This document shows positions 1 through 62,402 of a DNA stretch of 62,402 nt, piece after piece. Position 1 is the first letter of the stretch; every line of letters begins with the position of its first letter. The stretch is taken from NCBI GenBank assembly GCA_016218585.1, contig JACRDK010000013.1:1-62402 (forward strand), written 5' to 3'. This stretch comes from Candidatus Doudnabacteria bacterium (GTDB taxonomy: Bacteria > Patescibacteriota > Doudnabacteria > UBA920). The notes beneath the pieces were generated by a model. It had not been told where the DNA came from. It ran no database searches and saw only the letters and a list, made by a program, of their open reading frames with translations. A program made the translations under genes and the position numbers.

Positions 1-141
1 ACCATTAATTCTCTGGACTATTCTTCCCTTAACTCCAACTGGCTAAAGACCACCTTTACAGGAGATATGAATGGGGATGGCTTAGTTAACTCCATAGACT
101 TTGCTATCTTAAAGAATAACTACAACAAGAGTGGGAATTAG
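1..141 (+). CDS. 3-prime end of a partial CDS ending in a dockerin-type Ca-binding repeat
   Basis: Frame 1 is open from the window edge to TAG 139-141. The tail GDMNGDGLVNSIDFAILKNNY fits the DxNxDGxVNxxD dockerin repeat pattern. Confidence 0.6.
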   Translation, partial: TINSLDYSSLNSNWLKTTFTGDMNGDGLVNSIDFAILKNNYNKSGN

Positions 142-190
142 AACATTTAAACATTTAAGCATCGAATCATTTTAACATTCTATCATTCTA

Positions 191-229
191 ACAACAGGCC
201 TGTCCTTAACGGACAGGCCTGTTGTTTAT
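191..229 (+). terminator. Rho-independent terminator
   Basis: 15-bp perfect stem acaacaggcctgtcc / ggacaggcctgttgt with loop ttaac, followed by a T-rich tail. Confidence 0.75.
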
Positions 230-269
230 GGTATAATAAATAAAGAGAGAATTTTTTACAGAAATAAAA

Positions 270-1505
270 ATGACAAAAATTGTTATTGTTGGAGCAGGGT
301 TTGGGGGATTGAGGGTTGCTTTAGATTTGGAAAAGAAATTTCATTCAGATAAGGACATACAAATTACGCTGGTTGATCAGCGCGATTATCATTTATTTAA
401 CCCAAATTTATTTGAGGTTGCGGCTTCAGCGGAAGAACTTACCAGTTTAACGCAGCTTAAAAAAAGCATTGCCTTGCCGCTAAAAGATATATTGCAAGGG
501 AAAAATATTAAGCTGGTGATTGGCGAGTTAAAACAAACAGATCCGCAAAAGAAACAGATTCTTGTTGGGCAAAAACAAATAGAGTTTGATTATTTAATTT
601 TATCATTGGGTTCAAAAAGCGATTTTTTAAATATCCCAGGCGCTGAAAAATTTGGGCTAGTGTTAAAACATTTGCCCGACGCGTTTAGAATAAGAAATCA
701 GGTTGAATTTGCAATTCAATCCCACAAGCTGGATGTAAATAAAAAGAATTTAAAAATTGTGGTTGCCGGCGGCGGCTATACCGGCTTAGAGTTGGCGGGG
801 GAGCTAAAAGGTCTGGTGGATTTTTTGGCTTGGGAAAACCAATACCCGCGGGAAAAAATTGAAATTGAAGTCATTGAGGCGTCGCCAAAATTAGTCTCCG
901 GTTTTGACAGCCGCTTAAGCCAGGATGCTTATGACCGCCTGCGCGACTTGGCAATTCATGTGCGTTTGTCCAGCAGAATAACCGAAGTTGAGCAGAATTT
1001 TATTTCTTTAATGTCCGGGGAGAAAATTGCTTACGATGTGCTGATTTGGACAGTAGGCATAAAACCCTGCCCGATTAATTGTCCTGTAGCGATGCCGCTG
1101 GACCATAAAGGCAGGTTATGCACTAACGAATATCTGCAATTGCCCGGGCATCAAAATATTTTTGCCCTTGGCGACATTGCTTGCGTTGTAGGCATTAACG
1201 GACAGCCGGTTCCGGCTAGCGCGCAGGATGCTATTGACCAGGGAAGGTATGTTGCGAAGGTCTTGCCTTTGGTAATGAGAAATAAATTACCCGAGGAAAA
1301 ATATTCAGCCAAAAGCCATGGTTTTATTGTTAACTTGGGCGGCAAATGGGCCGTGGTTGCTAACAAAAAATTCTACACGGCCGGTTATTTAGGCTATATA
1401 GTAGACCAGTTAGCTCATATTCGTTATTTCGCCTCGCTAATAGGCATTTTTAAAGCCATAAAGTATGTGTGGTTTGAAGCCGAACTGTATTCCAGGAATG
1501 ATTAA
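270..1505 (+). CDS. ndh: Type II NADH dehydrogenase / FAD-dependent pyridine nucleotide-disulfide oxidoreductase
   Basis: 411 aa with two dinucleotide-binding folds (IVIVGAGFGG, VVAGGGYTGLE) and a GD motif (FALGDIA). Confidence 0.85.
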   Translation: MTKIVIVGAGFGGLRVALDLEKKFHSDKDIQITLVDQRDYHLFNPNLFEVAASAEELTSLTQLKKSIALPLKDILQGKNIKLVIGELKQTDPQKKQILVGQKQIEFDYLILSLGSKSDFLNIPGAEKFGLVLKHLPDAFRIRNQVEFAIQSHKLDVNKKNLKIVVAGGGYTGLELAGELKGLVDFLAWENQYPREKIEIEVIEASPKLVSGFDSRLSQDAYDRLRDLAIHVRLSSRITEVEQNFISLMSGEKIAYDVLIWTVGIKPCPINCPVAMPLDHKGRLCTNEYLQLPGHQNIFALGDIACVVGINGQPVPASAQDAIDQGRYVAKVLPLVMRNKLPEEKYSAKSHGFIVNLGGKWAVVANKKFYTAGYLGYIVDQLAHIRYFASLIGIFKAIKYVWFEAELYSRND

Positions 1506-1520
1506 ATGAGATTTAAGATT

Positions 1521-1553
1521 GAAAAAACCTCGGACTATTCCGAGGTTTTTTTC
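1521..1553. terminator. Bidirectional hairpin terminator shared by ndh and topA
   Basis: aaaaaacctcgg-actatt-ccgaggttttttt, with an A-run and T-run on either side. It overlaps the topA stop codon. Confidence 0.7.
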
Positions 1554-3814
1554 TTTTTCCAAACTTTTTTCGGTTTTGGAGGATTTTCTTTCCAATTTTT
1601 ATAAGCCTCATTCAACTGTTCCTGATTTTCCGGTTTTACATTCATAACAAACGTACAGTCAGGGAAGCGGGTACAGCCAAAGAATGCTTTGCCGCGGCCG
1701 CGTGATTTTCTTTCGACTACATCGCCTGGTTTGTCTTTGCGGCTGTCCGTGGCAAGACAGTTGGGGCATTTAAAGCCGGTCTTATTCCAAATTTTACTAA
1801 TGCCTTTGCATTTTGGGTAATCCTGGCAACCGAGGAAGAAACCAAAGCGCCCGCGTTTTACTTTCATTGGCTTGCCGCAGATTGGGCACTTTTCGTCTTT
1901 AGTTTTTTCTTCCAGCTCTTTAATTTTTGCTGCTTCTTCCGGCATCGGCTGGGTAATTTTACTGCCTTCTTCCGGGCAGGCCAAGAATTTGCCCATGCGC
2001 CCATACTTAATTAACATCATTTTGCCGCAGTGCGGGCAAGGAGTGGTGGAAACTTCTATAGTTTTTTGGACGCTCTCTTCTTTTTCTTTCAAGTGCTGTT
2101 TAAATGGTCCGTAAAACTCTTTCATTACTTCAACCCACTTGATTTTACCTTCTGCAATGTCGTCAAATTCTTCTTCAATATGTGAAGTAAAATTTATATC
2201 AACAATTTCCGGGAAGTTTTCAACTAACATATCGTTAACCAAAAATCCTTCTTCTGTCGGGTGATATTTTTTGTCTATTTTATCTACATAACCGCGGTCC
2301 TGAATAGTGGATAGGGTAGGGGCATAAGTAGATGGGCGGCCAACGCCGTGAGCTTCCAAAGCTTTAATTAGAGTGGCGTCGGAATAGCGTGGCGGAGCTT
2401 CGGTAAAATGTTGTAGAGGCAATAATTCGTGTAATTTCAAAATTTCTTCTTGGGACAATTCCGGCAAAACTCCTTCAATTTCATCTTCAGCTTTTTCGTC
2501 TTGCCCTTCCGTGTAAGCGCGAATAAATCCGTCAAACTTTATTGTTTGGCCATTAGCACGAAACATATAGTTTTTAGCTGCGATATCCGCTGCGGTTTGT
2601 TCCAAGACCGCCGGAGCCATTTGGCACGCAATGGTGCGTTTCCAAATGAGATCGTAGATTTTAAACTGGCCTTTGTCCAAATGTTCTTTAATGTCCTGGG
2701 GTTTTCTTAAGACATCGGTCGGACGAATGGCTTCGTGGGCCTCCTGCGCTCCCTTAGATTTGTTGGTAAAATGCCTTGGCTCACTAAGCGCATATTCTTT
2801 TCCAAATTCAGTTTTTACAACTTCCGCAATTGACACCAAAGCCGACTGCGCTAAGTTTAAGCTGTCGGTTCTCATATAGGTAATCAAACCTTGGTGGCCT
2901 TCTTCGCCTAATTTCACGCCTTCGTAGAGTTGCTGGGCAATAACCATTGTTTGTTTGGCGGACATGCCAAACTTGCGGGCGGCTTCCTGCTGCAGAGTTG
3001 AGGTGGTAAATGGAGCGGCCGGATTTCTTTTAACTTCTTTGGAAGAAATATCTTTTACCTGATATTCGGCGCCGACTAAATCAGCTGTAATTTTTTTGGC
3101 ATCGGTTTCGCTTTTAATATCCATTTTACCAACGGACTGCGAGCCGATTTTTTGCAAACGCGCAATAAAAGTTTTATCGGAATCTTTTTTGGAGAGTTTT
3201 GCTTCCACGCTCCAATATTCTTCTTGTTTGAAGTTTTGAATTTCGCGTTCTCTTTCTACAACTAAGCGAACAGCTACAGATTGCACGCGTCCGGCGGAAA
3301 GGCCGTAGCGGATTTTGCGCCAGAGGAAAGGGGAGAGCTCATAACCCACGAGGCGGTCAAGCACGCGGCGGGCCTGTTGGGCGTCTACTAAGTTTAAGTC
3401 CAAATCACGCGGGTTTTTTAACGCCGCATCTATGGCAGATTTAGTAATTTCGTGGAAAACAATGCGCTTTATGCGCTTATCTTCAGTGCCTTTGGCAATT
3501 TGAGCTTCATCGCCAAGCCCTAAGGCCTGCACCAAATGCCAGGAAATTGCCTCTCCTTCGCGGTCTTCATCAGTCGCTAATATAATAGAGGAAGCTCCTT
3601 TAGACAGTTTTTTTAACTTAGCAACGGTTTCTTTGGCTTTTTCCGGAATAATATAAGTTGGTTCAAAATCATGAGCAACGTCAATTGAGATTTTGCTTTT
3701 AGGCAAATCTCTCACGTGCCCCATAGAAGCTTCAACGGCATATTCGCCACCCAAAAAACGCGAAATGGTTTTCGCTTTGGTTGGTGACTCAACGATGATA
3801 AGTGGTTTGCTCAT
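1535..3814 (-). CDS. topA: DNA topoisomerase I
   Basis: 759 aa. Toprim N-terminus (IIVESPTKAKTI), DEDREGE motif, and several C-terminal CxxC zinc ribbons. Confidence 0.95.
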   Translation of the reverse strand: MSKPLIIVESPTKAKTISRFLGGEYAVEASMGHVRDLPKSKISIDVAHDFEPTYIIPEKAKETVAKLKKLSKGASSIILATDEDREGEAISWHLVQALGLGDEAQIAKGTEDKRIKRIVFHEITKSAIDAALKNPRDLDLNLVDAQQARRVLDRLVGYELSPFLWRKIRYGLSAGRVQSVAVRLVVEREREIQNFKQEEYWSVEAKLSKKDSDKTFIARLQKIGSQSVGKMDIKSETDAKKITADLVGAEYQVKDISSKEVKRNPAAPFTTSTLQQEAARKFGMSAKQTMVIAQQLYEGVKLGEEGHQGLITYMRTDSLNLAQSALVSIAEVVKTEFGKEYALSEPRHFTNKSKGAQEAHEAIRPTDVLRKPQDIKEHLDKGQFKIYDLIWKRTIACQMAPAVLEQTAADIAAKNYMFRANGQTIKFDGFIRAYTEGQDEKAEDEIEGVLPELSQEEILKLHELLPLQHFTEAPPRYSDATLIKALEAHGVGRPSTYAPTLSTIQDRGYVDKIDKKYHPTEEGFLVNDMLVENFPEIVDINFTSHIEEEFDDIAEGKIKWVEVMKEFYGPFKQHLKEKEESVQKTIEVSTTPCPHCGKMMLIKYGRMGKFLACPEEGSKITQPMPEEAAKIKELEEKTKDEKCPICGKPMKVKRGRFGFFLGCQDYPKCKGISKIWNKTGFKCPNCLATDSRKDKPGDVVERKSRGRGKAFFGCTRFPDCTFVMNVKPENQEQLNEAYKNWKENPPKPKKVWKKKKTSE

Positions 3815-3830
3815 AGTTTTTTTCCGATAT

Positions 3831-3916
3831 ACAGATGAACAGATTTACAGATAACTACAGATTTTAGTATCCGTAGGTATCTGTAGATTAGAATAAATCT
3901 GTAAATCTGAATAACT
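3831..3916. repeat. Word-repeat hairpin spacer (ACAGAT x4, then ATCTGT x3)
   Basis: Direct copies of acagat are followed by inverted copies atctgta in the topA/capA spacer. Confidence 0.8.
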
Positions 3917-3973
3917 GTTGGTGAGTTTAACCATAAAAAAAAGATTTGTCAAACCCTGCTGGTTATTTTTTGT

Positions 3974-5185
3974 TTAAGGGACGAGAAAATTTTTTGTTTC
4001 CCCAATTTTTTTTAAGATGCTTTTGGCTTCAGTTTCGGTTGCCGGGCGGGGGGTTGAGTAGTTGTCTATTATTATAGGAATCAGTTCAATTTTTTCTAAG
4101 CTGGCCGGAACTTTTGGCCCCTGTAGGGCGGGGGAGGAAGTTTTAGATAGGCTGATTTTAAGGGCTAATCCTTCGCGCGTATCGCGGCTCCACATTTGGT
4201 CAAAAATAAAATTTCCTAAAGAGTAGAAAATGAATTTGGGATTAGGGCAATTCAACCTCTCCTGCCCTGCGGGCATCCTCCCCTCAGCAGGGGAGGAGGG
4301 GGTTGGACAATAACGCTCTATGGTTTGGATCCAATGCGGATGGGCGCCAATAACCATATCCGCGCCGGCATCTATAGCCGCATGGGCAAAGTCTGTTTGG
4401 GCTTGGTTTGGCTGGCGCACATATTCCACTCCGGCATGCATGGTAGCGACAATAAAATCACATTTAGATTTTAGATTTGAGATTGAAGATTTAAGATTTT
4501 TAACATCATCAATCCTTGCTACGTAATCGTTAACGGTTTTGCCACCGTCATTAATTGAAGAATAAGAGGCGCCAATAAAACATATTTTCAGACCATTTGC
4601 TTCTATTTCGGCCGGCGTCCAGGCCTGGTCTAAATTATTTCCGGCGCCAACCGTTTTTATGCTAAGGGAATTTAAATAATCTTTGGTATAAGCTAATCCT
4701 TTTAGTCCTTGGTCAAAAGCATGGTTGTTGGCTAAATTCAGAATTTGAAAATTATAATCTTTTAGGCCTGTGGTATATTTTTGCGGCGCGCCAAAAATCA
4801 GGCTGTGTCCGCCAATAACCGGGGAAGTGGAAGAGATAGGATTTTCAAAATTCCCAAAATTAAAATCCGTGGATTTTAAAATATCCGCCATTTGGCGGAA
4901 GGGCAGGGCGGGATCGTTTTGTTTTTTTATTTCCGCCGCCACATTTCGGCTTAGCATAATGTCGCCAACTGCCAGAAAGGTTGTTCCATTTTTCAAATCC
5001 GCTTGCTTGGCCATATCTTTCGCCTGGTCAAAATAAGTCTTTAGGGATTTGTCGGCTGCCGCTAATTGGTAAGTTGTTTTATTGGAGCCAAAGTACGGAT
5101 CGCGGTTGTGTTGAATAAGGCCAAGGACAATGGCTAGGGCAAAGAGAACACCAATAATTATTTTTGTTATGTTGGAACGAGACAT
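3974..5185 (-). CDS. CapA/PGA_cap family metallophosphatase-like protein, membrane anchored
   Basis: 403 aa with an N-terminal TM and motifs VGDIM, NLANNHAFD, TMHAGVEY, GAHPHW. It contains two repeat-derived in-frame segments (4253-4306 and 4463-4502). Confidence 0.8.
   Translation of the reverse strand: MSRSNITKIIIGVLFALAIVLGLIQHNRDPYFGSNKTTYQLAAADKSLKTYFDQAKDMAKQADLKNGTTFLAVGDIMLSRNVAAEIKKQNDPALPFRQMADILKSTDFNFGNFENPISSTSPVIGGHSLIFGAPQKYTTGLKDYNFQILNLANNHAFDQGLKGLAYTKDYLNSLSIKTVGAGNNLDQAWTPAEIEANGLKICFIGASYSSINDGGKTVNDYVARIDDVKNLKSSISNLKSKCDFIVATMHAGVEYVRQPNQAQTDFAHAAIDAGADMVIGAHPHWIQTIERYCPTPSSPAEGRMPAGQERLNCPNPKFIFYSLGNFIFDQMWSRDTREGLALKISLSKTSSPALQGPKVPASLEKIELIPIIIDNYSTPRPATETEAKSILKKIGETKNFLVP
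4253..4306. repeat. CAACCTCTCC palindromic element, copy a (inside the capA-like CDS)
   Basis: caacctctcctgccctgcgggcatcctcccctcagcaggggaggagggggttgg. Near-identical to 31263-31318, with shorter relatives at 57278 and 58978. Confidence 0.85.
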
Positions 5186-5311
5186 TGGAAATTAACCTAA
5201 TTATTCTAATTTTTAATTGACCTAAAAAAGTCCCAAATCCTAAATTCCAAGACCGACATTGGGTATTGGTTCTTATTTAGAATAATTAGAGCAATTAGGT
5301 TAATTAGAAAT

Positions 5312-6409
5312 TTACCTGCTTAAAATGTATTGTTGTCCCCCCATATTCCTTATCTTCCCTTTCATTTCCAAAAATGTCAAGGCGGTAATGGCCATGCTTG
5401 TGGTTAGTCCTGACTGTTTGATTAAATTATTTATAGAAATGGGTTCGTAATTAATTAACTTGAGAAGGACGGTTTCTTCCGCGCTGTCGCCAAAAAGAGT
5501 TTGCGTTTGTTGCTGAACTGGCAGGGTTTTTAGATTTAAATCATCCAAAATGTCTGCTGCTGTTGTGGCGGGCTTGGCTCCCATTTTCAGCAGGTTATTT
5601 GGCCCCTGGCTTTGCGGAGAATAAATTGGCCCGGGCACTGCATAGACTGTGCGATTCTGGTCTAGCGCGTGATTGGCGGTAATTAGAGTGCCGCTTTGCA
5701 AATCACATTCCACAACCAATGTCGCCACCGACAGTCCGGAAATAATCCGGTTTCTGGCGACAAAATTTTGTTTAAAGTTTGGCGTGCCGATTGGATATTC
5801 CGAAAGCAGCGCTCCTCCGGCATCAATAATTTGCCTGGCCAGCAGCGCGTGGTGTTTGGGATACAGACTTTTTTCGTCCAGTCCTCCGCCAAGCACGGCA
5901 ATGGTGCGGCGATTTTTCTTTACTGCAATTTCGTGCGCGGCAGAATCTACGCCAAAAGCCATACCGGAAACGATTATCGCCCCGGCGTCAACTAAAGGCT
6001 CTACTAATTGGGGGATTACAGTTCGCCCGTAATTGGTAATTTTTCTGGTTCCAACTACTGCCAGGTCCAGCTCTTCAGGGCTATTCATTGAACCTTTATA
6101 GTAGAGTAGTGGCGGGCTTTTTGGAATTTCCAAAAGCAGCTTGGGGTAGTTTGCATCTTTCTGGCTTAAGAGTTTTATGCCCTCGGCTTTTAATCTATCC
6201 GCCTCTTCTTTTAAATTTATTTTTGGCCGCAAGGACGTAAAAGCCAGAATGGCTGCGCTGTCCACCCCGGTTTTTAGCAGCTCTGCTTGCGGCGCTTCAA
6301 AGGCATCTTTATAAGTAGAGAATTGTTTTGAAAGTTGCTCGAGCCGGGCAGGGCCTAATTGCGGAGTTAAATTAAGCCCGTGTAAATATAAGGAATCTTC
6401 AAAAATCAT
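5312..6409 (-). CDS. dprA: DNA-processing protein DprA (Smf)
   Basis: 365 aa. Rossmann-like core (VVGTRKITNYG, SGMAFGVDSAAH, RNRIISGLS, AVPGPI) plus a C-terminal winged-helix-like tail. Confidence 0.9.
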   Translation of the reverse strand: MIFEDSLYLHGLNLTPQLGPARLEQLSKQFSTYKDAFEAPQAELLKTGVDSAAILAFTSLRPKINLKEEADRLKAEGIKLLSQKDANYPKLLLEIPKSPPLLYYKGSMNSPEELDLAVVGTRKITNYGRTVIPQLVEPLVDAGAIIVSGMAFGVDSAAHEIAVKKNRRTIAVLGGGLDEKSLYPKHHALLARQIIDAGGALLSEYPIGTPNFKQNFVARNRIISGLSVATLVVECDLQSGTLITANHALDQNRTVYAVPGPIYSPQSQGPNNLLKMGAKPATTAADILDDLNLKTLPVQQQTQTLFGDSAEETVLLKLINYEPISINNLIKQSGLTTSMAITALTFLEMKGKIRNMGGQQYILSR

Positions 6410-6439
6410 AAGTATTTAAAGGCCTTTTTAACCTTACCC

Positions 6440-6468
6440 TTGACAAAACGGCCAATTAGGAGTATAAT
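6440..6468 (+). promoter_or_regulatory. Consensus sigma-70 promoter (TTGACA-17-TATAAT)
   Basis: ttgaca at 6440-6445, an exact 17-nt spacer, and tataat at 6463-6468. No CDS lies downstream on this strand. Confidence 0.8.
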
Positions 6469-6474
6469 GTTATA

Positions 6475-6666
6475 TCAGAGTACATATTGTATTTATTACC
6501 CTATTTGCAAGTCGCAAGAACCGGTATCATCCCTCCTATTACTGGTTTAAGCATCAAGTAAAGGTTTGTAGACGATTGTTTGCAGCCTTTCACTTGCAGG
6601 TAGGGTTATAAATAGAATAAACACAGATATAACAAACGGATGAACACGGATAGCCGTGTTTTTTTC
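6475..6666 (+). ncRNA. Orphan small RNA of about 190 nt, class unknown (rod-like, 6S-like shape)
   Basis: It lies between the consensus promoter and an intrinsic terminator (aacacgg-ata-gccgtgtt + T7). 6490-6512 pairs with 6592-6614. The internal hairpin 6519-6547 has a CCCUCCU loop. No ORF is present. Confidence 0.55.
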
Positions 6667-6694
6667 GTGTTAATCCGTTATTAATCCGTGTTCA

Positions 6695-7234
6695 TCAGTT
6701 TTGAATGAATTTTTTGATTTCTAATTTAACTTTTGGAAAAACTTCTTCATTTAACCTGTGCAGCTCTTCTTCGCTAAAATTTTGTAAGACAAAACTTTCT
6801 GTGGGAGGGATTTTTTTATCGGCCCTGTTTTCTACGCCTAAGCGAATGCGGTGAAAATCTTTGGTCCCTAACTCGTCAATAATATTTTGCACCCCGTTAT
6901 GTCCGGCAGCGGAAGAAGAACTGGTCTCCCGAATTTCCGCAAATGGCAAGTCGACTTCGTCGTGGATGACAAGCAGGTCTTTTTGGTAATCAACTTTATA
7001 AAAATCGCCAATTGCTTTAACCGCTTGCCCGGAAAGGTTCATAAAAGTTTGCGGCTTTACCAAAAAAACTTTTTGCGATCCAAAATGCAGCTCGCAAATT
7101 TGGGCGTTAAATGAACTTTGGCAATTTATTGCCTGAATATCTTTTAAAAAATATTCAATAGCCATAAATCCCGCGTTATGACGGGTGTTGTGATATTTAG
7201 TTCCAGGATTGCCTAAGCCAATGATTAACTTCAC
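6695..7234 (-). CDS. pth: Peptidyl-tRNA hydrolase
   Basis: 179 aa; the N-terminus MKLIIGLGNPGTKYHNTRHNAGF is typical of Pth. Confidence 0.95.
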   Translation of the reverse strand: MKLIIGLGNPGTKYHNTRHNAGFMAIEYFLKDIQAINCQSSFNAQICELHFGSQKVFLVKPQTFMNLSGQAVKAIGDFYKVDYQKDLLVIHDEVDLPFAEIRETSSSSAAGHNGVQNIIDELGTKDFHRIRLGVENRADKKIPPTESFVLQNFSEEELHRLNEEVFPKVKLEIKKFIQN

Positions 7235-7341
7235 CCGGGTATATATTTCTATTTAAAAACGAGTAGGCCGTTGTTAAAGTTTAATTAGTATTTTAGTGTC
7301 CCGCAGAGCCTATTTCTACGGAGTTTATGCTTATAGTATAA

Positions 7342-7362
7342 CAAAAAACCGCCTAAGCGGTC
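7342..7362 (-). terminator. Rho-independent terminator after der
   Basis: The minus strand reads accgcttaggcgg followed by a T-run. Confidence 0.6.
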
Positions 7363-7401
7363 TATTGTTTTATCCTACAAGCTAAAAGCTATTAGCTTTT
7401 A

Positions 7402-8784
7402 TTAGGCCTTGTCCTTGCCTTTAAGTTTTAAAGTAATAGGAGTTCCCCAAAAATCCAAGTCTTTAATAATGCCGTTTTCCAGGAACTTTCTAAATTGCAT
7501 TGAAATTGCCGCCGGGTGATTAACCAAAAGTTCAAACATGGGCGGGTTGGTGGCAATTTGGCGCAAACCGGTGACTTTTGGCTTTTTTTGATCGCGCAAT
7601 AATTTGGGCGGGTTGATTTTCATTTTTTTCGCCAGAAAAGCGGTTAGAGTTTCCTGGTCAATTTCTTTATGGCGGGCTTCAAAAATCGGCTTTATAGCCG
7701 CAAGCGCTTCGTCGAGTCCTTCTCCGGTAACCGCTGAGACAAAGAATGCCGGGCACATCCAGAGAAAGGAAAAATGGTGGGAAATATAATCGCGCAGAGT
7801 TTTGTATTCGTCATCAGTCTCGCCGCGCCCGTCCCATTTGCCGCCTTTTTTCCCGCGGTTGTCTTTGGTGTAGGCGTCCATTTTGTTTACTAAAATAATG
7901 CAGCCTTTTTCCATGGCAAAAATTTCATTGGCCACGCGCTGGTCCTGTTTGGTTATTTCTTCATTGGCATCAATAACAAAAAAACAAATATCCGACCGGC
8001 GGATGGCTTTAAATGTTTGAAAGCCGCTAAAAACATCAGGCTGCGGCTGGCGGTGTTCTTTTTTCTTTAGACCGGCAGTATCAATAAAAATATAATTTTC
8101 TCCGCCGATTTCCAGCTGGCTGTCTATGGCGGTGCGGGTAGTGCCCGGAATAGGGGAGACAACCACGCGCTCTTCTTTTAAGATGGCGTTAAAAATACTG
8201 CTCTTGCCGACGTTAGGTTTCCCGACAATGCTTACGGCAATGCCTTTTTTTTCTTCGGTTTTTTTATCCGCCAAACCTAATTTTTTTAGAGTGTCGGTAA
8301 CTTCTTCCAAAAAGTCTCCCAAGCCCAAGCCGGTGAGAGAGGAAACAGTAAAGACATTTTTTATGCCAAGCTTTTGGAACTCTGCTTTTTTGGCTTCGTG
8401 GATTCTGGCTGAGTCCAGTTTGTTAATTACCAGAAGCAATGGTTTTTTGGTGTTGCGGAATTTTTTTAAGCTGGTTTGGTCAATGGCCGCCAGCGGTTCT
8501 TTGCCGTCCACCACAAAAGCAATAATGTCCGCTTCCTGCACGGCCACGTCTATTTGTTTGAGCAGGCTAAGTTCCAGCTGGTCGCCGCTGCCGGCGGAGA
8601 GTCCGGCGGTGTCTACTAAAGTAAAATCAACGCCGCTCCAGGTGGTGTCGATGTATTGGCGGTCGCGCGTGGTTCCGGCAATATCAGAAGTTACCGCCAG
8701 CGGTTTGCCGGCAATTTTGTTCATAAACGTAGATTTTCCGGCATTCGGCTGTCCGACAATGGCTACAAGTGGCAAGTTATTCAT
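7402..8784 (-). CDS. der: Ribosome-associated GTPase Der (EngA)
   Basis: 460 aa with two tandem GTPase domains (GQPNAGKST, GKPNVGKSS; DTAG twice; NKLD/NKMD) and a KH-like C-terminus. Confidence 0.95.
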   Translation of the reverse strand: MNNLPLVAIVGQPNAGKSTFMNKIAGKPLAVTSDIAGTTRDRQYIDTTWSGVDFTLVDTAGLSAGSGDQLELSLLKQIDVAVQEADIIAFVVDGKEPLAAIDQTSLKKFRNTKKPLLLVINKLDSARIHEAKKAEFQKLGIKNVFTVSSLTGLGLGDFLEEVTDTLKKLGLADKKTEEKKGIAVSIVGKPNVGKSSIFNAILKEERVVVSPIPGTTRTAIDSQLEIGGENYIFIDTAGLKKKEHRQPQPDVFSGFQTFKAIRRSDICFFVIDANEEITKQDQRVANEIFAMEKGCIILVNKMDAYTKDNRGKKGGKWDGRGETDDEYKTLRDYISHHFSFLWMCPAFFVSAVTGEGLDEALAAIKPIFEARHKEIDQETLTAFLAKKMKINPPKLLRDQKKPKVTGLRQIATNPPMFELLVNHPAAISMQFRKFLENGIIKDLDFWGTPITLKLKGKDKA

Positions 8785-8808
8785 AAATGTCTCTCTTTAA
8801 AAGGATTA

Positions 8809-10245
8809 TTACTTATTTTGACCTAAAATCACGATAATATCAACCTTGCTCTTATCTATTTTTACTCCCGGCGGCGGCAGGCTTACTTCGGTGGCATTGA
8901 GGTTGTTGGCAATGTAGTCGGCAGTTGCCGGCTTAGGATTGAGCACATAGTAAACATTTTTGTTTAAAGGCTGTCCGCCATAGCCCACTTCCCACACAGT
9001 TAGTCCCGCTTCTTTCAGTTTTTTGTCGGCTTGCTGGTAGCTGGTGCGGTCGTTGCTGGAAGTGCCAAGCCAAATGGTACTTTTTTCTTCATAAAGTTTT
9101 CCAATAGAGAAAACATTTTTAAAGAAGTTTTTTATGTCGTCCGGAGTTTTGCCGTCGCAGGGCATTAACACGTAAGCGCCGTTGCTTTCCAAAATTTTGG
9201 GACAGATTAAAGAAGTTGAAGGGTCTAAGCTTACAGAAACAAAAGTTTTTATGTCATTTTGTTTAACTAAATTAAACAAGCGAAAAATTTCTCCGGGGCT
9301 GATGTTGGTGTGAAAATGGTTGGCAAAAGTATCGAGCAGGGAATTGATGGTTCCGGCATTAGAAATCAAATTCAAGCTTAAAACTTTTTCTTTGAAAGCG
9401 GAAATAATTTTTTGCTGGCGGGCGGAGCGAGCAAAGTCTGAACCCTCGGGCCCGGCGGCATGGCGCGAGCGGGCAAATTGCAGGGCGCGGGTGCCGCCCA
9501 TATGCTCAAAACCTTCGGTAAAAGTAATGGCCGGCAAGTAGCCAATGCCGCTGTCGGGGTAAGTGTAATCGGTAAAGGTTCGGTCAATATGAACATCAAC
9601 TCCGCCGACCTGGTTAATAGCTTTTTCAAAACCGGCAAAATCTATTACTGCAAAGTAGGGGATTTTTTGTCCGGAAATATTTTCAACCACTTGTCTGGCC
9701 CATTTGCCTGCTTCGTTCCAGTCTTTATTTTTATTAAAGCCTAAAGCGAAAGATGCGTTTATTTTTTGGTCGCCTGCGTTCTCCGGCAGGGTTACCAAAT
9801 AGTCGCGGGGAATGGCCACTAAAGAGACTTGTCCGATATCAGGGCGAATTTCCGCCAGAATCATAGTGTCTGATAGGTATGGGCCGTCGTGGCCTTCGCC
9901 ACCAATGCCAAGCAGAAGAATATTAATCTGCCCCATATCTTCCCCGACCAGCTTAACATTATCTCCGCCGCCCCTTATGGCATCGCGAATTTTAGCAAAG
10001 AAGCTGGTTTTGGTGCCGACAAAGATTTTATCGGTTAAATTGGCCGCTCTAATGGCAACAATGCCGCCAAGCAAAATTATTACCATCACAATCAGGATGG
10101 TAAATTTTTTTAGCCACGATCCGCGGCGCTTTTCTTTTTTAACCGTCAGCAAGTTTACTTTTTCCGCAACTGGTGGAGTATCCGACACGGTAACTTGGGG
10201 AGTTTTTGGCGTAAATCCGCGGTTAGCTGAATCTAAATTTTTCAT
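8809..10245 (-). CDS. LytR-CpsA-Psr (LCP) family protein
   Basis: 478 aa with an N-terminal TM and an LCP core (ILLLGIGGEGHDGPYLSDTMILAEI, IPRDY). Confidence 0.85.
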   Translation of the reverse strand: MKNLDSANRGFTPKTPQVTVSDTPPVAEKVNLLTVKKEKRRGSWLKKFTILIVMVIILLGGIVAIRAANLTDKIFVGTKTSFFAKIRDAIRGGGDNVKLVGEDMGQINILLLGIGGEGHDGPYLSDTMILAEIRPDIGQVSLVAIPRDYLVTLPENAGDQKINASFALGFNKNKDWNEAGKWARQVVENISGQKIPYFAVIDFAGFEKAINQVGGVDVHIDRTFTDYTYPDSGIGYLPAITFTEGFEHMGGTRALQFARSRHAAGPEGSDFARSARQQKIISAFKEKVLSLNLISNAGTINSLLDTFANHFHTNISPGEIFRLFNLVKQNDIKTFVSVSLDPSTSLICPKILESNGAYVLMPCDGKTPDDIKNFFKNVFSIGKLYEEKSTIWLGTSSNDRTSYQQADKKLKEAGLTVWEVGYGGQPLNKNVYYVLNPKPATADYIANNLNATEVSLPPPGVKIDKSKVDIIVILGQNK

Positions 10246-10424
10246 AAGAAGTTAAAAATTCAAAATTGGCTTAAACTGACTGAAATTGCAGGCAAAAATG
10301 TTCTACGCAGTAGTCATATTATACCGAAAAAAATGGAATAAGTTAAGGCTTGTTCTCAGCCTCTTGCCATAGCTCTGAAAACAATGCTATATTTCACCCA
10401 GCAACGCTTAAATTGAGGTTTTTG

Positions 10425-10486
10425 GACCCGTAGCTCAGCTGGTTAGAGCCTGCCTGCCGGCAGGCAGGCGTTGCATTCACAATTGT
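10425..10486 (+). other. tRNA-like 5-prime half (acceptor, D arm, Val-type anticodon loop) interrupted by a 22-bp palindrome
   Basis: ggacccg-ta-gctcagctggttagagc matches the D-arm region of tRNA-Val downstream. gttgcattcaca is identical to its anticodon stem-loop. No T arm follows. Confidence 0.5.
10448..10469. repeat. GCCTGCCTGCCGGCAGGCAGGC perfect 22-bp palindrome
   Basis: Perfect dyad. The same family occurs at 26851-26870 and 44246-44267, with degenerate halves at 10488, 10639, 36101 and 37709. Confidence 0.9.
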
Positions 10487-10539
10487 CTACCTGCCTTACC
10501 AAGAGAATTTATTAAAGTGTTTATATATTTGCTAAGTCA

Positions 10540-10616
10540 GGGCATTTAGCTCAGCTGGTTAGAGCGTTGCATTCACATTGCAAAGGTCGCAGGTTCGAAT
10601 CCTGCAATGCCCACCA
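10540..10616 (+). tRNA. tRNA-Val (anticodon CAC), CCA encoded
   Basis: Cloverleaf read by hand: acceptor GGGCATT/AATGCCC, D arm GCTC..GAGC, anticodon stem TTGCA/TGCAA with loop TTCACAT, T arm GCAGG-TTCGAAT-CCTGC, then ACCA. Confidence 0.9.
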
Positions 10617-10663
10617 TTTTAAAATTTTATCAAGGCGAGCCTGGCAGGCAGGCAAGTTCGAAA

Positions 10664-10699
10664 GGTCATCCCGATTCAGAATCGGGATCGGGTCCACCA
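10664..10699 (+). other. tRNA-like 3-prime half (variable loop, aberrant T arm, acceptor, CCA) complementary to 10425-10431
   Basis: aggtc-atcccga-ttcagaa-tcgggat-cgggtcc-a-cca. cgggtcc pairs perfectly with ggacccg at 10425. The T stem is 7 bp, which is non-canonical. Confidence 0.5.
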
Positions 10700-10886
10700 T
10701 TTAAAAGTCCGGTCAGGCGGGTTTGGAAGGTTGCCCTGTTTAGGAGAGTTGCAATCGGAACATCCAATAATCATAGGCCGGAATAAAATTTTGCCGCTAA
10801 CAGAAATTGTGCTAGAATAATCCAACCTCGCTAATTTTTTCAATATTTTTTATAACTTTTCGAAAAATTATCATCTAATCATATTT

Positions 10887-11489
10887 ATGGAAAACGACCA
10901 AAACAAAAATGAAAACAACAAGGATAGCGATTCATCTTTAAAGTCTGTCGGAGCGTTTATTTGGGATTTAATTAAAATCTTAATAATCGCTTTAGTTATT
11001 ATTGTTCCGTTCCGGATGTTTATTGCCGAACCTTTCGTGGTTTCGGGTTCTTCAATGCAGCCGAATTTTCATAACCATGACTATTTAATTATTGACAGGC
11101 TGTCCTATTTAAGAAGCCAGCCTCAGCGCGGAGATGTTATTGTTTTAAAATTTCCCAAAGACACTTCGCAGTTTTTTATAAAAAGAATTATTGGCCTGCC
11201 TGGAGAAACAGTTAAGGTTGGGCAGGGTTTCGTGACTATTTATAACACCGAGCACCCGGAAGGAATGCGGATTACCGAAAGTTATTTGCCAAATCAGTCG
11301 GAAACTTTTGGGAAAACAGATCCTGTAGTGCTTGGCAGCGATGAATACTTTGTGTTGGGGGACAATAGAACCGCCAGTTCCGATTCCCGAGTTTGGGGCA
11401 TATTGCCAAAAGACGACATTGTGGGAAAAGTTTGGGCCAGGGTTTATCCTCCTAGTTCCGCCGGATTTTTTCAAACACCGAGTTATTAA
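10887..11489 (+). CDS. lepB: Signal peptidase I
   Basis: 200 aa with a TM, catalytic Ser box (SGSSMQPN), Lys box (FIKRIIGLPGE) and GDNRTASSDSR. Confidence 0.92.
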   Translation: MENDQNKNENNKDSDSSLKSVGAFIWDLIKILIIALVIIVPFRMFIAEPFVVSGSSMQPNFHNHDYLIIDRLSYLRSQPQRGDVIVLKFPKDTSQFFIKRIIGLPGETVKVGQGFVTIYNTEHPEGMRITESYLPNQSETFGKTDPVVLGSDEYFVLGDNRTASSDSRVWGILPKDDIVGKVWARVYPPSSAGFFQTPSY

Positions 11490-11492
11490 TCT

Positions 11493-11585
11493 TAATTAAG
11501 CAGCAAGTTTATAAATTTATTAGTCCACCAAGCGGGGTATTAACTTTATAACTTGATAGACTTTACAAACTTATAACTTATTTTT
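11493..11585 (+). repeat. Roughly 90-bp spacer/leader repeat, copy 1 (upstream of the hisS-like gene)
   Basis: About 85 percent identical by eye to 12892-12983. The shared core is taactttataacttgatagactttayaaac-ttataact. Confidence 0.8.
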
Positions 11586-12884
11586 ATGGGCAGACCAAGA
11601 AAAAATCAAACCACAAGCGGCGCTTATGTGCCAAAAAAAGTCCAAGGATTGCCGGAGCAGGAAGATATTTTATCTGAAACCGACGGTCTGTGGTCTGCCG
11701 TATTGAAACGGTTTAATAAACTTTGCCGCGTATACGGTTTTGAGCGGGTAGAGCCTCCGCTGCTGGAGGATGTCAGGCTGTATGAGCAATTTTATAAAAA
11801 CAGCCCAAAGTTAGTGCAGCAAACTTTACAGGTTTCTATGCCCGGTAAAAGCTTGGCTCTAAGGGGCAATTTATTGCCGGGCGTGTTGCGCGCTTATTAT
11901 CAGCAAAAAGTTTATGACAAATCCCAACTAAGCAAGTGGGCGTTTAGCGGTTTTACCGTAAGCCAAAACGCGGCATCGGAGCTGCAGTCTGATTTTAGTT
12001 TTGGGTTTGAAGTGTTTGGCGCTTTTAATCATTTAACCGAAGCGCAGGTGGTCGGTTCCGTATGGGAATTTTTACAGAGTTTGGGGTTAAAAGATTCAAT
12101 TTTGGAAATAAACCACATTGGCAAAGAAGAATGCCAGGTGGCATATAGCCAGAGCCTGCAGGATTTTTTGGTAGGAAAAAAATATCAGCTTTGCGATGAT
12201 TGCAATGAACATATGCAGGGAAGAGTGCTAAATGTCCTCCGCTGCAATAATTTAGATTGCCAAGCCGTGCTTTCCGAAGCGCCGGCAATTTTAGATTTTT
12301 TAGATGAAGGGAGCCGCAAGCACTTTACCAGCATTTTGGAAGCCTTAGACGAATTAGGAATTCCTTACCAGCTTAATCCGCTTTATGCCGGCCCAGACGG
12401 CCACAGCAGAACTAATTTGGTAATTAAAACCAAATTTAAAGACGAAACTATTATAATAGGCGAAGGCGGTTACCATGAATCAATAATGCAGAACCTGTGC
12501 GGAAAAAATTATTGCTGTTTTGGTTTTTCCGGCAGTCTTTCCAAAGTTCGCCAGCTGCTCGAGGCTAACAAAATTACCGCGGCCAGAGAAATAAAGAATG
12601 ATGTTTTTTTGGTTCCTTTGGGCGAATTGGCCGCTAAAAAGAGCCTGCGTTTGTTTCGCGATTTAACCGTGGAAAAAATTTCTGTTTACGACCATTTTGG
12701 CAATGCCGGGGTAAAGAATCAGCTAAAAGCCGCGGAGACCTATCATTCCCCACTAGCTTTAATTATGGGGCAGAAAGAAGCTATGGACGAGATGGTTATT
12801 TTGCGCGATGTGAAGTCCGGGATGCAGGAAATTATTTCTTATGATAAAATAGTACAAGAAGTAAAAAAACGGCTTGGCCGCTAG
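11586..12884 (+). CDS. Histidyl-tRNA synthetase-like protein with degenerate class II catalytic motifs
   Basis: 432 aa with a HisRS-like fold, CxxC insertion (LCDDCNEH..LRCNNLDC) and a C-terminal anticodon-binding-like domain. The motif 2 and motif 3 arginines appear to be replaced (FTVSQNAASELQSDFSFGFEVFG; GEGGYHES). Confidence 0.6.
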   Translation: MGRPRKNQTTSGAYVPKKVQGLPEQEDILSETDGLWSAVLKRFNKLCRVYGFERVEPPLLEDVRLYEQFYKNSPKLVQQTLQVSMPGKSLALRGNLLPGVLRAYYQQKVYDKSQLSKWAFSGFTVSQNAASELQSDFSFGFEVFGAFNHLTEAQVVGSVWEFLQSLGLKDSILEINHIGKEECQVAYSQSLQDFLVGKKYQLCDDCNEHMQGRVLNVLRCNNLDCQAVLSEAPAILDFLDEGSRKHFTSILEALDELGIPYQLNPLYAGPDGHSRTNLVIKTKFKDETIIIGEGGYHESIMQNLCGKNYCCFGFSGSLSKVRQLLEANKITAAREIKNDVFLVPLGELAAKKSLRLFRDLTVEKISVYDHFGNAGVKNQLKAAETYHSPLALIMGQKEAMDEMVILRDVKSGMQEIISYDKIVQEVKKRLGR

Positions 12885-12891
12885 CCCAAGC

Positions 12892-12983
12892 AAGTAAAAA
12901 GTTTTTAAAGTTATCAAGTCCATCAAGTGGGTGCAATAACTTTATAACTTGATAGACTTTATAAACCTTATAACTCATTTTTT
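12892..12983 (+). repeat. Roughly 90-bp spacer/leader repeat, copy 2 (upstream of the HIT gene)
   Basis: See 11493-11585. Confidence 0.8.
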
Positions 12984-13319
12984 ATGGACGATTGCGTATT
13001 TTGCAACATCATCAACAAGACAATTGAAGCTCAAATTTTATTTGAAAATGAGCGCTTGGTTGTAATTAAAGACATTCTGCCCAAAGCCCCGGTACATTTG
13101 TTGATAATCCAAAAGAAGCATATTTTAAGCATTACCCACGTGGAAGCCCAAGACGAAGCTTTGGTAGGGGAAATGGTGGTAATTGCCAAAGAAATGGCTG
13201 TAAAGTACGGCGTTGGCGAAACCGGTTACAAATTAATTTTCAATGTTGGCCGCGATGGCGGACAGGTTATTCCTCATTTGCATTTGCACTTAATGGGCGG
13301 AAAGCAAATGGGAGAGTAG
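12984..13319 (+). CDS. HIT family (histidine triad) nucleotide hydrolase
   Basis: 111 aa with the C-terminal HLHLHLMGG histidine triad. Confidence 0.92.
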   Translation: MDDCVFCNIINKTIEAQILFENERLVVIKDILPKAPVHLLIIQKKHILSITHVEAQDEALVGEMVVIAKEMAVKYGVGETGYKLIFNVGRDGGQVIPHLHLHLMGGKQMGE

Positions 13320-13365
13320 GAAAATATAAGATTTAGGAATTAGGAATAACGAATTAGGAATAAAA

Positions 13366-13403
13366 ATTATGGATTAACCTCTCGGTTAACCCATAATTTT
13401 TTT
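13366..13403 (+). terminator. Rho-independent terminator after the HIT gene
   Basis: attatggattaacc-tctc-ggttaacccataat followed by T7. Confidence 0.8.
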
Positions 13404-13463
13404 AATATTTGCAAAAACCGGCGGAGTTTGTTATAATTAGCACATCTTATTTATGAAAGGAGA

Positions 13464-13712
13464 GTGAGTGTTTTGGTAGAAGTCAAGAAAAAAGACAATG
13501 AATCGTTTGATAGCTTACTGCGCCGTTTCAACCGCAAAATTCAGCAAAGCGGCGTACTTATTCGTGCCCGCAGAATTCGCTTTTTTGAACCTCCGAAGTC
13601 CCGCAATTTGCAAAAAGTTGCAGCTCGCAGAAGAACTCAAATAAGAGCTCAAAAAGAAGAATTAAAGCGTATGGGCAAGCCCGTTGCGCCTAAGCGTTTT
13701 GGAAGAAGATAG
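13464..13712 (+). CDS. rpsU: 30S ribosomal protein S21
   Basis: 82 aa, basic; ESFDSLLRRFNRKIQQSGVL..RR.FFEPPK is the S21 signature. The start is a GTG next to aaggagag; an in-frame TTG at 13473 is an alternative. Confidence 0.9.
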   Translation: MSVLVEVKKKDNESFDSLLRRFNRKIQQSGVLIRARRIRFFEPPKSRNLQKVAARRRTQIRAQKEELKRMGKPVAPKRFGRR

Positions 13713-13795
13713 CTAAAATATTGAAGTATGAATCAGGAATTATGAATCTGGGGAACCTTAATTCGTAATTCTTGATTCCTAATTCTCGAAAAGAT

Positions 13796-14239
13796 ATGAT
13801 TTCCTTATCGCAAATTGAACAAGATTTAGTGTCGGCCATGAAGGCTAAAGAGCAGGTGGCTGTGGAAGTTTTGCGCGGTTTAAAAACCAGAATTCAGAAT
13901 GAAAAAGTGGCTAAAACCAAAGCCGAACTTGATGAGGCGGAAATATTGGCTTTAGTAAGAAATGAAGTTAAAAGAAGAAAAGATTCCGCTGAAGCTTTTG
14001 TCTCGGGAGGCAGGCAAGAATTGGCTGACAAAGAGCTTATGGAAGCAAAAATTTTGGAAAAATACCTGCCGGCGGCAATGCCAGAAGAAGATATCGCTAA
14101 GATCGCGGAAGAAATTATTGCCGCAAACAGTTTTACTGCAGCCGATTTCGGCAAAGCAATGGGCCAATTAAAAGCTAAAATTGGCACTGCTGCCGAAGGC
14201 GCTATTATGGCAAAGGTTTTAAAAGAAAAACTAAAATAG
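13796..14239 (+). CDS. GatB/YqeY domain protein
   Basis: ATG at 13796. ISLSQIEQDLVSAMKAKE..LRGLK..I.NEKV is typical of YqeY. The rpsU-yqeY pairing is a common arrangement. Confidence 0.85.
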   Translation: MISLSQIEQDLVSAMKAKEQVAVEVLRGLKTRIQNEKVAKTKAELDEAEILALVRNEVKRRKDSAEAFVSGGRQELADKELMEAKILEKYLPAAMPEEDIAKIAEEIIAANSFTAADFGKAMGQLKAKIGTAAEGAIMAKVLKEKLK

Positions 14240-14240
14240 T

Positions 14241-14338
14241 ACCGCGGAAAGGACGCGGAACTTCACGCGGAATAGCGCGGAAGTTTAGATTAACTTATAG
14301 GTGCGGATTTTCCGCGATTTTCCGCGTTAGATTCCGTG
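14241..14338. repeat. Word-repeat hairpin spacer (CGCGGAA x4, then TTCCGCG x2)
   Basis: ccgcggaaaggacgcggaacttcacgcggaatagcgcggaag ... ttttccgcgattttccgcg. The same word occurs inside tkt at 56660-56690 and 56809-56845. Confidence 0.8.
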
Positions 14339-14349
14339 TCATTCAGCGT

Positions 14350-15600
14350 ATGAGCAAAGAACAATACATTGTCGGTTTAGATATAGGAACAGCCTGTGTA
14401 CGCGTGGTGCAAGCAAAACTTGACCAGGCCACAGGCAGTTTTAGTGTTATTGGGGCCAGTGAAGTGGCTTCTTCAGGCATGCGCCGCGGCGTAGTGGTTG
14501 ATATTGAGGAATCAGTTTCCGCAATTTCCAGCGCTTTGGAAAAAGTAGAAAGAATGACCGGCGTGCCCGTGGCTTCGGCCAATATTTCCGTTGGCGGAAA
14601 TCACATTTCTTCAATTTCCTCCCATGGCGTGATTGCCGTTTCCAGGGCAGACGGTGAAATTACCGAGAATGATATTATTCGCTGTATTGATGCCAGCCAG
14701 GCAATTTCCATTCCGCAAAATAAGGAAGTTTTACATGTGTTTCCAAAAACTTTTACGCTGGACGGACAAACCGGAATTAAAGATCCTCTCGGAATGACAG
14801 GGATTAGGCTGGAAGTGGACACCATTATTGTTCAGGCTGGGTTGCCGTTTGTGAAAAATCTTTCCCGTTCAGTAATGCAGGCGGGTTTGGAAATTGATGA
14901 TATGGTTTTAGCTCCCTGCGCCGCCGCTGAGAGTGTATTGAACAAGCGCCAAAAAGATTTGGGTGTTTGTTTGGTAGACTTAGGAGCCGGCACAACTTCA
15001 ATTGCCGTTTATGAGGAAGGCGATCTTCTTCATACCGTGGTTTTGCCGATTGGCAGTATGCATATTACTAACGACATTGCCATTGGCTTAAGGTGCAGCA
15101 TAGAAACCGCAGAAAAGGTTAAATTGCTTTATGGACACAGCGACCCGAAAGCCATAGATAAAGACGAAGAAATAGATTTGTCTAAACTAGACCCGAGCGA
15201 AGATCAGGCAACTTCCCGCGCTTACGTTGCGGAAATTATTGAAGCCCGTTTGGAAGAAATTTTTCGCCATGTTAACAGTGAACTTAAAAAAATTCAGCGC
15301 GACGGCAAGTTGCCATCCGGCATTGTCTTAACCGGCGGGGGATCGAAACTTCCGGGAACTGTGGAATTTGCAAAAAAACATTTGCACTTACCAACAGTAA
15401 TGGGACGGCCTCAGAATGTTAGCACTGTAATTGACCGCGTAGACGATCCAAATTTTGCTACCGCAGTTGGGCTTATTCTTTGGGGAGGCAAATTCTCCAG
15501 CGGTGGAGGAAATGCCCAGCTAGGAAGCATGGTAAAAAGCTTTATGAGTAACGAAAATGTGGCTAAATTAAGAAAATGGCTTAAATCATTTTTACCTTAG
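14350..15600 (+). CDS. ftsA: Cell division protein FtsA
   Basis: 416 aa with an actin-like ATPase fold (VGLDIGT, DLGAGTT, LTGGGS) and a C-terminal amphipathic tail. Confidence 0.95.
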   Translation: MSKEQYIVGLDIGTACVRVVQAKLDQATGSFSVIGASEVASSGMRRGVVVDIEESVSAISSALEKVERMTGVPVASANISVGGNHISSISSHGVIAVSRADGEITENDIIRCIDASQAISIPQNKEVLHVFPKTFTLDGQTGIKDPLGMTGIRLEVDTIIVQAGLPFVKNLSRSVMQAGLEIDDMVLAPCAAAESVLNKRQKDLGVCLVDLGAGTTSIAVYEEGDLLHTVVLPIGSMHITNDIAIGLRCSIETAEKVKLLYGHSDPKAIDKDEEIDLSKLDPSEDQATSRAYVAEIIEARLEEIFRHVNSELKKIQRDGKLPSGIVLTGGGSKLPGTVEFAKKHLHLPTVMGRPQNVSTVIDRVDDPNFATAVGLILWGGKFSSGGGNAQLGSMVKSFMSNENVAKLRKWLKSFLP

Positions 15601-15631
15601 TCCTTCTATAATTATAATTGTGTTTTTTATT

Positions 15632-15657
15632 AAAACCCCTTAAGTTAGGGGTTTTTT
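15632..15657 (+). terminator. Rho-independent terminator after ftsA
   Basis: aaaacccct-taagtt-aggggtttttt. Confidence 0.85.
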
Positions 15658-15669
15658 AATTAAAAAGGC

Positions 15670-15698
15670 TTGCCAAAATGCAATTTTTTTGGTACTAT
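15670..15698 (+). promoter_or_regulatory. Sigma-70-like promoter (TTGCCA-17-TACTAT) for island gene A
   Basis: Hexamers with an exact 17-nt spacer, in AT-rich host-like sequence about 100 nt upstream of 15802. Confidence 0.55.
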
Positions 15699-15801
15699 AT
15701 AAAGTCAAAATTAGCTCTTAGTTTTGTTTCGGGTTTTAATTATTAAAACCATTAACAAGGCTAAAAGTCTTGAGTCCAAAATTTCGTAGGAGGAATTTGA
15801 G

Positions 15802-16698
15802 ATGAGAAACCTGATGTTTGTCGCCATTGTGTTGATGGTGATGTTGCCTGTTTCTAACTGCTCGGCTCAGGAAAATGGAGCCGAACAGTTTGTGATGTTT
15901 GTGGCAGAACAAAACGGCGGCCTGATGGCCATGATGCAGGACAACGGGTATAGCCCGTGGCTCTACAGCCAGTTGAGCCGCGAGCCTGGGGGAGAGTTAC
16001 TATCGTGCGAGGAACAAAGCTTCGAGATTCGAAGCATTAGTCCCGGACAAAAGCTTTTCATGCAGAAGGGCGCCAAGGTGGACCGTGGACGTCTGTCTCA
16101 CTGCCTCGCAGTGGAGAACAGGCTGTTTGGCAAAACCAAAGGAGCGGTTTTACCCGCAACCTTGGCATCGAATTCTCCTGCGCCTAGCGTGCAGCCGCCT
16201 GTGTCCGCATCACCTGGGCCTTGCGAGGAAACGAAGGCGAAGGTTGTGTTCCTTGAGGTGTCCATTGACAACATCAACCAACAGCTCAAGGAGGCTCTGG
16301 CCGAGAACGACAAGTTAAAAGCTGAGCTTGGTAAAGCCAAGCAGCGGCAGAGTCATGGTGCGGAATCTGCAACTGATGGCCAAACCTTTTTTGCGGGTTG
16401 TGTGATAGCTGCAACTTTTTTCGGTCTGGTTGCTGTTGCGATTTCTGGGGTAAGCCTTTGGCGCAAGCAGCATTTTAGAACGTCGTGGGCAGCCGGAATA
16501 GAATACTGGCTCTTCGGTCCAGTATGCAGGCATTCGACCAAAGTAAAAAAGTGGCTGAGGTTGAGTTTTCAAATCAGCCCAGATTTACCCAGCACGACGG
16601 GACGAACTTTACTAGAGACCCATTCGGTCGGCAGACTTGCGGCCGAATGTGGTGCCTCGGTTTCTCCGGAACAGCCAACTGAAAAGGTGGCTGTGTGA
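15802..16698 (+). CDS. Bitopic envelope protein A: signal peptide, ecto-domain, Pro-rich linker, coiled coil, TM, cytoplasmic tail
   Basis: 298 aa. Strong SD (aggagg, 8 nt before ATG) and signal peptide MRNLMFVAIVLMVMLPVSNCSA. TM FFAGCVIAATFFGLVAVAISGV. G+C-richer than its neighbours. I recognise no family. Confidence 0.7.
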   Translation: MRNLMFVAIVLMVMLPVSNCSAQENGAEQFVMFVAEQNGGLMAMMQDNGYSPWLYSQLSREPGGELLSCEEQSFEIRSISPGQKLFMQKGAKVDRGRLSHCLAVENRLFGKTKGAVLPATLASNSPAPSVQPPVSASPGPCEETKAKVVFLEVSIDNINQQLKEALAENDKLKAELGKAKQRQSHGAESATDGQTFFAGCVIAATFFGLVAVAISGVSLWRKQHFRTSWAAGIEYWLFGPVCRHSTKVKKWLRLSFQISPDLPSTTGRTLLETHSVGRLAAECGASVSPEQPTEKVAV

Positions 16699-16706
16699 AT
16701 AGTTTC

Positions 16707-16799
16707 AACATCTAGCAGACTTGATTTAATGCACTGCCTCGCGTGGCCCTGCATTTAACAGGGTCTTGCCGATGGCATCAGAACAATCTTGTCTCAACA
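16707..16799 (+). repeat. 93-nt 3-prime-flank repeat, copy 1
   Basis: Differs from 19769-19860 by 2 substitutions and 1 indel. It contains the hairpin ggccctg-catttaa-cagggtc. Confidence 0.9.
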
Positions 16800-16884
16800 T
16801 ATGCAATGGTGGTTCTTTTGGAATTTTTTCCTAGGGAGCCGCTTTTTGTTTATAAAAAAATAACCCACAAATAATTTGGGGTAT

Positions 16885-16929
16885 AAAAAAAGCGAGGCAG
16901 GAAAAGTCCGGTTGGGACGATTCCTGCCT
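16885..16929 (-). terminator. Rho-independent terminator after the PEP-CTERM gene
   Basis: The minus strand reads aggcaggaa..ttcctgcct followed by cgcttttttt. Confidence 0.7.
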
Positions 16930-16951
16930 GCTGTTGCTGTAGTCCTGTGGA

Positions 16952-18349
16952 CTACTGAAGTTGATTCTGCCGGCGTTTGCGGGCAAGCGCGAGGGCACAG
17001 AGCCCGGCGCCGAGCATCGCGAGTGTGGCCGGCTCGGGGACTTCGGATTTCGCGGTGTCGAAATTGGCTCTTGCCGATACCGTATCGGATGTCCAATTGC
17101 TTACCGTAAACTTGATCGTCGTGAGCGCGCTAGCTAGTTGCATAGGCGCAAAAGTGTTGTCAGCGGCCGCGTTGCAGCTGGTGCTTCCGCCTGCCGGTCC
17201 GGTACAACCGAGTCCGGAAATATTCGCTCCCAAATCTACTGCACCCGGATTGCCAACGGTAGTCATGCTGCCCTTTGTTACTGAGGGTACGTGAGAACCG
17301 AAGGAACTCCCGGTTACCGCCATTGAGGCGTGAAGCCCGGTGATGTCCTTCGGGTCAAAGTACAGGAGGATGGTCAAGATGTTGTCGACCGGAGCGCCGC
17401 TTGCGTTGAAGCTGGCAATGGAGACGGACACGTTGCTGAAATCTGCTCCACCGAATATCCCGGTAATCGTAACGAGTCCTCCAACGAGGGTGTCGTTGAT
17501 TATCCAATTCCCCGGGGTTCCAGTAACGTTGACATTCTGAGCCGGCCCGCCGTTCTGAGAGAACTGCACGAGAGGGTTCAGAGGTGTCGCTGTCGCCGGG
17601 ACGGCTATGGCCGTAATGGCGAGGACAATCATGAGAGCACAGGCGCATTGCTTGATGGAAAGCTTCGGCATTTTGTGCCGGTTCTTCCAGAGCAACAGGC
17701 CCAGAAGGCCGAGGCCCATCAGCGCGTAGCTGTTGGGTTCAGGGACAGGGGACCCACCGAGCTGAAAGTCGGTGAACGTTGCCTGCTGCCCTCTGTGATC
17801 AGCGTTGACGCTGCGCAAGCGCAGCAGCAACTGTTCGAACTCGCCGAATGAACCCACGTTGGTCTTGAGGAATGTTCCTTGGGTAAGCACTCCATCAAAC
17901 ACGTGGTCGACGCTGCCGTCGGCGTAGAGCTTGGTTGAGACTGTGTGGGGTGTTCCCAAAGCTCGTGGCGTGAGGTCGAAGTATACAACGTTCTCAACGG
18001 CTGGGCCGTTGTCGTAACGTTCGTAGCTAATGGCCGAACAGCACGCAAATGCGCTGCCGTCCTGGATCCGCGGGTTGTGGACGTTCGAGATGTTCTGCTG
18101 GAACATATCGATGTTCGCACCCGGGTTGTCCAGGTAAGAGAAGGAAGCCATGGTAAACATGGTGTTGAGCACCAGGTCCACCTCGGTGTTGCTGTTCTGG
18201 GTCAGGGTGATCGACCCATCTAGATTTACGACGGCGATTCCGTCGCCGACCACATCCCAGCTTTGCCCTTTCCAGGCAATCGTGGTCGCACTTGCCACCA
18301 TACAGATGGCGAATGCCAAAATCAAAAAAACGCTCGCGCGTTTTGTCAT
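16952..18349 (-). CDS. Tandem PEP-CTERM pre-protein fusion (two signal-peptide plus PEP-CTERM modules in one ORF)
   Basis: 465 aa with SD aggagg. Module 1 is aa 1-226 and ends VPEPNSYALMGLGLLGLLLWKNRHK. Module 2 starts at Met227 (17671) with its own signal peptide and ends VPEPATLAMLGAGLCALALARKRRQ. No stop codon separates them. Confidence 0.8.
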   Translation of the reverse strand: MTKRASVFLILAFAICMVASATTIAWKGQSWDVVGDGIAVVNLDGSITLTQNSNTEVDLVLNTMFTMASFSYLDNPGANIDMFQQNISNVHNPRIQDGSAFACCSAISYERYDNGPAVENVVYFDLTPRALGTPHTVSTKLYADGSVDHVFDGVLTQGTFLKTNVGSFGEFEQLLLRLRSVNADHRGQQATFTDFQLGGSPVPEPNSYALMGLGLLGLLLWKNRHKMPKLSIKQCACALMIVLAITAIAVPATATPLNPLVQFSQNGGPAQNVNVTGTPGNWIINDTLVGGLVTITGIFGGADFSNVSVSIASFNASGAPVDNILTILLYFDPKDITGLHASMAVTGSSFGSHVPSVTKGSMTTVGNPGAVDLGANISGLGCTGPAGGSTSCNAAADNTFAPMQLASALTTIKFTVSNWTSDTVSARANFDTAKSEVPEPATLAMLGAGLCALALARKRRQNQLQ

Positions 18350-18456
18350 GCGTATTCCTCCTGAGGAATTTACTAATAGCCCCTCTAAGGGTTCTTAGCG
18401 TTTCATAAGTGTAATGAAATAGTCGGGAAAAGTCAAGCCCTTTTATAGGCTTAGTC

Positions 18457-18485
18457 TTGCAATTGTTTTATATTTATGTTATAGT
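18457..18485 (+). promoter_or_regulatory. Sigma-70-like promoter (TTGCAA-17-TATAGT) for island gene B
   Basis: Exact 17-nt spacer; about 170-nt AT-rich leader before 18658. Confidence 0.55.
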
Positions 18486-18657
18486 AATGTCCTGAAGTTA
18501 AATAAATTTTCTTGTGTTGTTTTAAGCCCAAAATTTTTTTTGGACAAAAACAAGACCAGAAAAACCACTTCTTCTTTGAAGCGGCCAGTTTTGGTTTACT
18601 ATATTTTGTACAATGCGCTACTGGGAAATTTAGCGCAAAGAAAAACTAGTTAGGGGG

Positions 18658-19743
18658 ATGCACAAGATGTTTAAGATGTCACGCCTTGCGGTCGTGTTGA
18701 CCGTATTGGCGAGTTACGCATTTGCGGACGACCGTGTCCGCATTGCTACGGTCGAACTTGGGCCAACACAAGCCTTGGAAAACAATCACCGACACTGGGA
18801 TGAGTTGGGATCGATTGAACACCAAGACGGCAGTCTGTGGAAGCCCTGTGAATACTCCACTGTATCGGACAAGGAGTTTTATGTCCCATTACAGCCTCAG
18901 CGCAACAGAGTTAAGGCTTTGGCGTTGATCGCCGAGTCCAGAAACTGCACTGCGAAACCGATTTCGCCCGTTGCTTTGGCTTCTACGCCACCGGCCAAGC
19001 CGCTCGTTCAAACACAGCCCGCAAAGACCGAGGTTCAGGCCAAGGTTCAGCCGGCTCCGATCCAGGCCAAGTATCAACCGTCCGTGTTGACGCTTACGCC
19101 TCGGGCGAGAGAGACTGCGCTGGAAAAAGAGCTTAGCGCTTACCGCGCTCGGTTGAATTCCGCCGACGACGCTCGGGTTCAGATGATCAGGGCGATGAAG
19201 GATGATCTGGAACAAAACTACATCCGCAAGGATGGAGTTGTTCCAAAAGAACAACACGAACGCGACCTGGCAAAAGCCAGACTCATCGGCACCTGGTCGA
19301 CAGCATCCGTTGGTTTGATCTGCGCGATTTTGGGTTTTTTCGGCAACGAAAGGCTTCGTAACCGGAACATAAGAAAGCGCAGTCGAAAAGCTGGGCATCA
19401 CAATCAAGAAACCAGTCAAGAAGATGGTGTTCTGTTTTTTCTGAAAGAACCTCAAACTGACAATTTCGCTGAGCCGGTGTTCGTTGCGAGGTACGCCAAA
19501 AGCCATCACGACATTCCAGAGCTACCCGATCTGAAATATCGTGGCAATGGTTTTCCTATCACGCCTTCGGACGGACTAACGGCCGTCCAGATGCAACATT
19601 TTGCGTTGCATCGCAAGGTCAGGGCTTGGATGGAAAACAACCCAAGCGTCAACGCTGAAGTCGTTGCCATCAGCGACCAGAACAGTTCCGTCAGAACTCG
19701 TAGTTCCGAAAGGCGCACTGACAAACGCACCGCAATTGCCTAA
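18658..19743 (+). CDS. Bitopic envelope protein B (same architecture as protein A)
   Basis: 361 aa: signal peptide, Pro/Gln-rich linker (PAKPLVQTQPAKTEVQAKVQPAP), coiled coil, TM (WSTASVGLICAILGFF) and a 130-aa tail. The start may instead be ATG 18667 or 18676. Confidence 0.7.
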   Translation: MHKMFKMSRLAVVLTVLASYAFADDRVRIATVELGPTQALENNHRHWDELGSIEHQDGSLWKPCEYSTVSDKEFYVPLQPQRNRVKALALIAESRNCTAKPISPVALASTPPAKPLVQTQPAKTEVQAKVQPAPIQAKYQPSVLTLTPRARETALEKELSAYRARLNSADDARVQMIRAMKDDLEQNYIRKDGVVPKEQHERDLAKARLIGTWSTASVGLICAILGFFGNERLRNRNIRKRSRKAGHHNQETSQEDGVLFFLKEPQTDNFAEPVFVARYAKSHHDIPELPDLKYRGNGFPITPSDGLTAVQMQHFALHRKVRAWMENNPSVNAEVVAISDQNSSVRTRSSERRTDKRTAIA

Positions 19744-19768
19744 AGGTTTAGGCTAACATCAACTGTGT

Positions 19769-19860
19769 AACATCAGCAGACTCGATTTAATGCACTGCCT
19801 CGCTTGGCCCTGCATTTAACAGGGTCTTGCCGATGGCATCAGAACAATCTTGTCTCAACA
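19769..19860 (+). repeat. 93-nt 3-prime-flank repeat, copy 2
   Basis: See 16707-16799. Confidence 0.9.
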
Positions 19861-19968
19861 CAAAGCAATTACTGATCTGTGGTTTATCCATAGGTCGGTT
19901 TTTTGTTGCCAATTTTGTTTTTTGTTAAAAATATGCCATAATAATAAAGTAAAATTAAAATATACATT

Positions 19969-22656
19969 ATGTTTGGAAGGGGATCGAGTCCTGAATTTAA
20001 TAGTATAAATCCGGATTCATACACGACAGACGAAACAAAAAAAGAAAATAAAGAAAAATCAACAGACGGAAATAAAAAAAAGTTACGGGATTTTTTTAAA
20101 CGCAATAAGTCTAAAGAAAAAGAAAAACAACCGGAAAATGAAGCCTCGGCAAATTCAGATTCTGCCGGGGAAGTTTTGGTTGGTGAAATTGTTTCTGACG
20201 ACGAAATTCCACAGTATATAAAAGATGGGGTAAGTAATCCGCAAACAGCACAAGAAGCAGCTTCGGCAATAAATGAAAAATCCGTTTTTGGACAAAAACT
20301 AAAAAAAACCTGGGAAACCTTAAAACCCGTTGTTGCTAGCGCTGCTGCCGGTGCCGCCGTGCGTTCTGCCACCAAGTTTGCTTTAAAGCGCACATTGGAT
20401 TTTGGCACTGTCGGCGCTTCGGCTGGGGCCGGGGCAGTTGTTGGCGGCGGTATGGAATTTTACAAACAGAACAAGGCGGAAAACCGCCGGTTGTTTAACT
20501 TGGAAACTTATAACAAAACGCTGGATGGTTATAAAGAAATGTCGGCATTAGAAAAAGCGGAAAGTTATGTAGCGATTACCGAAGCATTGGAGCAGCGAGG
20601 GCTAGACCGCGGGCAGCATGCCGAGCTCTCCGCCCGGCTCACTACTTTAAAAGTTGCTTTGGAAAATAAAACCGAATGGGAAAGTCTACCCGAGGCCGAA
20701 CGCTTGCTGAAATATATGAAAGCCCGGGAACAAGCCGAAAGGGAAGAGCTGCCCAAGGCGATGAAAAAAGAAGCGGGAAAAATTTTAAAAGATTTATTTA
20801 AAGACAAAAATTTAAATAAGAATTGGAAAAAAATTAGCACCCATACTATAAAAGGTGCCGTTATTGGCGCGGGAGCCGGAGCCTTAGGTGCTTGGGCTTT
20901 TGACCATTTTATTGGCTCTGCTGTAGATTCACATCACAGCGCGCAAGTTGTAGCGGAAAAAGCAGCGGAAGCTGCTAAATCAAACTTGGCGCATCAGGCT
21001 GAGACTGTTGTAAATTTACCCAGCAGCCAGGACACACAGGAACTGCATAAAACAGTTTGGGATACAGCCAAACATTTTTTGGAAAGCCATGGCGTTAAGC
21101 ATCCATCGGTAAAAGATCTTAATGAGGCAATGATTACCATTTGCAAAGAAAATAATATAGAAATAACCGGACACCATCCTGGAGCAGCAGGGGGCACCTG
21201 GTATGAGGGCTTTAATCATGCTCACCAAGAAGGTGCTAATACAATAAAGGATATTAATTTAAAAGATGGAGTTGAATTAAAAGGTTTTGATAAGTTGGGC
21301 GATATTATTGCCAAGGCCGGCGGCACAGTGCCAAGGCCGACAGAAGTTAAGTTGTCCTGGCCGGTGGATTTGCACGGCCTTCACCCTTCTTCTAATGGTC
21401 CAGTTGAAGTAAGTGCTGCCCGCGCGGCAGAGGCTTTGAGCTCACAGGATCAAAGTTTGAGAAAAATAACTTTGATTATTGGAGGCGGTATAGCTGTGGC
21501 CGCTGAGGCAATGCATTATATTAGTTGGCAGAAGAAGCAAAAGGAAAAAAAATCTCTAACTCAAATAGAAAGTAATACTTCTCCGCAAGAGCCAACGCAG
21601 CCTTCTCCCGCTCAAGAGAGCGTTCCGCCCAAAGAACAAACGCAAACAAACAAACCAGGTGTTTGGGATAAAATAAATTCTAAAATAAAGCGAGTCCCGG
21701 TTGAAAAGACCCTGGACGCTTTAAAGTTGGAATCAGAAAAAAAATTGGAAGCTGCAAAAAAAGAAGCGGAAAATTTGTATCTTAAAGAAAACGAAAGAAT
21801 GCAGGCTTTGGAAAAATTTGTATATTCCTACCAGGCGCAAACCGAACCAAAAGCGGAGAAGGAAGAGCAGTATGAAAAGCTAAGGGACAAGTTGGGTAAA
21901 ATTTATAACAAAGAAGCCCAAATGCGCCTAATGGAAAATATGTCTTTGGACGAACAAAAAGATTTTACGGAATTTTGGAAAAATTTTACATTGGATCTAC
22001 AGGATCGTTATCAAAAGGCTGAAGTACGTGCCGCGCAAATATGGAGTCAAGAAGCTGGGAGTATAAAAGAAAATGAACCTAAGCCGGATGCGGGGGGCGA
22101 CGAAGCTCCAAAGAAAGCAAAGACTGCGCCTGCAAACAAACCGGGAGCGCTGCCTAAAAATAATGAAAATAAGCCTGCTCAAAAACCCGGAGAACAGGTA
22201 AAACCAGCCTCGCTTGGTTCGGAAGTAGGGAAGTCTAACGCTAAAGAAAAAGCAGACAGAAAAACAGAACTTTTACAAGAAATGAAAGATTTGGGCTTAA
22301 TGAGACCTGATGCTACAAAAAAGAATTTTAGTAATGAGGAGAGGATAGCTCTTAATAAATTTGTTTATTTAATGCAGGAAAAAGATACAAGCTTGCTTCA
22401 GAGTGTGTATGGTGAAGCGGCATTTGAGAAACGGAAAGTCTTAACCTCTGCCTTTAGAGGTTTAAATCAAAATAAGCCAGAGCTATTAATGAAATTTTGC
22501 AGGGACGCTTTGGCTTTAGCCGATCAAAACAAAGATAACGGTGAGGGCATTAAAAAAATGCTGACAGAGATGAAGGCGATAAACGCTGAGATTGCTAAAA
22601 TAGTAGATGAGGAAATTAAAAAACATAAAGCCCCTGTTAAAAAGAGAAAAAAATAA
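19969..22656 (+). CDS. Large Lys/Glu-rich membrane-associated protein, unknown family
   Basis: 895 aa uninterrupted ORF. It has Gly/Ala-rich hydrophobic segments (GASAGAGAVVGGG, GAVIGAGAGALGAWAF, ITLIIGGGIAVAAEA) and long coiled-coil-like K/E stretches. Confidence 0.7.
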   Translation: MFGRGSSPEFNSINPDSYTTDETKKENKEKSTDGNKKKLRDFFKRNKSKEKEKQPENEASANSDSAGEVLVGEIVSDDEIPQYIKDGVSNPQTAQEAASAINEKSVFGQKLKKTWETLKPVVASAAAGAAVRSATKFALKRTLDFGTVGASAGAGAVVGGGMEFYKQNKAENRRLFNLETYNKTLDGYKEMSALEKAESYVAITEALEQRGLDRGQHAELSARLTTLKVALENKTEWESLPEAERLLKYMKAREQAEREELPKAMKKEAGKILKDLFKDKNLNKNWKKISTHTIKGAVIGAGAGALGAWAFDHFIGSAVDSHHSAQVVAEKAAEAAKSNLAHQAETVVNLPSSQDTQELHKTVWDTAKHFLESHGVKHPSVKDLNEAMITICKENNIEITGHHPGAAGGTWYEGFNHAHQEGANTIKDINLKDGVELKGFDKLGDIIAKAGGTVPRPTEVKLSWPVDLHGLHPSSNGPVEVSAARAAEALSSQDQSLRKITLIIGGGIAVAAEAMHYISWQKKQKEKKSLTQIESNTSPQEPTQPSPAQESVPPKEQTQTNKPGVWDKINSKIKRVPVEKTLDALKLESEKKLEAAKKEAENLYLKENERMQALEKFVYSYQAQTEPKAEKEEQYEKLRDKLGKIYNKEAQMRLMENMSLDEQKDFTEFWKNFTLDLQDRYQKAEVRAAQIWSQEAGSIKENEPKPDAGGDEAPKKAKTAPANKPGALPKNNENKPAQKPGEQVKPASLGSEVGKSNAKEKADRKTELLQEMKDLGLMRPDATKKNFSNEERIALNKFVYLMQEKDTSLLQSVYGEAAFEKRKVLTSAFRGLNQNKPELLMKFCRDALALADQNKDNGEGIKKMLTEMKAINAEIAKIVDEEIKKHKAPVKKRKK

Positions 22657-22660
22657 TTAT

Positions 22661-22978
22661 ATGTTAAACCAAGAAACATTATTTCAAAATGGCGGGGAAG
22701 AGCTTTTAAAAGAATTGGGGCTTGCAGAAGTGGATCCTGAGCAAAAGCTTAAATTGGTAGAAACCCTGGCGCAGAGGTTTGAGAGCGTAACTTTTAAAAC
22801 AACCCTTGGCCTAATGAACGACGCCCAAAGGCTGGAGTATCTGGAGGCAGTTAAAGATCCGGATAAAAACGGAGCAAAAATTGAGGAGCTGGCCTCTCAG
22901 GTAGAAGGTTTGGCCGAGGAAATTGAAGCTGCCTGGCTGTTTGAGCTTGAGTCTTTAAAGCATATTTTAAAAAAATAG
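22661..22978 (+). CDS. Small acidic helical protein, unknown function
   Basis: ATG at 22661, 5 nt after the preceding stop; 105 aa. The longer track ORF (22607) overlaps the upstream gene. Confidence 0.6.
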   Translation: MLNQETLFQNGGEELLKELGLAEVDPEQKLKLVETLAQRFESVTFKTTLGLMNDAQRLEYLEAVKDPDKNGAKIEELASQVEGLAEEIEAAWLFELESLKHILKK

Positions 22979-23157
22979 CTTAAACTCATAGCCGGTTAGG
23001 TTGTTTTTTTGCACAAATTTCCGATTGTGCTATAATTTATGGGTCATTTAAATCGCCAAAATAGCGGTCAAAAAACAAAAATCAAACGCGAAAAACAGCC
23101 AAGTTGTTAAGCGCTTGATTTTATTTTTTTAATCGATTATTCTGAACATAGAACAAC

Positions 23158-24351
23158 ATGAAAAAAACTATGGAAGTTAAACCAAAAATTGAAACGTTTG
23201 CCAGAATTAAGGTCTTAGGTATTGGCGGCTCGGGTACTAACGCCGTTAACCGTATGACGCAGCTTGGCATTCGTGGAGTAGAATTCATCGCCGTAAATAC
23301 CGATGCGCAGGCTTTGCATAATAACCAAGCTGACCGCAAAGTTCACATTGGCAAAAGCGCGACCAAAGGTTTGGGCAGCGGAATGAATCCGGAATTAGGC
23401 AGGCAAGCTGCTGAAGAGAGCGTGGAAGAACTGGAAGAAGTTATCGACAACGCCGATATGGTTTTTATAACCTGCGGGCTTGGCGGCGGCACCGGTTCAG
23501 GCGCAGCGCCGATTGTTGCGGAGATCGCCAAAAATAAAGGCGTGCTCACCGTGGGTGTTGTAACCAAACCGTTTACTTTTGAAGGAAGCAAAAGAAAAGA
23601 AGTTGCCGAGAATGCTTACGACAATTTAAAAGATAAAGTAGACGCAATAATTTCCATTCACAACGATCGCATATTGCAAATTATAGACAAGAAGACTTCT
23701 TTGGTAGACGCCTTTAAAACTGTTGACGAAGTTTTACGCCAGGGTATTGCCGGTATCTCCGATCTCATTACCACCCATGGTATTGTTAACGCAGACTTTG
23801 CCGACGTGAAATCTATTATGCAAGATGCCGGAACCGCGTTAATGGGTATTGGAAGAGCCAGCGGCGAGACTAGAGCGCAAGACGCGGCCAGAGCGGCAAT
23901 TAATTCTCCGCTTCTCGAAATGACTATCGACGGCGCCAAGGGAGTGTTGTTCAACATTACCGGCGGCAGCTCTTTGGGTATGTTTGAAATAGACGAAGCT
24001 GCTAAAGTAATTACAAAGAGCATTGATCCTGATGCCAAGGTAAAGTTCGGCGCGGTGATAGACGAAGCAATGGGCGACGAAGTAAGAATTACAGTTATTG
24101 CTACCGGCTTTGACGAATCCAGCAAGCGCAATAACGCGGTGTCTATGGTTTTAAATGAAGAGCCAAAGAAACCGAAGTTTACCGAGTCGAGAATTTTCCC
24201 AAACCCGATGCCGGCTCCGGAAGTAAGAAAGCCGATGTTTAATCCAAAACCTGCTCCGCCAATCGACAACATTGAAGTGAGCGCAGATGAAAGCCAAACC
24301 CCGGAAGACGAACTTGATATCCCGGCTTTCATTCGCAAGAAAATGAAATAA
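23158..24351 (+). CDS. ftsZ: Cell division protein FtsZ
   Basis: 397 aa with the tubulin signature GGGTGSGAAP and the conserved C-terminal peptide DIPAFIRKK. Confidence 0.97.
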   Translation: MKKTMEVKPKIETFARIKVLGIGGSGTNAVNRMTQLGIRGVEFIAVNTDAQALHNNQADRKVHIGKSATKGLGSGMNPELGRQAAEESVEELEEVIDNADMVFITCGLGGGTGSGAAPIVAEIAKNKGVLTVGVVTKPFTFEGSKRKEVAENAYDNLKDKVDAIISIHNDRILQIIDKKTSLVDAFKTVDEVLRQGIAGISDLITTHGIVNADFADVKSIMQDAGTALMGIGRASGETRAQDAARAAINSPLLEMTIDGAKGVLFNITGGSSLGMFEIDEAAKVITKSIDPDAKVKFGAVIDEAMGDEVRITVIATGFDESSKRNNAVSMVLNEEPKKPKFTESRIFPNPMPAPEVRKPMFNPKPAPPIDNIEVSADESQTPEDELDIPAFIRKKMK

Positions 24352-24391
24352 GTCTACAGAATAAATACAAATACTACAGAAACCTACAGAA

Positions 24392-24423
24392 ATTACCATC
24401 CAGATTTGGGTGGTAATTTTTTT
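24392..24423 (+). terminator. Rho-independent terminator after ftsZ
   Basis: attaccatcc-agattt-gggtggtaat followed by T7. It is flanked by CTACAGAA / TGTAG words. Confidence 0.8.
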
Positions 24424-24752
24424 GATTTTTTGTAGGCATCTGTAGTGACTCCATTGTAGTTGCTTTTTTTCTCTAGCCGTGCTATAATATATATGTTAAT
24501 GATTTCAAATGGTCGAACCGCTAAAATAGCGGGGGAATCAAACTAAACTGAATACATCCAGCAAAAATATGGATGAATTCGTTGAAACAAAAAATAAAAC
24601 AAAATTAAATAATATAGAGAGTTAGGCAGATAGGAAGTTTGCCGGTTGTTTTTGTTAAGGAGTGTGTGCGCAATCACTTCTCCTTCTTAAAAGTTTTAAG
24701 AATGCCGGAGGGAAAAACGCCAAATAACTTTGCTTTTTGTCAAATAAAGTTT

Positions 24753-25187
24753 ATGCACATAATGACTCAAGAAACACCGGGAAAAGTTTTTTCTCTTTTG
24801 GGCGCGGCCTTTGCTTCAATGTTCTTTTTGTTCGCGGTTACAACCAGCAATGCCAGCTTTGAAAAAATGGAAGTTCCTTTTCCTGACGTTTTTGCGCCAT
24901 CACAAGTGGTAGCCACGCTGGACAGCGTCGCAAACGGTTATTCAAATTTTGTCTATGCAAATTTGATTAATCCGGCAAAACAAGATTATGCATTTTATGC
25001 CGACAACGTTTCATTCGTTGCCGAAGAGGCTGGTCCGTCCCTCTTACAAATTGCGGGCCTGCAGGGTTTATCTAGTCCGAGCATTGCTCACGCAGAAAAT
25101 GGCCAGGTGGCCGGAGCTTCGGACAAAATTGTTTATAGCAAATATTACCCAAGCTCAGGCGGGGTATTTAGTGTATTTTTTAAATAG
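24753..25187 (+). CDS. Hypothetical secreted or membrane-anchored protein
   Basis: The ORF has a hydrophobic N-terminus (VFSLLGAAFASMFFLFAVTTSNA). The start is uncertain (ATG 24753 or 24762; the track starts at 24639). Confidence 0.45.
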   Translation: MHIMTQETPGKVFSLLGAAFASMFFLFAVTTSNASFEKMEVPFPDVFAPSQVVATLDSVANGYSNFVYANLINPAKQDYAFYADNVSFVAEEAGPSLLQIAGLQGLSSPSIAHAENGQVAGASDKIVYSKYYPSSGGVFSVFFK

Positions 25188-25226
25188 CCCTATAAAAGAA
25201 TTTTAGGAAAGATAAAGATAAATTTT

Positions 25227-25257
25227 AAAACTCCCGGATGTGCCCCCGGGAGTTTTT
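25227..25257 (+). terminator. Rho-independent terminator
   Basis: aaaactcccgg-atgtgccc-ccgggagttttt. Confidence 0.75.
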
Positions 25258-25404
25258 ATTAGTGACGTAAGGCGAGCAGTCTTGCTTGCAAGGCAAGCGA
25301 GCTTAAACTGCGAAAAGAAGTTTGCTCCTTGGGGGCCCCGAGATATCTTTATTTATCCACTGGTGAATTTTAAATTTTGTGATACAATTATTTTTACAAC
25401 TCAT

Positions 25405-25560
25405 CTGCGATTAGTTGCCCCGAGAACGGGGTTTGGTTTAGGAAAGTCGGGTTTAATTCCCGCGCTGTGCCGCAACTGTAAAGCCTAAAAAATTTAGGAC
25501 AAGCCAGGCACTACCAGCTAATTGTACGACGGTCTCTTTCCCCGAGCAGGGAACAGGGAT
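25405..25560 (+). promoter_or_regulatory. Cobalamin (B12) riboswitch
   Basis: B12-box core aggaaagtcgggtttaattcccgcgctgtgccgcaactgtaa, then aagccaggcac. This fits the GGGAA..GGTG.AA.TCC..CCCGC.ACTGTAA..GCCA pattern. It lies directly upstream of 25593. Confidence 0.75.
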
Positions 25561-25592
25561 TTTTATGTTGGCCAACTTTAAGGAGTGAATTG

Positions 25593-26021
25593 ATGAAACG
25601 CAGAATCTTTCTGTCCGGTCTTTTTGCTGCGCCTGTGTTTGCGGCCAGCTATGTTTTAAGCTCGCGCCAAAGCGATGGCAGCTTGCTGCTCTCGGGCTTT
25701 AAGAACGGCTACTTGTATGACGCAACAATTAAGGCCGGGCTGGACGGGAGTTTGTCCAAGTATGAAGTTAACGTCACGGCCAAAAGAAGCTGTACGGTTG
25801 AAAGCTTGTTGCTTGCTGCCGGACTCGAACCGATATTTAAAGCAGGCTTCAGCGGCCTGGACGGGGCTTTGCTGGTGCAGCTAGAAGATGCGGCAGGGGA
25901 CTTTAACTTGCTGGTTGATGGCGTCTTGTTTTTGAACGACAGTGCCGGTTCAAAGAAGCTGCTGCCCGGGCAGAAACTCACTATTCGAGCTCTGACGGGA
26001 AGCAAGCTAGTGGCAAAGTAG
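25593..26021 (+). CDS. Secreted DUF4430-like (transcobalamin beta-domain-like) protein with a twin-arginine-type signal
   Basis: SD aaggag 7 nt before ATG 25593. N-terminus MKRRIFLSGLFAAPVFAAS. The C-terminal region FNLLVDGVLFLNDSAGSKKLLPGQKLTI resembles the DUF4430 pattern seen in 30527-31000. G+C-richer than its neighbours. Confidence 0.55.
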   Translation: MKRRIFLSGLFAAPVFAASYVLSSRQSDGSLLLSGFKNGYLYDATIKAGLDGSLSKYEVNVTAKRSCTVESLLLAAGLEPIFKAGFSGLDGALLVQLEDAAGDFNLLVDGVLFLNDSAGSKKLLPGQKLTIRALTGSKLVAK

Positions 26022-26040
26022 AAAGTATTTCTGAGCGCGA

Positions 26041-26090
26041 ATGTCCGCCCGATCCTCTGGAAGAGGTTTAGGGCGGACATTTTTGTTTTT
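26041..26090 (+). terminator. Rho-independent terminator
   Basis: atgtccgccc...gggcggacat followed by tttttgttttt. Confidence 0.8.
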
Positions 26091-26388
26091 ATGTGGATAT
26101 CTCCATGTCGCATAATTTATTGTTTTAAATTTATTAGGAAATTCGCGCAGTTGATAAAAACTACATATAGTATTATCATTAATAATGTAAACACTATATC
26201 TAGTAGAAATTCGGGGGTAGCGAAATCAAAACTAAAGAACAAAAGAGCCCCAAAAATAAATAGTGCAGTAAAATAAGGGCTTTTAAATAAGTTAAACATA
26301 AGGACTTGCGCAACAAGCCTTATTTATTGCCCTCAAAATAGGAAAAAATGACAGTTTATCGCCGATTATCATTCAAATTAAAAAGTAT

Positions 26389-26835
26389 ATGCGTTGCCCC
26401 AATTGCCAGTACGAGGATACAAAAGTATTAGACAGCAGGCCGGTAGACGAAGGTAGCGCCATCCGCCGCCGCCGGGAATGTGAAAAATGCGAGTTCCGCT
26501 TTAGCACTTACGAAGAAATAGAAATTTTAGACCTTTCGGTGGTAAAAAAAGACGGGAGTAAGCAAGCCTTCTCTAAAGAGAAACTGGAAAGAGCCCTGCG
26601 GCTGCCATTAGACAAAAGGCCTTGCACGGAAGACACCATGAGAAAGCTGCTTTCTTCCATAGAAATAGACATTCAGCGAAAAGCAAAAGACGGTGAAATC
26701 AAAAGTTCAGAGATAGGGGAGATAGTTATGAAGAAATTAAAAAAATCCGACAAAGTAGCTTATGTTAGATTCGCGGCAGTATACAGGCAGTTTGAGGATG
26801 TGGACGAATTTAAAGAAGAGTTGAAGAAATTATAA
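26389..26835 (+). CDS. nrdR: Transcriptional repressor NrdR
   Basis: 148 aa with an N-terminal zinc ribbon (MRCPNCQ..CEKCEFRFSTYE) and an ATP-cone. Confidence 0.95.
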   Translation: MRCPNCQYEDTKVLDSRPVDEGSAIRRRRECEKCEFRFSTYEEIEILDLSVVKKDGSKQAFSKEKLERALRLPLDKRPCTEDTMRKLLSSIEIDIQRKAKDGEIKSSEIGEIVMKKLKKSDKVAYVRFAAVYRQFEDVDEFKEELKKL

Positions 26836-26850
26836 ACTTTACGAAGTACG

Positions 26851-26870
26851 CCTGCCTACCGGCAGGCAGG
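26851..26870. repeat. CCTGCCTACCGGCAGGCAGG palindrome (1 mismatch)
   Basis: Same family as 10448 and 44246. It is flanked by TACGAA/GTACG words and may act as the nrdR terminator hairpin. Confidence 0.8.
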
Positions 26871-26924
26871 AAAAAAGTACGAACTTACGAAATAACACTA
26901 TCAATTAACATTGAAACAAAATTC

Positions 26925-26963
26925 TGATCAATCATGGTCAATTTTGATCAATTATGGACAATT
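26925..26963 (+). repeat. Tandem 19-bp direct repeat at 20-bp period, immediately upstream of the nrdJ start
   Basis: tgatcaatcatggtcaatt t tgatcaattatggacaatt; it ends 5 nt before ATG 26969. Confidence 0.8.
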
Positions 26964-26968
26964 AATTT

Positions 26969-29620
26969 ATGCAATCCAAAGTAAACTTACAAGAACGAAA
27001 GGTCAATGGTCTCTCCGAGCTCGGAGAAAAAATATTTTTAGATCGCTACGCGGTTAAGGACGTTAAGCGCGAAACTTTAAGCGCAGGAGATACTGTGGTA
27101 GTTTTGGTTAATCCAAAAACCGGACAGCGCGAAATAGGCACTATAGAAAATATTAACCGCGAGACTCGCGAAGTAAGCGTGCGCATGCGCGGCGGAGAAT
27201 TAGAATATCGCACCATTGAGCACGTGGACAAGCCGCTTGAATTAGTGCCGGAGCAAATGTTTGACCGGATTGCCAGACATATTGCCAGCGTAGAAAAAAC
27301 CGTTGAGAAACAAAATGAATGGGAAGGAAAATTTAGAAAATTAATGGACGACTGGAAGTATGTTCCGGCTGGGCGCATTTTTACCGGCGCCGGTACCGGA
27401 CAGAATTTAACTTTTTATAACTGCTACGTTATTCCGCACCCAAAAGACAGCCGCCATGGAATTTTTGAAACCTTGGGACAAATGGCTGAAATTATGTCCC
27501 GCGGCGGCGGCGTTGGCATTAATGTTTCTTCTCTTCGCCCGCGCTACGCTTATGTTAAAGGCGTAAACGGCCGTTCTTCCGGCTCTGTTTCCTGGGCCTC
27601 TTTATATAGTTTTGTTACCGGACTTATTGAACAGGGCGGCAGCAGGCGCGGCGCGTTGATGCTGATTTTAAATGTTTGGCATCCCGATGTAATAGATTTT
27701 ATTAATTCCAAAAAAGAAGCAGGCAAAATTACCAATGCCAACATTTCCGTAGGCATTACCGATGATTTTATGCAGGCCGTAAAAGAAGACAAGCCCTGGG
27801 ATTTAATTTTCCCGGACACTTCCGATCCGCTTTATGCTACCAAGTGGGACGGCAACATTAAGCGCTGGCAGGAAATGGGCGGTAAAGTTATTAAGCACAA
27901 AACCGTGCGCGCCCAGGATATTTGGGAAAATATTATTTCTTCCGCTTGGGCTTCCGCTGAGCCGGGAATGTATTTTATTGACCGCGCAAACTATTATTCC
28001 AACTCCTGGTACTATGCTGACCTGCCTTGCACCAACCCTTGCGGCGAGCAGCCGCTTCCAGCCTGGGGTGTGTGTAATTTAGGGCATGTCAACTTGGCTA
28101 AGCACATTAATAAAGAGAGCGGTGAAGTAATGTGGAATGAACTTAAAGCTACTGTTCAGTACGCGGTTCGTTTTCAGGATAATGTTATAGACGCTACTCC
28201 GTATTTCTTTGACGAAAACAAAGACCAGCAGTTATCTGAACGCCGTGTTGGCATGGGTACAATTGGTTTGGCGGAAATGATGATTTATAAAGGAATAAAG
28301 TACGGCAGCCCGGAAGCCGTGGAATTTATTGACAAACTGTACCAGTTTATTGCCGTTACCGCTTATGAGACATCTATAGAATTGGCTCGCGAAAAAGGTT
28401 CCTTTGCCAAGTTCAACGCGGACAAGTTTTTGCAAAGCGGGTTTATGAAAAATATGCCCGGATATATCCGCGACCTGGTTGCCAAATACGGCATTCGCAA
28501 TGTTACAATTATGACCCAGGCTCCGACTGGTACAGTAGGAACTATGGTTGGCACATCTACCGGCATTGAGCCGTTCTTCTCCTGGACTTACTTTAGAAAA
28601 TCCCGTCTGGGCGTTCATGAAGAAAAAATTAAATTGGCGCAGGACTGGTTAGATAAACATCCGGGCCAGGACCTGCCGGACTATTTTGCCACCGCTATGT
28701 CGCTTGCTCCCGAAGAACACGTAAGAGTGCAGGCCGCCGTTCAGCGCTGGACCGATAGCGCTATTTCCAAAACTTGCAACGCCCCGCAAAATTATACTGT
28801 TGAACAGACCAAAGAGCTCTATACTTTAATGTATGACTTAGGCTGCAAGGGCGGAACTATTTATCGCGACGGCAGCAGAGATGAACAAATTTTGGCGACC
28901 GACCACAAAAAATTGGGCAAAGACGCTTCCGACCAGGTGCAGGCCAAACAAGACGCCGCCGCCGGTTCTCAGCCAAAAGAAGTTATGTCTGTTTCCGGAG
29001 ATAATTTACAGATTAAAATTGCTCCGCGCCAGCGCCCAAATATAATGCAGGGCATTACCTATAAAATGCAGACTGCTTACGGCAACTTGTATGTGACTAT
29101 AAATGAAGATAGCCAGGGACCGTTTGAAGTTTTTGCCCAAATGGGCAAGGCCGGTGGTTTCTTCTCCGCTCAAACGGAAGCTATTACCCGGTTGATTTCT
29201 TTGGCCTTGCGTTCCAATGTAGCTATAGAAGAAATTATTGAGCAGCTTAAGGGTATTCGCGGTCCGGACGTTTCTTTCTCGGACGGCGGCGTAGTCTTCT
29301 CTCTGCCGGATGCCGTGGCTAAAGTTTTGGACAAACATATTAAGCGCGCAGACAAACAGCTTACTTTAAATTTGCCGGTGGCGGAAGCGGTTACTGTTTC
29401 AGAAAAAGAAGAAATGGTTTTAAAAACCGAAGAGAGAATTTTGGAAACAATTGCCGAAGAGAAAATAAAGACAAACGGCACGCTAACCTATAAAAAGACG
29501 CAAAAAGTTTCCATTGCCAATTTAGGCAACGCGCCGGTTTGTCCTTCTTGTGCTAATATGCTGGTTTTTGCCGAAGGCTGCCAGAAATGTGAGAGTTGCG
29601 GTTACTCCAAGTGCGGATAG
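26969..29620 (+). CDS. nrdJ: Adenosylcobalamin-dependent (class II) ribonucleotide reductase
   Basis: 883 aa with a class II RNR core (NPCGEQPL, TNPCGE active-site Cys loop, SKTCN) and a C-terminal CxxC..CxxC zinc ribbon tail. Confidence 0.9.
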   Translation: MQSKVNLQERKVNGLSELGEKIFLDRYAVKDVKRETLSAGDTVVVLVNPKTGQREIGTIENINRETREVSVRMRGGELEYRTIEHVDKPLELVPEQMFDRIARHIASVEKTVEKQNEWEGKFRKLMDDWKYVPAGRIFTGAGTGQNLTFYNCYVIPHPKDSRHGIFETLGQMAEIMSRGGGVGINVSSLRPRYAYVKGVNGRSSGSVSWASLYSFVTGLIEQGGSRRGALMLILNVWHPDVIDFINSKKEAGKITNANISVGITDDFMQAVKEDKPWDLIFPDTSDPLYATKWDGNIKRWQEMGGKVIKHKTVRAQDIWENIISSAWASAEPGMYFIDRANYYSNSWYYADLPCTNPCGEQPLPAWGVCNLGHVNLAKHINKESGEVMWNELKATVQYAVRFQDNVIDATPYFFDENKDQQLSERRVGMGTIGLAEMMIYKGIKYGSPEAVEFIDKLYQFIAVTAYETSIELAREKGSFAKFNADKFLQSGFMKNMPGYIRDLVAKYGIRNVTIMTQAPTGTVGTMVGTSTGIEPFFSWTYFRKSRLGVHEEKIKLAQDWLDKHPGQDLPDYFATAMSLAPEEHVRVQAAVQRWTDSAISKTCNAPQNYTVEQTKELYTLMYDLGCKGGTIYRDGSRDEQILATDHKKLGKDASDQVQAKQDAAAGSQPKEVMSVSGDNLQIKIAPRQRPNIMQGITYKMQTAYGNLYVTINEDSQGPFEVFAQMGKAGGFFSAQTEAITRLISLALRSNVAIEEIIEQLKGIRGPDVSFSDGGVVFSLPDAVAKVLDKHIKRADKQLTLNLPVAEAVTVSEKEEMVLKTEERILETIAEEKIKTNGTLTYKKTQKVSIANLGNAPVCPSCANMLVFAEGCQKCESCGYSKCG

Positions 29621-29864
29621 AATAGATTTAAGATTTATGATGTAAGATTTAAGAATGGCTACAGAAACCTACAGAACCTATAATGCGTTGTTTATCAGGA
29701 ACCGCAAGGAGTTAGAATTGTAGTAGTATGCCGATTTATCGGCCAATAGTAATTAAGTATCAAGCAAAGGCGGACGGCTGCTGTCAGCCGTCCGCCTAAA
29801 AAAATTTTACCATCCCGAGCGGAGTGAGGGATCCCTCGGGTGCATTCGGGATGGAATAATATTT

Positions 29865-30494
29865 ATGACTGAAAAGAAAAAGAAAATTAAAATGCCAAAA
29901 AAGTTTTCTGACGAGCCGAAGGGTTTGGTAATTTGCTATATTGGCGCGGGCAAGGGCAAGACTACGGCCGCTATGGGTATGGCCGTGCGCGCGGCAGGGG
30001 ACGGCAAAAATGTTTTTATTTTACAGTTCGTTAAAGCCGGAAACAAAACCGACGATAAAGTTAAAGAAGGTGAATGGCCGATTTCCTCGGAAATTAATTT
30101 TTTTGATAATATTAGTTATTCTGGAAATATTGGCACGATTGAAAATGAGCAGGTAGGTTTGGGTTTTGTCGGGATACTTGGAGACAAAAAAGAAAAAGAC
30201 ATCCACATTCGCGCCGCGCTTAAAGGCGTGGAAAGAGCTAGGGAAATAATTACCTCCGGCAAGTATGAGTTGGTAATTTTAGACGAAATAATTTCGGCGC
30301 TCGAAGTTGGGATATTGGAAGAAAGAGATATTTTAGATTTAATAAAGCTCAAAGGCCCTTTGCAGCATTTGGTAATTACCGGACATAATCAGTATCCAAA
30401 AATTTTAAAACAGTGCGATTTAGTGACGGAAATGAAAATGATCCAGCACCCTTATTATAAAGGGATCCTGGCGCAAAAAGGGATAGACTATTGA
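29865..30494 (+). CDS. cobO: Cob(I)alamin/cob(I)yrinic acid a,c-diamide adenosyltransferase (CobA/CobO/BtuR type)
   Basis: 209 aa with P-loop GAGKGKTTAA, ILDEI, VITGHN and a HPY.KGI..QKGIDY C-terminus. Confidence 0.85.
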   Translation: MTEKKKKIKMPKKFSDEPKGLVICYIGAGKGKTTAAMGMAVRAAGDGKNVFILQFVKAGNKTDDKVKEGEWPISSEINFFDNISYSGNIGTIENEQVGLGFVGILGDKKEKDIHIRAALKGVERAREIITSGKYELVILDEIISALEVGILEERDILDLIKLKGPLQHLVITGHNQYPKILKQCDLVTEMKMIQHPYYKGILAQKGIDY

Positions 30495-30526
30495 AAATTT
30501 AAGAGATATGATTTAAGATTTAAGAT

Positions 30527-31000
30527 ATGGTCAAATACAGAAAATTTATATTTGCGAGTTTAGCGATACTATTATTGGCAGCCGGATGTACAAAGACCCA
30601 GCCGGTGGATGATACAAACTTAGAGGGGTCTCCTTTATTAAAGGAACAGTCAGGCCAAAGACCGGCAACATCAACGTCCGCAGCTCCTGTTACAGCACCC
30701 AAGACCCAGAATCCAAACGCCGTGGTTACGCAAAAAACCATTGCGCCTCCGATGAATGAAATTAAGTATCAGGGAGAAGACGGAAAAAACGCCATGGACT
30801 TGTTAAAAGCCAAATACAAAGTTGAAACTAAAAGCTTTGGTTCGGCCGGAGAATTTGTAGAAAGCATAAATGGCGTAAAACCGGACAGCAAACATTTTTG
30901 GAAATTTTTTATTAACGGCAAATCCGCAAGCGTAGGCGCCAGCAGTTATGTTACCAAGAGCACGGATATGCTTGAGTGGCAACTGGACGAAATTAAATAA
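30527..31000 (+). CDS. DUF4430 lipoprotein (transcobalamin-like B12-binding domain candidate)
   Basis: 157 aa with lipobox LLAAGC. The C-terminal segment GEFVESINGVKPDSKHFWKFFINGKSASVGASSY fits the DUF4430 pattern. Confidence 0.7.
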   Translation: MVKYRKFIFASLAILLLAAGCTKTQPVDDTNLEGSPLLKEQSGQRPATSTSAAPVTAPKTQNPNAVVTQKTIAPPMNEIKYQGEDGKNAMDLLKAKYKVETKSFGSAGEFVESINGVKPDSKHFWKFFINGKSASVGASSYVTKSTDMLEWQLDEIK

Positions 31001-31012
31001 CTAATATTTTAT

Positions 31013-31585
31013 ATGATTTTTTACTTTATAATAATTTTAGCAGTCGCATCCCGTTTTGTTCCTCATATGCCTAATGTTGGTTTAATAACCGCGTTGGCAA
31101 TGTTTTCCGCCGCCAATATGGACTGGAAAAAGTCGGTTGGCATTACTTTGGCCGCCAGATTCATTAGCGATATTTTCTTAGGTTTTTTTGCGTGGCCGTT
31201 AATGGTTGCGGTTTACGCAGCTCATCTGGTTGGAATTTTGTTTGGCGTTTGGATTAAAAATTCAACCTCTCCCGCCCTGCGGGCATCCTCCCCTCATAAG
31301 GGGAGGGACGGGGAGAGGATGCAGTATCGTTGGGTAAAAATTATTTTCTCTTCTTTGGCTTCTTCCGCAATTTTCTTTTTGGTAACTAACTTCGCTTTTC
31401 TTTACGCTGAGTACCCGCACAATTTTGCAGGAGTAATGTTGGCCTATGCTAACGGCCTTCCTTTTCTGCGCGGCACTATGGCAGGGGACATAGCTTATTC
31501 GCTGTTGTTGTTTGGATCCTTTGAGTTGGCTATGCACTTTAAATCAAAAACGTCAGAAACTAAATTCCTAATCCCTAATTCCTAA
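31013..31585 (+). CDS. Multi-pass membrane protein (S-component-like; possible vitamin/B12 uptake)
   Basis: 190 aa, about 5 TM, with N-terminal RFVPHMPNV. It carries repeat copy b in frame (STSPALRASSPHKGRDGERM). Function is inferred from gene context only. Confidence 0.5.
   Translation: MIFYFIIILAVASRFVPHMPNVGLITALAMFSAANMDWKKSVGITLAARFISDIFLGFFAWPLMVAVYAAHLVGILFGVWIKNSTSPALRASSPHKGRDGERMQYRWVKIIFSSLASSAIFFLVTNFAFLYAEYPHNFAGVMLAYANGLPFLRGTMAGDIAYSLLLFGSFELAMHFKSKTSETKFLIPNS
31263..31318. repeat. CAACCTCTCC palindromic element, copy b (inside the membrane-protein CDS)
   Basis: caacctctcccgccctgcgggcatcctcccctcataaggggagggacggggagagg. Confidence 0.85.
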
Positions 31586-31595
31586 TTCTTTTCCT

Positions 31596-32030
31596 ATGCT
31601 TAAGGGAATTGATTTTGTTGGAAATTGTGTAGTGTTCTTTTGCCACGATGGCAAAGGAAAATTTGTTATGGCCAAACGCTCGCCCCGGGCGCGCGATGAA
31701 CATGGGCGCTGGGATATTGGCGGCGGGGGACTAGAGCTTCACGACACAGTGGAAAATACTTTAAGAAAAGAAATAATGGAAGAATATTGCACCGATGTTT
31801 TAGACTTTGAAGCTCTGGGCTACAGAGATGTTCATAGAGAGGTTAACGGCCAGCCAACTCATTGGATTGCCTTGGATTTTAAAGTTTTGGTGGACCCGAC
31901 CAAGGTAAAAATTGGCGAACCTAACAAAATGGATGCGGTAGAGTGGTTTAGTTTGGACAGTATGCCGGCAATGGAAGAATCTCATTCCCAGTGGCCGGAG
32001 TTCCTAAGGCTGTATAGAGATAAATTATGA
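31596..32030 (+). CDS. NUDIX hydrolase
   Basis: 144 aa with Nudix box GGGGLELHDTVENTLRKEIMEEYC. Confidence 0.85.
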   Translation: MLKGIDFVGNCVVFFCHDGKGKFVMAKRSPRARDEHGRWDIGGGGLELHDTVENTLRKEIMEEYCTDVLDFEALGYRDVHREVNGQPTHWIALDFKVLVDPTKVKIGEPNKMDAVEWFSLDSMPAMEESHSQWPEFLRLYRDKL

Positions 32031-32248
32031 CAATTACCGTTCAGGTTCACCCAAATAGCAAAAAACCCCGCATAGAAAAAGATTTGTTCGGCGAACTGCA
32101 TATTTATGTTAATCAGCCGCCGCTAGAGGGTAAAGCCAATAAAGCGGTCACAGAAAGTTTGGCCGAGCATTTTAAAGTAAGCAAGTCCCGCGTGGTTTTA
32201 GTCCGCGGAGAAAAATCAAAAAAGAAAACCTTTGAAATAGATGTCTAA
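32027..32248 (+). CDS. DUF167/YggU family protein
   Basis: 73 aa. V.V.P.SKK..I........L.I.V..PP.EGKAN..V...LA..F.V.KS.V.LV.G..S..K fits the family pattern. There is a 4-nt overlap with the upstream gene. Confidence 0.8.
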   Translation: MTITVQVHPNSKKPRIEKDLFGELHIYVNQPPLEGKANKAVTESLAEHFKVSKSRVVLVRGEKSKKKTFEIDV

Positions 32249-33695
32249 GTCCAGGGTATTTATTGGCATAGCAATCTGTTTTGCCGCGGGAATTCTGGCG
32301 GCGTCTGGTTTAGAAATCCCCAGAGAGTATTTATACATTTATTTAGCGTTAACGCTTTCCGCATTCGCCTTAACTTTTTTAAATGAAAAAACTTTCAGCG
32401 CTCTTCTAGCGCTGTTTTTATTTGCTTTTGGCTTAGGGGCGCTGCGGCTGCAGCTGGCCCAGGTTAGCAGCGAGTATGAGCGTCAATTTGGAGAAAAATT
32501 GCAAATGGAAGGTTATGTGGTAAAAGAGGCGGACGTGCGCGACGGCCGGCAGTTATTGTACATTCTGCCAAAAAATCACGCTCAGAATATTTTGGTTACT
32601 ACAACTTTGGCGCAGGAATTCTTTTATGGCGATTTGGTTGTTATTGAAGGCAAAGTCGCGGAGCCAAAAAGTTTTGAAGATTTTGACTACAAAGGATATT
32701 TGGAACGCTTTAACGTGTACGCGCAAATGAGCTATCCAAAAATTTTAATTTTAAAAAGCCACCAGCTAAATCCGGCAAAAGAGGCTTTGCTAAAAATTAA
32801 ACAGCTGTTTGTAAAACAGTTGGGATTGCTATTTACAGAACCGCAAAACAGCTTGTTGCTGGGAATTTTAATTGGCGCAAAGAAAAATTTGCCCGTTGGC
32901 ATTGTAGATAATTTTAACGCCACCGGCACTTCCCATATAATTGCTATTTCCGGATTTAATATTACTATTATGATTTCCGCATTAGCGGTTTTAGCCAGGC
33001 TGCTTGGGCGGAAGTTTAGTTTTTGGTTTACAGTTTTTGTAATTATTGCTTTCGTTGTTATAACCGGCGCGTCCGCTTCGGTGGTGCGGGCGGCGATTAT
33101 GGGTTTTTTATTGTTATTATCCTTTAACATTGGCCGGCAGTATTCGGTCGGCCCGGCGCTGTTTTTTGCCGCGCTGGTTATGCTGGTTGTAAATCCAAAA
33201 ATATTATTCTGGGATGTTGGTTTTCAGTTGTCATTTGCCGCGACTTTGGGGATAGTTTATTTTTCGCCGCTCTTTGGCATAATTTTTTCCAAAGCACCCG
33301 AAGCCTGGGGAGCAAAAACTTTATTGCTTACAACCTTTGCGGCAATTATTTCCACCATGCCGTTAATCTTATATAATTTTCAGCGTTTAAGCTTGTCCGC
33401 GCCTTTGGCTAACTTGTTAATATTGCCCATAGTTCCGTGGGCAATGTTATTTGGATTTTTAAGCATTGTTCCCGTACTTGGCCCGGGCTTTTCCTGGCTG
33501 GCTAACTGGTTGTTGCTATATATTTTAAAAGTTACTGCTTTTCTGGCCGCTTTGCCTTATAGCAGCGTTAATTTAACCATTTCCACATTGGTTTTTTGGA
33601 TTATGATGGCTTTGGTACCGGGATTATATTTTTTCCTGTCTAGGATTTTTGCCGGGGAAAAAAAGCGCAATATCCCAGCCGGAAACATTTCTTAA
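32241..33695 (+). CDS. comEC: ComEC/Rec2 family competence channel (no beta-lactamase domain)
   Basis: 484 aa, polytopic, with competence-domain motif GTSHIIAISGFNITIM..ASASVVRAAIMG. Confidence 0.85.
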   Translation: MSKSRVFIGIAICFAAGILAASGLEIPREYLYIYLALTLSAFALTFLNEKTFSALLALFLFAFGLGALRLQLAQVSSEYERQFGEKLQMEGYVVKEADVRDGRQLLYILPKNHAQNILVTTTLAQEFFYGDLVVIEGKVAEPKSFEDFDYKGYLERFNVYAQMSYPKILILKSHQLNPAKEALLKIKQLFVKQLGLLFTEPQNSLLLGILIGAKKNLPVGIVDNFNATGTSHIIAISGFNITIMISALAVLARLLGRKFSFWFTVFVIIAFVVITGASASVVRAAIMGFLLLLSFNIGRQYSVGPALFFAALVMLVVNPKILFWDVGFQLSFAATLGIVYFSPLFGIIFSKAPEAWGAKTLLLTTFAAIISTMPLILYNFQRLSLSAPLANLLILPIVPWAMLFGFLSIVPVLGPGFSWLANWLLLYILKVTAFLAALPYSSVNLTISTLVFWIMMALVPGLYFFLSRIFAGEKKRNIPAGNIS

Positions 33696-33776
33696 TGTCG
33701 GGTAGCTTTGCCGGGTTGAAGAAAGCCGGCCTATATGATAAAATAGCAAAAGAATTCATAAAAATTAAGGAGAATC

Positions 33777-34565
33777 ATGACAAACAAAACACTCATTCTG
33801 GTGATTGCCGCATTGGTAATTTTAGGAGCCGGAGCGGCCGGGTACTACTATTGGCAAAATTATAAGCCGCTAACAAATGTTCCGCTGGAGACGTATAATC
33901 AGGAACAGCAGCAGCCGGCGCCAAGCAATAATCAAGCCGCCCAAACACAAACCCAATCGCCAGCAACAACAACGCCAAGTTCAAACGGCGCAACTAAAGA
34001 AACATTAAATGGATGCACAAGAATGTTCGACGCAAATAAATTGAAAAATGACAAAGTAAGTATTTCCGGACGCCAAGTCCAAATGGATGTAAAAGGTTTT
34101 GGTAAAATCACCGTAGAATTTTACGACAAGGATGCCCCTAAGACTGTGGAAAATTTCTTGCGTCTCACCAACGCCGGTTATTATGACTGTTTAACTTTCC
34201 ATCGCGTAGCTAAAGGATTTGTAATTCAAGGCGGCGATCCGAGCGGGACAGGTAGCGGGGGAGACTCGGCATTCGGCGGAGAATTTGCCGATGAAATTAA
34301 CGCTTCTTCCGAACTTTATAAAACCGGTTACGTAAAAGGCGTGCTCGCTATGGCCAACCGCGGACCAAATACCAACACCAGCCAGTTCTTTATTATGTTG
34401 GGCAATGTTCCTCTTTCCCCGGCCTACACAATTTTTGGTAAAGTTGTTGCCGGACAAGACGTGGTAGATAAAATTGGTTTAGTAGATATAACTCCACAAA
34501 TGGGTCCGACTGACGGTGCCCCAAAAACTCCGGTAGTTGTAGAAAGCGCTAAAATAATTAAATAA
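33777..34565 (+). CDS. ppiB: Cyclophilin-type peptidyl-prolyl isomerase, membrane anchored
   Basis: 262 aa with an N-terminal TM, a Q/T-rich linker and a cyclophilin core (FHRVAKGFVIQGGDP, SQFFIM). Confidence 0.9.
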   Translation: MTNKTLILVIAALVILGAGAAGYYYWQNYKPLTNVPLETYNQEQQQPAPSNNQAAQTQTQSPATTTPSSNGATKETLNGCTRMFDANKLKNDKVSISGRQVQMDVKGFGKITVEFYDKDAPKTVENFLRLTNAGYYDCLTFHRVAKGFVIQGGDPSGTGSGGDSAFGGEFADEINASSELYKTGYVKGVLAMANRGPNTNTSQFFIMLGNVPLSPAYTIFGKVVAGQDVVDKIGLVDITPQMGPTDGAPKTPVVVESAKIIK

Positions 34566-34694
34566 CAATTAACAATTAAAGATACAAATATACGGATTGC
34601 ACAAATGAAACTAATTACAACTAATTCTGTTTAGGAAGGATTTGTAGATATTTGTATCATTTGTCCATTAGTATATTCGTATAATCATTCGCAT

Positions 34695-35285
34695 ATGCAA
34701 AAATTGAAACAGGAAAAAACTTTAGTTTTAGTAAAACCGGACGGAGTAAAGCGCGGGCTTATTGGTGAAATTGTCGGCCGCATTGAACGCCGCGGTTTAA
34801 AAGTTGTCGCTTTAAAAATGGTTCAGGTTGGACGCCCTCATTTGGAAGAACATTTTCCAAAGAGCGATGAATGGGTCGGCCGTTTGGGCGACAAAGGCCT
34901 TTCCACCTTTGCCGATTACAAGTTGGACCCGAAAGAACATTTGGGAACTGACGACAGAATGCAGATTGGTAAAAAAGTTAAAGAAAGCTTGTTTGAATAT
35001 ATGACTTCCGGCCCAATAGTGGCAATGGTAGTCCAGGGTATGCACTCAATTGATATGGTGCGCAAGCTTGCCGGACACACTTTGCCGTTTAAGGCCGATA
35101 TGGGCACCCTGCGCGGAGATTTTAGCGTAGATAGCCCGGCAGTAGCTAACGTAGAAGGCCGCGCAATTCATAATATTATGCACGCTTCCGAAACTCCGGA
35201 AGAAGCCGCAAATGAAATTAACCTATGGTTTAAACCGGAAGAAATTCACGAATATAAGAGAGCAGAAGAAGACGTGATGTTTTAA
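34695..35285 (+). CDS. ndk: Nucleoside diphosphate kinase (long form with internal insertion)
   Basis: 196 aa with LVLVKPDGV..GLIGEI, active-site NIMHASE, and an insertion of about 45 aa relative to canonical Ndk. Confidence 0.85.
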   Translation: MQKLKQEKTLVLVKPDGVKRGLIGEIVGRIERRGLKVVALKMVQVGRPHLEEHFPKSDEWVGRLGDKGLSTFADYKLDPKEHLGTDDRMQIGKKVKESLFEYMTSGPIVAMVVQGMHSIDMVRKLAGHTLPFKADMGTLRGDFSVDSPAVANVEGRAIHNIMHASETPEEAANEINLWFKPEEIHEYKRAEEDVMF

Positions 35286-35301
35286 AATTCAATAAACACA
35301 A

Positions 35302-35337
35302 AAGCCCGCTTCGATTCGTCGGAGCGGGCTTTTTTGT
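35302..35337 (+). terminator. ndk terminator hairpin (repeat copy 1)
   Basis: gcccgcttcgattcgtcggagcgggc plus a T-run. The same 30-nt core recurs at 36025-36055. Confidence 0.85.
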
Positions 35338-35392
35338 TAATTGACGTAATTTGTGGCTTTGGTATATGATTATTTACCAAGGAGGAAGACGG

Positions 35393-35995
35393 GTGAAATC
35401 TAAGATTGTCGCAAATCCATACCGCCGTTTTTTAAACCGCATCGCTTCCTCTGAGAGGGAGATGGATGTTCTAATGGAGCTTCACGAGCAGCAAGTTGAA
35501 AATTACAGGCAGTCGGCCGGCTCATACGTTGAAAAGCTATTTGAGTTTATCTGTGATAAACTTGAGTCGTCGACGGAGTTTCGTTTAAAGCCGCACTGGT
35601 TTTTTCAATTTGAAACCATGTTTTCGTTTTGCCCCACTAGCGAACACGCGGTGATGGGTCGAAATGCCTGGTTGCAGGACTTGTTGTACTCCGGAGAAGT
35701 TTGCTCGCGGGAGTTGTATTTTGAAGAAATGAACCGCAAGCTCTTGTTTTCCGGTAAATCCCAGACTTTTCAGCAAATTGGCTGTGAGATTTCCATGCTT
35801 TTTATGCCCCTGGAGGAGTTCATAGATGTGCGCCTGATTGTTCTTGAAGGGGAGAGAGAAGTAAGGAGAAAATCAGTTTGGGATAATGGTTCAGACGGAA
35901 AGCTGCACCGCCGCAAGCGATTGGTATCTGTTAAATATCCCGACCGGGCTTATCTCAAGCTTACGCTGCTTAAAGTCCCCAAACTCAAAGGGTGA
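35393..35995 (+). CDS. Orphan hypothetical protein in a repeat-bracketed cassette
   Basis: GTG 35393 lies 7 nt after aaggagg; 200 aa. I recognise no motif. Confidence 0.55.
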   Translation: MKSKIVANPYRRFLNRIASSEREMDVLMELHEQQVENYRQSAGSYVEKLFEFICDKLESSTEFRLKPHWFFQFETMFSFCPTSEHAVMGRNAWLQDLLYSGEVCSRELYFEEMNRKLLFSGKSQTFQQIGCEISMLFMPLEEFIDVRLIVLEGEREVRRKSVWDNGSDGKLHRRKRLVSVKYPDRAYLKLTLLKVPKLKG

Positions 35996-36021
35996 CTCTC
36001 CCGTCTCGCTACGCAACAAGC

Positions 36022-36057
36022 AAGGCCCGCTTCGATTCGTCGGAGCGGGCTTTTGTT
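36022..36057 (+). terminator. Duplicated terminator hairpin (repeat copy 2)
   Basis: Identical core gcccgcttcgattcgtcggagcgggc plus tttt. Confidence 0.85.
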
Positions 36058-36123
36058 GTCAGTATTATCTGTTTTGTATCCACGCCAGCCTATCGGTAGA
36101 CAGGGCAGGCAGGTATTTGCGAT

Positions 36124-37647
36124 TTATTTTTTTCTAAAAAACTTGGGAAGGGTAAAATCTTTTAGCTTTAATTCTTTAATTCTTTGCAAAATTCCGCTGT
36201 CGTGTTCGGTTAAATAGTGGCGGATTTTATTGCGCGCGCTGTGGGTTTTAGCTGCCTTAAGCCAGTCCCGGGAAATAACAGCTTCTTTTTTAGTTTTAAT
36301 AATTTCCACTACGTCTTCATTTTCCAGTTGGTCATATATGCTGCGCATTTTGCCGTTAATTTTTGCGCCCATCATATGGTAGCCCAAATCGGTATGCACG
36401 GCAAAAGCAAAATCTATTACGCTGCTGCCTTGGGGAAGGTCTTTAATGTCGCCCTTAGGAGTGAAGACAAAAATACGGTCTCGGAAAAAATCTATTTTTA
36501 AGCTTTCCAAAAATTCATCCGGATTGGTGGTTTCTTCCTGCCAACTTTGCAGTTCTTTTATCCATTTGGCCTGCAAACGCCCGGCGCTTTCGGGTTTGCC
36601 TTCCTCGGCGTAAAACCAGTGGGCGGCAACTCCGCGTTCGGCTTCTTCGTGCATTAGGTCGGTGCGGATTTGGATTTCAAAAGTTTTGCCGTTGCTGCCA
36701 AACACAGTGGTGTGAATGCTTTGGTAGCCGTTGGGCTTTGGGTTGGCAATAAAATCTTTAATTCTTCCCGGCACCGGCTGAAAGTGTTTGTGAATGACTC
36801 CTAAAGCCGCGTAGCAGTCGGAAGTGGATTTGGTAATAATTCTTAAAGCAATGAAATCATGAATTTTAGTAATATCGCCCTCATATTTTTCCAGTTTGCG
36901 GAAGAGGGAATAGAGGCGCTTAACGCGGCCGGTGACATCTTGAAATTTTATGCCCTCGGTGCGAAGAATATGGGTAAGGTTTTTTTGCATATCCTTATTT
37001 CCTTCTTCGCGGCTTTCCAGCTCCTTGTCCAACAATTCTTTGGTGCTGGCGTATTCTTTTGGAAACACAATTTTAAAAGACAAATCTTCCAGCTCATCTT
37101 TCCAATTACCAATACCCAAACGCCCGGCAATCGGCGCGTATATTTCCAAAGTTTCTTTGGCAACCTTAATTTGTTTTTCCGGGGGGATGAATTCTATTGT
37201 CCGCATATTGTGCATGCGGTCGGATAGCTTAATTAAAATAACACGAATATCCTGGCTGGTGGCAATAAAAAGTTTGCGCAGGTTTTCCACATAGAATTTA
37301 TCCTTGCTGTTTTTCATTCTAACGTGGCCAAGCTGGGTGACGCCGTCAATTAGCCTGGCAATTTCTTCGCCAAAAAGTTCCGTAATATTTTCTAAAGTAA
37401 CAGTAGTGTCTTCCGGCACATCGTGAAGCAGGGTGGCGGCCAAAGTGGGAACATCCGGAAACAGCTGTCCCAAAATTATAGCGGCCTCGCGTCCGTGAAT
37501 AAAATAATCTTCTCCGCTTTTGCGTTTTTGCCCATGGTGGGCCTTTTGCGCGAATTCGTAAGCGCGCTGAATAACAGCCTCTTCATCGGCTTTAAATTTA
37601 TGCGGAATTGAGTTTAAAAAGTCTTTAAAATATTTCATTAAAGGCAT
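36124..37647 (-). CDS. rel: Bifunctional RelA/SpoT homolog ((p)ppGpp synthetase/hydrolase)
   Basis: 507 aa with an HD domain (HGQKRKSGEDYFIH..LLHDVPEDT), synthetase domain (NGYQSIHTTV) and TGS (IFVFTPKGDIKDLPQGSSVIDFAFAVH). Confidence 0.93.
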   Translation of the reverse strand: MPLMKYFKDFLNSIPHKFKADEEAVIQRAYEFAQKAHHGQKRKSGEDYFIHGREAAIILGQLFPDVPTLAATLLHDVPEDTTVTLENITELFGEEIARLIDGVTQLGHVRMKNSKDKFYVENLRKLFIATSQDIRVILIKLSDRMHNMRTIEFIPPEKQIKVAKETLEIYAPIAGRLGIGNWKDELEDLSFKIVFPKEYASTKELLDKELESREEGNKDMQKNLTHILRTEGIKFQDVTGRVKRLYSLFRKLEKYEGDITKIHDFIALRIITKSTSDCYAALGVIHKHFQPVPGRIKDFIANPKPNGYQSIHTTVFGSNGKTFEIQIRTDLMHEEAERGVAAHWFYAEEGKPESAGRLQAKWIKELQSWQEETTNPDEFLESLKIDFFRDRIFVFTPKGDIKDLPQGSSVIDFAFAVHTDLGYHMMGAKINGKMRSIYDQLENEDVVEIIKTKKEAVISRDWLKAAKTHSARNKIRHYLTEHDSGILQRIKELKLKDFTLPKFFRKK

Positions 37648-37809
37648 TATAACATAGCAGTGTTTTTAATGTATAATTAAAATACAAATTTACAAATTAA
37701 CGAATTATACCTGCCTGCCTGTGGGAAGGTAAATAATTACAGATTCCTTCAAAAAGGATTAGTTGTTATTTGTTTCATTTGTCTAATCCGTATATTAGTA
37801 TCTTCTATT

Positions 37810-38736
37810 ATGCCTGAATTGCCCGAAGTGCAGACCGTAGTAAACGAGTTAAATAGGAAATTAAAAAATCGGACCATTAAGTCCGTTGTTGTTAATGCGC
37901 CAAAAATGGTGGCGGTGGGGCCAGGCGTTGTGTCAAACATTAGGCGAGTTAAAAGTTCTCAAGTTAGCAAGTTTATCAAGTTGCTGCAGGGACACAAAAT
38001 AATTAGCGTAAAACGCCGGGCGAAATTATTAATTTTTGATTTTTCCGGTCCGTTGTCTATGCTGGTTCATTTAAAGATGACCGGACAATTTATTTTTGAG
38101 GACAAAAAGCTTCGCGAGCTTACGGGAGGGGAGTACCGCTTGCTTAATCGCCCCACTGCGCCAAAAGTTTTGCTGCCCTCCAAGCATACGCATGTTATTT
38201 TTTCTTTTACTGACGGCAGTACTTTGTATTTTAACGATATTCGAAAATTTGGATATATTAAATTAGTAAGTGACAATGAAATAGGCCAGGTTCGGGAATT
38301 AAAAGAATACGGTCCGGAGCCGCTGGAAAAAAAGTTTACTTTGGAAGCATTTTTTGCTGCAATTAAGAAACGCGCCCGTAGCCCCATTAAGCTCGCTTTA
38401 ATGGACACAAAAGTTGTTGCCGGTATTGGCAATATTTATTCCGACGAAATCCTTTTCCATGCAGGAGTAAGGCCAATGAGGTTGGTATCAAGTATTAAGA
38501 ATCAAGAATTAAGGGAAATATATCACAATATTAAAAAGGTGCTTAAGATAGCCATTAAGGCCAAAGGCTCTAGCGTGGGAGATTTTGTCCGAACCGATGG
38601 CAGCTGGGGGCAAATGGGTAAATTTCACTTTGTTTATGGCCGGGCTAAGCAGAAATGTAAAAAATGCGGTACAATAATAGAAAGCCTAAAATTAGGAGGC
38701 AGAACGGCAAGTTTTTGCCCGAAATGCCAGAAGTAA
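37810..38736 (+). CDS. mutM: Formamidopyrimidine-DNA glycosylase
   Basis: 308 aa with N-terminal MPELPEV, an H2TH region and a C-terminal CxxC..CxxC zinc finger. A word-like stretch lies at 38494-38514. Confidence 0.92.
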   Translation: MPELPEVQTVVNELNRKLKNRTIKSVVVNAPKMVAVGPGVVSNIRRVKSSQVSKFIKLLQGHKIISVKRRAKLLIFDFSGPLSMLVHLKMTGQFIFEDKKLRELTGGEYRLLNRPTAPKVLLPSKHTHVIFSFTDGSTLYFNDIRKFGYIKLVSDNEIGQVRELKEYGPEPLEKKFTLEAFFAAIKKRARSPIKLALMDTKVVAGIGNIYSDEILFHAGVRPMRLVSSIKNQELREIYHNIKKVLKIAIKAKGSSVGDFVRTDGSWGQMGKFHFVYGRAKQKCKKCGTIIESLKLGGRTASFCPKCQK

Positions 38737-38761
38737 TATTGAACATTATTAATTTATAAAT

Positions 38762-38989
38762 ATGGAAACAAATCAACCGCAGCCACAAAACAATCAGTCG
38801 CCATCAGCTATGCCAACCGAGCAAATGCTTGTTGAGATTTTAGAAAATACGCGCAAGACCAAAAATTATATGAAGTGGTCTTTGTATATTACAATTGTGT
38901 TGGTTGTTTTGCCGCTACTCGCCGCTTTATTTATTGTTCCGTTTGCTATGCAAAGTTTAACTTCAACTTATGGAAGCTTAATACAATAA
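38762..38989 (+). CDS. Small membrane protein (75 aa)
   Basis: Gln/Pro-rich N-terminus and one TM (LYITIVLVVLPLLAALFIVPF). Its last 15 codons are duplicated at 39466-39517. Confidence 0.55.
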   Translation: METNQPQPQNNQSPSAMPTEQMLVEILENTRKTKNYMKWSLYITIVLVVLPLLAALFIVPFAMQSLTSTYGSLIQ

Positions 38990-38991
38990 TT
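38941..38991 (+). repeat. Direct repeat copy 1 (3-prime coding end of the small membrane protein)
   Basis: gtttgctatgcaaagtttaacttcaacttatggaagcttaatacaataatt, encoding FAMQSLTSTYGSLIQ*. Confidence 0.8.
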
Positions 38992-39462
38992 ATGTCGCAC
39001 ATTCACGAAAAAATCGATTTCACCGCAGATGCCTTTATTGTCCACAAAAATAAAGTTCTGTTAAGAATTCATGACAAATATCATGTTTGGTTGCAGATTG
39101 GCGGGCATATTGAACTTAACGAAGATCCCATAGAAGCTCTTTTTAGAGAGATTGAAGAAGAATGCGGTCTTAAGACTGAACTGGTAGGGGACCGCGGAGA
39201 AATTTTTGATGAGCGAAATAAGCGTTTGCCGGTGCCAAGATTTTTACACCGGCACAAAATTAAACAAGGCGAGGTTCATGAACATATTAATTGTATATAT
39301 GTATTAAAAGCCTTAACAACAGAAATAAAGCCTCGTGAAAATGAAGTGCCTACAGAGTTTAAATGGTTTACAAGTGAAGAGCTAAGCAATCCACAATATG
39401 AAATTCTCCCTCACGTGCAATTTTACGCTAAAGAAGCTATAAAAATCGCGGCACAAGACTAA
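38992..39462 (+). CDS. NUDIX hydrolase
   Basis: ATG 38992; 156 aa; Nudix box GGHIELNEDPIEALFREIEEECGL. Confidence 0.85.
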   Translation: MSHIHEKIDFTADAFIVHKNKVLLRIHDKYHVWLQIGGHIELNEDPIEALFREIEEECGLKTELVGDRGEIFDERNKRLPVPRFLHRHKIKQGEVHEHINCIYVLKALTTEIKPRENEVPTEFKWFTSEELSNPQYEILPHVQFYAKEAIKIAAQD

Positions 39463-39465
39463 AGT

Positions 39466-39517
39466 TTGCCATGCAAAGTTTAAAAGCTTCTTACGGGAGC
39501 TTGATATAATAATTATT
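39466..39517 (+). repeat. Direct repeat copy 2 (orphaned paralog of the 38941-38991 coding end)
   Basis: gtttgccatgcaaagtttaaaagcttcttacgggagcttgatataataatt would encode FAMQSLKASYGSLI*. Several of the differences are synonymous. Confidence 0.8.
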
Positions 39518-39601
39518 TATCCACTAATTCACGAATCAACACAAATATCACTAATCCTGATTTCGTGTAATTCGTGCTATTAGTGAATTCGTGGACTATT
39601 T

Positions 39602-39946
39602 ATGCAGGACGACAAATGGCAGGAGTTAATTGAAACAGCCAAAAAACATTTTAAGAACGTGTCTTTGTCTACCGAAGACTTAATAATGGACACGCAGGAC
39701 GGCCCGGTTAAACACGGTACGCAAGACGTGTTAATTTTCCAAAATGCCGCCGGCCATTTTAAAGTGGTGCGTGAAAACAAGCCGGTAGTATTGGAAAAAA
39801 AAGAAATGTTTTCTCATCGCGCCGGCCAATCGGCGCAGGCCCAGTATAAATTTTCAAACACAGAGCTGTCTCACAAACTGCGCGTGTTTAAAGAAATAGA
39901 TTTTGATGACTGGGAAGAAATTACTTTAGATAAATTGGGAATCTAA
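39602..39946 (+). CDS. Hypothetical protein
   Basis: 114-aa ORF with host-like composition; no motif recognised. Confidence 0.5.
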   Translation: MQDDKWQELIETAKKHFKNVSLSTEDLIMDTQDGPVKHGTQDVLIFQNAAGHFKVVRENKPVVLEKKEMFSHRAGQSAQAQYKFSNTELSHKLRVFKEIDFDDWEEITLDKLGI

Positions 39947-39977
39947 TGAAATTAAGATATTGAGAAATTAAGAAATT

Positions 39978-40370
39978 ATGGAACATTCAGCCAAAAGTTC
40001 CTACATAATTTTACAAAATTTAGAAGTATATAAGTTGGCCAGAGAACTGTCCAAAGTTGGTTGGATAATATATGGGAAGTTAGATTGGCAAACGAAAAAA
40101 ATTAACGGCGATCAATTTATTGAGTCAACAGATTCAGTTGGTGCTAATATTGCAGAAGGGTACGGGAGGTTTCATTTTCTTGATAAAATTAAATTTTACT
40201 ACAATGCTCGCGGTTCTTTTTTAGAATGCTACGAGCACTGGATTGAATTGATGTTTGAACGAAAAATGGTTGTAAAAGATGACTATTTATCTTATAAAGA
40301 TATTGGCCAAAAATTATCTTTGAAGTTGAATCATTTCATTGCCGCTAATTATAAGGCAAAGTCTCAATAG
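39978..40370 (+). CDS. Four-helix-bundle protein (23S rRNA intervening-sequence protein family, TIGR02436-like)
   Basis: 130 aa. L.VY..A..L....W........W....I..Q...S..SVGANIAEGYGR....D...F...ARGS..E fits the family pattern. It is flanked by inverted GAAATTATG/CATAATTTC words. Confidence 0.8.
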   Translation: MEHSAKSSYIILQNLEVYKLARELSKVGWIIYGKLDWQTKKINGDQFIESTDSVGANIAEGYGRFHFLDKIKFYYNARGSFLECYEHWIELMFERKMVVKDDYLSYKDIGQKLSLKLNHFIAANYKAKSQ

Positions 40371-40398
40371 TTTCATAATTTCCAGTTTCATAATTTCA

Positions 40399-41367
40399 AT
40401 GATTTTTATGCTTAAAAATCGAATTCTTTCAACTTTAAAATTTTTTGATCTGCAGGACTATCCGCTTACTCTTTTGGAGTTGCGGCGTTTTTTAATTGCT
40501 CCTAAAGAAAACCTTAGCTTGCAAATAGACGGCAGCGGCGAAATTATTGCAACTAATTTGTCGCCCGACCCCATAGCCCCGGTTTTAGCCGATGAAATTT
40601 TAAAATGCCTGGAAAATGATTGCCAGGCAGAGGTAAAAAATATTTTTGGCTTTTACTATTTAAACGGCAGGGAAAATCTTGTTAAACAGCGTTTGGAGAA
40701 TTATTATTTTGGCATTAATAGGGAAAAGCAAATAAACCGTTTTATTAAAGGTTTGCGCCATTTACCTTTTGTGCGCGGTGTTGCCCTGGCCGGGAGTCAG
40801 GCAATGGGCCAGCAAAAAGAAACCTCGGACATAGACTTGTTTATAGTAGTTTGTCCCGGATATATGTGGCTGGCGCGCACTTTAATTACCGGGTACTTTC
40901 AAGTTTTGGGGAAAAGGCGTTATGGCCAATATATTGCCAACCGTTTTTGCCTGAATCATTATATTATGGGGCCGAAAGAAATTACTAATTTAAAAAATCT
41001 TTACACCGCCTCGGAATACTTAAAGTTGCGCCCGTTAATTTACGAGCACAGTATTTGGCAATTCCAAAAAATTAATGAACAGTGGTTGAAAATTTTTTTC
41101 CCAAATTTTGCCTTAACAGAACCGGCAGCCGGCAAGCAAAGTTTGGTACAGAAAGCTTTTGAGTATTTGTTAGATAATTCTTTTGGCCGCTGGATTAATG
41201 AAGTGCTAAAAAATTGGCAGCTGCCAAAAATCCGCACCGAAAAGTTTATTGTGGTGGAAGAAGATGAACTGTCTTTTCATCCCGAAAGCAAACAGCAGAG
41301 GCTACTGTCCGATTTTAACAAATTCCAAAAGCAAGAACAGCGGGTAGCGGAAGAGCTTGTAGTTTAG
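40399..41367 (+). CDS. Pol-beta-superfamily nucleotidyltransferase domain protein
   Basis: ATG 40399; 322 aa; the NTase motif is GVALAGSQAMGQQKETSDIDLFIV (GS..x..DxD). Confidence 0.7.
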   Translation: MIFMLKNRILSTLKFFDLQDYPLTLLELRRFLIAPKENLSLQIDGSGEIIATNLSPDPIAPVLADEILKCLENDCQAEVKNIFGFYYLNGRENLVKQRLENYYFGINREKQINRFIKGLRHLPFVRGVALAGSQAMGQQKETSDIDLFIVVCPGYMWLARTLITGYFQVLGKRRYGQYIANRFCLNHYIMGPKEITNLKNLYTASEYLKLRPLIYEHSIWQFQKINEQWLKIFFPNFALTEPAAGKQSLVQKAFEYLLDNSFGRWINEVLKNWQLPKIRTEKFIVVEEDELSFHPESKQQRLLSDFNKFQKQEQRVAEELVV

Positions 41368-42045
41368 GTCAAATTTTTTACTGTCCTGCGCGGAAGTAAT
41401 TTCTGTTTTTTGTTTTAATTTCAGCCCGGCGGCGCCTGCGGCTAATAAATAGTTTTCCATTGTGTAATAAAAACAAGGGATTTTGCTGTTGCCGAAATAG
41501 CGCTGGAATTTAGTACCGCCCGAGGGCGGTTTTTTAAATATTAATTTTGGCTTTCTCCAAAAAATAACATCGGCCAGGCTTCTGTGCCAAACCGCTGCCG
41601 GGGAAGTGAACTCCGGGTTAGGTATGGTTATAATTAGCGAGGATTTTGGTTTAAGGGCAACAGAAAGGTTTTTAAAAGCCAAGCTTAAATTTTCCAAATC
41701 CGGCGCAGCCATATTTAAAATTATTGCGTCAAAATTATTGGCAGGGTAGGGAAGCGGTTTTTCCAGCCCGCATTCCGCAAAGGGAATTTTTGGAAAGTGA
41801 GTTTGGGCAAACTTAATTAGCAGCGGAGAAGAATCGCATGCCTCAATGCCGGGATAACTCTTCTGCAAATGGCCGGCGAGCCAGCCGGAGCCGCAGGCTG
41901 CGTCTAAAATTTTGGTTTGCGGATTTTGGGGGAGGTGGCGTAAAATCTCCCGGCTTAAGACCTGCTGCTGAATTTTACCATCAATAGAATTAAGGAAATC
42001 CAGGTATTTTATAGCCGCGTCCGCAGCTTGATAAGCATTATTCAT
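41302..42045 (-). CDS. Class I SAM-dependent methyltransferase
   Basis: 247 aa with motif I ILDAACGSGWL. Its 3-prime end overlaps the convergent NTase gene by 66 nt. Confidence 0.8.
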   Translation of the reverse strand: MNNAYQAADAAIKYLDFLNSIDGKIQQQVLSREILRHLPQNPQTKILDAACGSGWLAGHLQKSYPGIEACDSSPLLIKFAQTHFPKIPFAECGLEKPLPYPANNFDAIILNMAAPDLENLSLAFKNLSVALKPKSSLIITIPNPEFTSPAAVWHRSLADVIFWRKPKLIFKKPPSGGTKFQRYFGNSKIPCFYYTMENYLLAAGAAGLKLKQKTEITSAQDSKKFDLNYKLFRYPLFLLLEFVKIGQ

Positions 42046-42083
42046 AATGGTATTATATCACGGCAGGATAAGAGGTTTACATA

Positions 42084-42110
42084 TTATCACTCCATTTGAC
42101 AGAGTGATAA
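42084..42110. promoter_or_regulatory. CIRCE-like inverted repeat (TTATCACTC-N9-GAGTGATAA)
   Basis: Perfect 9-bp arms with a 9-nt spacer, overlapping the -35 of the groES promoter. Canonical CIRCE is TTAGCACTC-N9-GAGTGCTAA. Confidence 0.7.
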
Positions 42111-42125
42111 AAGATGCACTATAAT
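42096..42125 (+). promoter_or_regulatory. groESL promoter (TTGACA-18-TATAAT)
   Basis: Consensus hexamers about 40 nt upstream of groES. Confidence 0.7.
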
Positions 42126-42163
42126 CCAATTATAAACTGATAATTAAGTTAAGGAGCAAACTT

Positions 42164-42469
42164 ATGAAAGTAAAACCCTTAGGTAACCGGGTACTGGTAA
42201 AACAGCTTTCCAGCGAGGAAGTAACCAAAAGCGGAATAGTTTTACCGGCTACCGCGGACAAAGAAAAAAAAGCGCAAGGAAAAATTGTAGAATTAGGCAA
42301 TGGCAGCGAAATTTCTTCTTTGGGCCTGAAAGTTGGCGACACTGTTGTGTTTGGCAAATATGCCGGCGAAGAAGTTGAGATGGAAGAAAATGGCGAAAAA
42401 ACCGAATATAAAATTTTATATGTCGGCAAAGAAAAAGACGATAGCGATGTTCTAGCGATTATTGAATAA
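42164..42469 (+). CDS. groES: Co-chaperonin GroES
   Basis: 101 aa; MKVKPLGNRVLVK... Confidence 0.97.
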   Translation: MKVKPLGNRVLVKQLSSEEVTKSGIVLPATADKEKKAQGKIVELGNGSEISSLGLKVGDTVVFGKYAGEEVEMEENGEKTEYKILYVGKEKDDSDVLAIIE

Positions 42470-42573
42470 CAATTAATATAATCCGAATAATACGAATGGC
42501 TGCAATCCAAATAACCCGAAAGGGGAGCATTTGGGGGCATTCGGATAATTATTCGGAGCATTAGGATTATTTT

Positions 42574-44238
42574 ATGTCCAAGATAATAAAATATGGCTTT
42601 GAAGCCAAGCAGGCCATTAAGGCCGGCGTAGACAAATCCGCCAATGCGGTAAGGGTAACATTGGGGCCTACCGGCAAAGCGGTGATTTTAGATAAAGGTT
42701 TTGGCAGCCCGACTATTACCGATGACGGCGTTACCGTTGCCAAAGACATTGAATTGGAAGATAAGTTTGAAAATATCGGCGCTTCTTTAATTTCCGAAGT
42801 AGCCAACAAAACCAACGAAGCAGCCGGAGACGGCACTACCACCGCTACGGTTTTGGCGCAGACAATGATTCAGGAAGCTTTTGAAGCAGCAGCCTTGGCT
42901 AGCACTCAGGCTAATGAAATTAAAAAAGGCATGGATGCCGCGGTTCGCTTTGTGGTTAATGAATTGAATAAAGTAAAAAAAGACGTAAAGAATAAAGAAG
43001 AGGTGCAGCAAGTGGCGACCATTGCTTCTTTGGACGAAGAAGTTGGCAAGCTGATTGCCGAGGCGATGGAAGAAGTTGGCCATGACGGCGTAATTACCGT
43101 AGAAGAAGGCCAGACCACCGGATTGGAAAAAGAAGTTGTTAAGGGTATGCGCTTTGACAAGGGTTTTGTAAATCCGTATATGGTAACCAATGCCGAGAGA
43201 ATGGAAGCTGTTTGGGAAGACCCGTATATTTTAATTACCGACAAGAAAGTTTCTAGTGTTCAGGACATTTTGCCGCTGCTAGAAAAAGTGGCGCAAAGCG
43301 GCAAAAAAGATTTGGTAATTATTGCCGACGAGGTGGAAGGCGAAGCCTTAACTACTTTTGTGTTGAATAAATTGCGCGGCACCTTTAATGTGCTGGCCGT
43401 TAAGGCTCCGGGTTTTGGCGATCGCCGCAAAGAAATGTTGCAAGATATTGCCATTTTAACCGGCGGAACCGTAATTACCGAAGATATGGGTTTGAAATTA
43501 GACAAGACTGAAATTGCAGACCTGGGACGCGCTCATAAAGTTATTTCTACCAAAGAACACACCACGATTGTTGACGGCAAAGGCGAAAAGAAAAATATTG
43601 AAGATCGCGTAAATCAAATTAAAGCGGAAATAAAAAATTCCACTTCCGATTTTGATAAAGAAAAGTTGCAGGAAAGAATGGCCAGGTTGTCCGGCGGAAT
43701 TGGCGTAATTAAAGTTGGAGCTTTTACCGAAACGGAAATGAAAGCCAAGAAATTTAAAATTGAAGATGCGCTTAACGCCACCAAGGCGGCTGTAGAAGAG
43801 GGGATTGTAGCCGGAGGCGGCGCGGCCTTAACCAAGATTGCTCCGCTACTTGAAGCGGAAATGGCCAAGGCCACCGGCGCGCAAAAAACCGGTTATAAAA
43901 TTGTGCGCAAATCTTTGGAAGCTCCGTTGAGGCAAATTGCCGCCAACTCTGGCGTGGAGCCGACCGGCGTTATTACCTACATCCAAACCGGCGGCCCGCA
44001 TGCGGGATACGATTTTACCAAATACGACGAAGCCGATTGGGGTAAAGGCAAAGTGGAAGATATGATGAAGGCCGGAATTGTTGATCCGGTAAAAGTTACC
44101 CGCTTGGCTTTGGAGAACGCCGTGTCTATTGCTTCTACTTTAGTAACTACCGAAGCCATTGTTGTAGACAAGCCCGAACCGAAGTCCGCTGAGCCTGCTC
44201 CTGGAGGAATGGGCGGCGGTATGGGCGGAATGTACTAA
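42574..44238 (+). CDS. groEL: Chaperonin GroEL
   Basis: 554 aa with [12 protein letters not shown] and a C-terminal [11 protein letters not shown] tail. Confidence 0.98.
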
Positions 44239-44245
44239 ATCGCAG

Positions 44246-44267
44246 ACCTGCCTGCCGGCAGGCAGGT
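44246..44267. repeat. ACCTGCCTGCCGGCAGGCAGGT perfect 22-bp palindrome
   Basis: Perfect dyad 8 nt after the groEL stop. Confidence 0.9.
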
Positions 44268-44295
44268 GCGCTGATAAAAACAGATAGCGCAGATC

Positions 44296-44328
44296 AAACC
44301 CCGTCCCGATAACTCGGGACGGGGGTTT
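44296..44328 (+). terminator. Rho-independent terminator after groEL
   Basis: aaaccccgtcccga-taac-tcgggacgggggttt. Confidence 0.8.
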
Positions 44329-44344
44329 GTGATATAATGCAATT

Positions 44345-44665
44345 ATGAAAAAAGAGCCATCAGACATTACCGGTTTTAATCCTGAAAAAATAAGCAGAGA
44401 AACCAGTTTGTCAGCAATTAAACAGGAATTATTAAGTTCTGCCGATGCGCTGCATGATGAAATTGGCAGGGCAGAGGATTTGAAATTTTTCAGCCCTGAA
44501 GTGATTGCCTATTTTCAGGTGAAAATTGATCAGTATTGCATGACTTTCGGTGTATCCGCCGATGATTTTTGGCAGGAAATTAATGCTTGGATAGATAGCT
44601 CGAATCATCAATCACAGGCTGTGTTAAGAAGGCTTGAACAAGCAATACGAATTCCCTCACACTAA
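44345..44665 (+). CDS. Hypothetical protein
   Basis: 106-aa ORF preceded by an extended -10 (tgtgatataat); no motif recognised. Confidence 0.5.
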   Translation: MKKEPSDITGFNPEKISRETSLSAIKQELLSSADALHDEIGRAEDLKFFSPEVIAYFQVKIDQYCMTFGVSADDFWQEINAWIDSSNHQSQAVLRRLEQAIRIPSH

Positions 44666-44721
44666 AATTAAATAATTTTTGGCTTAAATAAAGGTATTTT
44701 AAATAAAATCGCCCTTTGGTC

Positions 44722-44750
44722 TTGACAAAAGGGCGGTTTTGGCGTATACT
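44722..44750 (+). promoter_or_regulatory. Sigma-70-like promoter (TTGACA-17-TATACT) embedded in a terminator hairpin
   Basis: Hexamers with a 17-nt spacer. The -35 sits in the loop of cgcccttt..aaagggcg (44710-44736). Confidence 0.5.
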
Positions 44751-45322
44751 ATATGGTCATGCTCAAAAGGCATGCTTTAACAACTGAATATATTGTCTCT
44801 ATGTTTTTACAGGAAAGCATACGGATAATTTGTCCTCACGCTAATCTTCATTGGTATTGCACAGTTTAGAATCTGACACATATTTATAAGAGATTTCGTT
44901 GCTTACACATTACTTGGTGGAGATTCGTGTGAGGATAAAGTTCATAGCATACATATTATCGGAGTAATCCGCGTCTATCTGTGTGTCTGTGATTTTTTAC
45001 ATGCTCCTGATTTCGGGAATACCGGATTGGGGGCGCGAAAAAGCCGTATACTGCATACAAGAATAATTTTTACATTGATTCTCCTGTATTGAGTTTACGG
45101 TTTTTTCATTTCACAAATATTTTTTTAGAGATTGAAATAGTGCTATAATTCTTTTTAGCATTGTGGGCCTTAGGAGGGCAAAACTTTTTTTCCCGAGCTT
45201 ATCGGGATAGGCCTCTGTCCTTAAGACCCGCAGTATTAGAAAGAATTTTTTTGTGCCAACGTTTTTGCCAAAAAGCTTTTTTGGTGGAGATGTTTGCAAA
45301 AAAGGCTCAAGGAGGGCTAAGA

Positions 45323-45439
45323 GATGAACGGTTGGTTTTTTAAAGGAGCAAGAGAAGCTGTGGTCTACAGCTTACTGGCACTGATGGCCTGCATGGCAGG
45401 GTATGCCAGCGGGACTGAAGCTCAGGCGTGGTGGCATAA
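45323..45439 (+). CDS. Small ORF 1 (38 aa), lipobox-like hydrophobic peptide
   Basis: SD aggagg 8 nt upstream. Sequence MNGWFFKGAREAVVYSLLALMACMAGYASGTEASGVVA. Not in the ORF track (under 60 aa). Confidence 0.45.
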
Positions 45440-45481
45440 CAAAAGCATGACCACCAAGCACATCACCCCGGAGAGCACGCG

Positions 45482-45631
45482 ATGAAGGAACTCTGGGATG
45501 ATATTGTCTGGAGCTGGGAGGGCAAGAGCCCTGCCAGTAAAATGATCTTCAAGATATTTTTCGGCTTTATCGCTATGACGATAATCTCAATCGTCTCATC
45601 GTTGATAGCGAAACACGCCAACCAACTGTAG
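45482..45631 (+). CDS. Small ORF 2 (49 aa), single-TM peptide
   Basis: MKELWDDIVWSWEGKSPASKMIFKIFFGFIAMTIISIVSSLIAKHANQL, followed by the hairpin agggcggc..gccgccct. Confidence 0.45.
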   Translation: MKELWDDIVWSWEGKSPASKMIFKIFFGFIAMTIISIVSSLIAKHANQL

Positions 45632-45836
45632 TCGGAAAGGGCGGCACCACAAAACGCCGCCCTGTCCAAATTCTAATTTAACATTTACTGCTTTGCGCCT
45701 AAAATATTTTGGGCTTAAAGTGGTGGATGTAAATCCACAATTCCTGAAAGCCTCCCCCGAGACATGAAGGAATGTTTGCCGGCTAGAGTACAAGCCGGCG
45801 AATAACAACATCAAACCCTTTTAAAGGAGGGGTAAG

Positions 45837-46019
45837 ATGGTTGAATCAATTAAAGCGCCTAACGGCGCCGAAGGGCACTTGGTTGCCCCAAACCATTTTG
45901 TTGAAAGCATGGCCCCGCCTGAGCGGGGTCGGTGGTCCGCGGGACAGATTTTCGTCGCCGGCTTGATGGCGGTCTTGTTTTTGGGCACTTTGGTGCTCAT
46001 GTATATCAAACGCGGATAG
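45837..46019 (+). CDS. Small ORF 3 (60 aa), C-terminal TM plus basic tail
   Basis: Strong SD aaaggagg 7 nt before the ATG. The sequence ends ...GQIFVAGLMAVLFLGTLVLMYIKRG. Confidence 0.6.
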   Translation: MVESIKAPNGAEGHLVAPNHFVESMAPPERGRWSAGQIFVAGLMAVLFLGTLVLMYIKRG

Positions 46020-46158
46020 CACTCGGGCGCAAGGTCGTCGCAGCAACTGCCGACCTTTCGCCCTCCCAAATTTGCCAATCTGTTTTGTATTATGAGTTTA
46101 TAATTCTTAATTCATTATTCATAATACTACATTCGCAGGTTGTCAGGTTTGGGGCACA

Positions 46159-46278
46159 ATGGAGAAATTTATTATCTCTCTCACGGTCACCATTTTGGTG
46201 GCCGTCGGCATTCACTTGTCCGAGTCCTACCGGCGGTCCTTTGATCGTTCGTTGGAGAAGGAGAAAAAGAATGAGTGA
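46159..46278 (+). CDS. Small ORF 4 (39 aa), N-terminal TM peptide
   Basis: MEKFIISLTVTILVAVGIHLSESYRRSFDRSLEKEKKNE. It overlaps ORF 5 by 8 nt, so translational coupling is plausible. Confidence 0.45.
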   Translation: MEKFIISLTVTILVAVGIHLSESYRRSFDRSLEKEKKNE

Positions 46279-46513
46279 GTTCATTTGTATCGCCTTCGCC
46301 ATGGTGCTGGTTTCAATTTTAATCATGGCGCTGATTGATCTGGAGTTTTTGGTTGAGGTGATTAGGGACAGCCCCATCACCAAAACCATTACTACCGTAG
46401 TGATGGGGCTGATAGCGGTTGCTGCCGTTTGCATTTCATACTGGTGGCATAGCTTCAGCTGGCCAATGGAAACCTGGGCGAGAATGATGTCGCCCAGAAG
46501 AAAAGGAGGATAA
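46271..46513 (+). CDS. Small ORF 5 (80 aa), two-TM protein
   Basis: ATG 46271 is preceded by gagaaggag. Sequence MSEFICIAFAMVLVSILIMALI...VVMGLIAVAAVCISYWW. It is the only hydrophobic, plausible part of track ORF 45932-46513. Confidence 0.55.
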   Translation: MSEFICIAFAMVLVSILIMALIDLEFLVEVIRDSPITKTITTVVMGLIAVAAVCISYWWHSFSWPMETWARMMSPRRKGG

Positions 46514-46834
46514 AAATAGTACAGGATTTTCTGTATTATCTCAACAGCCTACCTGCGTGGCTTAGGCTTTCGTTGGTAGTGGGCCTCATGCCGGGCCTTT
46601 GTCTTGTCGCTGTTGTAATTTTGGCATCCCGCCACGGGCGTCACTAGCATCCCAATCGGATGCGCGACGCCCACACACCTTAGTTTATAAATATTTTGTA
46701 AATTAAGGTGCGAGGACAAAATTTTCTTTTGCGGCCCGTTTAGCGGTTAAGCGAACAAAAAATTATTGAAAAATACTTTTTTATTCGTTTTCCTGTAACT
46801 GCTAAGCGGACTGAAGAAGGAAATTTTTTTTTGC

Positions 46835-46881
46835 AAACAAAAACCGCGCAGGTCTACCAATGGTAGATTGTTCCCACGCGG
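46835..46881 (-). terminator. Rho-independent terminator after the CPBP pair
   Basis: The minus strand reads ccgcg..tctaccattggtaga..cgcgg followed by tttttgttt. Confidence 0.7.
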
Positions 46882-46885
46882 CGGG

Positions 46886-47560
46886 CTACGAAGAGCCCAA
46901 AATAATGTTAATAAAACCAATGCCTGCTCGAATGACCCATCTGGGCCAAAACGTAGCGATGGCTGCTCCGATTAGGCCATGTGCCAGGCCAAGAGCATAG
47001 AGGTTTCTTTGTCTGTTGAAGATGTAAGCGCTCATCCAACCTGCGGCCAGCGTAATGAACATCAACGCCGGGTTGGGCAGGTGAGAGGCGCAAAATATTA
47101 ACGCAACTACTCTTTCCGCTTTTCTTGGACAGACTTTTTGCAGTCGGACAAAGACGTAAGACTGCATTAAGAGCTGCTGAAGGAATGCGCTAAAAATGTA
47201 GCTGTTTTTGTTGGCGGGAAAAAACTCCGATCCTGGTGTGTCGTTCGCATTGCCTGTAAATACTCCCGTTAACCAGATGAGCGAAATAATAATCAGGACT
47301 GGTTCGCTCATCCATAGGCTTCCTTTGGAGTTTTTGAAACGTAAGCCCATCTCTGTGAGAGAGGTTTTGTCCCAAAGCGTAGTCAATATCAACCACGCTG
47401 CCCCGAGGAGAATTATTCTTCCGCGAGAATTGCGGTGAGTCCATAGACCTATCTGAACCAAAACACTTGTCACCACAATTTCGGTCCATGTCCACCAAAC
47501 CGGAGGGCTGTTGTTGGGCCAGGGGATGTGGAGTTCCAGGTGTTCAATTTTGATTGTCAT
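46886..47560 (-). CDS. CPBP/Abi-like membrane protein with degenerate catalytic motif 1
   Basis: Start at ATG 47560 (SD ggag, 11 nt after the upstream stop). FLQQLLMQ replaces EExxxR. FCASHLPN and LAHGLIG resemble the FxxxH and HxxxN motifs. Confidence 0.6.
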   Translation of the reverse strand: MTIKIEHLELHIPWPNNSPPVWWTWTEIVVTSVLVQIGLWTHRNSRGRIILLGAAWLILTTLWDKTSLTEMGLRFKNSKGSLWMSEPVLIIISLIWLTGVFTGNANDTPGSEFFPANKNSYIFSAFLQQLLMQSYVFVRLQKVCPRKAERVVALIFCASHLPNPALMFITLAAGWMSAYIFNRQRNLYALGLAHGLIGAAIATFWPRWVIRAGIGFINIILGSS

Positions 47561-47571
47561 TCTCTTCTCCG

Positions 47572-48525
47572 TTACAGGAAGAACGTGTGCCAAATGCTGT
47601 CCACAAGCGCGTGGAGAAGCACCGCGTAGAGAATGCTTCTGGAGTGCCGGAAAACTTGACCGTAGGCCAGACCGGCTATGGTCGCAAAGCCCGCATAAGT
47701 CCAGTTCCAATCCCAGATTGCGAGTCCGCGTGCCCCGTTGTTGAGGTGGGCTAAGCCAAACAAGATACTGGCGAAAAACCAGGCAAGGTTTGGGCGGTTG
47801 AGGGTTTTTTCCAAAAAGTTTTGGATTATACCCCTAAACATAAACTCTTCCGATATACCAATCGTGATGTAAATCTTGATTAGATACCAGAGGAATTTCC
47901 AAGTTGCCAGGTGTTTCCAAATTACTGACGGCAGGCTGGATTGTGCCAGCTCTTGGCGCCAGAAGTCGCGGGGAACGAGAAAGCCGGAGGCGAAACCTAA
48001 AGGCAGCAGGAGAATCAGCAGCACTGACAATCCGGCAAACACTTTGGCGAAATCTTTCCAGCTAAATTTCAGGACCATCTTTGTCCCCTCGATGCGCCTG
48101 AGGCACACCCAGAAGGCAAGTCCGATTAATACGCCGGAGATGGCTGTAAGCGGCCAGTCCAAAGCATCCTTGATGCGGTGTTCCCGGCGGCCAATAAGAT
48201 GCAAGTCAAAGGGGAGCCAAAGCATTGCAATTGCGACCCAGTCCAGCCAGGTAATCCTTTCTCCCTGGTTTTTTATTTGCCAAAGCACAAGGCTCGGCAC
48301 GCCTAGGTACGCGAATATTTGCAATGAGATTGACCAGTCGATGCCGCCGCTGAATTTGCTGTAGAACAGAAATCCTGCCCCGAGAACAGCGGTGAGACAC
48401 AGGGCAATGTAAGGCTGCTTGTCGCAAGCCTTGCGCCCCGCTGCTTGGCCGCGCCTTGTTAGTAGTGTAATAAGGGTCCCGTAGTAAGCGAGGACCATCA
48501 CAATCAACAACCATGTTGGATTCAT
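47572..48525 (-). CDS. CPBP family intramembrane metalloprotease (CAAX protease / Abi)
   Basis: 317 aa, polytopic, SD gaaggagg. Motifs are SEEFMFRG (EExxxR), FGLAHL (FxxxH) and LLHALVD (HxxxD/N). Confidence 0.85.
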   Translation of the reverse strand: MNPTWLLIVMVLAYYGTLITLLTRRGQAAGRKACDKQPYIALCLTAVLGAGFLFYSKFSGGIDWSISLQIFAYLGVPSLVLWQIKNQGERITWLDWVAIAMLWLPFDLHLIGRREHRIKDALDWPLTAISGVLIGLAFWVCLRRIEGTKMVLKFSWKDFAKVFAGLSVLLILLLPLGFASGFLVPRDFWRQELAQSSLPSVIWKHLATWKFLWYLIKIYITIGISEEFMFRGIIQNFLEKTLNRPNLAWFFASILFGLAHLNNGARGLAIWDWNWTYAGFATIAGLAYGQVFRHSRSILYAVLLHALVDSIWHTFFL

Positions 48526-48555
48526 CTTCTCATCCTCCTTCGTGGATGATTGCTT

Positions 48556-48584
48556 ATTTTAACACCGGGCAAATTAACAGTCAA
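48556..48584 (-). promoter_or_regulatory. Promoter for the CPBP operon (TTGACT-17-TAAAAT, TG-extended)
   Basis: Read on the minus strand; divergent from the rpmF promoter. Confidence 0.55.
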
Positions 48585-48595
48585 AGAACAGGTAT

Positions 48596-48624
48596 TTGAC
48601 GAAAAAGCCTTTATTAGCTATAAT
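48596..48624 (+). promoter_or_regulatory. rpmF promoter (TTGACG-17-TATAAT)
   Basis: Near-consensus hexamers 60 nt upstream of rpmF. Confidence 0.65.
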
Positions 48625-48684
48625 AAACAAAGTTTTTGATGCAATACATCTTAACTCCTAAATCTTAAATCCTAAATTACTACT

Positions 48685-48855
48685 ATGGGCGTTCCCAAAA
48701 AGCACAAAACTAGAAGCGGCCGTGATCAGCGCCGCAGCCACCATGCCTTAAAGAAAACCTCTTTTGCAACTTGCAAAAACTGCGGTGCAGCAACTATGCC
48801 ACACTTGCCGTGCAAAAACTGCGGATACTACAAAGGCAGAAAAGTAACCAAATAA
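48685..48855 (+). CDS. rpmF: 50S ribosomal protein L32
   Basis: 56 aa, hand translated: MGVPKKHKTRSGRDQRRSHHALKK..CKNCG..CKNCGYYKGRKV. Missing from the ORF track (under 60 aa). Confidence 0.9.
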   Translation: MGVPKKHKTRSGRDQRRSHHALKKTSFATCKNCGAATMPHLPCKNCGYYKGRKVTK

Positions 48856-48972
48856 ACTTGAATCATGAATTTTGAATCAGGAATTATGGTCTAAAACTCT
48901 CTTAACCTGAATTTCAGGCAGGGAGTTTTTGTTTCTCTTAATTCTTAATTCCGCATACTTAATTCTTATTTT

Positions 48973-49473
48973 ATGGCCAATCGACATCTTTCCAGAACTA
49001 TCGCAATGCAGTCTTTGTTTGAATGGGATTTCAACGAGCGCAAAGATGATTTAGAAGAAATTTTAAAAAACCATATTCAGGAATTTGGCGGCGAGGTGGA
49101 AGAAACTGCTTTTATATATGAACTGGCCAGGGGAGTGCAAACTAATCTTGATGCTATTGATCAAATAATTACCAAACACGCGCCGGAATGGCCAATGGAA
49201 CAGATTCCGCCGGTAGACAGAAATGTTTTGCGGTTGGGCGTTTATGAGCTTATGTTTTTAAAGCAAGTTCCGCCCAAGGTTGCTATAAATGAGGCGGTGG
49301 AATTAGGAAAGACCTTTGGCGGAGAGTCTTCGGGAAAATTTGTTAACGGAGTTTTAGGAACTCTGTATAAGGAGCTGGATCCAGACGACGCTGAAGAGAT
49401 TCAAAATACCAGCGACCCGCAAGAAGGCCAGGAAAAAACAGAAGAAGAAAATTTAAAACCGGTTAAGGAATAG
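48973..49473 (+). CDS. nusB: Transcription antitermination factor NusB
   Basis: 166 aa with [13 protein letters not shown].., [22 protein letters not shown] and an acidic C-terminal extension. Confidence 0.9.
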
Positions 49474-49506
49474 CATTCCTCAAACCGGTTTTTTATTTAA
49501 ATAAAA

Positions 49507-49542
49507 CTGGTCAAAATTGGACGATCGTCCAATTTTGACCAG
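49507..49542. repeat. 36-bp perfect palindrome P1
   Basis: ctggtcaaaattggacga|tcgtccaattttgaccag. Confidence 0.95.
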
Positions 49543-49568
49543 AAACAAAAATATAAAATTATCGTATT

Positions 49569-50132
49569 GTGAAAGAGCGATTAAAAAATAAAAAGCAATT
49601 TTCTTACCAGGCAAAAATTTTACTTTGGTTGTTTACGGCTTTTGATTTTTTGCCAAAACCATTTGAGCATAAAACCGCTTACTTTAAAAGACAATTCAAT
49701 GGCAAAATCTCTTATTATGCTTATTTTTCTGCACTGCGAAGGCTTGAGGAAAAGGGTTTAATAAAAATTTACAAACAGAATGGCCATCAGTTTTTACAGC
49801 TTACTAAAGCTGGTAGCTTGGAGTCCTTGTTCTTGAAAGCACAAATTGCTAAAAAAACTGCATGGGATGGAAAATGGCGGATGTTGGTTTTTGATATACC
49901 AGAGGGAGCTAGAGAGTACAGAAGTAAGATAAGATTTTTATTGAAAGTTAATGGCTTTAAGCAGGTGCAAAAAAGTGTATATATTAACCCCTATCCCTTG
50001 GACGGGAGTGCTGTTAGTTACTTGCATCAGTCTGGCCTAGATAAATATATAAGGTTATTTAGAATTGATGAAACTGACAGTAATTCAGAGTTTAAAAAAT
50101 TATTCGGTTTATCTAATAACTGGTCAAAATAA
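49569..50132 (+). CDS. PaaX-like regulator (winged helix plus Cas2-like ferredoxin-fold domain)
   Basis: 187 aa. WDGKWRMLVFDIPEGAREYRSKIRFLLKVNGFKQVQKSVYINP matches the PaaX C-domain / Cas2-like pattern. The N-terminal part is wHTH-like (LRRLEEKGLI). GTG start. Confidence 0.7.
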   Translation: MKERLKNKKQFSYQAKILLWLFTAFDFLPKPFEHKTAYFKRQFNGKISYYAYFSALRRLEEKGLIKIYKQNGHQFLQLTKAGSLESLFLKAQIAKKTAWDGKWRMLVFDIPEGAREYRSKIRFLLKVNGFKQVQKSVYINPYPLDGSAVSYLHQSGLDKYIRLFRIDETDSNSEFKKLFGLSNNWSK

Positions 50133-50157
50133 GACGATCGTCTTATTTTGACCAGTT
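50118..50157. repeat. 40-bp perfect palindrome P2
   Basis: aactggtcaaaataagacga|tcgtcttattttgaccagtt. Its left arm encodes the last 5 codons of the PaaX-like gene. Confidence 0.95.
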
Positions 50158-50187
50158 TAATAAATTTAAAATTAAATTAAGAAAAAT

Positions 50188-52455
50188 ATGTTCGAGAGAA
50201 TAAAGGGGTTTGTTTGCGCCTTGTTGGTTATAACAGGGTGCTGGTTTGTTGCGTCCAGCGCCAAAGCGGAAGGCGAGCCAAACCATATTGTTATTAGCCA
50301 AGTTCAAATAGAAGGCGATGCGGCAAATGATGAGTTTGTAGAAATTTATAACCCAACAGACGGCTGTATAACTTTAGATGGCTGGTCATTACAGTATAAA
50401 TCGAGCAGCGGAAATTTCCCCTTAACGACCGCAAACAGAAAAAATATTCCCAAAGTTATTATGCCCGCGCATACTTATTATTTAATTGGCGGATCGTTAT
50501 ATAACGGCGCAGCTTTGGCAGATGCGACTAATACTAATTTTTCTTTATCCGGCAGCGCGGCTGGAGCAACTATATTTTTGGTTTCCAGCAGCGCGGCTGT
50601 CGCTGCTGCTGACGATATTTCGGTTGTTGATAAATTTGGCTATGGCACCTCTGCCGACAGCGCTCTTTTGGTTCCTACAACATCGGAAAAGCCCGCCGTT
50701 GACTGGGCTTTTATGAGAACCTTTTATACAAACAATAATTTAGGCGATTTTCAAGTAGGTATTTCAGACCCAAGAAATTTTTTAGCCTCAGCCGCCGGTT
50801 TAAGCTGTAATCCGCCGCCAAGTGATGGCCAAAATAACGATGCGAGTACGACGCCTGAAAATGTTGGAGGCAGTAATTCAACAACAACTTCCAGCACTAT
50901 AAAAAGTTTGCTGGTAAAAATATACAAGTTTTTGCCAAACCCGGCAGGGGAAGACGTGGGTAGCGAGTGGGTGGAAATAAAAAATTTAGACAGCCAGGAA
51001 ATTAACCTCGACGGCTGGCTGTTGGACGACAAAAATAGCGGAACCGGGCCTGCCGCCGACGCCCTGGCTTTGTCGGGTAATATAGCAGCAGGCGAAATCA
51101 AACGCTTTGTTTTGCCCTTAGAAGCTTTTGCTTTAAATAATAGCGGCGGCGATGAAGTTAATTTATATTTTAGCGATAAAACCTTGGCGGACACCGCGGC
51201 TTATTCGGTTGTGGCATACGACGATGGAGTTTTTGAATTTCGGGACAATATTTGGCAACCGCCGACAATTAGTTCCGGGAGCAGCGGCTCGTCCGGGTCT
51301 TCCTCTTCGGGGTCCGCGGTTTCTTATTTAGGTTCGTCTAATTTTAAAATAAATGAAGTGTTTGCAAATCCGGCAGGGGATGACGCGGGCAGCGAGTGGG
51401 TGGAAATTTATAATTCCTCATCCGCGACAAGCAGTTTAAACAGCTATTATTTGGCGGATGGCGATTCAGAAAGCTGGACTTCTTCGGCTTATGCTATTTC
51501 CGCAGCAACCTCCGTGCCGCCAACAAATTATTTTGTTGTGTTGTTGCCAAAAGATTCTTTAAGCTTAAATAATACCGGCAAGGAGAAAGTTAAACTGTTT
51601 AATCCGCAGAAGCAGTTGATTGATATAGTTGAATATTCAGATTCGCCGGAAAATCGTTCTTGGGCAAAAGACCAAAATGGGAAATGGTTATTTGGCTTAC
51701 CTACAAAAGGTATAAATAATAATCTGCCGCCCCCACAAGCGCAGGTGGTAATTAGCGAAATTTTGCCGGCTCCAACCGGCGATCAGGATGAGTTTGTTGA
51801 GCTATATAACGCAGCCACAACAACAACGGATTTGAGCGGCTTTGTTTTAAAAATTGGCACCAGGGAAAAAGTAATGGCTCCCGGGACTCAATTGTCGCCT
51901 AATGCTTTTTTGGTTATATTGGCGGATGATTTGCCCGTGGCTTTAAGAAACGCCGGACAAGATTTGTCGTTATATGATGCATACGGGCGCAATATTTTTT
52001 CAATAAGTTATCCCAAAGCCCAGGCAGGCGAGTCTTATGCCAGAAGCGAAGCAGGGGATTTTTTCTGGACAGGCAGCCAAACCCCGGGAGAAACTAACCA
52101 GATAGTTTTGGCAGCTAGCGATGTTGTTTCCGCTAAGTTGTCTGCAGAAAACGTTAAAACCACGGTGACGGCCAAAAGCTTTAGTGAATACAATAAACTG
52201 GCAAAAGAAAATAAAAGCCTGTCCGACAGAGTTGTGGCTTTGGAATCCCAGATCGGAGAGCTGGCTTTGGCTATAACTAATCGGCAAGAATCACCGGGGG
52301 TTGAACAAAATGAACCAGTCAACAACGAACAAGTGCCGGCTGCACCAAAATCTCCCTTAAGTTCGTATAAATATTTAGTTTTAGCCATTTTGGCGTTGGT
52401 TTTTTTAATAGTATTAATAAAAAAATATTTATTTTCCCCAAACAGCAAAGTTTAG
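50188..52455 (+). CDS. Surface protein with four lamin-tail (LTD) domains, coiled coil and a C-terminal TM anchor
   Basis: 755 aa with a signal peptide. The repeated unit is I.EV.ANPAG.D.GSEWVEIYN......L.GW.L.D. There is an SGSSGSSGSSSSGS linker. Confidence 0.8.
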   Translation: MFERIKGFVCALLVITGCWFVASSAKAEGEPNHIVISQVQIEGDAANDEFVEIYNPTDGCITLDGWSLQYKSSSGNFPLTTANRKNIPKVIMPAHTYYLIGGSLYNGAALADATNTNFSLSGSAAGATIFLVSSSAAVAAADDISVVDKFGYGTSADSALLVPTTSEKPAVDWAFMRTFYTNNNLGDFQVGISDPRNFLASAAGLSCNPPPSDGQNNDASTTPENVGGSNSTTTSSTIKSLLVKIYKFLPNPAGEDVGSEWVEIKNLDSQEINLDGWLLDDKNSGTGPAADALALSGNIAAGEIKRFVLPLEAFALNNSGGDEVNLYFSDKTLADTAAYSVVAYDDGVFEFRDNIWQPPTISSGSSGSSGSSSSGSAVSYLGSSNFKINEVFANPAGDDAGSEWVEIYNSSSATSSLNSYYLADGDSESWTSSAYAISAATSVPPTNYFVVLLPKDSLSLNNTGKEKVKLFNPQKQLIDIVEYSDSPENRSWAKDQNGKWLFGLPTKGINNNLPPPQAQVVISEILPAPTGDQDEFVELYNAATTTTDLSGFVLKIGTREKVMAPGTQLSPNAFLVILADDLPVALRNAGQDLSLYDAYGRNIFSISYPKAQAGESYARSEAGDFFWTGSQTPGETNQIVLAASDVVSAKLSAENVKTTVTAKSFSEYNKLAKENKSLSDRVVALESQIGELALAITNRQESPGVEQNEPVNNEQVPAAPKSPLSSYKYLVLAILALVFLIVLIKKYLFSPNSKV

Positions 52456-52578
52456 CCAAGAATGTGGCTAATTTTGCATAAATAGGCTATAATAGTACTA
52501 CTGAGGCCTGCTCAATTTGGGCAGGTTTCGAATACCGCAACTCAGGTTAAAAATTAATTGAAAAAAAGGAGAAAATTT

Positions 52579-52863
52579 ATGAATAAGCTACAACTCACGG
52601 AACAATTAGCAGCCAAGCTAAGCATTACTCATAGCGAAGCCGAGCGTTTTTTAAACACATTTATTCAAATGGTTTATGAACAGCTCAGAAGCGGGGATAA
52701 AGTAAATATTTCCGGTTTCGGGCAATTTAGTGTTTCGCACCGCGCTCCGCGCATTGGCGTAAACCCAAGAAATCCAAGCCAGAAAATTACTATTCCAGAG
52801 TTAAATACTCCAAAGTTCAAGGCCGGTGAAGCCTTTAAGGAAGCAATTAAGTTAAGGCCATAA
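52579..52863 (+). CDS. hup: HU family DNA-binding protein
   Basis: ATG 52579 follows aaggag. Sequence MNKLQLTEQLA...GFGQFSVSHRAPRIGVNPRNPSQKITIP..PKFKAG. Confidence 0.93.
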   Translation: MNKLQLTEQLAAKLSITHSEAERFLNTFIQMVYEQLRSGDKVNISGFGQFSVSHRAPRIGVNPRNPSQKITIPELNTPKFKAGEAFKEAIKLRP

Positions 52864-52967
52864 GGCAGATATGGTATAATAAAATCTACAACTGCCCGCA
52901 AGGCAATGTAAAATTAAAAGCCCCTTCTAGAGAGGGGCTTTTATGTTTGAGGAAATTTTACTTTTAG

Positions 52968-53756
52968 TTATTGCGCTGAAGAGGTGTTAATTTTGGACTG
53001 TCTTAAGTACTGGAAGAGTAGGAAAGCGTAAACAGTTACTAATGGTGTCCATAAAACCTGAAAAATCAGGCTGGCAATTTTTGTAACCTCTGAAATTTTC
53101 AAGGTTTGAGAAATGGTTCCAAAAACTATTCCTACGGCAATGGCAATAAGAATGCTGATTAACCCAATAAAAAAGCCTTTTTTGAATATTTCGTTTATAT
53201 TTCCTTTCGCGTAGTTTTTGCTTTGGCTTAAGGCTTTCATTCCCGACAAACCCTCGGTAATAACCACATAAAAGGTTTGGCTATACCAAAAGCAGAAAAT
53301 TATGCCAGGGATAGCTAATAAAATAAAGCCACCCAAAATAATTAAATATAGAAGTATTCCGGTGAAAAATAAAGGAAGCACATCGTGAGATGATTCAGAA
53401 TAAAATTTCCCCACAGTTGCCGCAGGGTCTGTAGACATTATGCAGCGAATAGTAGCCGCGAAGGACCAAATTGAAACATATATTATTAAGATGACAAAAA
53501 GCAATCCTAATATCCAGCCGACGACTTCTTCCGGGCCCTGAACAGACTTTAAAAAGTTGGCGCCCTGATTTTGCGCAAAGCTTGGAATGGCAACCACAGC
53601 AATGGTGATTAAGGAAATAAAGAATAAGTTTTTAAACTTAGCTTTATATATTTCTTTTGCTTCGGCTAAAATTTTTGACGCTTTTGGGAACATAAAGACT
53701 GTTGGCTGAATTGTTGGCGCCGGAGCCGGCACTTGAGTGTTTGTTTGTGTTTCCAT
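52968..53756 (-). CDS. Polytopic membrane protein, unknown function
   Basis: 262 aa with about 6 hydrophobic segments. Confidence 0.6.
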   Translation of the reverse strand: METQTNTQVPAPAPTIQPTVFMFPKASKILAEAKEIYKAKFKNLFFISLITIAVVAIPSFAQNQGANFLKSVQGPEEVVGWILGLLFVILIIYVSIWSFAATIRCIMSTDPAATVGKFYSESSHDVLPLFFTGILLYLIILGGFILLAIPGIIFCFWYSQTFYVVITEGLSGMKALSQSKNYAKGNINEIFKKGFFIGLISILIAIAVGIVFGTISQTLKISEVTKIASLIFQVLWTPLVTVYAFLLFQYLRQSKINTSSAQ

Positions 53757-53864
53757 TTTTTTTGAGTTAATTTACTCTTATTATAGCACTTTATTTAAAT
53801 TTCTATTAATTCAGCAGGACTTGATATAGTTACATATTTTTGGTAATATTAGACAAGTAAATTC

Positions 53865-53938
53865 GCGGGATTCGTATAGTGGTAGTACACTAGCCTTCCA
53901 AGCTGGTGGGACGGGTTCGATTCCCGTATCCCGCTCCA
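53865..53938 (+). tRNA. tRNA-Gly (anticodon UCC), CCA encoded
   Basis: Acceptor GCGGGAT/ATCCCGC, anticodon loop CTTCCAA, T arm ACGGG-TTCGATT-CCCGT, then TCCA. Confidence 0.9.
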
Positions 53939-54088
53939 GCGAGTCAAACTCGCTTTGATGAGCGCAGGCCAGTCTGACTGGCCCAGGGTCAGTCTTTCTG
54001 AACAACTATTGACTGGCTAATCTAAAAAAGGTTGTTCTGTGACTGACAAAAACATGAACTTATTTATATATATATTTCAATAGCGGTT

Positions 54089-54589
54089 TTGGCTGGCTAT
54101 TTTTTTATTGTCTTTTTTGTTATTCGACTGTTTGCCCCGTTTTTTGGATTTAAGAATCAGATGCCATTGGTTGAACCGCCGCAGGATATAAAAAACACTA
54201 TTGCTGCTTTGGAAGCTGCGTGTATAAATCAGCAGGCGTATTTGGAAGCCGTATATAATTTGGTGTTAGACAAAACCTTGCACCAATGGCATCATACGCG
54301 CTTTCAAGCCGCTTTCCGCATTTCTAGGCTATTTGTTAAAGATTTGTTAGAAATCTGGCAGACTAAAGATTTTTTGTATTGTACGGCCATTAACTATTCG
54401 GCATTTATTCTGTTAGCGCAAAGCAAGTTTTTTACCGCTAATGATATAAAAGTAAAACATATATTTTTAAATTTTGTACCGCACCAGTATTTGCAGGTTA
54501 AAGTGGGGGAGAAGTGGGTAGATTTTGACCCCGCCGGCAGCGGGGTACGCGGGCTGCCTTTAGGAACTCATGCCGAGTGGTTTGGCTAA
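54089..54589 (+). CDS. Transglutaminase-like (Cys-His-Asp) domain protein, tentative
   Basis: 166 aa with an N-terminal TM and a candidate triad: LYCTAINYS (Cys), VPHQYLQV (His), WVDFDP (Asp). The start is uncertain (TTG 54089 or ATG 54161). Confidence 0.45.
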   Translation: MAGYFFIVFFVIRLFAPFFGFKNQMPLVEPPQDIKNTIAALEAACINQQAYLEAVYNLVLDKTLHQWHHTRFQAAFRISRLFVKDLLEIWQTKDFLYCTAINYSAFILLAQSKFFTANDIKVKHIFLNFVPHQYLQVKVGEKWVDFDPAGSGVRGLPLGTHAEWFG

Positions 54590-54618
54590 TTGACAAAAAA
54601 ACGTAATCCTACTAAACT
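54590..54618 (+). promoter_or_regulatory. Promoter (TTGACA-17-TAAACT) for the SAM riboswitch-metK unit
   Basis: Hexamers with a 17-nt spacer, 20 nt upstream of the aptamer. Confidence 0.55.
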
Positions 54619-54637
54619 AAGTTTAATTGAATAAGTT

Positions 54638-54737
54638 TTTATCCAGAGAGCAGTTAGGGTTCTAGCCCGATGATCTGCCAGCAACCCTGAGGAAACTCGA
54701 ATGGGTGCTAAATCTAGCCCCACGCGGGAAAGATAAT
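54638..54737 (+). promoter_or_regulatory. SAM-I (S-box) riboswitch aptamer
   Basis: ttatccagagagcagttagggttctagcccgatgatctgccagcaaccc...ggtgctaaatctagcc...gaaagataa matches the conserved S-box core. It lies upstream of metK. Confidence 0.85.
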
Positions 54738-54745
54738 TTACATCT

Positions 54746-54769
54746 CATCCGCTTTGGCGGATTTTTTTG
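54746..54769 (+). terminator. Riboswitch expression-platform terminator
   Basis: atccgc-tttg-gcggat followed by T7. Confidence 0.8.
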
Positions 54770-54867
54770 TGCCATCCTTACCCCGAGCATTTTTATTTAG
54801 GGGTAACACAGGACGATTAGGGCATTATTTAAATAATATTAATAAAAAATTATTAAGCAGAGAATTT

Positions 54868-56070
54868 ATGAAATCATCAATTCAAAAAAAACTGTTTACT
54901 TCCGAATCGGTGACCGAAGGTCATCCGGACAAAATGGCAGACCAGATTAGCGATGGCGTCTTGGATGCTATTTTAAAAGAAGATCCAAAGGGTCGCGTGG
55001 CCGTGGAAACCTTGCTGACTAACGGCGTTTGCGTCGTGGCCGGTGAAGTTACTACAAAAACTTATGTAGATATACAGAAAGTGGCCCGCGCCATTATTAA
55101 AGACATTGGTTATACCAACGCTGAATATGGTTTCCATTGGGAGACCTCCGGCGTTATGGTTGCCATAAAAGAGCAATCAAGTGATATTGCTATGGGCGTT
55201 GATGCATTTGAAAAGAACAAGAAAGGGGAAATTGTTAAAGAAGATTTGGAAAAAATTGGCGCCGGCGACCAGGGCTTAATGTTTGGTTTTGCCACAGACG
55301 AAACTAAAGAATTAATGCCTTTGCCAATTGTTTTGGCACATAAATTGACTCATAGATTGGCAGAGGTCAGAAAGAAAAACATTATTAAAGGTTTACGCCC
55401 TGACGGTAAAAGCCAGGTAACCGTTGAATACAATGGCGACAAGCCAAAGCGAGTGCATACGGTATTAATTGCCGCGCAGCACGATGCCGAAATTGACAGT
55501 GAAAAATTGAAAGCGGAAATTATTAAGCATGTAATAAAAAAAGTTATTCCAGGACAGTTATTGGATAAAAATACCAGAATTTTAGTTAACTCTACCGGCA
55601 GGTTTGTTATTGGTGGACCGCAAGGGGACACAGGGCTCACGGGTAGAAAAATTATTGTTGATACTTACGGCGGTTACGCCAGGCACGGCGGCGGGTGCTT
55701 TAGCGGTAAAGATCCGTCTAAGGTGGATCGTAGCGGCAGCTATATGGCTCGTTATGTTGCTAAAAATTTAGTGGCTGCCGGATTGGCTAAAAAATTAGAA
55801 GTGCAAATCGCTTATGCTATTGGCGTGCCGGAGCCTTTGTCAGTACGCGTTGATTCCTTTGGTACGGGAAGATACGGCGACGATAAAATTGCGGAAATTG
55901 TCTCCTTGGTTTTTGACTTAAGACCAGGAATGATAATTAAGAATTTAGGTTTACGCAAGCCAATTTATCGCGCTACTGCCGCTTATGGACATTTTGGCAG
56001 AAACGACCTTAAGCTTCCTTGGGAAAAGACCGATAAAGTAAAGGATATAAAAAAAGTTTTAAAGAAATAG
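54868..56070 (+). CDS. metK: S-adenosylmethionine synthetase
   Basis: ATG 54868: [29 protein letters not shown].., [22 protein letters not shown]. The track N-extension (54754) covers the terminator. Confidence 0.96.
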
Positions 56071-56182
56071 TTGAAAGTTAAAAAACACCGCATTTGCTTG
56101 GGCAAATTGCGGTGTTTCTTTTTACTGGGACTGGTTTCTGATAGAATTAGGACAGGTGTTATGAATCGATAAAATATAAATT

Positions 56183-56497
56183 ATGGAACGCGATAATTTA
56201 AATTACTCAAGGTTTTTAGAAGAAGCTAAGGCTTTAGAAATTGAGCTGGCTGAGATAGATGCAGAAATTGGCGGTTTAGAGGAAAAAATGGCAAATATTG
56301 AAGGAAAAAGAAGTCGTAGCAAAGGAGATATACTTAAGCACTCTATGTTGGATGTGCAACTGGTTGATATATTATCGCAATTGGAAGATTTAAGGATTCG
56401 CAGAGGCGACCTGATAAATATAATTGTCGCAAAAAAGAATTCCTATGGAGTTGTTGATGAAGGCTTAAAAGATTTTGATTCAAAATACAAAAATTAA
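56183..56497 (+). CDS. Hypothetical coiled-coil protein
   Basis: 104-aa ORF, heptad-rich; no motif recognised. Confidence 0.45.
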   Translation: MERDNLNYSRFLEEAKALEIELAEIDAEIGGLEEKMANIEGKRSRSKGDILKHSMLDVQLVDILSQLEDLRIRRGDLINIIVAKKNSYGVVDEGLKDFDSKYKN

Positions 56498-56507
56498 ATT
56501 TAAAGAA

Positions 56508-58529
56508 ATGAAAAATAATTTAGAACAATTAGCAAAATTAGTTCGATATTATATTTTAACTTCCACTACCGCAGCGGGTAGCGGACATCCTTCTTCCAGT
56601 CTTTCAGCTACGGATATAATGGTTGAACTTATGTTTGGCAGATCGCAGAATAAAGCGGACGGTTCTGCAAACGCGGACGAACGCGGAAATGGCTCATTTT
56701 TTAGGGCCGATTTAAATGACCATGAGAATCCAAACAATGACAGATTAATTTTTAGTAAAGGTCACGCCAGCCCTTTGTTTTATGCATTATATGCGGCGGC
56801 TGGACAGGCGCGGAATGATGTGGAGCTTAACGCGGACGAACACGGAAAACTGCATCGGGCAATCGACCCGGAGGAGCTTCTTACTTTAAGAAAATTTACC
56901 AGCCGGCTGGAGGGACATCCTACTTCTTTATTTCCTTTTACTGAAGTGCCGACCGGTTCTTTAGGGCAGGGTTTGTCGGTTGGTGTTGGCATGGCGCTAA
57001 ACGCCAAGCTGGACGGGTTGGATTATAGAACGTATGTGCTTATGGGCGACAGTGAAATTGCGGAAGGAAGTGTTTGGGAGGCAATGGCTGTTGCATCTTT
57101 TTATAATTTAAATAATTTAGTAGCAGTCTTGGATATAAATCGTTTGGGGCAAAGAGGGGAAACTATGTTGGGGGTTAATACGGAAATTTATAAACAACGG
57201 GCAGAAAGTTTTGGTTGGAATGCAATTGTTATTGACGGCCATAATTTTGAGGAAATTACAAAAGCATTTGAAACAGCAACCTCTCCCCAGCCCTCCCCTC
57301 AGAAGGGGAGGGAGAAGCCCATAATGATTATCGCGCGAACAATAAAAGGCAAGGGGGTAAGTTTTATAGAAGATAAAGACGGTTGGCATGGTAAAGCGTT
57401 GTCGGCAGAAGAATTGAATAAGGCTCTGGCGGAGTTGGGTGAAGTTGATAAGTCTTTGGTTGGAGAGGTGGCATTACCTGAAAGAAGCAAGAGTCAAGAA
57501 TTAGGAATTAAGGTAGAAACACCCAAATTTACTAATTATGAAGAAGGGAAAAAGGTGGCAACGAGGAAGGCTTATGGAAATGCATTGGCAAATTTGGTTG
57601 AGGTTGACGAGCGAATTGTTGTTTTAGACGCGGAAACCTCTAATTCCACATATGCGGATTCAGTTAAGAAAAATCATCCGGAAAAATTTGTGGAATGTTT
57701 TATTGCCGAACAAAATATGGTTGGCATGGCATTAGGATTTTCCCGCCGCGGTAAAATACCCTTTGTCTCCACTTTTGCGGCTTTTTTGTCCAGGGCCTTT
57801 GACCAAATAAGAATGTCAGCCTTGGCTCAAAGCAATATTAAATTTATTGGTTCACACGCGGGAGTTAGCATTGGCGAAGACGGCAGCTCACAAATGGGTT
57901 TGGAAGAAATTGCAATGTTTAGAGCGCTTCCGGAGACTGTGGTTTTGTATCCTTCCGACGCAGTTTCTACCGAAAAGTTAGTTTTGGAAGCCGCAAAACA
58001 TAAAGGCAACGTTTATATTCAAACAACGCGTAAGGAAACAGAGATAATATACAGAAATGACAAGATCGACGGGAATGACAAGAATGAGCAAGAATTAATG
58101 CAGCAAGAATTCAAAATTGGGGGATCCTGCACGTTAAAATCATCAGATAAAGATATCGCAACGGTTATTGGCGCTGGGGTAACTTTGCACGAAGCCCTGG
58201 CCGCATATGAAGAATTGAAAAAAGAAGGAATTAATATTCGCGTTATAGATTTATACTCTGTTAAACCACTTGATTTGGAAAGTTTAAAAAAGGCCACGGT
58301 GGAAACCAAAAATATTATTGTGGTGGAAGATAATCACCACGAAGGCGGTATTTACGAAGCCGTCGCTGGCGCTTTGGCTTCAGTTGAAAGTTTATCAAGT
58401 TATAAAGTTGCAAGTTTATCAGTAACCAAACTGCCCCGCAGCGGCAAACCGGACGAGCTTTTGGCATACGAGGAAATAGATAAGAATGCTATAATTAAAT
58501 TAGTAAAAACAATCAATAATTCTATTTAA
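56508..58529 (+). CDS. tkt: Transketolase (single-chain) carrying three repeat-derived in-frame insertions
   Basis: ATG 56508. Motifs GSGHPSSSLS, SKGHASP, GDSEIAEGSVWEA and a C-terminal Pyr/TKC domain. Extra segments lie near 56640-56699, 56805-56861 and 57278-57320. Confidence 0.9.
   Translation: MKNNLEQLAKLVRYYILTSTTAAGSGHPSSSLSATDIMVELMFGRSQNKADGSANADERGNGSFFRADLNDHENPNNDRLIFSKGHASPLFYALYAAAGQARNDVELNADEHGKLHRAIDPEELLTLRKFTSRLEGHPTSLFPFTEVPTGSLGQGLSVGVGMALNAKLDGLDYRTYVLMGDSEIAEGSVWEAMAVASFYNLNNLVAVLDINRLGQRGETMLGVNTEIYKQRAESFGWNAIVIDGHNFEEITKAFETATSPQPSPQKGREKPIMIIARTIKGKGVSFIEDKDGWHGKALSAEELNKALAELGEVDKSLVGEVALPERSKSQELGIKVETPKFTNYEEGKKVATRKAYGNALANLVEVDERIVVLDAETSNSTYADSVKKNHPEKFVECFIAEQNMVGMALGFSRRGKIPFVSTFAAFLSRAFDQIRMSALAQSNIKFIGSHAGVSIGEDGSSQMGLEEIAMFRALPETVVLYPSDAVSTEKLVLEAAKHKGNVYIQTTRKETEIIYRNDKIDGNDKNEQELMQQEFKIGGSCTLKSSDKDIATVIGAGVTLHEALAAYEELKKEGINIRVIDLYSVKPLDLESLKKATVETKNIIVVEDNHHEGGIYEAVAGALASVESLSSYKVASLSVTKLPRSGKPDELLAYEEIDKNAIIKLVKTINNSI
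57278..57320. repeat. CAACCTCTCC palindromic element, copy c (inside tkt)
   Basis: caacctctccccagccctcccctcagaaggggagggagaagccc, encoding TSPQPSPQKGREKP. Confidence 0.85.
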
Positions 58530-58531
58530 AT

Positions 58532-59626
58532 ATGATTGATCAGGAAAAAATTGAAAAGTTGAGCAAAACCGCAAAAGAACTTGTTGCTCCGGGTAAGGGG
58601 ATTTTAGCCGCAGACGAAAGCATGAACACCGTAGGCAAGCGCTTTGCCCCAATCAATTTAGAAAATAATGAAGATAACCGCCGCGCTTTTAGGCATATGC
58701 TGCTTACCGCCCCCGGTGAGAGCGAATTTATTTCCGGAGTAATTCTGTTTGACGAAACCATTAGACAGAATGACTTGAGCGGTAAAAGTTTTGTTTCGGT
58801 AATGCAGGAAGGGGGAATAATCCCGGGAATTAAAGTTGACCAGGGTTTGGCTGATTTTGGAGACAGGGGAGAAAAAACAACCAAGGGGTTAGAGGGCTTG
58901 TCTGACAGGCTTAAAGAATATGTTTCTTTGGGAGCAAGGTTTGCTAAATGGAGGTCTGTAATAACTATTTCAAACGCAACCTCTCCTAGCCTCCCCTCAG
59001 AAGGGGAGGAATTGCCCAGTGACGGCAATATTTTGCAAAATGCCAAGGATTTGGCGGCTTACGCTTTGGTATGCCAGCAGGAGGGCTTGGTTCCAATTGT
59101 TGAGCCTGAAGTTTTATTAGATGGCAATCACAGTCTACAACAGGCAAAAGATGCCAGTACCAAGATTTTAACAGCCTTATTTAATGAATTAAACAATGCC
59201 GGCGTGGTTTTGGAAGCATTATTGCTTAAAACCAGCATGGTTCTACCTGGCAAAGACTTTGGCCAAAAGGCTTCAGCCGAAGAAATTGCTAAAAATACAT
59301 TGGAAGTTTTTAATGCAACAGTGCCGCATAATTTGGCCGGAATAATATTTCTGTCCGGAGGGCAGGGAGACGTTGAGGCTACAGAAAATTTGAACGCTAT
59401 AAACAGCCAGGGGACTCAGCCTTGGCCATTAACATTTTCATATGCTCGCGCTTTGCAGGACGCAGCCACAAAAACTTGGGCCGGAAAACCGGAAAATATG
59501 GATCAGGCACAGCAGGTATTTTTGCACCGCGCCAAAATGAACAGTTTGGCAACATTTGGGAAATACACTAAAGCTTTGGAAGAAGGGTTTGCTACTGCTT
59601 CCGGGGGCCAGGCCAGCCAGGATTAG
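58532..59626 (+). CDS. fba: Class I fructose-bisphosphate aldolase
   Basis: 364 aa with GKGILAADES, the region around Schiff-base Lys LLKTSMV, and YARALQ. Confidence 0.9.
   Translation: MIDQEKIEKLSKTAKELVAPGKGILAADESMNTVGKRFAPINLENNEDNRRAFRHMLLTAPGESEFISGVILFDETIRQNDLSGKSFVSVMQEGGIIPGIKVDQGLADFGDRGEKTTKGLEGLSDRLKEYVSLGARFAKWRSVITISNATSPSLPSEGEELPSDGNILQNAKDLAAYALVCQQEGLVPIVEPEVLLDGNHSLQQAKDASTKILTALFNELNNAGVVLEALLLKTSMVLPGKDFGQKASAEEIAKNTLEVFNATVPHNLAGIIFLSGGQGDVEATENLNAINSQGTQPWPLTFSYARALQDAATKTWAGKPENMDQAQQVFLHRAKMNSLATFGKYTKALEEGFATASGGQASQD
58978..59018. repeat. CAACCTCTCC palindromic element, copy d (inside fba)
   Basis: caacctctcctagcctcccctcagaaggggaggaattgccc, encoding TSPSLPSEGEELP. 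Confidence 0.85.
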
Positions 59627-59725
59627 ATTGAAGTGAATTTATAAGCATCAATTTTTTATTTTATAAATTACCTCACGGGGCAAATAAAATTTAGAATTGA
59701 AAATTACAAAAATTAAATATAAAAT

Positions 59726-60487
59726 ATGCCATTAAAAAAATCTGAAGAAAATCATAATCATCACGATGTAATTTGCTTTACTTCGCAGGGCAGGGAAATT
59801 TGCATTCCGGCAAACCAGCTCCCTCATTTATTCAAGAAAGGAAAAACTAGAGAGGTCTCCAGCTGGACCATAATGCGGATAATGGGTGAATTTACTTTGG
59901 GTTTTGAATTTCTTAAACGTTTCAAAAAGTCTGTCTCCATTATGGGCAGCGCTCGCGTGGGTTTGGAACAGGGTGTTTATCAGGAAGCCACAAATTTGGG
60001 TTTTAAGCTCGCAAAAGCAGGTTTTGCAGTGGTAACAGGCGGCGGGCCGGGAGTAATGGAGGCTGCAAATAAAGGAGCGTTTGAAGCAGGCGGCAGAAGC
60101 GTTGGCATAAATATTCGCCTTGCCACTGAGCAGCGCACCAATCAGTATGTGAACGAGTCGGAGAGCTTTACTTTTTTCTTTACCAGAAAAGTAATGCTCG
60201 AAACCGCATCTTCCGCATACATATTTTTCCCCGGCGGTTTTGGAACTTTGGACGAATTTTACGAAATGGTTACGCTGATTCAGACTCATAAAATAAAACG
60301 CGTGCCGGTAATTTTAGTAAGCCGTGATTTTTGGCAGCCATTGGTGGATTGGATGAAAAAGTCTATGCTGGAAAAAAACCACGCAATTGCCAAAGACGAC
60401 CTAGATATTTTTCATTTGGTGGACACTGCGGACGAAGCTTTTGAGTTAATTAAAGAGCTTTCAAGGGATAAAAATTTGTTTAGTTAA
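59726..60487 (+). CDS. LOG family / TIGR00730 Rossmann-fold nucleotide-binding protein
   Basis: 253 aa with GSAR, VVTGGGPGVMEAANKGA and PGGFGTLDEFYE. Confidence 0.88.
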   Translation: MPLKKSEENHNHHDVICFTSQGREICIPANQLPHLFKKGKTREVSSWTIMRIMGEFTLGFEFLKRFKKSVSIMGSARVGLEQGVYQEATNLGFKLAKAGFAVVTGGGPGVMEAANKGAFEAGGRSVGINIRLATEQRTNQYVNESESFTFFFTRKVMLETASSAYIFFPGGFGTLDEFYEMVTLIQTHKIKRVPVILVSRDFWQPLVDWMKKSMLEKNHAIAKDDLDIFHLVDTADEAFELIKELSRDKNLFS

Positions 60488-60521
60488 ATAACCTAACTTA
60501 ACTTTACGGGATACTGTTTTT

Positions 60522-60552
60522 ACTAAATACCTATTAGTACTAATATACTAAT
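60522..60552. repeat. Left arm of a 31-bp imperfect inverted repeat bracketing the GxxExxY gene
   Basis: actaaatacctattagtactaatatactaat, compared with the reverse complement of 60951-60981: 25 of 31 positions match by hand. The arm ends in the AT of the start codon. Confidence 0.75.
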
Positions 60553-60955
60553 GGACCCACAAACCAAACATATAAGGGGAGACTTGTTGTATCCCGAATT
60601 AAGTTATAAACTTGTCGGTGTATTGTTTGATGTTTTTAATGAGCTTGGGCATGGTTACATGGAAAAGGTATATCAAAAAGCTATTGCTCTGAGGCTTAAG
60701 CAGGCGGGGATAAAATTTAAAGAACAGTTATATGCCCCGGTTTTATTTGATGGTGTTGTAATTAGCAAAAACTATTTTGATTTTCTAATTGACGAAAAGA
60801 TTGTATTGGAAATTAAAAAAGGCGATCATTTTGCCTTAGCTCATATAAATCAGGTAAAACAATATTTGGCTACAAATAGTTTGCAGTTAGGGATATTAGC
60901 TTATTTTGCTCCCCGTACAGTTCATTTCAAAAGAATCGTTAATATTAAGGATTAG
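60551..60955 (+). CDS. GxxExxY protein (PD-(D/E)XK-like; family often found in rRNA intervening sequences)
   Basis: 134 aa with ELGHGYMEKVYQKAL (the GxxExxY signature) and DFLIDEKIVLEIK (D..E.K nuclease-like motif). Confidence 0.8.
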   Translation: MDPQTKHIRGDLLYPELSYKLVGVLFDVFNELGHGYMEKVYQKAIALRLKQAGIKFKEQLYAPVLFDGVVISKNYFDFLIDEKIVLEIKKGDHFALAHINQVKQYLATNSLQLGILAYFAPRTVHFKRIVNIKD

Positions 60956-60981
60956 TATATAAGTATAAATTAGTATTTAGT
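60951..60981. repeat. Right arm of the inverted repeat bracketing the GxxExxY gene
   Basis: attagtatataagtataaattagtatttagt; it begins inside the last sense codon and the stop codon. Confidence 0.75.
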
Positions 60982-60998
60982 AAATTTAGGAGAAAGTT

Positions 60999-61835
60999 AT
61001 GACTAAGTTATTTTTAGATTCCGGCGATCCGAAAGAAACCAAAGAAGCTTTGGCTGTTTTAGGGATGATCGACGGGCAAACCACTAATCCGTCTTTAATT
61101 GCCAAAAACCCCGAGGCGGTTGGCAAAAAATTTACCAGGGAAGAAATTAATGAGTTTTATAAAGGCGTGGTTAGGGAAATATCAGCCCAAATTCCAAAGG
61201 GTTCGGTTTCGGTGGAGGTTTATGCCGACGCCAATACTTTAGCCAAAGATATGATTAAGCAGGCGGGGGAGTTCAACTTGTGGATACCGAATGCTCACAT
61301 TAAACTTCCAACTACTCCAGAAGGCTTAAAAGCGGCTTCAGAGCTTACTAAACAGGGGATTAAGGTAAATATGACCTTAGTTTTTAATCAGAGCCAAGCA
61401 GCGGCAGTTTATGCTGCTACCCAGGGCGCGAAGAAGGGCGATGTGTTTGTTTCTCCTTTTGTTGGGCGTCTGGACGACAGGGGAGAGAATGGCATGGACT
61501 TAATTAAGAACATTTTGCAAATGTATCGAGCAGGAGATGGTCATGTGGAAGTTTTAGCGGCAAGTATTCGATCATTGGAACATTTTACCAAAACTATTGA
61601 ATTTGGGTGTGATATTATAACGGCTCCATTAAAAGCCTAAAAAGAATGGGTAAGCAATGGCAAGCCATCGCAGTATCAAGAGTCAGGAATTAAGAATCAA
61701 GCTTTAAAACCAATTATTTACGAAGAAATTAGCTTGGAGAAGCCGTTTACGGAGTATAATATAAAACATGAGTTAACAGACAAAGGGTTGGAGAAGTTTG
61801 CCGCTGACTGGAACAATTTAATTGTTCAGAATTGA
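60999..61835 (+). pseudogene. tal: Transaldolase (Fsa/TalC type) interrupted by an in-frame TAA at 61638-61640
   Basis: FLDSGDP.., TTNPSL, active-site Lys region IKLP and VSPFVGR lie before the stop. The same frame continues for 64 codons through the conserved HELTDKGLEKFAADW to TGA 61833-61835. Confidence 0.75.
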
Positions 61836-62002
61836 TCAGAATTTAAAGAATCAAAAGGGTTATAGGAAATTTTATAATACTAACCCAACAGGCGTCATTC
61901 TGAGCCCGAGTGCATCCGAGGGAGAAGAATCCTTTAAATTATAAAGAGATCCTTTTTCCAATAAATCGGAATCAGGATGACGTCATTGAAAATAATCGAT
62001 AT

Positions 62003-62308
62003 ATGTCAGTACGTGATGATAGTTTGTGGGCTTTAGCTGCTGAAAATTTAAGCTTATCAGATAAATTGCCAGCTGTGGATTTACACGGACTGGCAATTTA
62101 TGAAGCGGAATCAATCTTGGAAAGTTTTTTAAATGAACAGTTTATGTCAGGAGAAGAGGCTGTTAAAATTATTTCCGGTATTGGCACGGGCAAATTAGCT
62201 GCCGCTGTTGAGAAAATTTTAGCTGAGTATAAACGCCACGGCTTGGTTGAAGATTATTTAAGGATAAAGGGCGGGGGAGTGTTTATAGCCAGGCTCTCAT
62301 CAAGGTAA
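62003..62308 (+). CDS. Smr (small MutS-related) domain protein
   Basis: VDLHGLAIYEAESILESFL......VKIISGIGTGKL fits the Smr pattern. The start is uncertain (ATG 62003 or GTG 61910). Confidence 0.7.
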   Translation: MSVRDDSLWALAAENLSLSDKLPAVDLHGLAIYEAESILESFLNEQFMSGEEAVKIISGIGTGKLAAAVEKILAEYKRHGLVEDYLRIKGGGVFIARLSSR

Positions 62309-62373
62309 ATAAGTATGCAGGTATGTAAGCAGACAAGTATGTTAAGTGCGGATAATGTTTTTTCAAAATAAAA

Positions 62374-62401
62374 AATGCCCCGATTAATCGGGGCATTTTT
62401 T
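62374..62401 (+). terminator. Rho-independent terminator
   Basis: aatgccccgat-taa-tcggggcatt followed by a T-run. Confidence 0.85.
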
Positions 62402-62402
62402 A

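Follow-up and report, generated by a model that had tools for sequence, protein, structure and literature searches.

Four unrelated protein-coding genes of a contig from a Doudnabacteria bacterium contain, in frame, copies of one element, which is probably a short, GC-rich, nested-palindromic repeat of the REP/MITE kind that is dispersed in the genomes of Patescibacteria (CPR). A sequence-only reading of the window (the whole stretch of 62,402 nucleotides that was analysed) had proposed that a palindromic element sits in frame in four unrelated genes and had likened it to the Rickettsia palindromic elements (RPE). Both proposals hold: box and hairpin are exact, the hosts are assigned by Pfam, and the dispersal of palindromes in frame through unrelated coding sequences is the behaviour of RPE, here in a new family and a new phylum. 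The literature yielded no account of such an element in CPR, in agreement with the earlier suspicion that it was undescribed in genomes of that kind.

All four copies follow one core pattern, (G)CAACCTCTCC, then a linker or a small hairpin, then CCTCCCCT-N4-AGGGGAGG, for which the chance expectation is 0. The exact box CAACCTCTCC begins at 4253, 31263, 57277 and 58977; the sequence-only reading had the first two starts right and the last two off by one base. All four copies have the exact hairpin CCTCCCCTCANNAGGGGAGG, each time on the + strand (100 shuffles give an expectation of 0), and a search of the window finds CCTCCCCT confined to the four elements. These run from 36 to 59 nt in length, at a density of about one per 15 kb.

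Copies 1 and 2, 94% identical over 48 nt, are long forms: they have an additional small hairpin, and at the 3' end the box returns in inverted form. Copy 1 (4253..4306, + strand) consists of the 5' box (4253-4262), hairpin 1, GCCC-TGC-GGGC (4264-4274), hairpin 2, CCTCCCCT-CAGC-AGGGGAGG (4277-4296), and an imperfect 3' inverted box GGGGGTTG (4298-4305). It is read as PTPSSPAEGRMPAGQERL within the minus-strand gene of a CapA / PGA_cap metallophosphatase-like protein (3974..5185; Pfam PF09587, E = 9e-65). Copy 2 (31263..31321, + strand) has its box at 31263-31272, hairpin 1 at 31274-31284, hairpin 2 at 31287-31306 and the 3' inverted box GGGGAGAGGATG at 31310-31321, and is read as TSPALRASSPHKGRDGERM within the + strand gene of a DUF6580 membrane protein (31013..31585; Pfam PF20221, E = 8e-36). 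Copies 3 and 4 are short forms, also on the + strand. Copy 3 (57277..57314) has its box at 57277-57286 and hairpin 2 at 57292-57311, where the stem extends to 9 bp over 57291-57312; it is read as (A)TSPQPSPQKGRE in the transketolase gene (56475..58529, + strand; Pfam, and a PDB alignment to human TKT with E = 1e-165). Copy 4 (58977..59012), with its box at 58977-58986 and hairpin 2 at 58990-59009, is read as (A)TSPSLPSEGEE in the gene of a class-I fructose-bisphosphate aldolase (58532..59626, + strand; Pfam PF00274, E = 2e-128, and PDB alignments).

As had been claimed, no copy breaks its host: an uninterrupted ORF surrounds each of the four. What the copies add to the proteins is missing from the aligned solved structures and from most homologs. 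In the aldolase the insert stands as a gap of 10-11 residues in three alignments to solved structures, and in transketolase as a gap of 10 residues against human TKT, bearing out the earlier statement that homologs of these two enzymes have no such segment. The DUF6580 insert is about 20 residues long and missing in most homologs, and that of CapA, about 18 residues, lies in a lineage-specific loop flanked by cysteines in the homolog alignment. The earlier range of 12-20 added residues therefore suits these last two and is slightly high for transketolase and aldolase. Among the homologs compared, no ortholog from an unrelated phylum turned up with homologous residues at these positions. In AlphaFold2 models the aldolase insert falls in a coil between a strand (137-145) and a helix (164-183), with pLDDT below 50 at 150-157, and that of transketolase in a loop that joins a helix (247-258) to a strand (272-277) and drops below pLDDT 50 at 262-266 (numbered as in the 673-residue model); both inserts are thus predicted to occupy low-confidence loops between elements of secondary structure, as the sequence-only reading had expected. 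The copies that persist are those in permissive loops with the reading frame kept. The frames in use give peptides rich in Pro, Ser, Gly and Glu, which are probably disordered and which, to go by the intact frames, would be translated.

Then there is the evidence from orthologous copies: they occupy the same codons, yet the host proteins of the genomes concerned are only 61-76% identical. Copy 1 has orthologs in L196 and L197, and copy 4 in L004, L003 and L001, the last with a compensatory change from C-G to T-A. Against L004, the transketolase copy is identical at 38/39 nt and at 12/13 third codon positions, compared with 71% and 49% over the remainder of the gene; the aldolase copy is identical at 36/39 nt and 13/13 third positions, compared with 66% and 45%. 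Among 11 ortholog pairs, which are not phylogenetically independent, the box has diverged by 5.5% and the stems by 9%, but the loops by 43% (Fisher p = 2e-8), next to about 50% for flanking third codon positions. Loops, 3' tails and synonymous sites in the flanks have diverged, but the box and stems have hardly changed, and therefore something appears to act on the nucleotides themselves. Judged by these alignments, the window copies are old and orthologous, constrained and maintained at the nucleotide level, and are not recent junk. One would not usually expect such conservation of box and stems in selfish DNA, and it may point to a function for the host.

Might the inserts be ordinary lineage-specific loop residues under protein selection, alike as DNA only by a coincidence of composition? 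The peptides are indeed conserved among orthologs (ATSPQPSPQKGRE is identical in the window and L004), but it is too much to ask of coincidence that the same 36-59 nt should recur across four unrelated genes, which read them in different frames and from both strands. This explanation, which I find scarcely credible, is already contradicted by the chance test, with its expectation of zero copies, by the conservation of third codon positions, and by an inversion: in the DUF6580 ortholog of L053 (76% amino acid identity) the whole element lies at the same site in the opposite sense, identical at 56/59 nt to the reverse complement (a manual count on the alignment), and encodes a different peptide.

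That inversion in place is one of three observations that show the element to be still dynamic. Another is a glycosyltransferase (GT2) gene of L004 with a 25-residue insert made of an inverted doublet, the L003 ortholog of which is empty. The third is the absence of the element from both tkt and fba of L127, the nearest relatives. No recent gain or loss can be observed because the databases offer nothing close to the genome of the window, the best matches being 72-79% identical. It might be argued that the element has homed repeatedly and independently into the same targets, and that copies which seem orthologous are young and alike for that reason. In neighbour-joining trees, which are crude, the nearest neighbours of insert-bearing tkt and fba genes are free of the insert; one tkt loop and one CapA loop hold many different inserts across CPR; the empty fba sites, CCAAC(C/A), resemble the box; and the DUF6580 site holds both orientations. 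Repeated homing nevertheless seems quite unlikely. Young copies should not differ by 43% in their loops while their stems do not, and the fba copies have 3' tails that decay step by step and include a 9-nt deletion, the pattern that one old insertion would leave. Apart from the box itself, no target motif is common to the flanks of the four window sites. A clear target-site duplication was not seen at any of the sites compared; a possible direct repeat, CAAC, flanks the L004 fba copy, with nothing consistent at the other sites examined.

The architecture of the element extends well beyond this contig. The fixed hairpin has the consensus CCTC(C/T)CCT-N4-AGG(G/A)GAGG, and its variable pair is Watson-Crick in 138 of 148 distinct copies (70 C-G, 68 T-A; p = 4e-32). 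Between it and the 5' box may stand a small hairpin of free sequence: spacers of at least 12 nt contain a stem of at least 5 bp in 71% of cases, compared with 4% of shuffled spacers, with 78 distinct sequences among them. In complete copies the inverted box closes a Y-shaped structure, and the terminal inverted repeats GCAACCTCTC... / ...GAGAGGTTGC are present in long forms as well as in the L004 GT2 doublet; the right end is missing in short forms. As RNA, copy 1 is predicted to fold into a three-way Y at -32 to -35 kcal/mol (z about -3), and copy 2 at -37.3 kcal/mol (z -4.1). Rfam 15 covariance models, applied at gathering score to the window and 17 loci, gave no match at the elements, only tRNAs, riboswitches and the pan motif. 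The sequence CCTCTCC has mirror symmetry, which raises the idea that box and hairpin 2 might pair as a triplex (H-DNA-like), the box sequence being one that the scan pattern had fixed.

A search of species-representative genomes found the same architecture in at least 119 stretches, in several phyla and in many other genomes and host genes than those of the window, with several copies per MAG among the matches listed. The family is not limited to CPR. Its relatives elsewhere, in Bacillota, Chloroflexota, Bacteroidota, Pseudomonadota and phage contigs, are intergenic. In a census of ORFs taken as stop-free spans rather than from curated annotation, 25 of 42 CPR copies (60%) lie deep within long ORFs, compared with 67% of random positions (p = 0.33), and 19 of 90 non-CPR copies (21%), compared with 73% (p = 1e-24); the two shares differ at p = 2e-5. 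Of 19 CPR host ORFs tested, 18 belong to known enzyme families, among them PurL, GuaA, SerRS, class-I aaRS, Ddl, TopA, PyrF and [FeFe]-hydrogenase. A metagenome scan for the long-form subfamily added just three copies, in ORFs resembling purD and ligA (the translations were judged by eye) and in one intergenic stretch.

An alternative is that the motif is mainly a cis-acting signal useful to the host, not selfish DNA, which gene-dense CPR genomes house inside genes, the peptide being a tolerated by-product. It could serve in DNA as the site of a structure-binding protein (gyrase and IHF bind to the REPs of E. coli), or in the mRNA as a hairpin with an effect on stability or translation. The sparing of box and stems relative to loops and flanking third positions fits such a signal, as does an architecture with covarying hairpins that spans phyla. 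So do six co-oriented copies on phage contig L172, which lie in gaps after plausible + strand ORFs in the ORF list, and a copy in F. prausnitzii between two convergent ORFs. On the other side, the copies obey no rule of orientation to transcription, as a strand-specific RNA would require, and are even inverted at one orthologous site; L127 does without the element in tkt and fba; Rfam holds no matching family; and a signal found only once per 15 kb or so of the window is sparse. I regard this account as possible, if on the doubtful side. Its stronger version seems to me unlikely: that box, hairpin 1 and hairpin 2 form a cross-phylum nucleic-acid signal under direct purifying selection, with a structure-specific protein's DNA site or a recombination/repair signal as candidate roles, and that CPR are forced to carry it in essential genes. 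If it were true, hundreds of CPR enzymes would have obligatory disordered loops dictated by the function of DNA or RNA, not of protein.

The common plus-strand orientation that the sequence-only reading remarked on is real within the window, where chance would give it 1 time in 8, but it is not a property of the element, as the inverted L053 ortholog demonstrates: relative to the host ORF, 18 CPR copies have the same orientation and 11 the opposite. A polarity with respect to replication was considered and rejected: the element strand is G-rich for 30 and C-rich for 16 CPR copies, a weak association with GC skew (p = 0.054) in a count that includes the four non-independent window copies, and both orientations occur within single 8-kb loci. 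Frame preference, the other bias for which the sequence-only reading had asked for a test, does exist. Each element offers 3 to 5 stop-free frames out of 6, varying by copy, and 10 of the 11 opposite-orientation copies use one frame (p = 0.012); those in the same orientation divide 10:6:2. This bears on whether the inserts might escape translation through ribosome bypass or removal from the mRNA. Hairpins as stable as these (-16 to -37 kcal/mol) within coding sequence would suit such a process. A frame preference, however, is expected only if the segments are read, all four window copies are in frame and free of stops, and neither matching take-off and landing codons nor intron features are present, all of which makes escape very improbable.

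On the reading that I favour, of a dispersed repeat, the relatives in other phyla sit between genes, and CPR copies fall inside genes with roughly the frequency of random positions. The force on the nucleotides would be selection that favours the hairpin and box, or else homogenisation among the copies. By analogy with REP/REPIN, the element may move by a route based on hairpins and single strands, or by recombination, with the enzyme encoded elsewhere. A link to RAYT or IS200-like transposases was rejected, in a search that covered genome fragments: the Y1_Tnp genes near the L004 and L012 copies are flanked by different palindromes of their own, and tblastn with one Y1 query found no Y1 transposase homolog in the window. 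Two other candidates were set aside. By inspection, copies 1 and 2 fit the RYYYAAC of integron attC sites, and copies 3 and 4 do not. As for DNA uptake sequences, the box occurs only within the four elements, at about one per 15 kb, far more rarely than known uptake sequences do.

Core enzymes of CPR apparently carry the element commonly: transketolase, aldolase, PurL, PurD, GuaA, tRNA synthetases, topoisomerase I and DNA ligase. It accounts for part of the patchy length variation of CPR proteins and of their odd Pro/Ser/Gly/Glu inserts, which complicate annotation, alignment, phylogeny and structure prediction. Conserved box and stems next to free loops, at orthologous sites, offer a clean natural experiment in which to test for selection or gene conversion on intragenic DNA or RNA structure. 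The inversion in place shows that one protein loop can take either strand of an element as its coding sequence, and the intergenic relatives across phyla point to an undescribed, widespread family of repeats or motifs.

How does the element compare with known systems? Hairpin repeats in coding sequence, with both arms translated, are known from organelle genes, in the mitochondria of Nematomorpha (PMC6649704) and as the RHE of sponges (PMC2800124). These, however, belong to organelles, are unrelated in sequence or much longer, and presumably owe their origin to another mechanism. Bacterial MITEs (ERIC/RU, Correia, Nezha and others) occasionally form in-frame fusions with host ORFs (reviewed in PMC10969869). 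Like them, the element is small and non-autonomous, and complete copies of the window type have terminal inverted repeats, (A)GCAACCTCTCCC / GGGAGAGGTTGC(T). It is smaller than typical MITEs, though; among the sites compared only the possible CAAC repeat hints at a target-site duplication, the tblastn search of the window gave no candidate for a parent IS, and its short forms have no right end.

There is also a likeness to REPs and REPINs (Di Nocera et al. 2013, PMC3733652; Bertels & Rainey 2011, PMC3116915). These too are hairpins of 20-40 nt (hairpin 2 of the window is 20 nt) with a conserved tag at one end, present in many copies per genome (four in the 62 kb of the window) as singletons and inverted doublets, such as the L004 GT2 insert. 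Outside CPR the element is mostly intergenic, after the ends of ORFs, as they are. Some REPs, the intragenic GTAG/CGTC ones, lie within ORFs, to which they contribute 20-30 residues, and REPINs also persist at orthologous positions. Unlike them, the element is tagged by (G)CAACCTCTCC rather than GTAG or CGTC, has a further covarying hairpin that separates the tag from the main one, and differs from the palindromes around the two RAYT-like genes examined; and intragenic copies are the rule in CPR (all four in the window), while 71 of 90 non-CPR copies lie outside ORFs.

In behaviour there is a parallel with the RPE, palindromic repeats in frame within unrelated Rickettsia genes (Ogata et al. 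2000, summarised in PMC10969869 and PMC3733652). In both cases dispersed palindromes lie in frame in unrelated housekeeping genes of a reduced genome, are tolerated there for their positions, which are compatible with the fold, and add a conserved peptide of their own encoding. RPE-1 measures about 100-150 bp (PMC10969869, PMC3733652), and the short RPE-4 and RPE-6 have a CGTC tag (PMC3733652). The window element, with its 36-59 nt, its (G)CAACCTCTCC box and neither GTAG nor CGTC at either end, is set apart by tag and size and is not a member of an RPE family; homology to the RPE consensus is unlikely, judged from taxon and composition. Unlike RPE, it belongs to Patescibacteria rather than Rickettsiales, has intergenic relatives in several other phyla, and maintains its box and stems across genomes of 61-76% protein identity.

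The palindrome that the sequence-only reading had placed in frame in four coding sequences is real at each of the four sites, and each copy lies in an uninterrupted ORF. The main hairpin, CCTCCCCTCANNAGGGGAGG, occurs exactly four times in the window, on the + strand every time (expectation from 100 shuffles: 0), and CCTCCCCT has no occurrence in the window beyond the four elements. Each hairpin is preceded on the + strand by an exact match to the 5' box, CAACCTCTCC (at 4253, 31263, 57277, and 58977). Copies 1 and 2, 94% identical across 48 nt, have in addition a small hairpin, GCCC-TGC-GGGC, that separates the box from the main hairpin, and an inverted copy of the box at the 3' end. Their predicted fold is Y-shaped (-35 and -37 kcal/mol, z of -3 to -4). 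Copies 3 and 4, the short forms, consist of box and main hairpin alone. The G+C content of the elements is 58-70%, versus 43% for the window.

By Pfam, the hosts of copies 1 to 4 are CapA/PGA_cap, DUF6580, transketolase (tkt), and class-I aldolase (fba), and the peptides that the element would encode include TSPSLPSEGEE, in the aldolase, along with TSPQPSPQKGRE, SSPAEGRMPAGQERL, and TSPALRASSPHKGRDGERM. All three structure alignments shown for the aldolase have a gap of 10-11 residues opposite tspslpsege, and human TKT is gapped by 10 residues at tspqpspqkg. In AlphaFold2 models, the aldolase insert falls in the coil that links strand 137-145 to helix 164-183, where pLDDT drops under 50 over residues 150-157 (mean of the model, 88.5), and the transketolase insert lies in the stretch joining helix 247-258 to strand 272-277 (pLDDT under 50 over residues 262-266). 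The CapA element sits within a loop, 'CP...C.NP', that is specific to the lineage and has no counterpart in the basal form (EKY-NGKYIF), and the DUF6580 segment is absent from most homologs. Many DUF6580 homologs in the database (P0366-P0374, P0379, and P0383) are N- or C-terminal halves, broken at the element site, which suggests either a gene split by out-of-frame insertion or a naturally two-part protein.

The closest homologs are 72-79% identical and, where a source is named, go by Candidatus Doudnabacteria or Patescibacteria. The element itself ranges much further. A scan of one genome per species for AACCTCTCC-N(1-30)-CCTCNCCT-N4-AGGNGAGG matched at least 119 stretches. Among the matches listed are Patescibacteria (MAGs labelled Saccharibacteria, Doudna-, Kuenen-, Komeili-, Falkow-, and Peribacteria), Bacillota (Faecalibacterium, Oscillospiraceae, Megasphaera), Chloroflexota, Bacteroidota, Gallionella, and Ignavibacteria, and the element is found also in 67 viral contigs. 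Its architecture is unchanging over 148 distinct copies: the free pair of the main hairpin is Watson-Crick in 138 of them (70 C-G, 68 T-A; p = 4e-32), and though there are 78 different spacer sequences, spacers of at least 12 nt contain a stem of at least 5 bp in 71% of cases, versus 4% of shuffled spacers. No Rfam family matches at the elements of the window and 17 other loci.

The element is genic in CPR and intergenic elsewhere. In the matches listed, 25 of 42 CPR copies lie deep in long ORFs, as against 67% of random positions in the same loci (p = 0.33), while only 19 of 90 non-CPR copies lie in long ORFs, as against 73% (p = 1e-24); the two groups differ with p = 2e-5, ORFs being counted throughout as stop-free spans. 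Nearly all CPR host ORFs tested (18 of 19) belong to known enzyme families: PfkB kinase, Ddl, GT2, TopA, class-I aaRS, PurL (two copies), GuaA, SerRS, [FeFe]-hydrogenase, MgsA, PyrF, Dus, BtuR, and others. Among the long forms from the metagenome scan are copies in ORFs judged by eye, from their translation, to be purD and ligA. The copy in F. prausnitzii falls between two convergent ORFs. A phage contig from IMG/VR (L172, 3265-9515) carries six co-oriented copies of the Bacillota type with covarying hairpin 1, each in a gap 3' of a plausible + strand ORF, a placement that would be, by analogy, that of a terminator or processing signal.

From three to five of the six frames through the element are free of stops, depending on the copy, and not all are used equally. 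Among the matches listed, CPR copies in the same orientation as their ORF are read in the TSP frame 10 times, the NLS frame 6 times, and the third frame twice, and of those in the opposite orientation, 10 of 11 use the frame giving PSPxEGRxGERL (p = 0.012). Such a bias would follow from translation of the segments, together with better tolerance of some peptides than of others.

The tkt and fba copies occupy identical codons in L004, a locus of another genome whose proteins are 75% (tkt) and 66% (fba) identical to those of the window, and the fba copy is present in L003 and L001 as well; the CapA copies have orthologs in L196 and L197. Compared with L004, the tkt element matches at 38 of 39 nt and 12 of 13 third positions (rest of the gene: 71%, third positions 49%), the fba element at 36 of 39 nt and 13 of 13 third positions (rest of the gene: 66% and 45%). 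The 11 ortholog pairs differ by 5.5% in the box and 9% in the stems; the linker and hairpin 1 reach 15%, the loops 43% (loops versus box and stems, p = 2e-8, indicative only, the pairs being phylogenetically non-independent). The L001 fba copy has a compensatory change from C-G to T-A. Decay is seen in the 3' tails of the fba copies, where the window copy lacks 9 nt present in L004. The same codons in distant orthologs, the contrast of stems and box with loops and of third positions, and the decay of the 3' tail all argue that the copies in the window are old. Box and stems, moreover, are preserved as nucleotide sequence, across differing frames and both coding strands, which rules out selection on the peptide as the cause.

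Comparison of orthologs shows that loss, gain, and inversion of the element all occur. In the L053 ortholog of DUF6580 (76% amino acid identity), the whole element is inverted with site and length unchanged: 56 of 59 nt match the reverse complement, by manual count on the alignment, and the peptide becomes PTSPRPSPYEGRVPAGRERL. The GT2 gene of L004 carries 25 extra residues, encoded by two elements inverted relative to each other, with outer GCAACCTCTC / GAGAGGTTGC, a doublet that may be likened to a REPIN and is absent from the L003 ortholog. In neighbor-joining trees of tkt and fba, the nearest neighbors of insert-bearing sequences are insert-free, and L127, closest to L004, has both sites empty. 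At its empty tkt site (codons ASLSADK) is a perfect 8-bp palindrome, GCTTGTCA-GC-TGACAAGC, which may have arisen by chance or be another hairpin occupying that loop. The tkt loop of other CPR lineages holds related GC hairpins, a reverse-orientation type (VGEGLKPSPTG), or AT-rich heptamer runs, and in L125 and L128 an extra hairpin is nested in the loop of the copy. Shared sites might have been reached by homing rather than inheritance. Inheritance is favored as the more probable, because the loops have diverged and the 3' tails have decayed.

No element-flanked transposase was found in the genome fragments examined: the RAYT-like Y1_Tnp genes near copies in L004 (13318-14240) and L012 (5660-6440) carry their own, different, REP-like palindromes, GGAAGAtgggacacTTCTTCC and TTGCAAAGATGACCATTGCAAC, and so represent a REPtron-like system of CPR genomes that is distinct from the element. 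The 62,402-nt window has no Y1_Tnp gene, and no consistent target-site duplication is seen at the sites compared.

The window holds other repeats. A second in-frame repeat, AACGCGGACGAACRCGGAAA (56670-56689, 56829-56848, and, with 3 mismatches on the minus strand, 14309-14328), encodes NADERG / NADEHG; its tkt copies fall within two transketolase inserts (residues 45-63 and 114-131) that are specific to the lineage and missing from human TKT. AT-rich AATTCCTAATTC / GAATTAGGAAT repeats (13328-13378, 13753-13786, 31556-31591, 48646-48679, 48933-48966, and 57483-57514) are found in intergenic DNA; one provides the C-terminus of the DUF6580 ORF (KFLIPNS*), another lies in the transketolase linker (SKSQELGIKV), and in other CPR tkt genes AATTTCA heptamer runs (NFKFQISNF) occupy the loop of the GC element. 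An 86-nt direct repeat, 98% identical (16714-16799 and 19775-19860), flanks a 3-kb block that may have been inserted or duplicated, with G+C up to 54% in its first part (16001-18000), a PEP-CTERM protein gene (16952-18349, minus), and an unassigned ORF (18658-19743). Near-identical terminator-like palindromes, AAAGCCCGCTTCGATTCGTCGGAGCGGGCTTTT, are at 35301-35333 and 36022-36054, with a weaker copy at 44296-44328. A SAM riboswitch (54636-54739) precedes ORF 54754-56070, putatively metK by synteny with related loci, and a cobalamin riboswitch (25395-25536) is found some kilobases upstream of the DUF4430/DUF6580 genes.

In-frame insertion into unrelated genes bears out the likeness to Rickettsia palindromic elements (RPEs) drawn in the sequence-only reading. 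That reading of the element stands, with three amendments: the copies are old, the range extends beyond CPR, and a common + orientation is not a rule. Agreement of all four copies is a 1-in-8 event. In CPR loci the element strand is the G-rich one in 30 of 46 cases (p = 0.054). In-frame palindromic repeats are known as the RPEs (reviewed in PMC10969869), intragenic GTAG/CGTC REPs from Opitutus terrae and others (PMC3733652; PMC10969869), and hairpin elements from organelle genes (PMC6649704); no description from CPR/Patescibacteria turned up in the literature searched. In behavior the element resembles an RPE or intragenic REP; it differs in lacking the GTAG and CGTC tags that define those families and in having a three-part architecture of its own.

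Follow-up and report, generated by a model that had tools for sequence, protein, structure and literature searches.

The window analyzed here, a 62,402-nt stretch of DNA (GCA_016218585.1, JACRDK010000013.1:1-62402), is by its sequence a piece of the chromosome of a Candidatus Doudnabacteria (CPR/Patescibacteria) organism, and its FtsA protein shares 85% identity with the FtsA of Doudnabacteria MAGs. A G+C-rich block sits between ftsA and ftsZ and contains two genes, here called A and B, each followed by one copy (R1 and R2) of a repeat, R, and between them an open reading frame on the opposite strand that encodes PEP-CTERM tags. The positions of these features, and of the AT-rich remainder of the insert, are listed in Table 1.

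Table 1. Features of the ftsA-ftsZ interval, in positions of the window.
Feature	Position	Strand	Remarks
ftsA	14350..15600	+	Left conserved flank of the island; Pfam FtsA and SHS2_FTSA
Promoter/leader of gene A	15601..15801	+	AT-rich (GC 0.28); site TTGCCA-17-TACTAT and ribosome-binding site
Gene A	15802..16698	+	298 aa; signal peptide, ecto-domain, Pro-rich linker, stalk helix, TM, tail
R1, repeat copy 1	16706..16799	+	3' UTR of A; hairpin at approximately 16717-16794
Intrinsic terminator of PEP ORF	16895..16929	-	Hairpin with 15-bp arms and T-run (inverted repeat I13)
PEP-CTERM ORF	16952..18349	-	465 aa; two modules fused in frame; PF07589, TIGR02595
PEP module 2	16952-17671	-	239 aa; signal peptide, domain, PEP-CTERM tag
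PEP module 1	17672-18349	-	226 aa; signal peptide, domain, PEP-CTERM tag
Divergent promoter region of PEP ORF and gene B	18350..18657		AT-rich (GC 0.35); promoter-like sites
Gene B	18658..19743	+	361 aa (358 aa if the start is at 18667); signal peptide to basic tail
R2, repeat copy 2	19767..19860	+	3' UTR of B
Canonical intrinsic terminator	19871..19899	+	12-bp stem, then TTTTTTG; 10 nt past R2
AT-rich remainder of the insert	19969..22978	+	Two ORFs, host-like GC 0.40-0.42
g19969	19969-22656	+	895 aa, Lys/Glu-rich
Small ORF	22607-22978	+	123 aa
ftsZ	23158..24351	+	Right conserved flank of the island; Pfam Tubulin and FtsZ_C

The predicted product of gene A has an N-terminal hydrophobic signal segment and a single later transmembrane segment (residues 193-220). 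AlphaFold models the ecto-domain, approximately 80 residues with two cysteines, as a β-α-α-β-α fold (pLDDT 75-89) and places a long stalk helix (residues 142-184) before the membrane. A full HMMER search retrieved six homologues of the same architecture (P0003-P0006, P0008, and P0009; phmmer E-values 4.5e-10 to 1.5e-4), and places A in a rare, uncharacterised group of predicted type-I bitopic proteins, here called the A family. The family is recognized by an ecto-domain motif (G-x-G-L-M-x-A-L-x2-A-G-Y-x3-L-Y-x-E-L-R, then C, then F-E-I-R, followed by K-V-x-Q-x-R-L-x2-C-L-A-x-E-N) and the subsequent linker, helix, transmembrane segment and tail, all of which are present in A; the cytoplasmic tail of A carries the motif W-R-x3-F/Y-x2-SW(A/T)A-x2-EYWL. 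Gene A matches the family profiles with E-values of 1.1e-38 and 2.5e-34, scores that are not independent, as A itself is included in the profiles.

In its predicted β-α-α-β core, its length and its position directly behind the signal peptide, the ecto-domain resembles LysM, a module of surface proteins that binds peptidoglycan or other glycans, but it differs in an extra C-terminal helix and a conserved cysteine pair, and has no Pfam or PDB profile match. The seven A-family members scanned gave no match to LysM (PF01476) at E-values up to 10, and profile searches of PDB sequences returned no match either. The best Foldseek neighbours of the full-length model were the LysM-containing structures 2l9y, 5c8o, and 8rhf (E-values 1.1-4.7, probability at most 0.30). 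With a Foldseek E-value of about 1 and no Pfam match, the LysM reading is not significant.

Gene B is an orphan whose predicted features follow the layout of A. It has a hydrophobic signal segment, an ecto-domain of approximately 85 residues with two cysteines, a Pro/Gln-rich linker, a long helix (residues 145-187, AlphaFold), a single later transmembrane segment (209-228) and a basic cytoplasmic tail of approximately 130 residues. No relatives of B were detected. The original prediction had described A and B as proteins of one architecture with no obvious sequence similarity, and both statements hold: the signal segment, transmembrane segment and modelled stalk helix recur in both, and BLASTP finds no similarity (E = 0.9). 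B is the first non-member match of the A-family ecto-domain profile among approximately 10^4 ORFs, at the right position (E = 0.0027), and the hhalign probability of B against the A family is 3%. Neither protein matches a curated family, as had been anticipated; what the prediction had missed is the small uncharacterised family to which A belongs.

The gene between the repeats had been predicted to be a PEP-CTERM gene. The tags are confirmed (PF07589, 55.6 bits over two stretches, cut-off 20.7; TIGR02595, 49.8 bits over two stretches, cut-off 16), but the ORF is not a simple gene of this kind: it comprises two complete modules, each running from signal peptide to tag, that are joined in frame at ...LLWKNRHK|MPKLSIK.... 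The N-terminal hydrophobic segments cover residues 1-27 of module 1 and 4-32 of module 2. Because no stop codon separates the modules, the tag of module 1 is internal, whereas that of module 2 forms the very C-terminus. Outside the tag the two modules show no resemblance, and no relatives of the ORF or its passenger domains were detected. On the plus strand, AAAAAAAG directly precedes the terminator hairpin of this ORF and forms the minus-strand T-run after the stem.

The PEP-CTERM/exosortase protein-sorting system was reportedly described by Haft and co-workers in 2006 and is represented by PF07589 and TIGR02595. Both modules resemble its substrates in combining a signal peptide with a VPEP motif, hydrophobic helix and basic cluster, and in scoring well over the cut-offs. 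They depart from it in their CPR host, the internal first tag, passenger domains without relatives, and the absence of an exosortase (EpsH/Xrt) among the window ORFs scanned with Pfam. The two CPBP/Rce1-like proteases encoded at 46886-48525 are not exosortases. CPR bacteria are generally regarded as a monoderm-like lineage without an outer membrane. As this lineage should lack both outer membrane and exosortase, the question arises whether the tag acts here merely as a membrane anchor or is processed by another protease.

The island genes are distinct in composition from the host genes, in line with the G+C-richer island that had been predicted: their GC is 0.525-0.574 and their GC3 0.57-0.73, compared to 0.424 ± 0.037 and 0.425 ± 0.059 for the other 48 genes of the window, and the tetranucleotide distance reaches its maximum at 15-19.5 kb. 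Within the window, GC3 is highest in the PEP modules (0.65-0.73), and gene B (GC/GC3 0.53/0.57) equals gene A. The intergenic leaders are AT-rich (GC 0.28-0.36), host-like as foreseen. In every genome examined, A-family genes (GC 0.49-0.54) have flanks of GC 0.30-0.36; the combination of G+C-rich coding sequence and AT-rich promoter is therefore an old trait of the family.

The promoter-like site of gene A lies at 15670-15698, and its leader contains the ribosome-binding site AGGAGGAAT and an 18-nt stretch that matches the leader of the oppositely oriented PEP ORF at 83% identity (I5). In the divergent region, one promoter-like site faces the PEP ORF (minus strand, 18436-18408) and two face gene B (plus strand, 18457-18485 and 18576-18605). 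The promoters and leaders of the PEP-B unit also share an exact 15-nt word with g19969.

Comparison with related loci places the island in a wider pattern. All 29 loci of more distant relatives, those with FtsA at most 66% identical to that of the window, keep ftsA and ftsZ within 4-238 bp of each other. In loci of the window's own clade (FtsA at least 70% identical) the gap measures 2.6, 5.4, or 12.1 kb, or continues beyond the available downstream sequence (3-10 kb), which then gives a lower bound only; L015 is the exception to this widening. The gap ORFs of the clade relatives differ from one another, have a GC of 0.52-0.62 and signal peptides, and are often bitopic; the G+C-rich ones gave no Pfam matches. 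The predicted gene order shows the island to be syntenic: two A homologues occupy the same ftsA-proximal position, P0009 (the L003 ORF) beginning approximately 210 bp 3' of ftsA, and P0003 (locus L062) lying approximately 1 kb after ftsA, behind one minus-strand ORF. At the position of 19969-22978, relatives have a small ORF (DUF5663 in L062) and a giant ORF. By this comparison the island is one case of a clade-wide variable ftsA-ftsZ region and not a one-off foreign insert. These islands are plastic; the gap of L007, for instance, harbors an IS5-like transposase.

Positions 16714-16799 and 19775-19860 form a gapless 86-nt direct repeat with two differences (T/C at 16722 and G/T at 16743), and a single indel extends the similarity approximately 8 nt upstream (AACATC(T)AGC), to approximately 93 nt. 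The near-identical 93-nt element with two substitutions and one indel that had been described after both stop codons is thus borne out, as is its bracketing of the PEP-CTERM ORF and gene B: the two starts are 3,061 bp apart. R1 begins 8 nt past the stop codon of A and R2 approximately 24 nt past that of B; the two copies agree in orientation and in their placement behind the stop codon, and upstream of them the sequences are unrelated. R contains a long, imperfect palindrome with discrete ends (AGACTTGATT...AATCTTGTCT), flanked in both copies by a short direct word, (C/T)AACAT ... CAACA(T/C). The predicted stem GGCCCTG/CAGGGTC exists, but is only the tip of an imperfect hairpin of approximately 78 nt, with a ΔG of -29 kcal/mol and a z-score of about -3 on the plus strand in both copies; the antisense values are inconsistent (-0.9 and -3.3). 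No U-tract follows directly, as claimed: R ends in ...GUCUCAACA without a U-run, and is not itself an intrinsic terminator. Terminators do follow, a canonical one after R2 and a weak hairpin with U6 after R1 (approximately 16811-16830).

R shows no conservation beyond its two copies in the collections searched. A 77-nt R pattern with up to three mismatches matches R1 and R2 only in the window (none expected by chance), with no third copy. Neither blastn nor a covariance model finds R in 957 kb of related Doudnabacteria loci, a set that included all A-family genes retrieved, and R is absent from the 3' ends of A homologues in other genomes, which have ordinary terminators or no repeated element. 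An exact 26-nt core has zero matches in 185,579 GTDB species genomes, IMG/VR and JGI metagenomes, and an exact 28-nt word from the 3' half none in JGI metagenomes. No Rfam family matches R at gathering thresholds or, in a permissive local scan, at E-values up to 10. The claim of a shared 3' RNA element is not borne out by these searches, which agree instead with a duplicated spacer that is not conserved elsewhere, the case that the original prediction had itself named as counting against it, and a dedicated RNA function shared by the two genes is not supported by them.

Our favoured account, to which we give about an even chance of being correct overall, is that the region forms the G+C-rich half of a lineage-specific surface island with fast turnover, in which R marks local recombination. 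The island would consist of three independent transcription units, each combining an AT-rich sigma-70-type promoter with a G+C-rich coding sequence. A would present its two-Cys β-α-α-β ecto-domain on a Pro-rich and coiled-coil stalk, anchored by a transmembrane segment with a conserved juxtamembrane motif, and the second unit would yield the in-frame fusion of two PEP-CTERM-tagged secreted modules. Surface display is predicted for A, the PEP ORF and B alike, and they seem likely to serve in attaching to a partner cell or matrix, or in recognizing one. A life in attachment to other cells is generally assumed for CPR bacteria, and to our knowledge hardly any of the contact molecules have been described. 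The proposal of a novel envelope or host-interaction module stands in this respect, the role being the natural reading, but not in respect of a shared RNA element.

R1 and R2 appear to represent a recent local duplication and not a conserved family, and together delimit a 3,061-bp unit that comprises the PEP ORF, B and a single R. This unit would most likely have arisen by a single crossover at R, either Campbell-type or through unequal homologous recombination and plausibly following uptake of DNA, that placed a PEP-B-R cassette behind A-R; R would then be the short conserved 3' flank through which cassettes are linked. The competence genes dprA and comEC are encoded in the window. Like a Campbell-type integrant, the locus has two direct copies (98% identical) flanking a 3,061-bp block, with unrelated sequence upstream; unlike one, it has no integrase, att core, or phage or plasmid gene, its repeat is a 3'-UTR hairpin of only approximately 90 bp, and neither an empty site nor a donor molecule was observed. 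As no alternative layout (A-R-g19969, or a donor with B-R) was found in any collection, we infer the event from the direct-repeat signature alone. As RNA, R would form part of the 3' UTR, behind the stop codon and ahead of the true terminator, where it is probably a protective or processing stem-loop of the 3' end. Two observations sit less easily with a scar of recombination: the sharp edges and 98% identity beside unrelated sequence also fit a discrete functional or mobile unit, and one would not quite expect a pure scar to lie, both times, behind a gene of the same plan.

These same observations lend some weight to a reading of R as a selected cis-acting RNA module of the 3' UTR (for stability, processing or regulator binding, or as source of a small RNA) that co-regulates A and B and is kept identical by selection or gene conversion. 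Its same-strand position from stop codon to terminator, and a sense-strand fold that beats shuffled sequences in both copies while the antisense is inconsistent, agree with such a module, as does a 5' hairpin (AAUGCA/UGCAUU) that competes with this fold in the ensemble of copy 2. We nevertheless consider it unlikely: in the collections searched R lacks conservation, an Rfam match and, in the 957 kb of related loci, any covariance-model hit, the A homologue P0005 ends in a plain terminator, and two near-identical copies give no covariation, neither substitution being informative.

The layout could also be a product of assembly, the 3,061-bp unit being in reality a separate circle, located elsewhere, or a strain variant, with A-R-g19969 on the chromosome. 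Independent Logan contigs (run SRR12113407) reproduce 13171-16773 and 16770-19834 of the window exactly (100% identity), including an identical 465-aa PEP ORF, and break exactly where a k=31 graph must, at the 56-nt exact repeat. One contig spans ftsA and A, which are therefore physically contiguous; a chimera at 15.7 kb, a check the original prediction had called for, is thereby excluded. In the k=31 graph the PEP-B unit is linked to the chromosome only through R. It appears there as a self-loop on the R node (16770-19834), which allows both layouts, and the two substitutions, confined to the 5' part of R, do not reveal which exit follows. PEP-CTERM proteins are, moreover, not expected in CPR, no such tails occur in approximately 0.9 Mb of related loci, and the PEP modules have the extreme GC3 values given above. 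Against this, phasing R takes 58 nt, a distance covered by ordinary reads (100-150 nt), and the 62-kb contig was built across both copies. No replication or recombination function is encoded in the unit, which has AT-rich, host-like promoters and leaders and shares the 18-nt motif with gene A and the 15-nt word with g19969; B equals A in GC and GC3, A is contiguous with ftsA, and comparable G+C-rich genes occupy the same locus in relatives. We regard an assembly product as improbable.

A bolder extension of the recombination account, which we hold to be still somewhat less probable, makes the ftsA-ftsZ gap of this clade a dedicated exchange site for surface cassettes, where captured G+C-rich genes are placed under host promoters and reshuffled through homologous recombination at conserved short hairpins of the 3' UTR, R among them; R would at the same time be an RNA element that the expressed cassettes have in common. 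The PEP-CTERM tags would, on this reading, point to Gram-negative partners as the source of some captured genes. If true, the site would represent a new type of recombination-based surface-variation system in episymbiotic CPR bacteria.

Two independent insertions of a miniature, non-autonomous mobile element (REP, MITE, or IS200/IS605-derived palindrome) appear quite improbable as the source of R1 and R2. The long imperfect palindrome with discrete ends, the direct word beside the hairpin in both copies, and the plasticity of the islands, with the IS5-like transposase of L007, would suit such an element. R also resembles the bacterial 3'-UTR stem-loops and REP palindromes that shield mRNA 3' ends or punctuate operons, in being a stable imperfect hairpin without U-tract that is found downstream of more than one gene, each time ahead of the terminator. 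A genome with REP elements, however, has tens to hundreds of them, conserved among the members of a species group, whereas R was seen in two copies only and in none of the related loci. Two copies in 62 kb are not the multiple dispersed copies of a MITE or REP, the exact core has zero matches in public collections, and no transposase or RAYT was found among the scanned window ORFs; the same orientation and flanking word fit one origin better than two insertions.

An integron-like cassette with R as its attC site is hardly credible and was rejected: an ORF closely followed by an imperfect palindrome of 60-140 nt, repeated with high identity, does recall chromosomal cassette arrays, but the core pair RYYYAAC ... 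GTTRRRY is missing (the outer stems are AGAC/GTCT), the CAACA end words are direct and not inverted (TCAACA at both ends), no IntI or other tyrosine recombinase was found among the scanned window ORFs, and the would-be cassette consists of two divergent units with their own promoters.

Under the favoured account of a surface island with local recombination at R, the ftsA-ftsZ interval would be a defined chromosomal site of fast surface-gene turnover in one Doudnabacteria clade. Gene A introduces a previously undescribed small family of predicted bitopic proteins with a confidently predicted ecto-domain. The 93-nt repeat, taken alone, is of local interest, as a marker of recent rearrangement and a possible excision site.

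The island of raised G+C in the gap between ftsA and ftsZ, predicted from the sequence to be compositionally distinct, was confirmed as such. Its four coding modules have a GC content of 0.525–0.574 and a GC3 of 0.57–0.73, against 0.424 ± 0.037 and 0.425 ± 0.059 for the remaining 48 ORFs of the window, and the tetranucleotide distance from the window mean tops out at 0.33–0.40 (vs. ~0.18). The promoters and leaders are AT-rich and host-like, as originally described (GC 0.28–0.36 in the three intergenic leaders). Ordinary housekeeping genes make up the rest of the window, in line with a CPR genome, and the FtsA it encodes shares 85% identity with that of Candidatus Doudnabacteria MAGs.

To place the island in its genomic context, the spacing of ftsA and ftsZ was compared over 55 related loci. 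Where FtsA identity is at most 66%, the two genes lie 4–238 bp apart (29 of 29 loci). Within the clade of the window (FtsA identity of at least 70%), they are adjacent in L015 only; the other loci have a gap of 2.6, 5.4 or 12.1 kb, or show no ftsZ within the 3–10 kb of sequence available downstream. The gap in the window measures 7.6 kb. The gap ORFs vary by genome and have a GC content of 0.52–0.62; their products start with a signal peptide and in many cases are bitopic, and every gap gene has its own AT-rich promoter. Among ten gap ORFs scanned, no Pfam domains were found except an IS5-like (DDE) transposase in L007. As the gap contents vary across the clade, the island is one case of a clade-wide variable region, and not an isolated foreign insert. 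This clade-specific region, whose genes stay G+C-rich behind AT-rich promoters, is new, and in its working it resembles variable surface-protein regions elsewhere among host-associated bacteria.

Beyond the G+C-rich part, the genes of the gap are AT-rich and encode a small protein (with DUF5663 in L062, a 143-kb contig) and a very large charged protein, whose counterparts in the window are g19969 and g22607. The 895-aa product of g19969 is rich in Lys and Glu with glycine-rich, weakly hydrophobic segments, and its gene stands where relatives have giant AT-rich ORFs ahead of ftsZ; the protein belongs to no family, and tblastn against the first 55 related loci gave nothing. Variable gap contents were seen downstream of ftsA in L003, L006, L007, L010, L011, L013, L016, L041 and L062, the last of which also encodes a small GIY-YIG protein. 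A 39-nt promoter block (TATTGACA...N17...TATAAT) precedes three successive island genes of L062 (9841–9879, 11347–11385 and 12902–12940; 62–79% identity), so that the repeated element there is a promoter and not a 3′ element. Three loci with the Doudnabacteria-type order (YqeY where present, then ftsA; ftsZ in L031 and L036) come from MAGs labelled Binatia, Acidobacteriaceae and Methylomirabilota (L031, L036 and L042), and these contigs are probably mis-binned.

Positions of features in the window
Feature	Position	Strand	Remark
Gene A	15802–16698	+	bitopic protein
R1, first copy of repeat R	16714–16799		gapless part, 3′ of A
Terminator of convergent minus-strand gene (PEP ORF)	16895–16929	-	inverted repeat
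PEP ORF	16952–18349	-	465 aa
Gene B	18658–19743	+	bitopic protein
R2, second copy of repeat R	19775–19860		gapless part, 3′ of B
Canonical terminator	19871–19899	+	12-bp stem and T-run, 10 nt beyond R2
g19969	19969–22656		AT-rich remainder of gap
g22607	22607–22978		AT-rich remainder of gap
ftsZ	23158–24351	+	right flank of gap
Cobalamin riboswitch	25395–25536		38 bits, above gathering score; 5′ of small ORF
Ribonucleotide reductase	26969–29620		TSCPD domain
Corrinoid adenosyltransferase	29865–30494		
CPBP ORF, shorter	46886–47710	-	
CPBP ORF, longer	47572–48525	-	
755-aa protein	50188–52455		four lamin-tail (LTD) domains; host-like composition
SAM-I riboswitch	54636–54739		49.5 bits, above gathering score; directly 5′ of S-adenosylmethionine synthetase gene
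S-adenosylmethionine synthetase	54754–56070		

The common plan proposed for the proteins A and B, which bracket the PEP ORF, holds: both have a hydrophobic N-terminal signal segment, a Pro-rich stretch, a long helix (residues 142–184 in A and 145–187 in B, from AlphaFold) and a single later TM (193–220 and 209–228). They lack obvious sequence similarity, as noted before (BLASTP E 0.9). A word-indexed search of 5.8 billion proteins returned only A itself, and six relatives came out of a full HMMER scan covering 1.84 billion representatives (E 4.5e-10 to 1.5e-4). The statement that no known family can be assigned therefore stands for A in so far as curated families are concerned, but A does have relatives. 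All six have this layout: the signal peptide is followed by an ecto-domain of ~80 aa, in which a pair of Cys residues is conserved, and a lengthy Pro-rich linker leads to a helix, the TM and the tail. A juxtamembrane motif W-R-x3-F/Y-x2-SW(A/T)A-x2-EYWL is common to A, P0005 and P0008. One homologue (P0003) is encoded in L062, which has a window-like gene order, ~1 kb past ftsA after one minus-strand ORF, and another (P0009) by an ORF beginning ~210 bp past ftsA in L003; the ecto-domain profile additionally picks up an ORF of L016. In every genome examined the A-family genes have a GC content of 0.49–0.54 within flanks of 0.30–0.36. Given this family-wide elevation and the mere 24–33% identity of the homologues to A, the high G+C is an old property of the family and does not mark A as recently imported.

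Structural modeling of A with AlphaFold from a seven-sequence alignment predicts an ecto-domain (residues 30–110, pLDDT 75–89) of beta-alpha-alpha-beta-alpha topology, a stalk helix, a TM and a disordered tail. This topology and the best Foldseek neighbors, which are LysM-containing chains (2l9y, 5c8o and 8rhf; E 1–5, probability ≤ 0.3), hint at a LysM-like module, but none of the A-family members matches Pfam LysM, and the module may be taken as a lead only. Nothing meaningful was found with the A-family sequences in the PDB, nor anything significant with the model in the viral structures of BFVD. The A-type bitopic family is new, and its ecto-domain is predicted with confidence.

Protein B had no relatives in the word-indexed search and no meaningful match among PDB sequences, and its AlphaFold model, made without an alignment, was too poor for a fold search (pLDDT 39). 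B is the top non-member match of the ecto-domain profile, in the correct position (E 0.0027 among ~10^4 ORFs). With an hhalign probability of 3%, and considering the BLASTP and profile E-values, homology of B to the A family is not demonstrable.

The PEP-CTERM gene predicted between A and B carries genuine tags but is a single ORF with two complete in-frame modules, each consisting of a signal peptide, a domain and a PEP-CTERM tag. The modules meet at ...LLWKNRHK/MPKLSIK... (17669–17674) with no stop codon, and their likeness is confined to the tag. Both tag profiles score above curated cut-offs (PF07589, 55.6 bits; TIGR02595, 49.8 bits), with two stretches each. An independent assembly (Logan, run SRR12113407) contains the identical fused ORF, so that it is no sequencing slip peculiar to the window contig; the fused product is predicted to have three membrane segments and two ecto-domains. 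The word-indexed search gave self-hits or nothing, and no relatives of the passenger domains were found in the protein search, in the PDB or by tblastn against plasmids and viral contigs. No PEP-CTERM tail was detected in ~0.9 Mb of related loci, and no exosortase among the window ORFs scanned. In the papers covered we found no link between exosortase and Patescibacteria, and in the one paper that mentions both PEP-CTERM and the candidate phyla radiation, PEP-CTERM comes up only through a cited study of a Zoogloea host. By sequence the tags are bona fide, and their occurrence in a CPR genome is new. The lineage and the in-frame double module are unlike the exosortase paradigm, and we do not consider this a working PEP-CTERM/exosortase system.

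A second G+C-richer patch of the window (46886–48525, minus strand; GC 0.49–0.52, GC3 up to 0.63) contains two ORFs for Rce1-like/CPBP intramembrane proteases, which overlap by 139 nt and could represent a single gene with a frameshift. Of the two, the longer ORF has a weak, sub-threshold likeness to the myxosortase-type sorting proteases MrtJ, MrtS and MrtP. These ORFs are noteworthy because C-terminally tagged PEP-CTERM proteins are encoded 29 kb away and no exosortase was seen.

A near-identical element of ~93 nt had been reported after the stop codons of A and B, and a repeat search identified it (R) as the sole strong direct repeat in 15–21 kb: 86 nt without gaps at 98% identity, with substitutions at 16722 (T/C) and 16743 (G/T). 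Allowing one indel extends the likeness ~8 nt further upstream. R1 begins 8 nt past the stop of A and R2 ~24 nt past that of B; their starts are 3,061 bp apart. The small hairpin described originally is the apex of a ~78-nt imperfect hairpin (dG ~ -29 kcal/mol), whose sense strand scores z ~ -3 relative to dinucleotide shuffles in both copies, with inconsistent values on the antisense strand. The absence of a U-tract from R was correct, but the transcript-end signals continue beyond it, as separate terminators: R2 is followed by the canonical terminator and R1 by a weak hairpin with U6. In both genes the stop codon comes before R and the terminator after it, so R is almost certainly transcribed as part of their predicted 3′ UTRs, and a 3′-end protective or processing hairpin would be a reasonable reading. 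A competing 5′ hairpin AAUGCA...UGCAUU, which excludes the apical GGCCCUG/CAGGGUC stem, is possible within R (16725–16760 and 19786–19821) and appears in the centroid structure of R2 only.

The proposal of a shared 3′ RNA element that defines a module found no support in conservation. R matched no Rfam family, whether at gathering thresholds or in a permissive scan (E ≤ 10). In the window, a 77-nt pattern with three mismatches tolerated matched R1 and R2 only (0 expected), and blastn-short likewise gave no third copy. The covariance and homology search suggested earlier, run with a covariance model and blastn-short, returned no match in 957 kb of Doudnabacteria loci that included all retrieved A-family genes. 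The 26-nt hairpin core was absent from GTDB genomes, IMG/VR and JGI metagenomes, and a 28-nt word from the 3′ half from JGI metagenomes; these scans covered exact words, which diverged copies would escape. The repeats in the islands of relatives are promoters (L062) and Pro-rich coding repeats, with no repeated 3′ elements, and the A homologue P0005 ends in an ordinary terminator. With just two near-identical copies, covariation analysis is impossible. We obtained no evidence that R is a conserved element.

R comes closest to what may be a recombination footprint formed by a 3′-UTR hairpin. The layout bears the classical mark of a single crossover or unequal exchange, which would leave a short shared segment as direct repeats around a discrete block; the sequences upstream of R1 and R2 are unrelated. 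The window encodes the competence genes dprA and comEC, which makes uptake and recombination of related DNA plausible. As direct repeats, the copies would render the PEP ORF and B together (the PEP-B unit) prone to recombinational loss, a consequence of structure and not necessarily a function. A mobile element fits poorly, given the very low copy number and no transposase among the window ORFs scanned. An attC site was dismissed, as the RYYYAAC/GTTRRRY cores are missing, no integrase was found among the same ORFs and the "cassette" would consist of two promoter-bearing genes. Stops in all six frames reject a coding sequence, and ARAGORN, which gives only tRNA-Val and tRNA-Gly elsewhere in the window, rules out a tRNA or tmRNA derivative.

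The soundness of the assembly was assessed with the Logan contigs, traced through exact-protein look-ups. One equals window positions 13171–16773 exactly and holds S21, YqeY, FtsA, A and the onset of R; a second equals 16770–19834, again exactly. The break points follow from an exact 56-nt repeat (16744–16799 and 19805–19860), around which a de Bruijn graph with k=31 must break. A chimeric assembly at 15.7 kb is excluded by the contig that runs from ftsA through A, and both R copies with their substitutions are present in the reads. The graph by itself is compatible with a tandem 3,061-bp unit or with a loop or circle joined via R, as both substitutions lie on the incoming side and leave the exits of R unphased. 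We favor the tandem layout of the window: assembly of its 62-kb contig ran through both copies, no replication genes occur in the unit, the leaders of the unit are host-like (an 18-nt motif common to A and the PEP ORF; a 15-nt exact word shared with g19969), and the GC and GC3 of B equal those of the securely chromosomal A. Exact-protein look-ups of g19969, FtsZ and alternative starts of B for other strains or layouts gave no record or the same sample.

Elsewhere in the window, the LTD-domain protein is likely another surface or extracellular protein. The cobalamin riboswitch and its small ORF are followed by nrdR, the ribonucleotide reductase and the corrinoid adenosyltransferase.

Follow-up and report, generated by a model that had tools for sequence, protein, structure and literature searches.

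A probable in-frame fusion of two PEP-CTERM pre-protein genes in a genome of apparent CPR type

Introduction

The PEP-CTERM/exosortase (EpsH, Xrt) system was reported only from bacteria that possess EPS genes in addition to an outer membrane (Haft 2006, PMC1569441). PEP-CTERM signals are described as tags that are found strictly at the C-terminus of proteins from outer-membrane bacteria. An exosortase-type sorting signal in the middle of a protein is found in the midcut-by-XrtH proteins of NCBIfam, which belong to a different exosortase system. Internal signal peptides are also involved in the maturation of polyproteins. Thony-Meyer et al. reportedly described in 1991 that FbcH of Bradyrhizobium japonicum is a cytochrome b-c1 polyprotein, which is split at an internal signal peptide. 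In flavivirus-type polyproteins, internal signal sequences are processed by the host signal peptidase.

Here, we analyzed an open reading frame (ORF) with two head-to-tail PEP-CTERM pre-proteins from a contig of 62,402 nt, whereby this whole stretch is referred to as the window. In contrast to the proteins of the PEP-CTERM/exosortase system from EPS-producing diderms, the window protein has one of its signals in an internal position, it is encoded by a CPR-like host without an exosortase within the 62-kb window, and it does not exceed the cut-off of any specific NCBIfam PEP-CTERM family. It shares the mid-protein sorting signal with the midcut-by-XrtH proteins but differs from them in that the internal signal leads into a complete second pre-protein, and the midcut-by-XrtH model was not among the matches of the 465-aa protein at E ≤ 1. 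The order of a transmembrane helix followed by an internal signal peptide, with a presumed cut by signal peptidase I that yields two proteins, is the same as that ascribed to FbcH; FbcH, however, consists of unrelated proteins, has no sorting signal, and is a fixed ancient fusion, whereas the junction described here is modular and recurrent. Flavivirus polyproteins resemble the design in their alternating transmembrane helices and internal signals and in the luminal or external domains that signal peptidase sets free, but they are processed at the eukaryotic ER with viral proteases acting on the cytosolic side and show no homology.

Results

The ORF is located on the minus strand at positions 16952–18349 and comprises 465 codons plus a stop codon without interruption. 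It consists of two units, in each of which a signal peptide is followed by an ectodomain of the beta-sandwich type and a PEP-CTERM tail. Unit 1 (aa 1–226) begins with the signal peptide MTKRASVFLILAFAICMVASA (aa 1–21; 18287–18349, minus strand), for which cleavage between A-S-A and T was predicted from the sequence, and ends in VPEPNSYALMGLGLLGLLLWKNRHK. Unit 2 (aa 227–465) begins at Met227 with the internal signal peptide MPKLSIKQCACALMIVLAITAIAVPATA (aa 227–254; 17588–17671, minus strand), with predicted cleavage between A-T-A and T, and ends in VPEPATLAMLGAGLCALALARKRRQNQLQ. By inspection, n-, h-, and c-regions with these two cleavage sites precede each of the ectodomains. Lys226 and Met227 (17669–17671) are encoded by adjacent codons, without a linker between the units. 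When both units were scanned separately, the internal PEP-CTERM signal (aa 202–226; 17672–17746, minus strand), which is made up of VPEP, a Gly/Leu-rich helix, and the tail WKNRHK, yielded 29.0 bits with PF07589 and 22.7 bits with TIGR02595, and the terminal signal (aa 437–465; 16955–17041, minus strand) yielded 30.7 and 27.4 bits, respectively. The curated cut-offs are 20.7 bits for PF07589 and 16 bits for TIGR02595, and the tripartite signal of P-E-P, hydrophobic helix, and basic cluster is above cut-off in both units. An extreme C-terminal position applies to signal 2 but not to signal 1, after which 239 residues follow. The ORF, the Met227 junction, and the scores of both tails thus bear out the preliminary description of the locus, in which two complete PEP-CTERM pre-proteins had been read in a single frame. 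No other PEP-CTERM-like tail was detected by regular expression in all six frames of the 62 kb. None of the specific NCBIfam PEP-CTERM families (floc_PepA NF033554, THxN NF038125, NF038129, XDP1 NF041927, and others) reached its cut-off; the best scores were 56.7 (cut-off 85), 56.6 (80), and 53.8 bits (65) and came mainly from the tails.

The fused gene is preceded by a promoter-like site, TTGACT-17-TACACT (18408–18436, minus strand), and by a Shine-Dalgarno site, AGGAGG (18357–18362, minus strand), 7 nt upstream of the start codon, with a duplex energy of −10.3 kcal/mol. A GC-rich hairpin followed by U7 (16884–16932, minus strand; z = −7.6) is the predicted intrinsic terminator and the sole terminator-like signal of the unit. 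The promoter-like site lies inside the divergent intergenic region shared with the ORF at 18658–19743 (plus strand), the conserved neighbour of the slot, which is transcribed divergently and encodes a bitopic surface protein with 361 aa; no family match was obtained for this protein, and a word-based homologue search with it recovered only the protein itself. The two genes are flanked by an 86-nt direct repeat (16714–16799 and 19775–19860, both plus strand; copies 98% identical), and the Logan contigs break exactly there. The G+C content of the fused ORF is 56–57% compared to about 42% for the window.

Ectodomain 1 (aa 22–201; 17747–18286, minus strand) is predicted to form a concanavalin-A-like/GH16-like beta jelly roll (AF2 pLDDT 89), and its Foldseek matches in the PDB are lichenases, XETs, and legume lectins with TM scores of 0.45–0.56. 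At the position of the GH16 motif ExDxxE it reads E56-V-D58-L-V-L (EVDLVL), and a homologue (P0003) has ELDLE. Since the second Glu of the motif is absent, ectodomain 1 is probably a glycan binder for which a lectin-like role is likelier than catalysis. Ectodomain 2 (aa 255–436; 17042–17587, minus strand) is modelled as a beta sandwich (AF2 pLDDT 76) with weak Foldseek matches and a weak assignment as CBM-like; its conserved motif is ISGLGC..P.GGSTSCNA. Stand-alone homologues of 223–230 aa were found for both units, namely P0002 (57% identity), a gene of contig L008 at 7998–8690 (54%), and P0003 (46%) for unit 1, and P0004 (45%) and P0005 (40%) for unit 2. In the alignments, Met227 coincides with the initiator Met and Lys226 with the C-termini of these unfused homologues. 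A word-based homologue search with the whole 465-aa protein (P0001) as query gave no matches, nor did a metagenome scan with this protein alone, and its 90% cluster contained just one fragment of 52 aa, which appeared unrelated. A metagenome scan with the unit-1 alignment yielded one stand-alone homologue on an Acidobacteria-like contig of 55% G+C (L009), which is uninformative on the junction.

The host looks like an ultra-small CPR-type groundwater bacterium. The window encodes LytR-CpsA-Psr and ComEC and most of its genes have no Shine-Dalgarno site, which agrees with the CPR-like host suggested beforehand; outer-membrane genes were not seen in the window. No polytopic ORF of the 62-kb window matched exosortase or archaeosortase models (including PF09721 and TIGR04178), so that the lack of an exosortase reported earlier for these 62 kb was reproduced. 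PEP-CTERM cannot, however, be regarded as a one-off oddity in CPR, as had been implied, since the 17-kb contig L008 from a Saccharibacteria MAG carries three PEP-CTERM genes, one of them being the unit 1 homologue mentioned above. No exosortase was found among the ORFs scanned in L008. A CPBP pair at 46886–48525 was considered as a surrogate sorting enzyme and rejected: it matched only the generic PF02517 (66.5 bits) and stayed below the thresholds of the specialised models, namely Mrt_core (24 bits, cut-off 100), MrtJ (30.5 bits, cut-off 75), and TIGR03008 pepcterm_CAAX (14.7 bits, cut-off 81). A literature search found no papers that link exosortase with Patescibacteria. The window also encodes a type I signal peptidase (S26; 10887–11489, plus strand; PF10502 146.9 bits), which is a candidate enzyme for both A-x-A cuts.

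The sole unfused homologous locus that was found (L006) has two separate PEP-CTERM genes in different frames, which overlap by ATGA. It has the promoter, the 5′ leader, the terminator, the neighbour gene, and the second gene in common with the window: the TTGAC and TACACT hexamers as well as CAGGAGGAA from the Shine-Dalgarno region are kept, the neighbour shares 39% identity (E 1e-16) with the protein encoded at 18658–19743, and the second gene (gene B) shares 40% identity with unit 2. Signal peptide 1 and the first gene of L006 share the leader MTKR..VF..L..ASA, but the ectodomain of that first gene differs from the one in unit 1, i.e., between the two loci leader and tail are fixed and ectodomain 1 is swapped. 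A recent foreign island as the cause of the high G+C content of the fused ORF is unsupported, given that promoter, leader, and terminator are kept in L006 and that a relative with about 90% identity occurs elsewhere.

Junctions of the same design were detected 59 further times, in 24 of 83 related protein clusters. All 59 consist of a positive loop followed by a hydrophobic segment and a small-x-small site, whereby a strict AxA is present in 50 of them. The loop has a median length of 6 aa (range 1–46) in the comparison set, and a Met occurs in 8 of the 60 loops when the window’s own, which is one of the eight, is counted. That these ORFs are genuine is supported by two of the fusions: P0008 reads through under table 11, and P0019 has the same sequence on all 12 contigs that carry it in JGI, ENA, and NCBI. 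The window junction shows the pattern of the class, with an internal PEP-CTERM, a short net-positive loop, a hydrophobic segment with small-x-small, and a further domain with its own tail.

Discussion

These data make it probable that the two PEP-CTERM genes of an operon were truly fused in frame in a lineage-specific event, and that the resulting ORF occupies a conserved slot for surface-protein expression in what looks like a CPR bacterium. It is regarded as a fusion rather than the outcome of a simple stop substitution because L006 keeps the elements of the slot with two ATGA-overlapping genes. The ancestral locus would have consisted of the promoter, the Shine-Dalgarno site, a gene A with leader, variable ectodomain, and PEP-CTERM tail, a gene B of the unit-2 family that overlapped gene A by ATGA, and the terminator. 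As the frames of the two overlapping L006 genes differ, the most likely route to the fusion is an insertion or deletion that altered the frame within the short basic tail of the first gene; a small indel at this place would have joined the frames seamlessly, and Met227 would be the old start codon. The preliminary description had offered a lost stop codon as one of two explanations. This proposal appears too simple; a substitution of the TAA-to-AAA type is possible but disfavoured, because the overlap in L006 lies in another frame. The ATG of the window is 2 nt nearer to the PEP codons than that of L006, which equals the shift required for joining both frames, although this is a weak argument, since fused/unfused pairs always differ in frame and the tails have diverged. 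Recoding or an alternative genetic code is irrelevant, as there is no stop between the units in any code.

The junction is made up of the PEP helix, a basic loop with a charge of +5 (10 aa with a charge of +4 by automated segmentation), and the signal-peptide helix that ends in A-T-A, and we infer from this order that the resulting hairpin keeps both ectodomains outside. Sec would insert the chain, with signal peptide 1 placing ectodomain 1 outside and PEP-CTERM helix 1 passing back into the membrane. The basic loop KNRHKMPKLSIK would remain cytoplasmic because the positive-inside rule predicts so. The h-region of signal peptide 2 would then pass outward and export ectodomain 2, and PEP-CTERM helix 2 would anchor the end of the chain. 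If the signal peptidase I encoded at 10887–11489 cuts after ASA21 and ATA254, the cell would obtain two lectin-like ectodomains in a 1:1 ratio, separate from each other and both anchored in the membrane, whereby unit 1 would keep its hairpin of two helices unless it were cut at PEP by an enzyme of the exosortase type. Thus, it appears likely that one chain gives rise to two anchored surface proteins via signal peptidase I, and the polyprotein cut twice, which was the other explanation put forward initially, is the better supported of the two, with the cleavage itself deduced from the sequence. Since topology and cleavage sites would equal those of two separate pre-proteins, the fusion may have been nearly neutral, and this would account for the recurrence of this type of junction in many bacteria.

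It could also be that ribosomes initiate at Met227, in addition to or instead of the gene start, in which case unit 2 would arise as a normal pre-protein and the fusion would do no more than lengthen unit 1. In favour of this, Met227 would be the old start codon and stands in front of a signal peptide with complete n/h/c regions, and some other fusions have kept an in-frame Shine-Dalgarno site, such as P0041 with AAA GGT AGG AGG TTA AAA ATG. We nevertheless consider such a second start rather unlikely for the window gene. At Met227 the Shine-Dalgarno duplex reaches −3.3 kcal/mol compared to −10.3 kcal/mol at the gene start, and 33% of the internal ATGs are equally good, which means that there is no Shine-Dalgarno site. 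Of the 22 bases upstream of Met227, 12 are G+C, which is more than at any of the 31 ORF starts (median 5), and hence there is no AT-rich leader. Part of the AUG itself is base-paired within a small hairpin, whereby RNA structure at the junction is not significant (z = −1.6), and neither an internal promoter nor a terminator was matched near 17600–17760. In addition, 52 of the 60 junction loops do not contain a Met, and those proteins must therefore work as polyproteins.

A further explanation, which we regard as unlikely, is that the fusion is real but a recent, damaging accident in a gene that is being lost, with unit 2 being misexported or left uncleaved, or the product being degraded, and with PEP-CTERM being functionless where no exosortase exists. 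The fused state was seen in one genome only, there is no exosortase within 62 kb, and Met227 is without start signals; a degenerate precedent is Chlorobium tepidum, which has PEP-CTERM proteins without EpsH (Haft 2006, PMC1569441). On the other hand, both units are intact across 465 codons without frameshift or stop, both signal peptides, the A-x-A sites, and the PEP motifs are canonical, and the predicted topology of the fused product is free of contradictions. Across the three loci that are CPR or CPR-like (window, L006, and L008), each of the seven tails has retained VPEP. The change in unit 2 relative to a relative with about 90% identity from another groundwater study (run X2) is also mostly synonymous: over aa 232–300, there are 15 listed changes in 13 codons, of which 9 are synonymous and 4 lead to amino acid changes, and aa 232–254 of signal peptide 2 are identical. 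Unit 2 could accordingly be under purifying selection, but this signal could stem from an unfused relative, as the X2 contigs end at 17656, 13 nt before the junction, even at 80% likeness.

It is very unlikely that the fused frame is an assembly or sequencing indel artefact that conceals two genes, for example by A4 having been called in place of A3 in CACAAAATG (17669–17680): although depth is just about 8.7×, both assemblies were built from reads of the same run, and L006 shows that two states can be separated by a frame difference of 1–2 nt, the 3065-nt Logan contig L001 (depth 8.65; flanking contigs 7.88 and 8.2) equals 16770–19834 with zero differences, so that two different assemblers agree exactly with no variant reported, short-read platforms are not prone to errors in a homopolymer of four bases, the A3 version would run gene 1 on for 14 codons to a TGA, with an overlap with gene 2, and give it an atypically long, non-basic tail ending in HKCRSFPSSNAPVLS, whereas the fused reading stops unit 1 exactly where its homologues end, and junctions fused in this manner occur frequently and reproducibly in other sequences.

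Because the same merger recurs in many bacteria, the in-frame fusion suggests a tolerated, self-cutting polyprotein design. A broader reading, which we put forward tentatively and hold to be possible rather than probable, is that the hairpin of PEP helix, basic loop, and signal peptide serves as a general, portable punctuation by which bacteria join complete exported proteins within a single ORF. Signal peptidase I, joined by an exosortase in hosts that have one, would cut the chain on the outer side of the membrane. Under this reading, the window gene would represent a recently formed two-unit case, found alongside its unfused relative, in a single-membrane CPR cell, in which the tail may be read by an unrecognised sorting enzyme or may act as a plain anchor. 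A full-text literature search found no papers that describe such secretory PEP-CTERM polyproteins.

In the window, a signal that is otherwise described as a C-terminal tag of outer-membrane bacteria is situated mid-protein and without a linker in a genome of apparent CPR type, a type that lacks an outer membrane, and the case sharpens the question of whether PEP-CTERM is read in CPR bacteria at all, and by which enzyme. Together with L006, the window provides a natural before-and-after pair for how secretory polyproteins arise, and its gene allows testing whether bacteria cut an internal signal peptide that follows a membrane helix. If the junction is self-cutting, it could be used as a compact tool to display several surface proteins at a fixed ratio. 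If the punctuation reading is true, PEP-CTERM biology would extend past the diderms, and a class of bacterial secretory polyproteins would have been described.

The Fused ORF and Its Two Units

The ORF at 16952-18349 (minus strand) runs uninterrupted for 465 codons. The preliminary description had read it as two complete PEP-CTERM pre-proteins joined head to tail, and this is borne out by the open frame and by both tails lying above the profile cut-offs: when the units were scanned separately, PF07589 (curated threshold 20.7 bits) gave 29.0 bits for the unit 1 tail and 30.7 bits for the unit 2 tail, and TIGR02595 (threshold 16 bits) gave 22.7 and 27.4 bits, respectively. Unit 1 (aa 1-226, minus strand) opens with the signal peptide MTKRASVFLILAFAICMVASA/T, continues with an ectodomain, and closes with VPEPNSYALMGLGLLGLLLWKNRHK. 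Unit 2 (aa 227-465, minus strand) repeats this layout: a complete signal peptide of its own, MPKLSIKQCACALMIVLAITAIAVPATA/T, precedes another ectodomain, and the unit closes with VPEPATLAMLGAGLCALALARKRRQNQLQ. The translated ORF also agrees with the earlier placement of Met227 (17669-17671) as the codon immediately after unit 1, opening the second signal peptide. A six-frame regex search found no further PEP-CTERM-like tails in the 62 kb besides these two. The fused gene has a G+C content of 56-57% compared to ~42% for the window and sits within a 7.5-kb stretch between ftsA (14350-15600) and ftsZ (23158-24351). These two genes are usually adjacent, whereas here the region 15600-23158 places four family-less ORFs between them, one of which encodes a Lys/Glu-rich 895-aa protein (19969-22656). 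Elsewhere in the window, two riboswitches score above the Rfam gathering threshold, namely a cobalamin riboswitch (25395-25536) about 1.4 kb upstream of a class II-like ribonucleotide reductase gene (26969-29620) and a SAM riboswitch (54636-54739) preceding the ORF 54754-56070.

Stand-Alone Homologues and an Unfused Counterpart

When 1.84 billion representative proteins were searched exhaustively with HMMER, stand-alone homologues of unit 1 (P0002, 57%, 223 aa; P0003, 46%) and of unit 2 (P0004, 45%, 226 aa; P0005, 40%, 227 aa) were recovered. Lys226 lines up with the C-termini of the former and Met227 with the initiator Met of the latter, and the alignment reveals no former intergenic residues at the junction. 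The 3970-nt Logan contig L006 is, as judged from its sequence, the same slot as in the window: its neighbour protein shares 39% identity (E 1e-16) with the product of window ORF 18658-19743, the terminator region is conserved, and the divergent intergenic DNA contains long conserved runs, among them TTGAC-17-TACACT (18436-18408, picked by the promoter scan) and CAGGAGGAA...ATGAC(R)AAACGC. L006 encodes two separate PEP-CTERM genes, for P0085 (251 aa) and then P0005. The P0005 start lies within the stop of the preceding gene (…GCC GCA TGA / ATG AGC…), and the Lys-Arg-Arg codons AAAAGGAGA double as its Shine-Dalgarno (SD) site. When anchored on the PEP codons, the window ATG lies 2 nt nearer than the L006 ATG. 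Since this difference is the frame change required to join both genes, it is consistent with, though no proof of, a small indel that joined the two frames. The likeness of P0085 to unit 1 is limited to leader and tail; the first genes (L006 2305-3060, window 17672-18349) have a common leader (MTKR..VF..L..ASA) and PEP tail around unrelated ectodomains, a pattern that fits the exchange of ectodomain cassettes while leader and anchor stay fixed.

Predicted Topology and Expression

The chain is ordered as signal peptide 1, ectodomain 1, PEP helix 1, loop, signal peptide 2 h-region, ectodomain 2, PEP helix 2, and tail. The junction loop KNRHKMPKLSIK carries five Lys/Arg and one His, the h-region of signal peptide 2 ends in A-T-A, and the C-terminal tail reads RKRRQNQLQ. 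By the positive-inside rule, the chain would follow an in-out-in-out-in path with both ectodomains outside, and its topology would be that of two separate pre-proteins. The window also contains a gene for a type I signal peptidase (10887-11489), and signal peptidase I would presumably cut the polyprotein. The model of ectodomain 1 (pLDDT 89) is a concanavalin-A-like/GH16-like jelly roll with TM scores of 0.45-0.56 to lichenases, xyloglucan transglycosylases, and legume lectins. Its GH16 motif lacks the second Glu (EVDLVL), which makes lectin-like function more probable than catalysis. Ectodomain 2 is modeled as a beta sandwich (pLDDT 76) weakly resembling carbohydrate-binding modules.

The expression signals of the fused unit comprise a single promoter-like site, a strong SD at the gene start (AGGAGG, -10.3 kcal/mol), and a single strong terminator (z = -7.6). 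Most genes in the window lack an SD and have AT-rich leaders (median 5 G+C per 22 nt). Met227 has no SD, its duplex of -3.3 kcal/mol being equalled by a third of internal ATGs, and the 22 nt upstream contain 12 G+C, above every one of the 31 ORF starts. Thus, unit 2 is most likely translated within the long chain, and internal initiation as its main route is rather unlikely. In the comparison of the 31 ORF starts of the window (e.g., 15802, 18349, and 48525 vs. 23158 and 26969), a perfect AGGAGG was present in three genes, 15802-16698 and 16952-18349 (both G+C-rich surface-protein genes) and the CPBP gene 47572-48525, whereas housekeeping genes mostly have no SD and AT-rich leaders; two styles of translation start seem to coexist in this genome.

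Assembly and a Relative from a Second Study

A second groundwater study (run X2) contains a ~90%-identical relative. Its fragments cover aa 232-300 as well as the start of the gene and the DNA upstream of it, and its contig stops 13 nt short of the junction. Within aa 232-300, 15 listed substitutions in 13 codons lead to 4 residue changes, and the second signal peptide has none; that the fusion is a decaying accident is unlikely. An indel artefact is very unlikely, as the Logan contig L001 (3065 nt, same run) equals window 16770-19834 with zero differences at a depth of 8.65, in line with the flanking contigs (7.88 and 8.2). The Logan contig breaks fall at a direct repeat of 86 nt, whose two copies (16714-16799 and 19775-19860) are 98% identical and lie on either side of the fused gene and its neighbour. 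The repeat pair encloses a 3061-nt unit containing the fused gene, and each copy directly follows the stop codon of an ORF for a bitopic surface protein (15802-16698 and 18658-19743). Fold prediction gave no significant structure for the repeat (z = -1.6), and it is not conserved in L006.

Recurrence of the Junction Design

Among 83 HMMER matches, 24 protein clusters carry internal PEP-CTERM signals, which adds 59 further junctions. Each of them leads into a short loop of net positive charge (median 6 aa, range 1-46) and then a hydrophobic segment, with a small-x-small site at 59/59 and a strict AxA at 50. Met occurs in only 8 of the 60 junction loops (the window's own counted). Unit numbers reach ten in P0008 (2500 aa), and its ORF is open throughout under table 11 in an NCBI MAG; the five-unit P0019, from a diderm context, has identical coding on 12 contigs from JGI, ENA, and NCBI. 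These multi-unit ORFs are real. In the two-unit fusion P0041, the linker G-R-R-L-K corresponds to a translated former SD site (AGG AGG) plus spacer (DNA GGT AGG AGG TTA AAA ATG); the joining of neighbouring operon genes is therefore a route taken repeatedly. The P0041 gene (L010 3628-5019, on a 42% G+C contig) adjoins a Kiwa (KwaA/KwaB) defence pair. A full-text literature search found no paper describing such polyproteins.

PEP-CTERM Proteins in CPR Bacteria

Haft et al. (2006, PMC1569441) report PEP-CTERM only from bacteria that possess an outer membrane as well as EPS genes, and mention one genome that encodes two such proteins but lacks EpsH. The host of the window looks like a CPR bacterium, and locus L008 belongs to a Saccharibacteria MAG. 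In L008, pilB/pilC and uvrA flank a G+C-rich island that harbours three separate PEP-CTERM genes. One of these shares 54% identity with unit 1, and 350 nt of spacer lie behind its stop codon. The [VI]PEP motif is kept in 7/7 tails across the window, L006, and L008, which argues for some recognition or recent shared ancestry. Within the L008 island (3900-4800, 5700-6100, and 9330-9400), AT-rich "TTCTAATTTACCTAATT(A/G)TTCTAAAAA" boxes repeatedly precede genes, and G+C-rich non-coding stretches follow repeated "AAAAAATGGTG(C/T)TG(G/A)ATAAA" boxes; the cassettes may thus have regulatory or RNA elements in common.

The polytopic ORFs of the 62-kb window gave no match to exosortase/archaeosortase models, in keeping with the preliminary description, which had seen no exosortase here. 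The CPBP pair (46886-48525) was rejected as a stand-in sorting enzyme, the similarity being generic. The ORF 52968-53756 (minus strand; 262 aa, five predicted helices, no Pfam/NCBIfam match) encodes the sole polytopic window protein without an assignment, which makes it the one candidate within the window for a membrane enzyme of unrecognised type. No paper linking exosortase to Patescibacteria was found in the literature search.

Overall, it is probable that a PEP-CTERM operon of two genes, located in a conserved surface-protein slot of a CPR bacterium, underwent a real, seamless fusion into a two-unit secretory polyprotein, which signal peptidase I probably splits. The fused gene would unite two little-described phenomena, and its unfused counterpart in L006 comes alongside.
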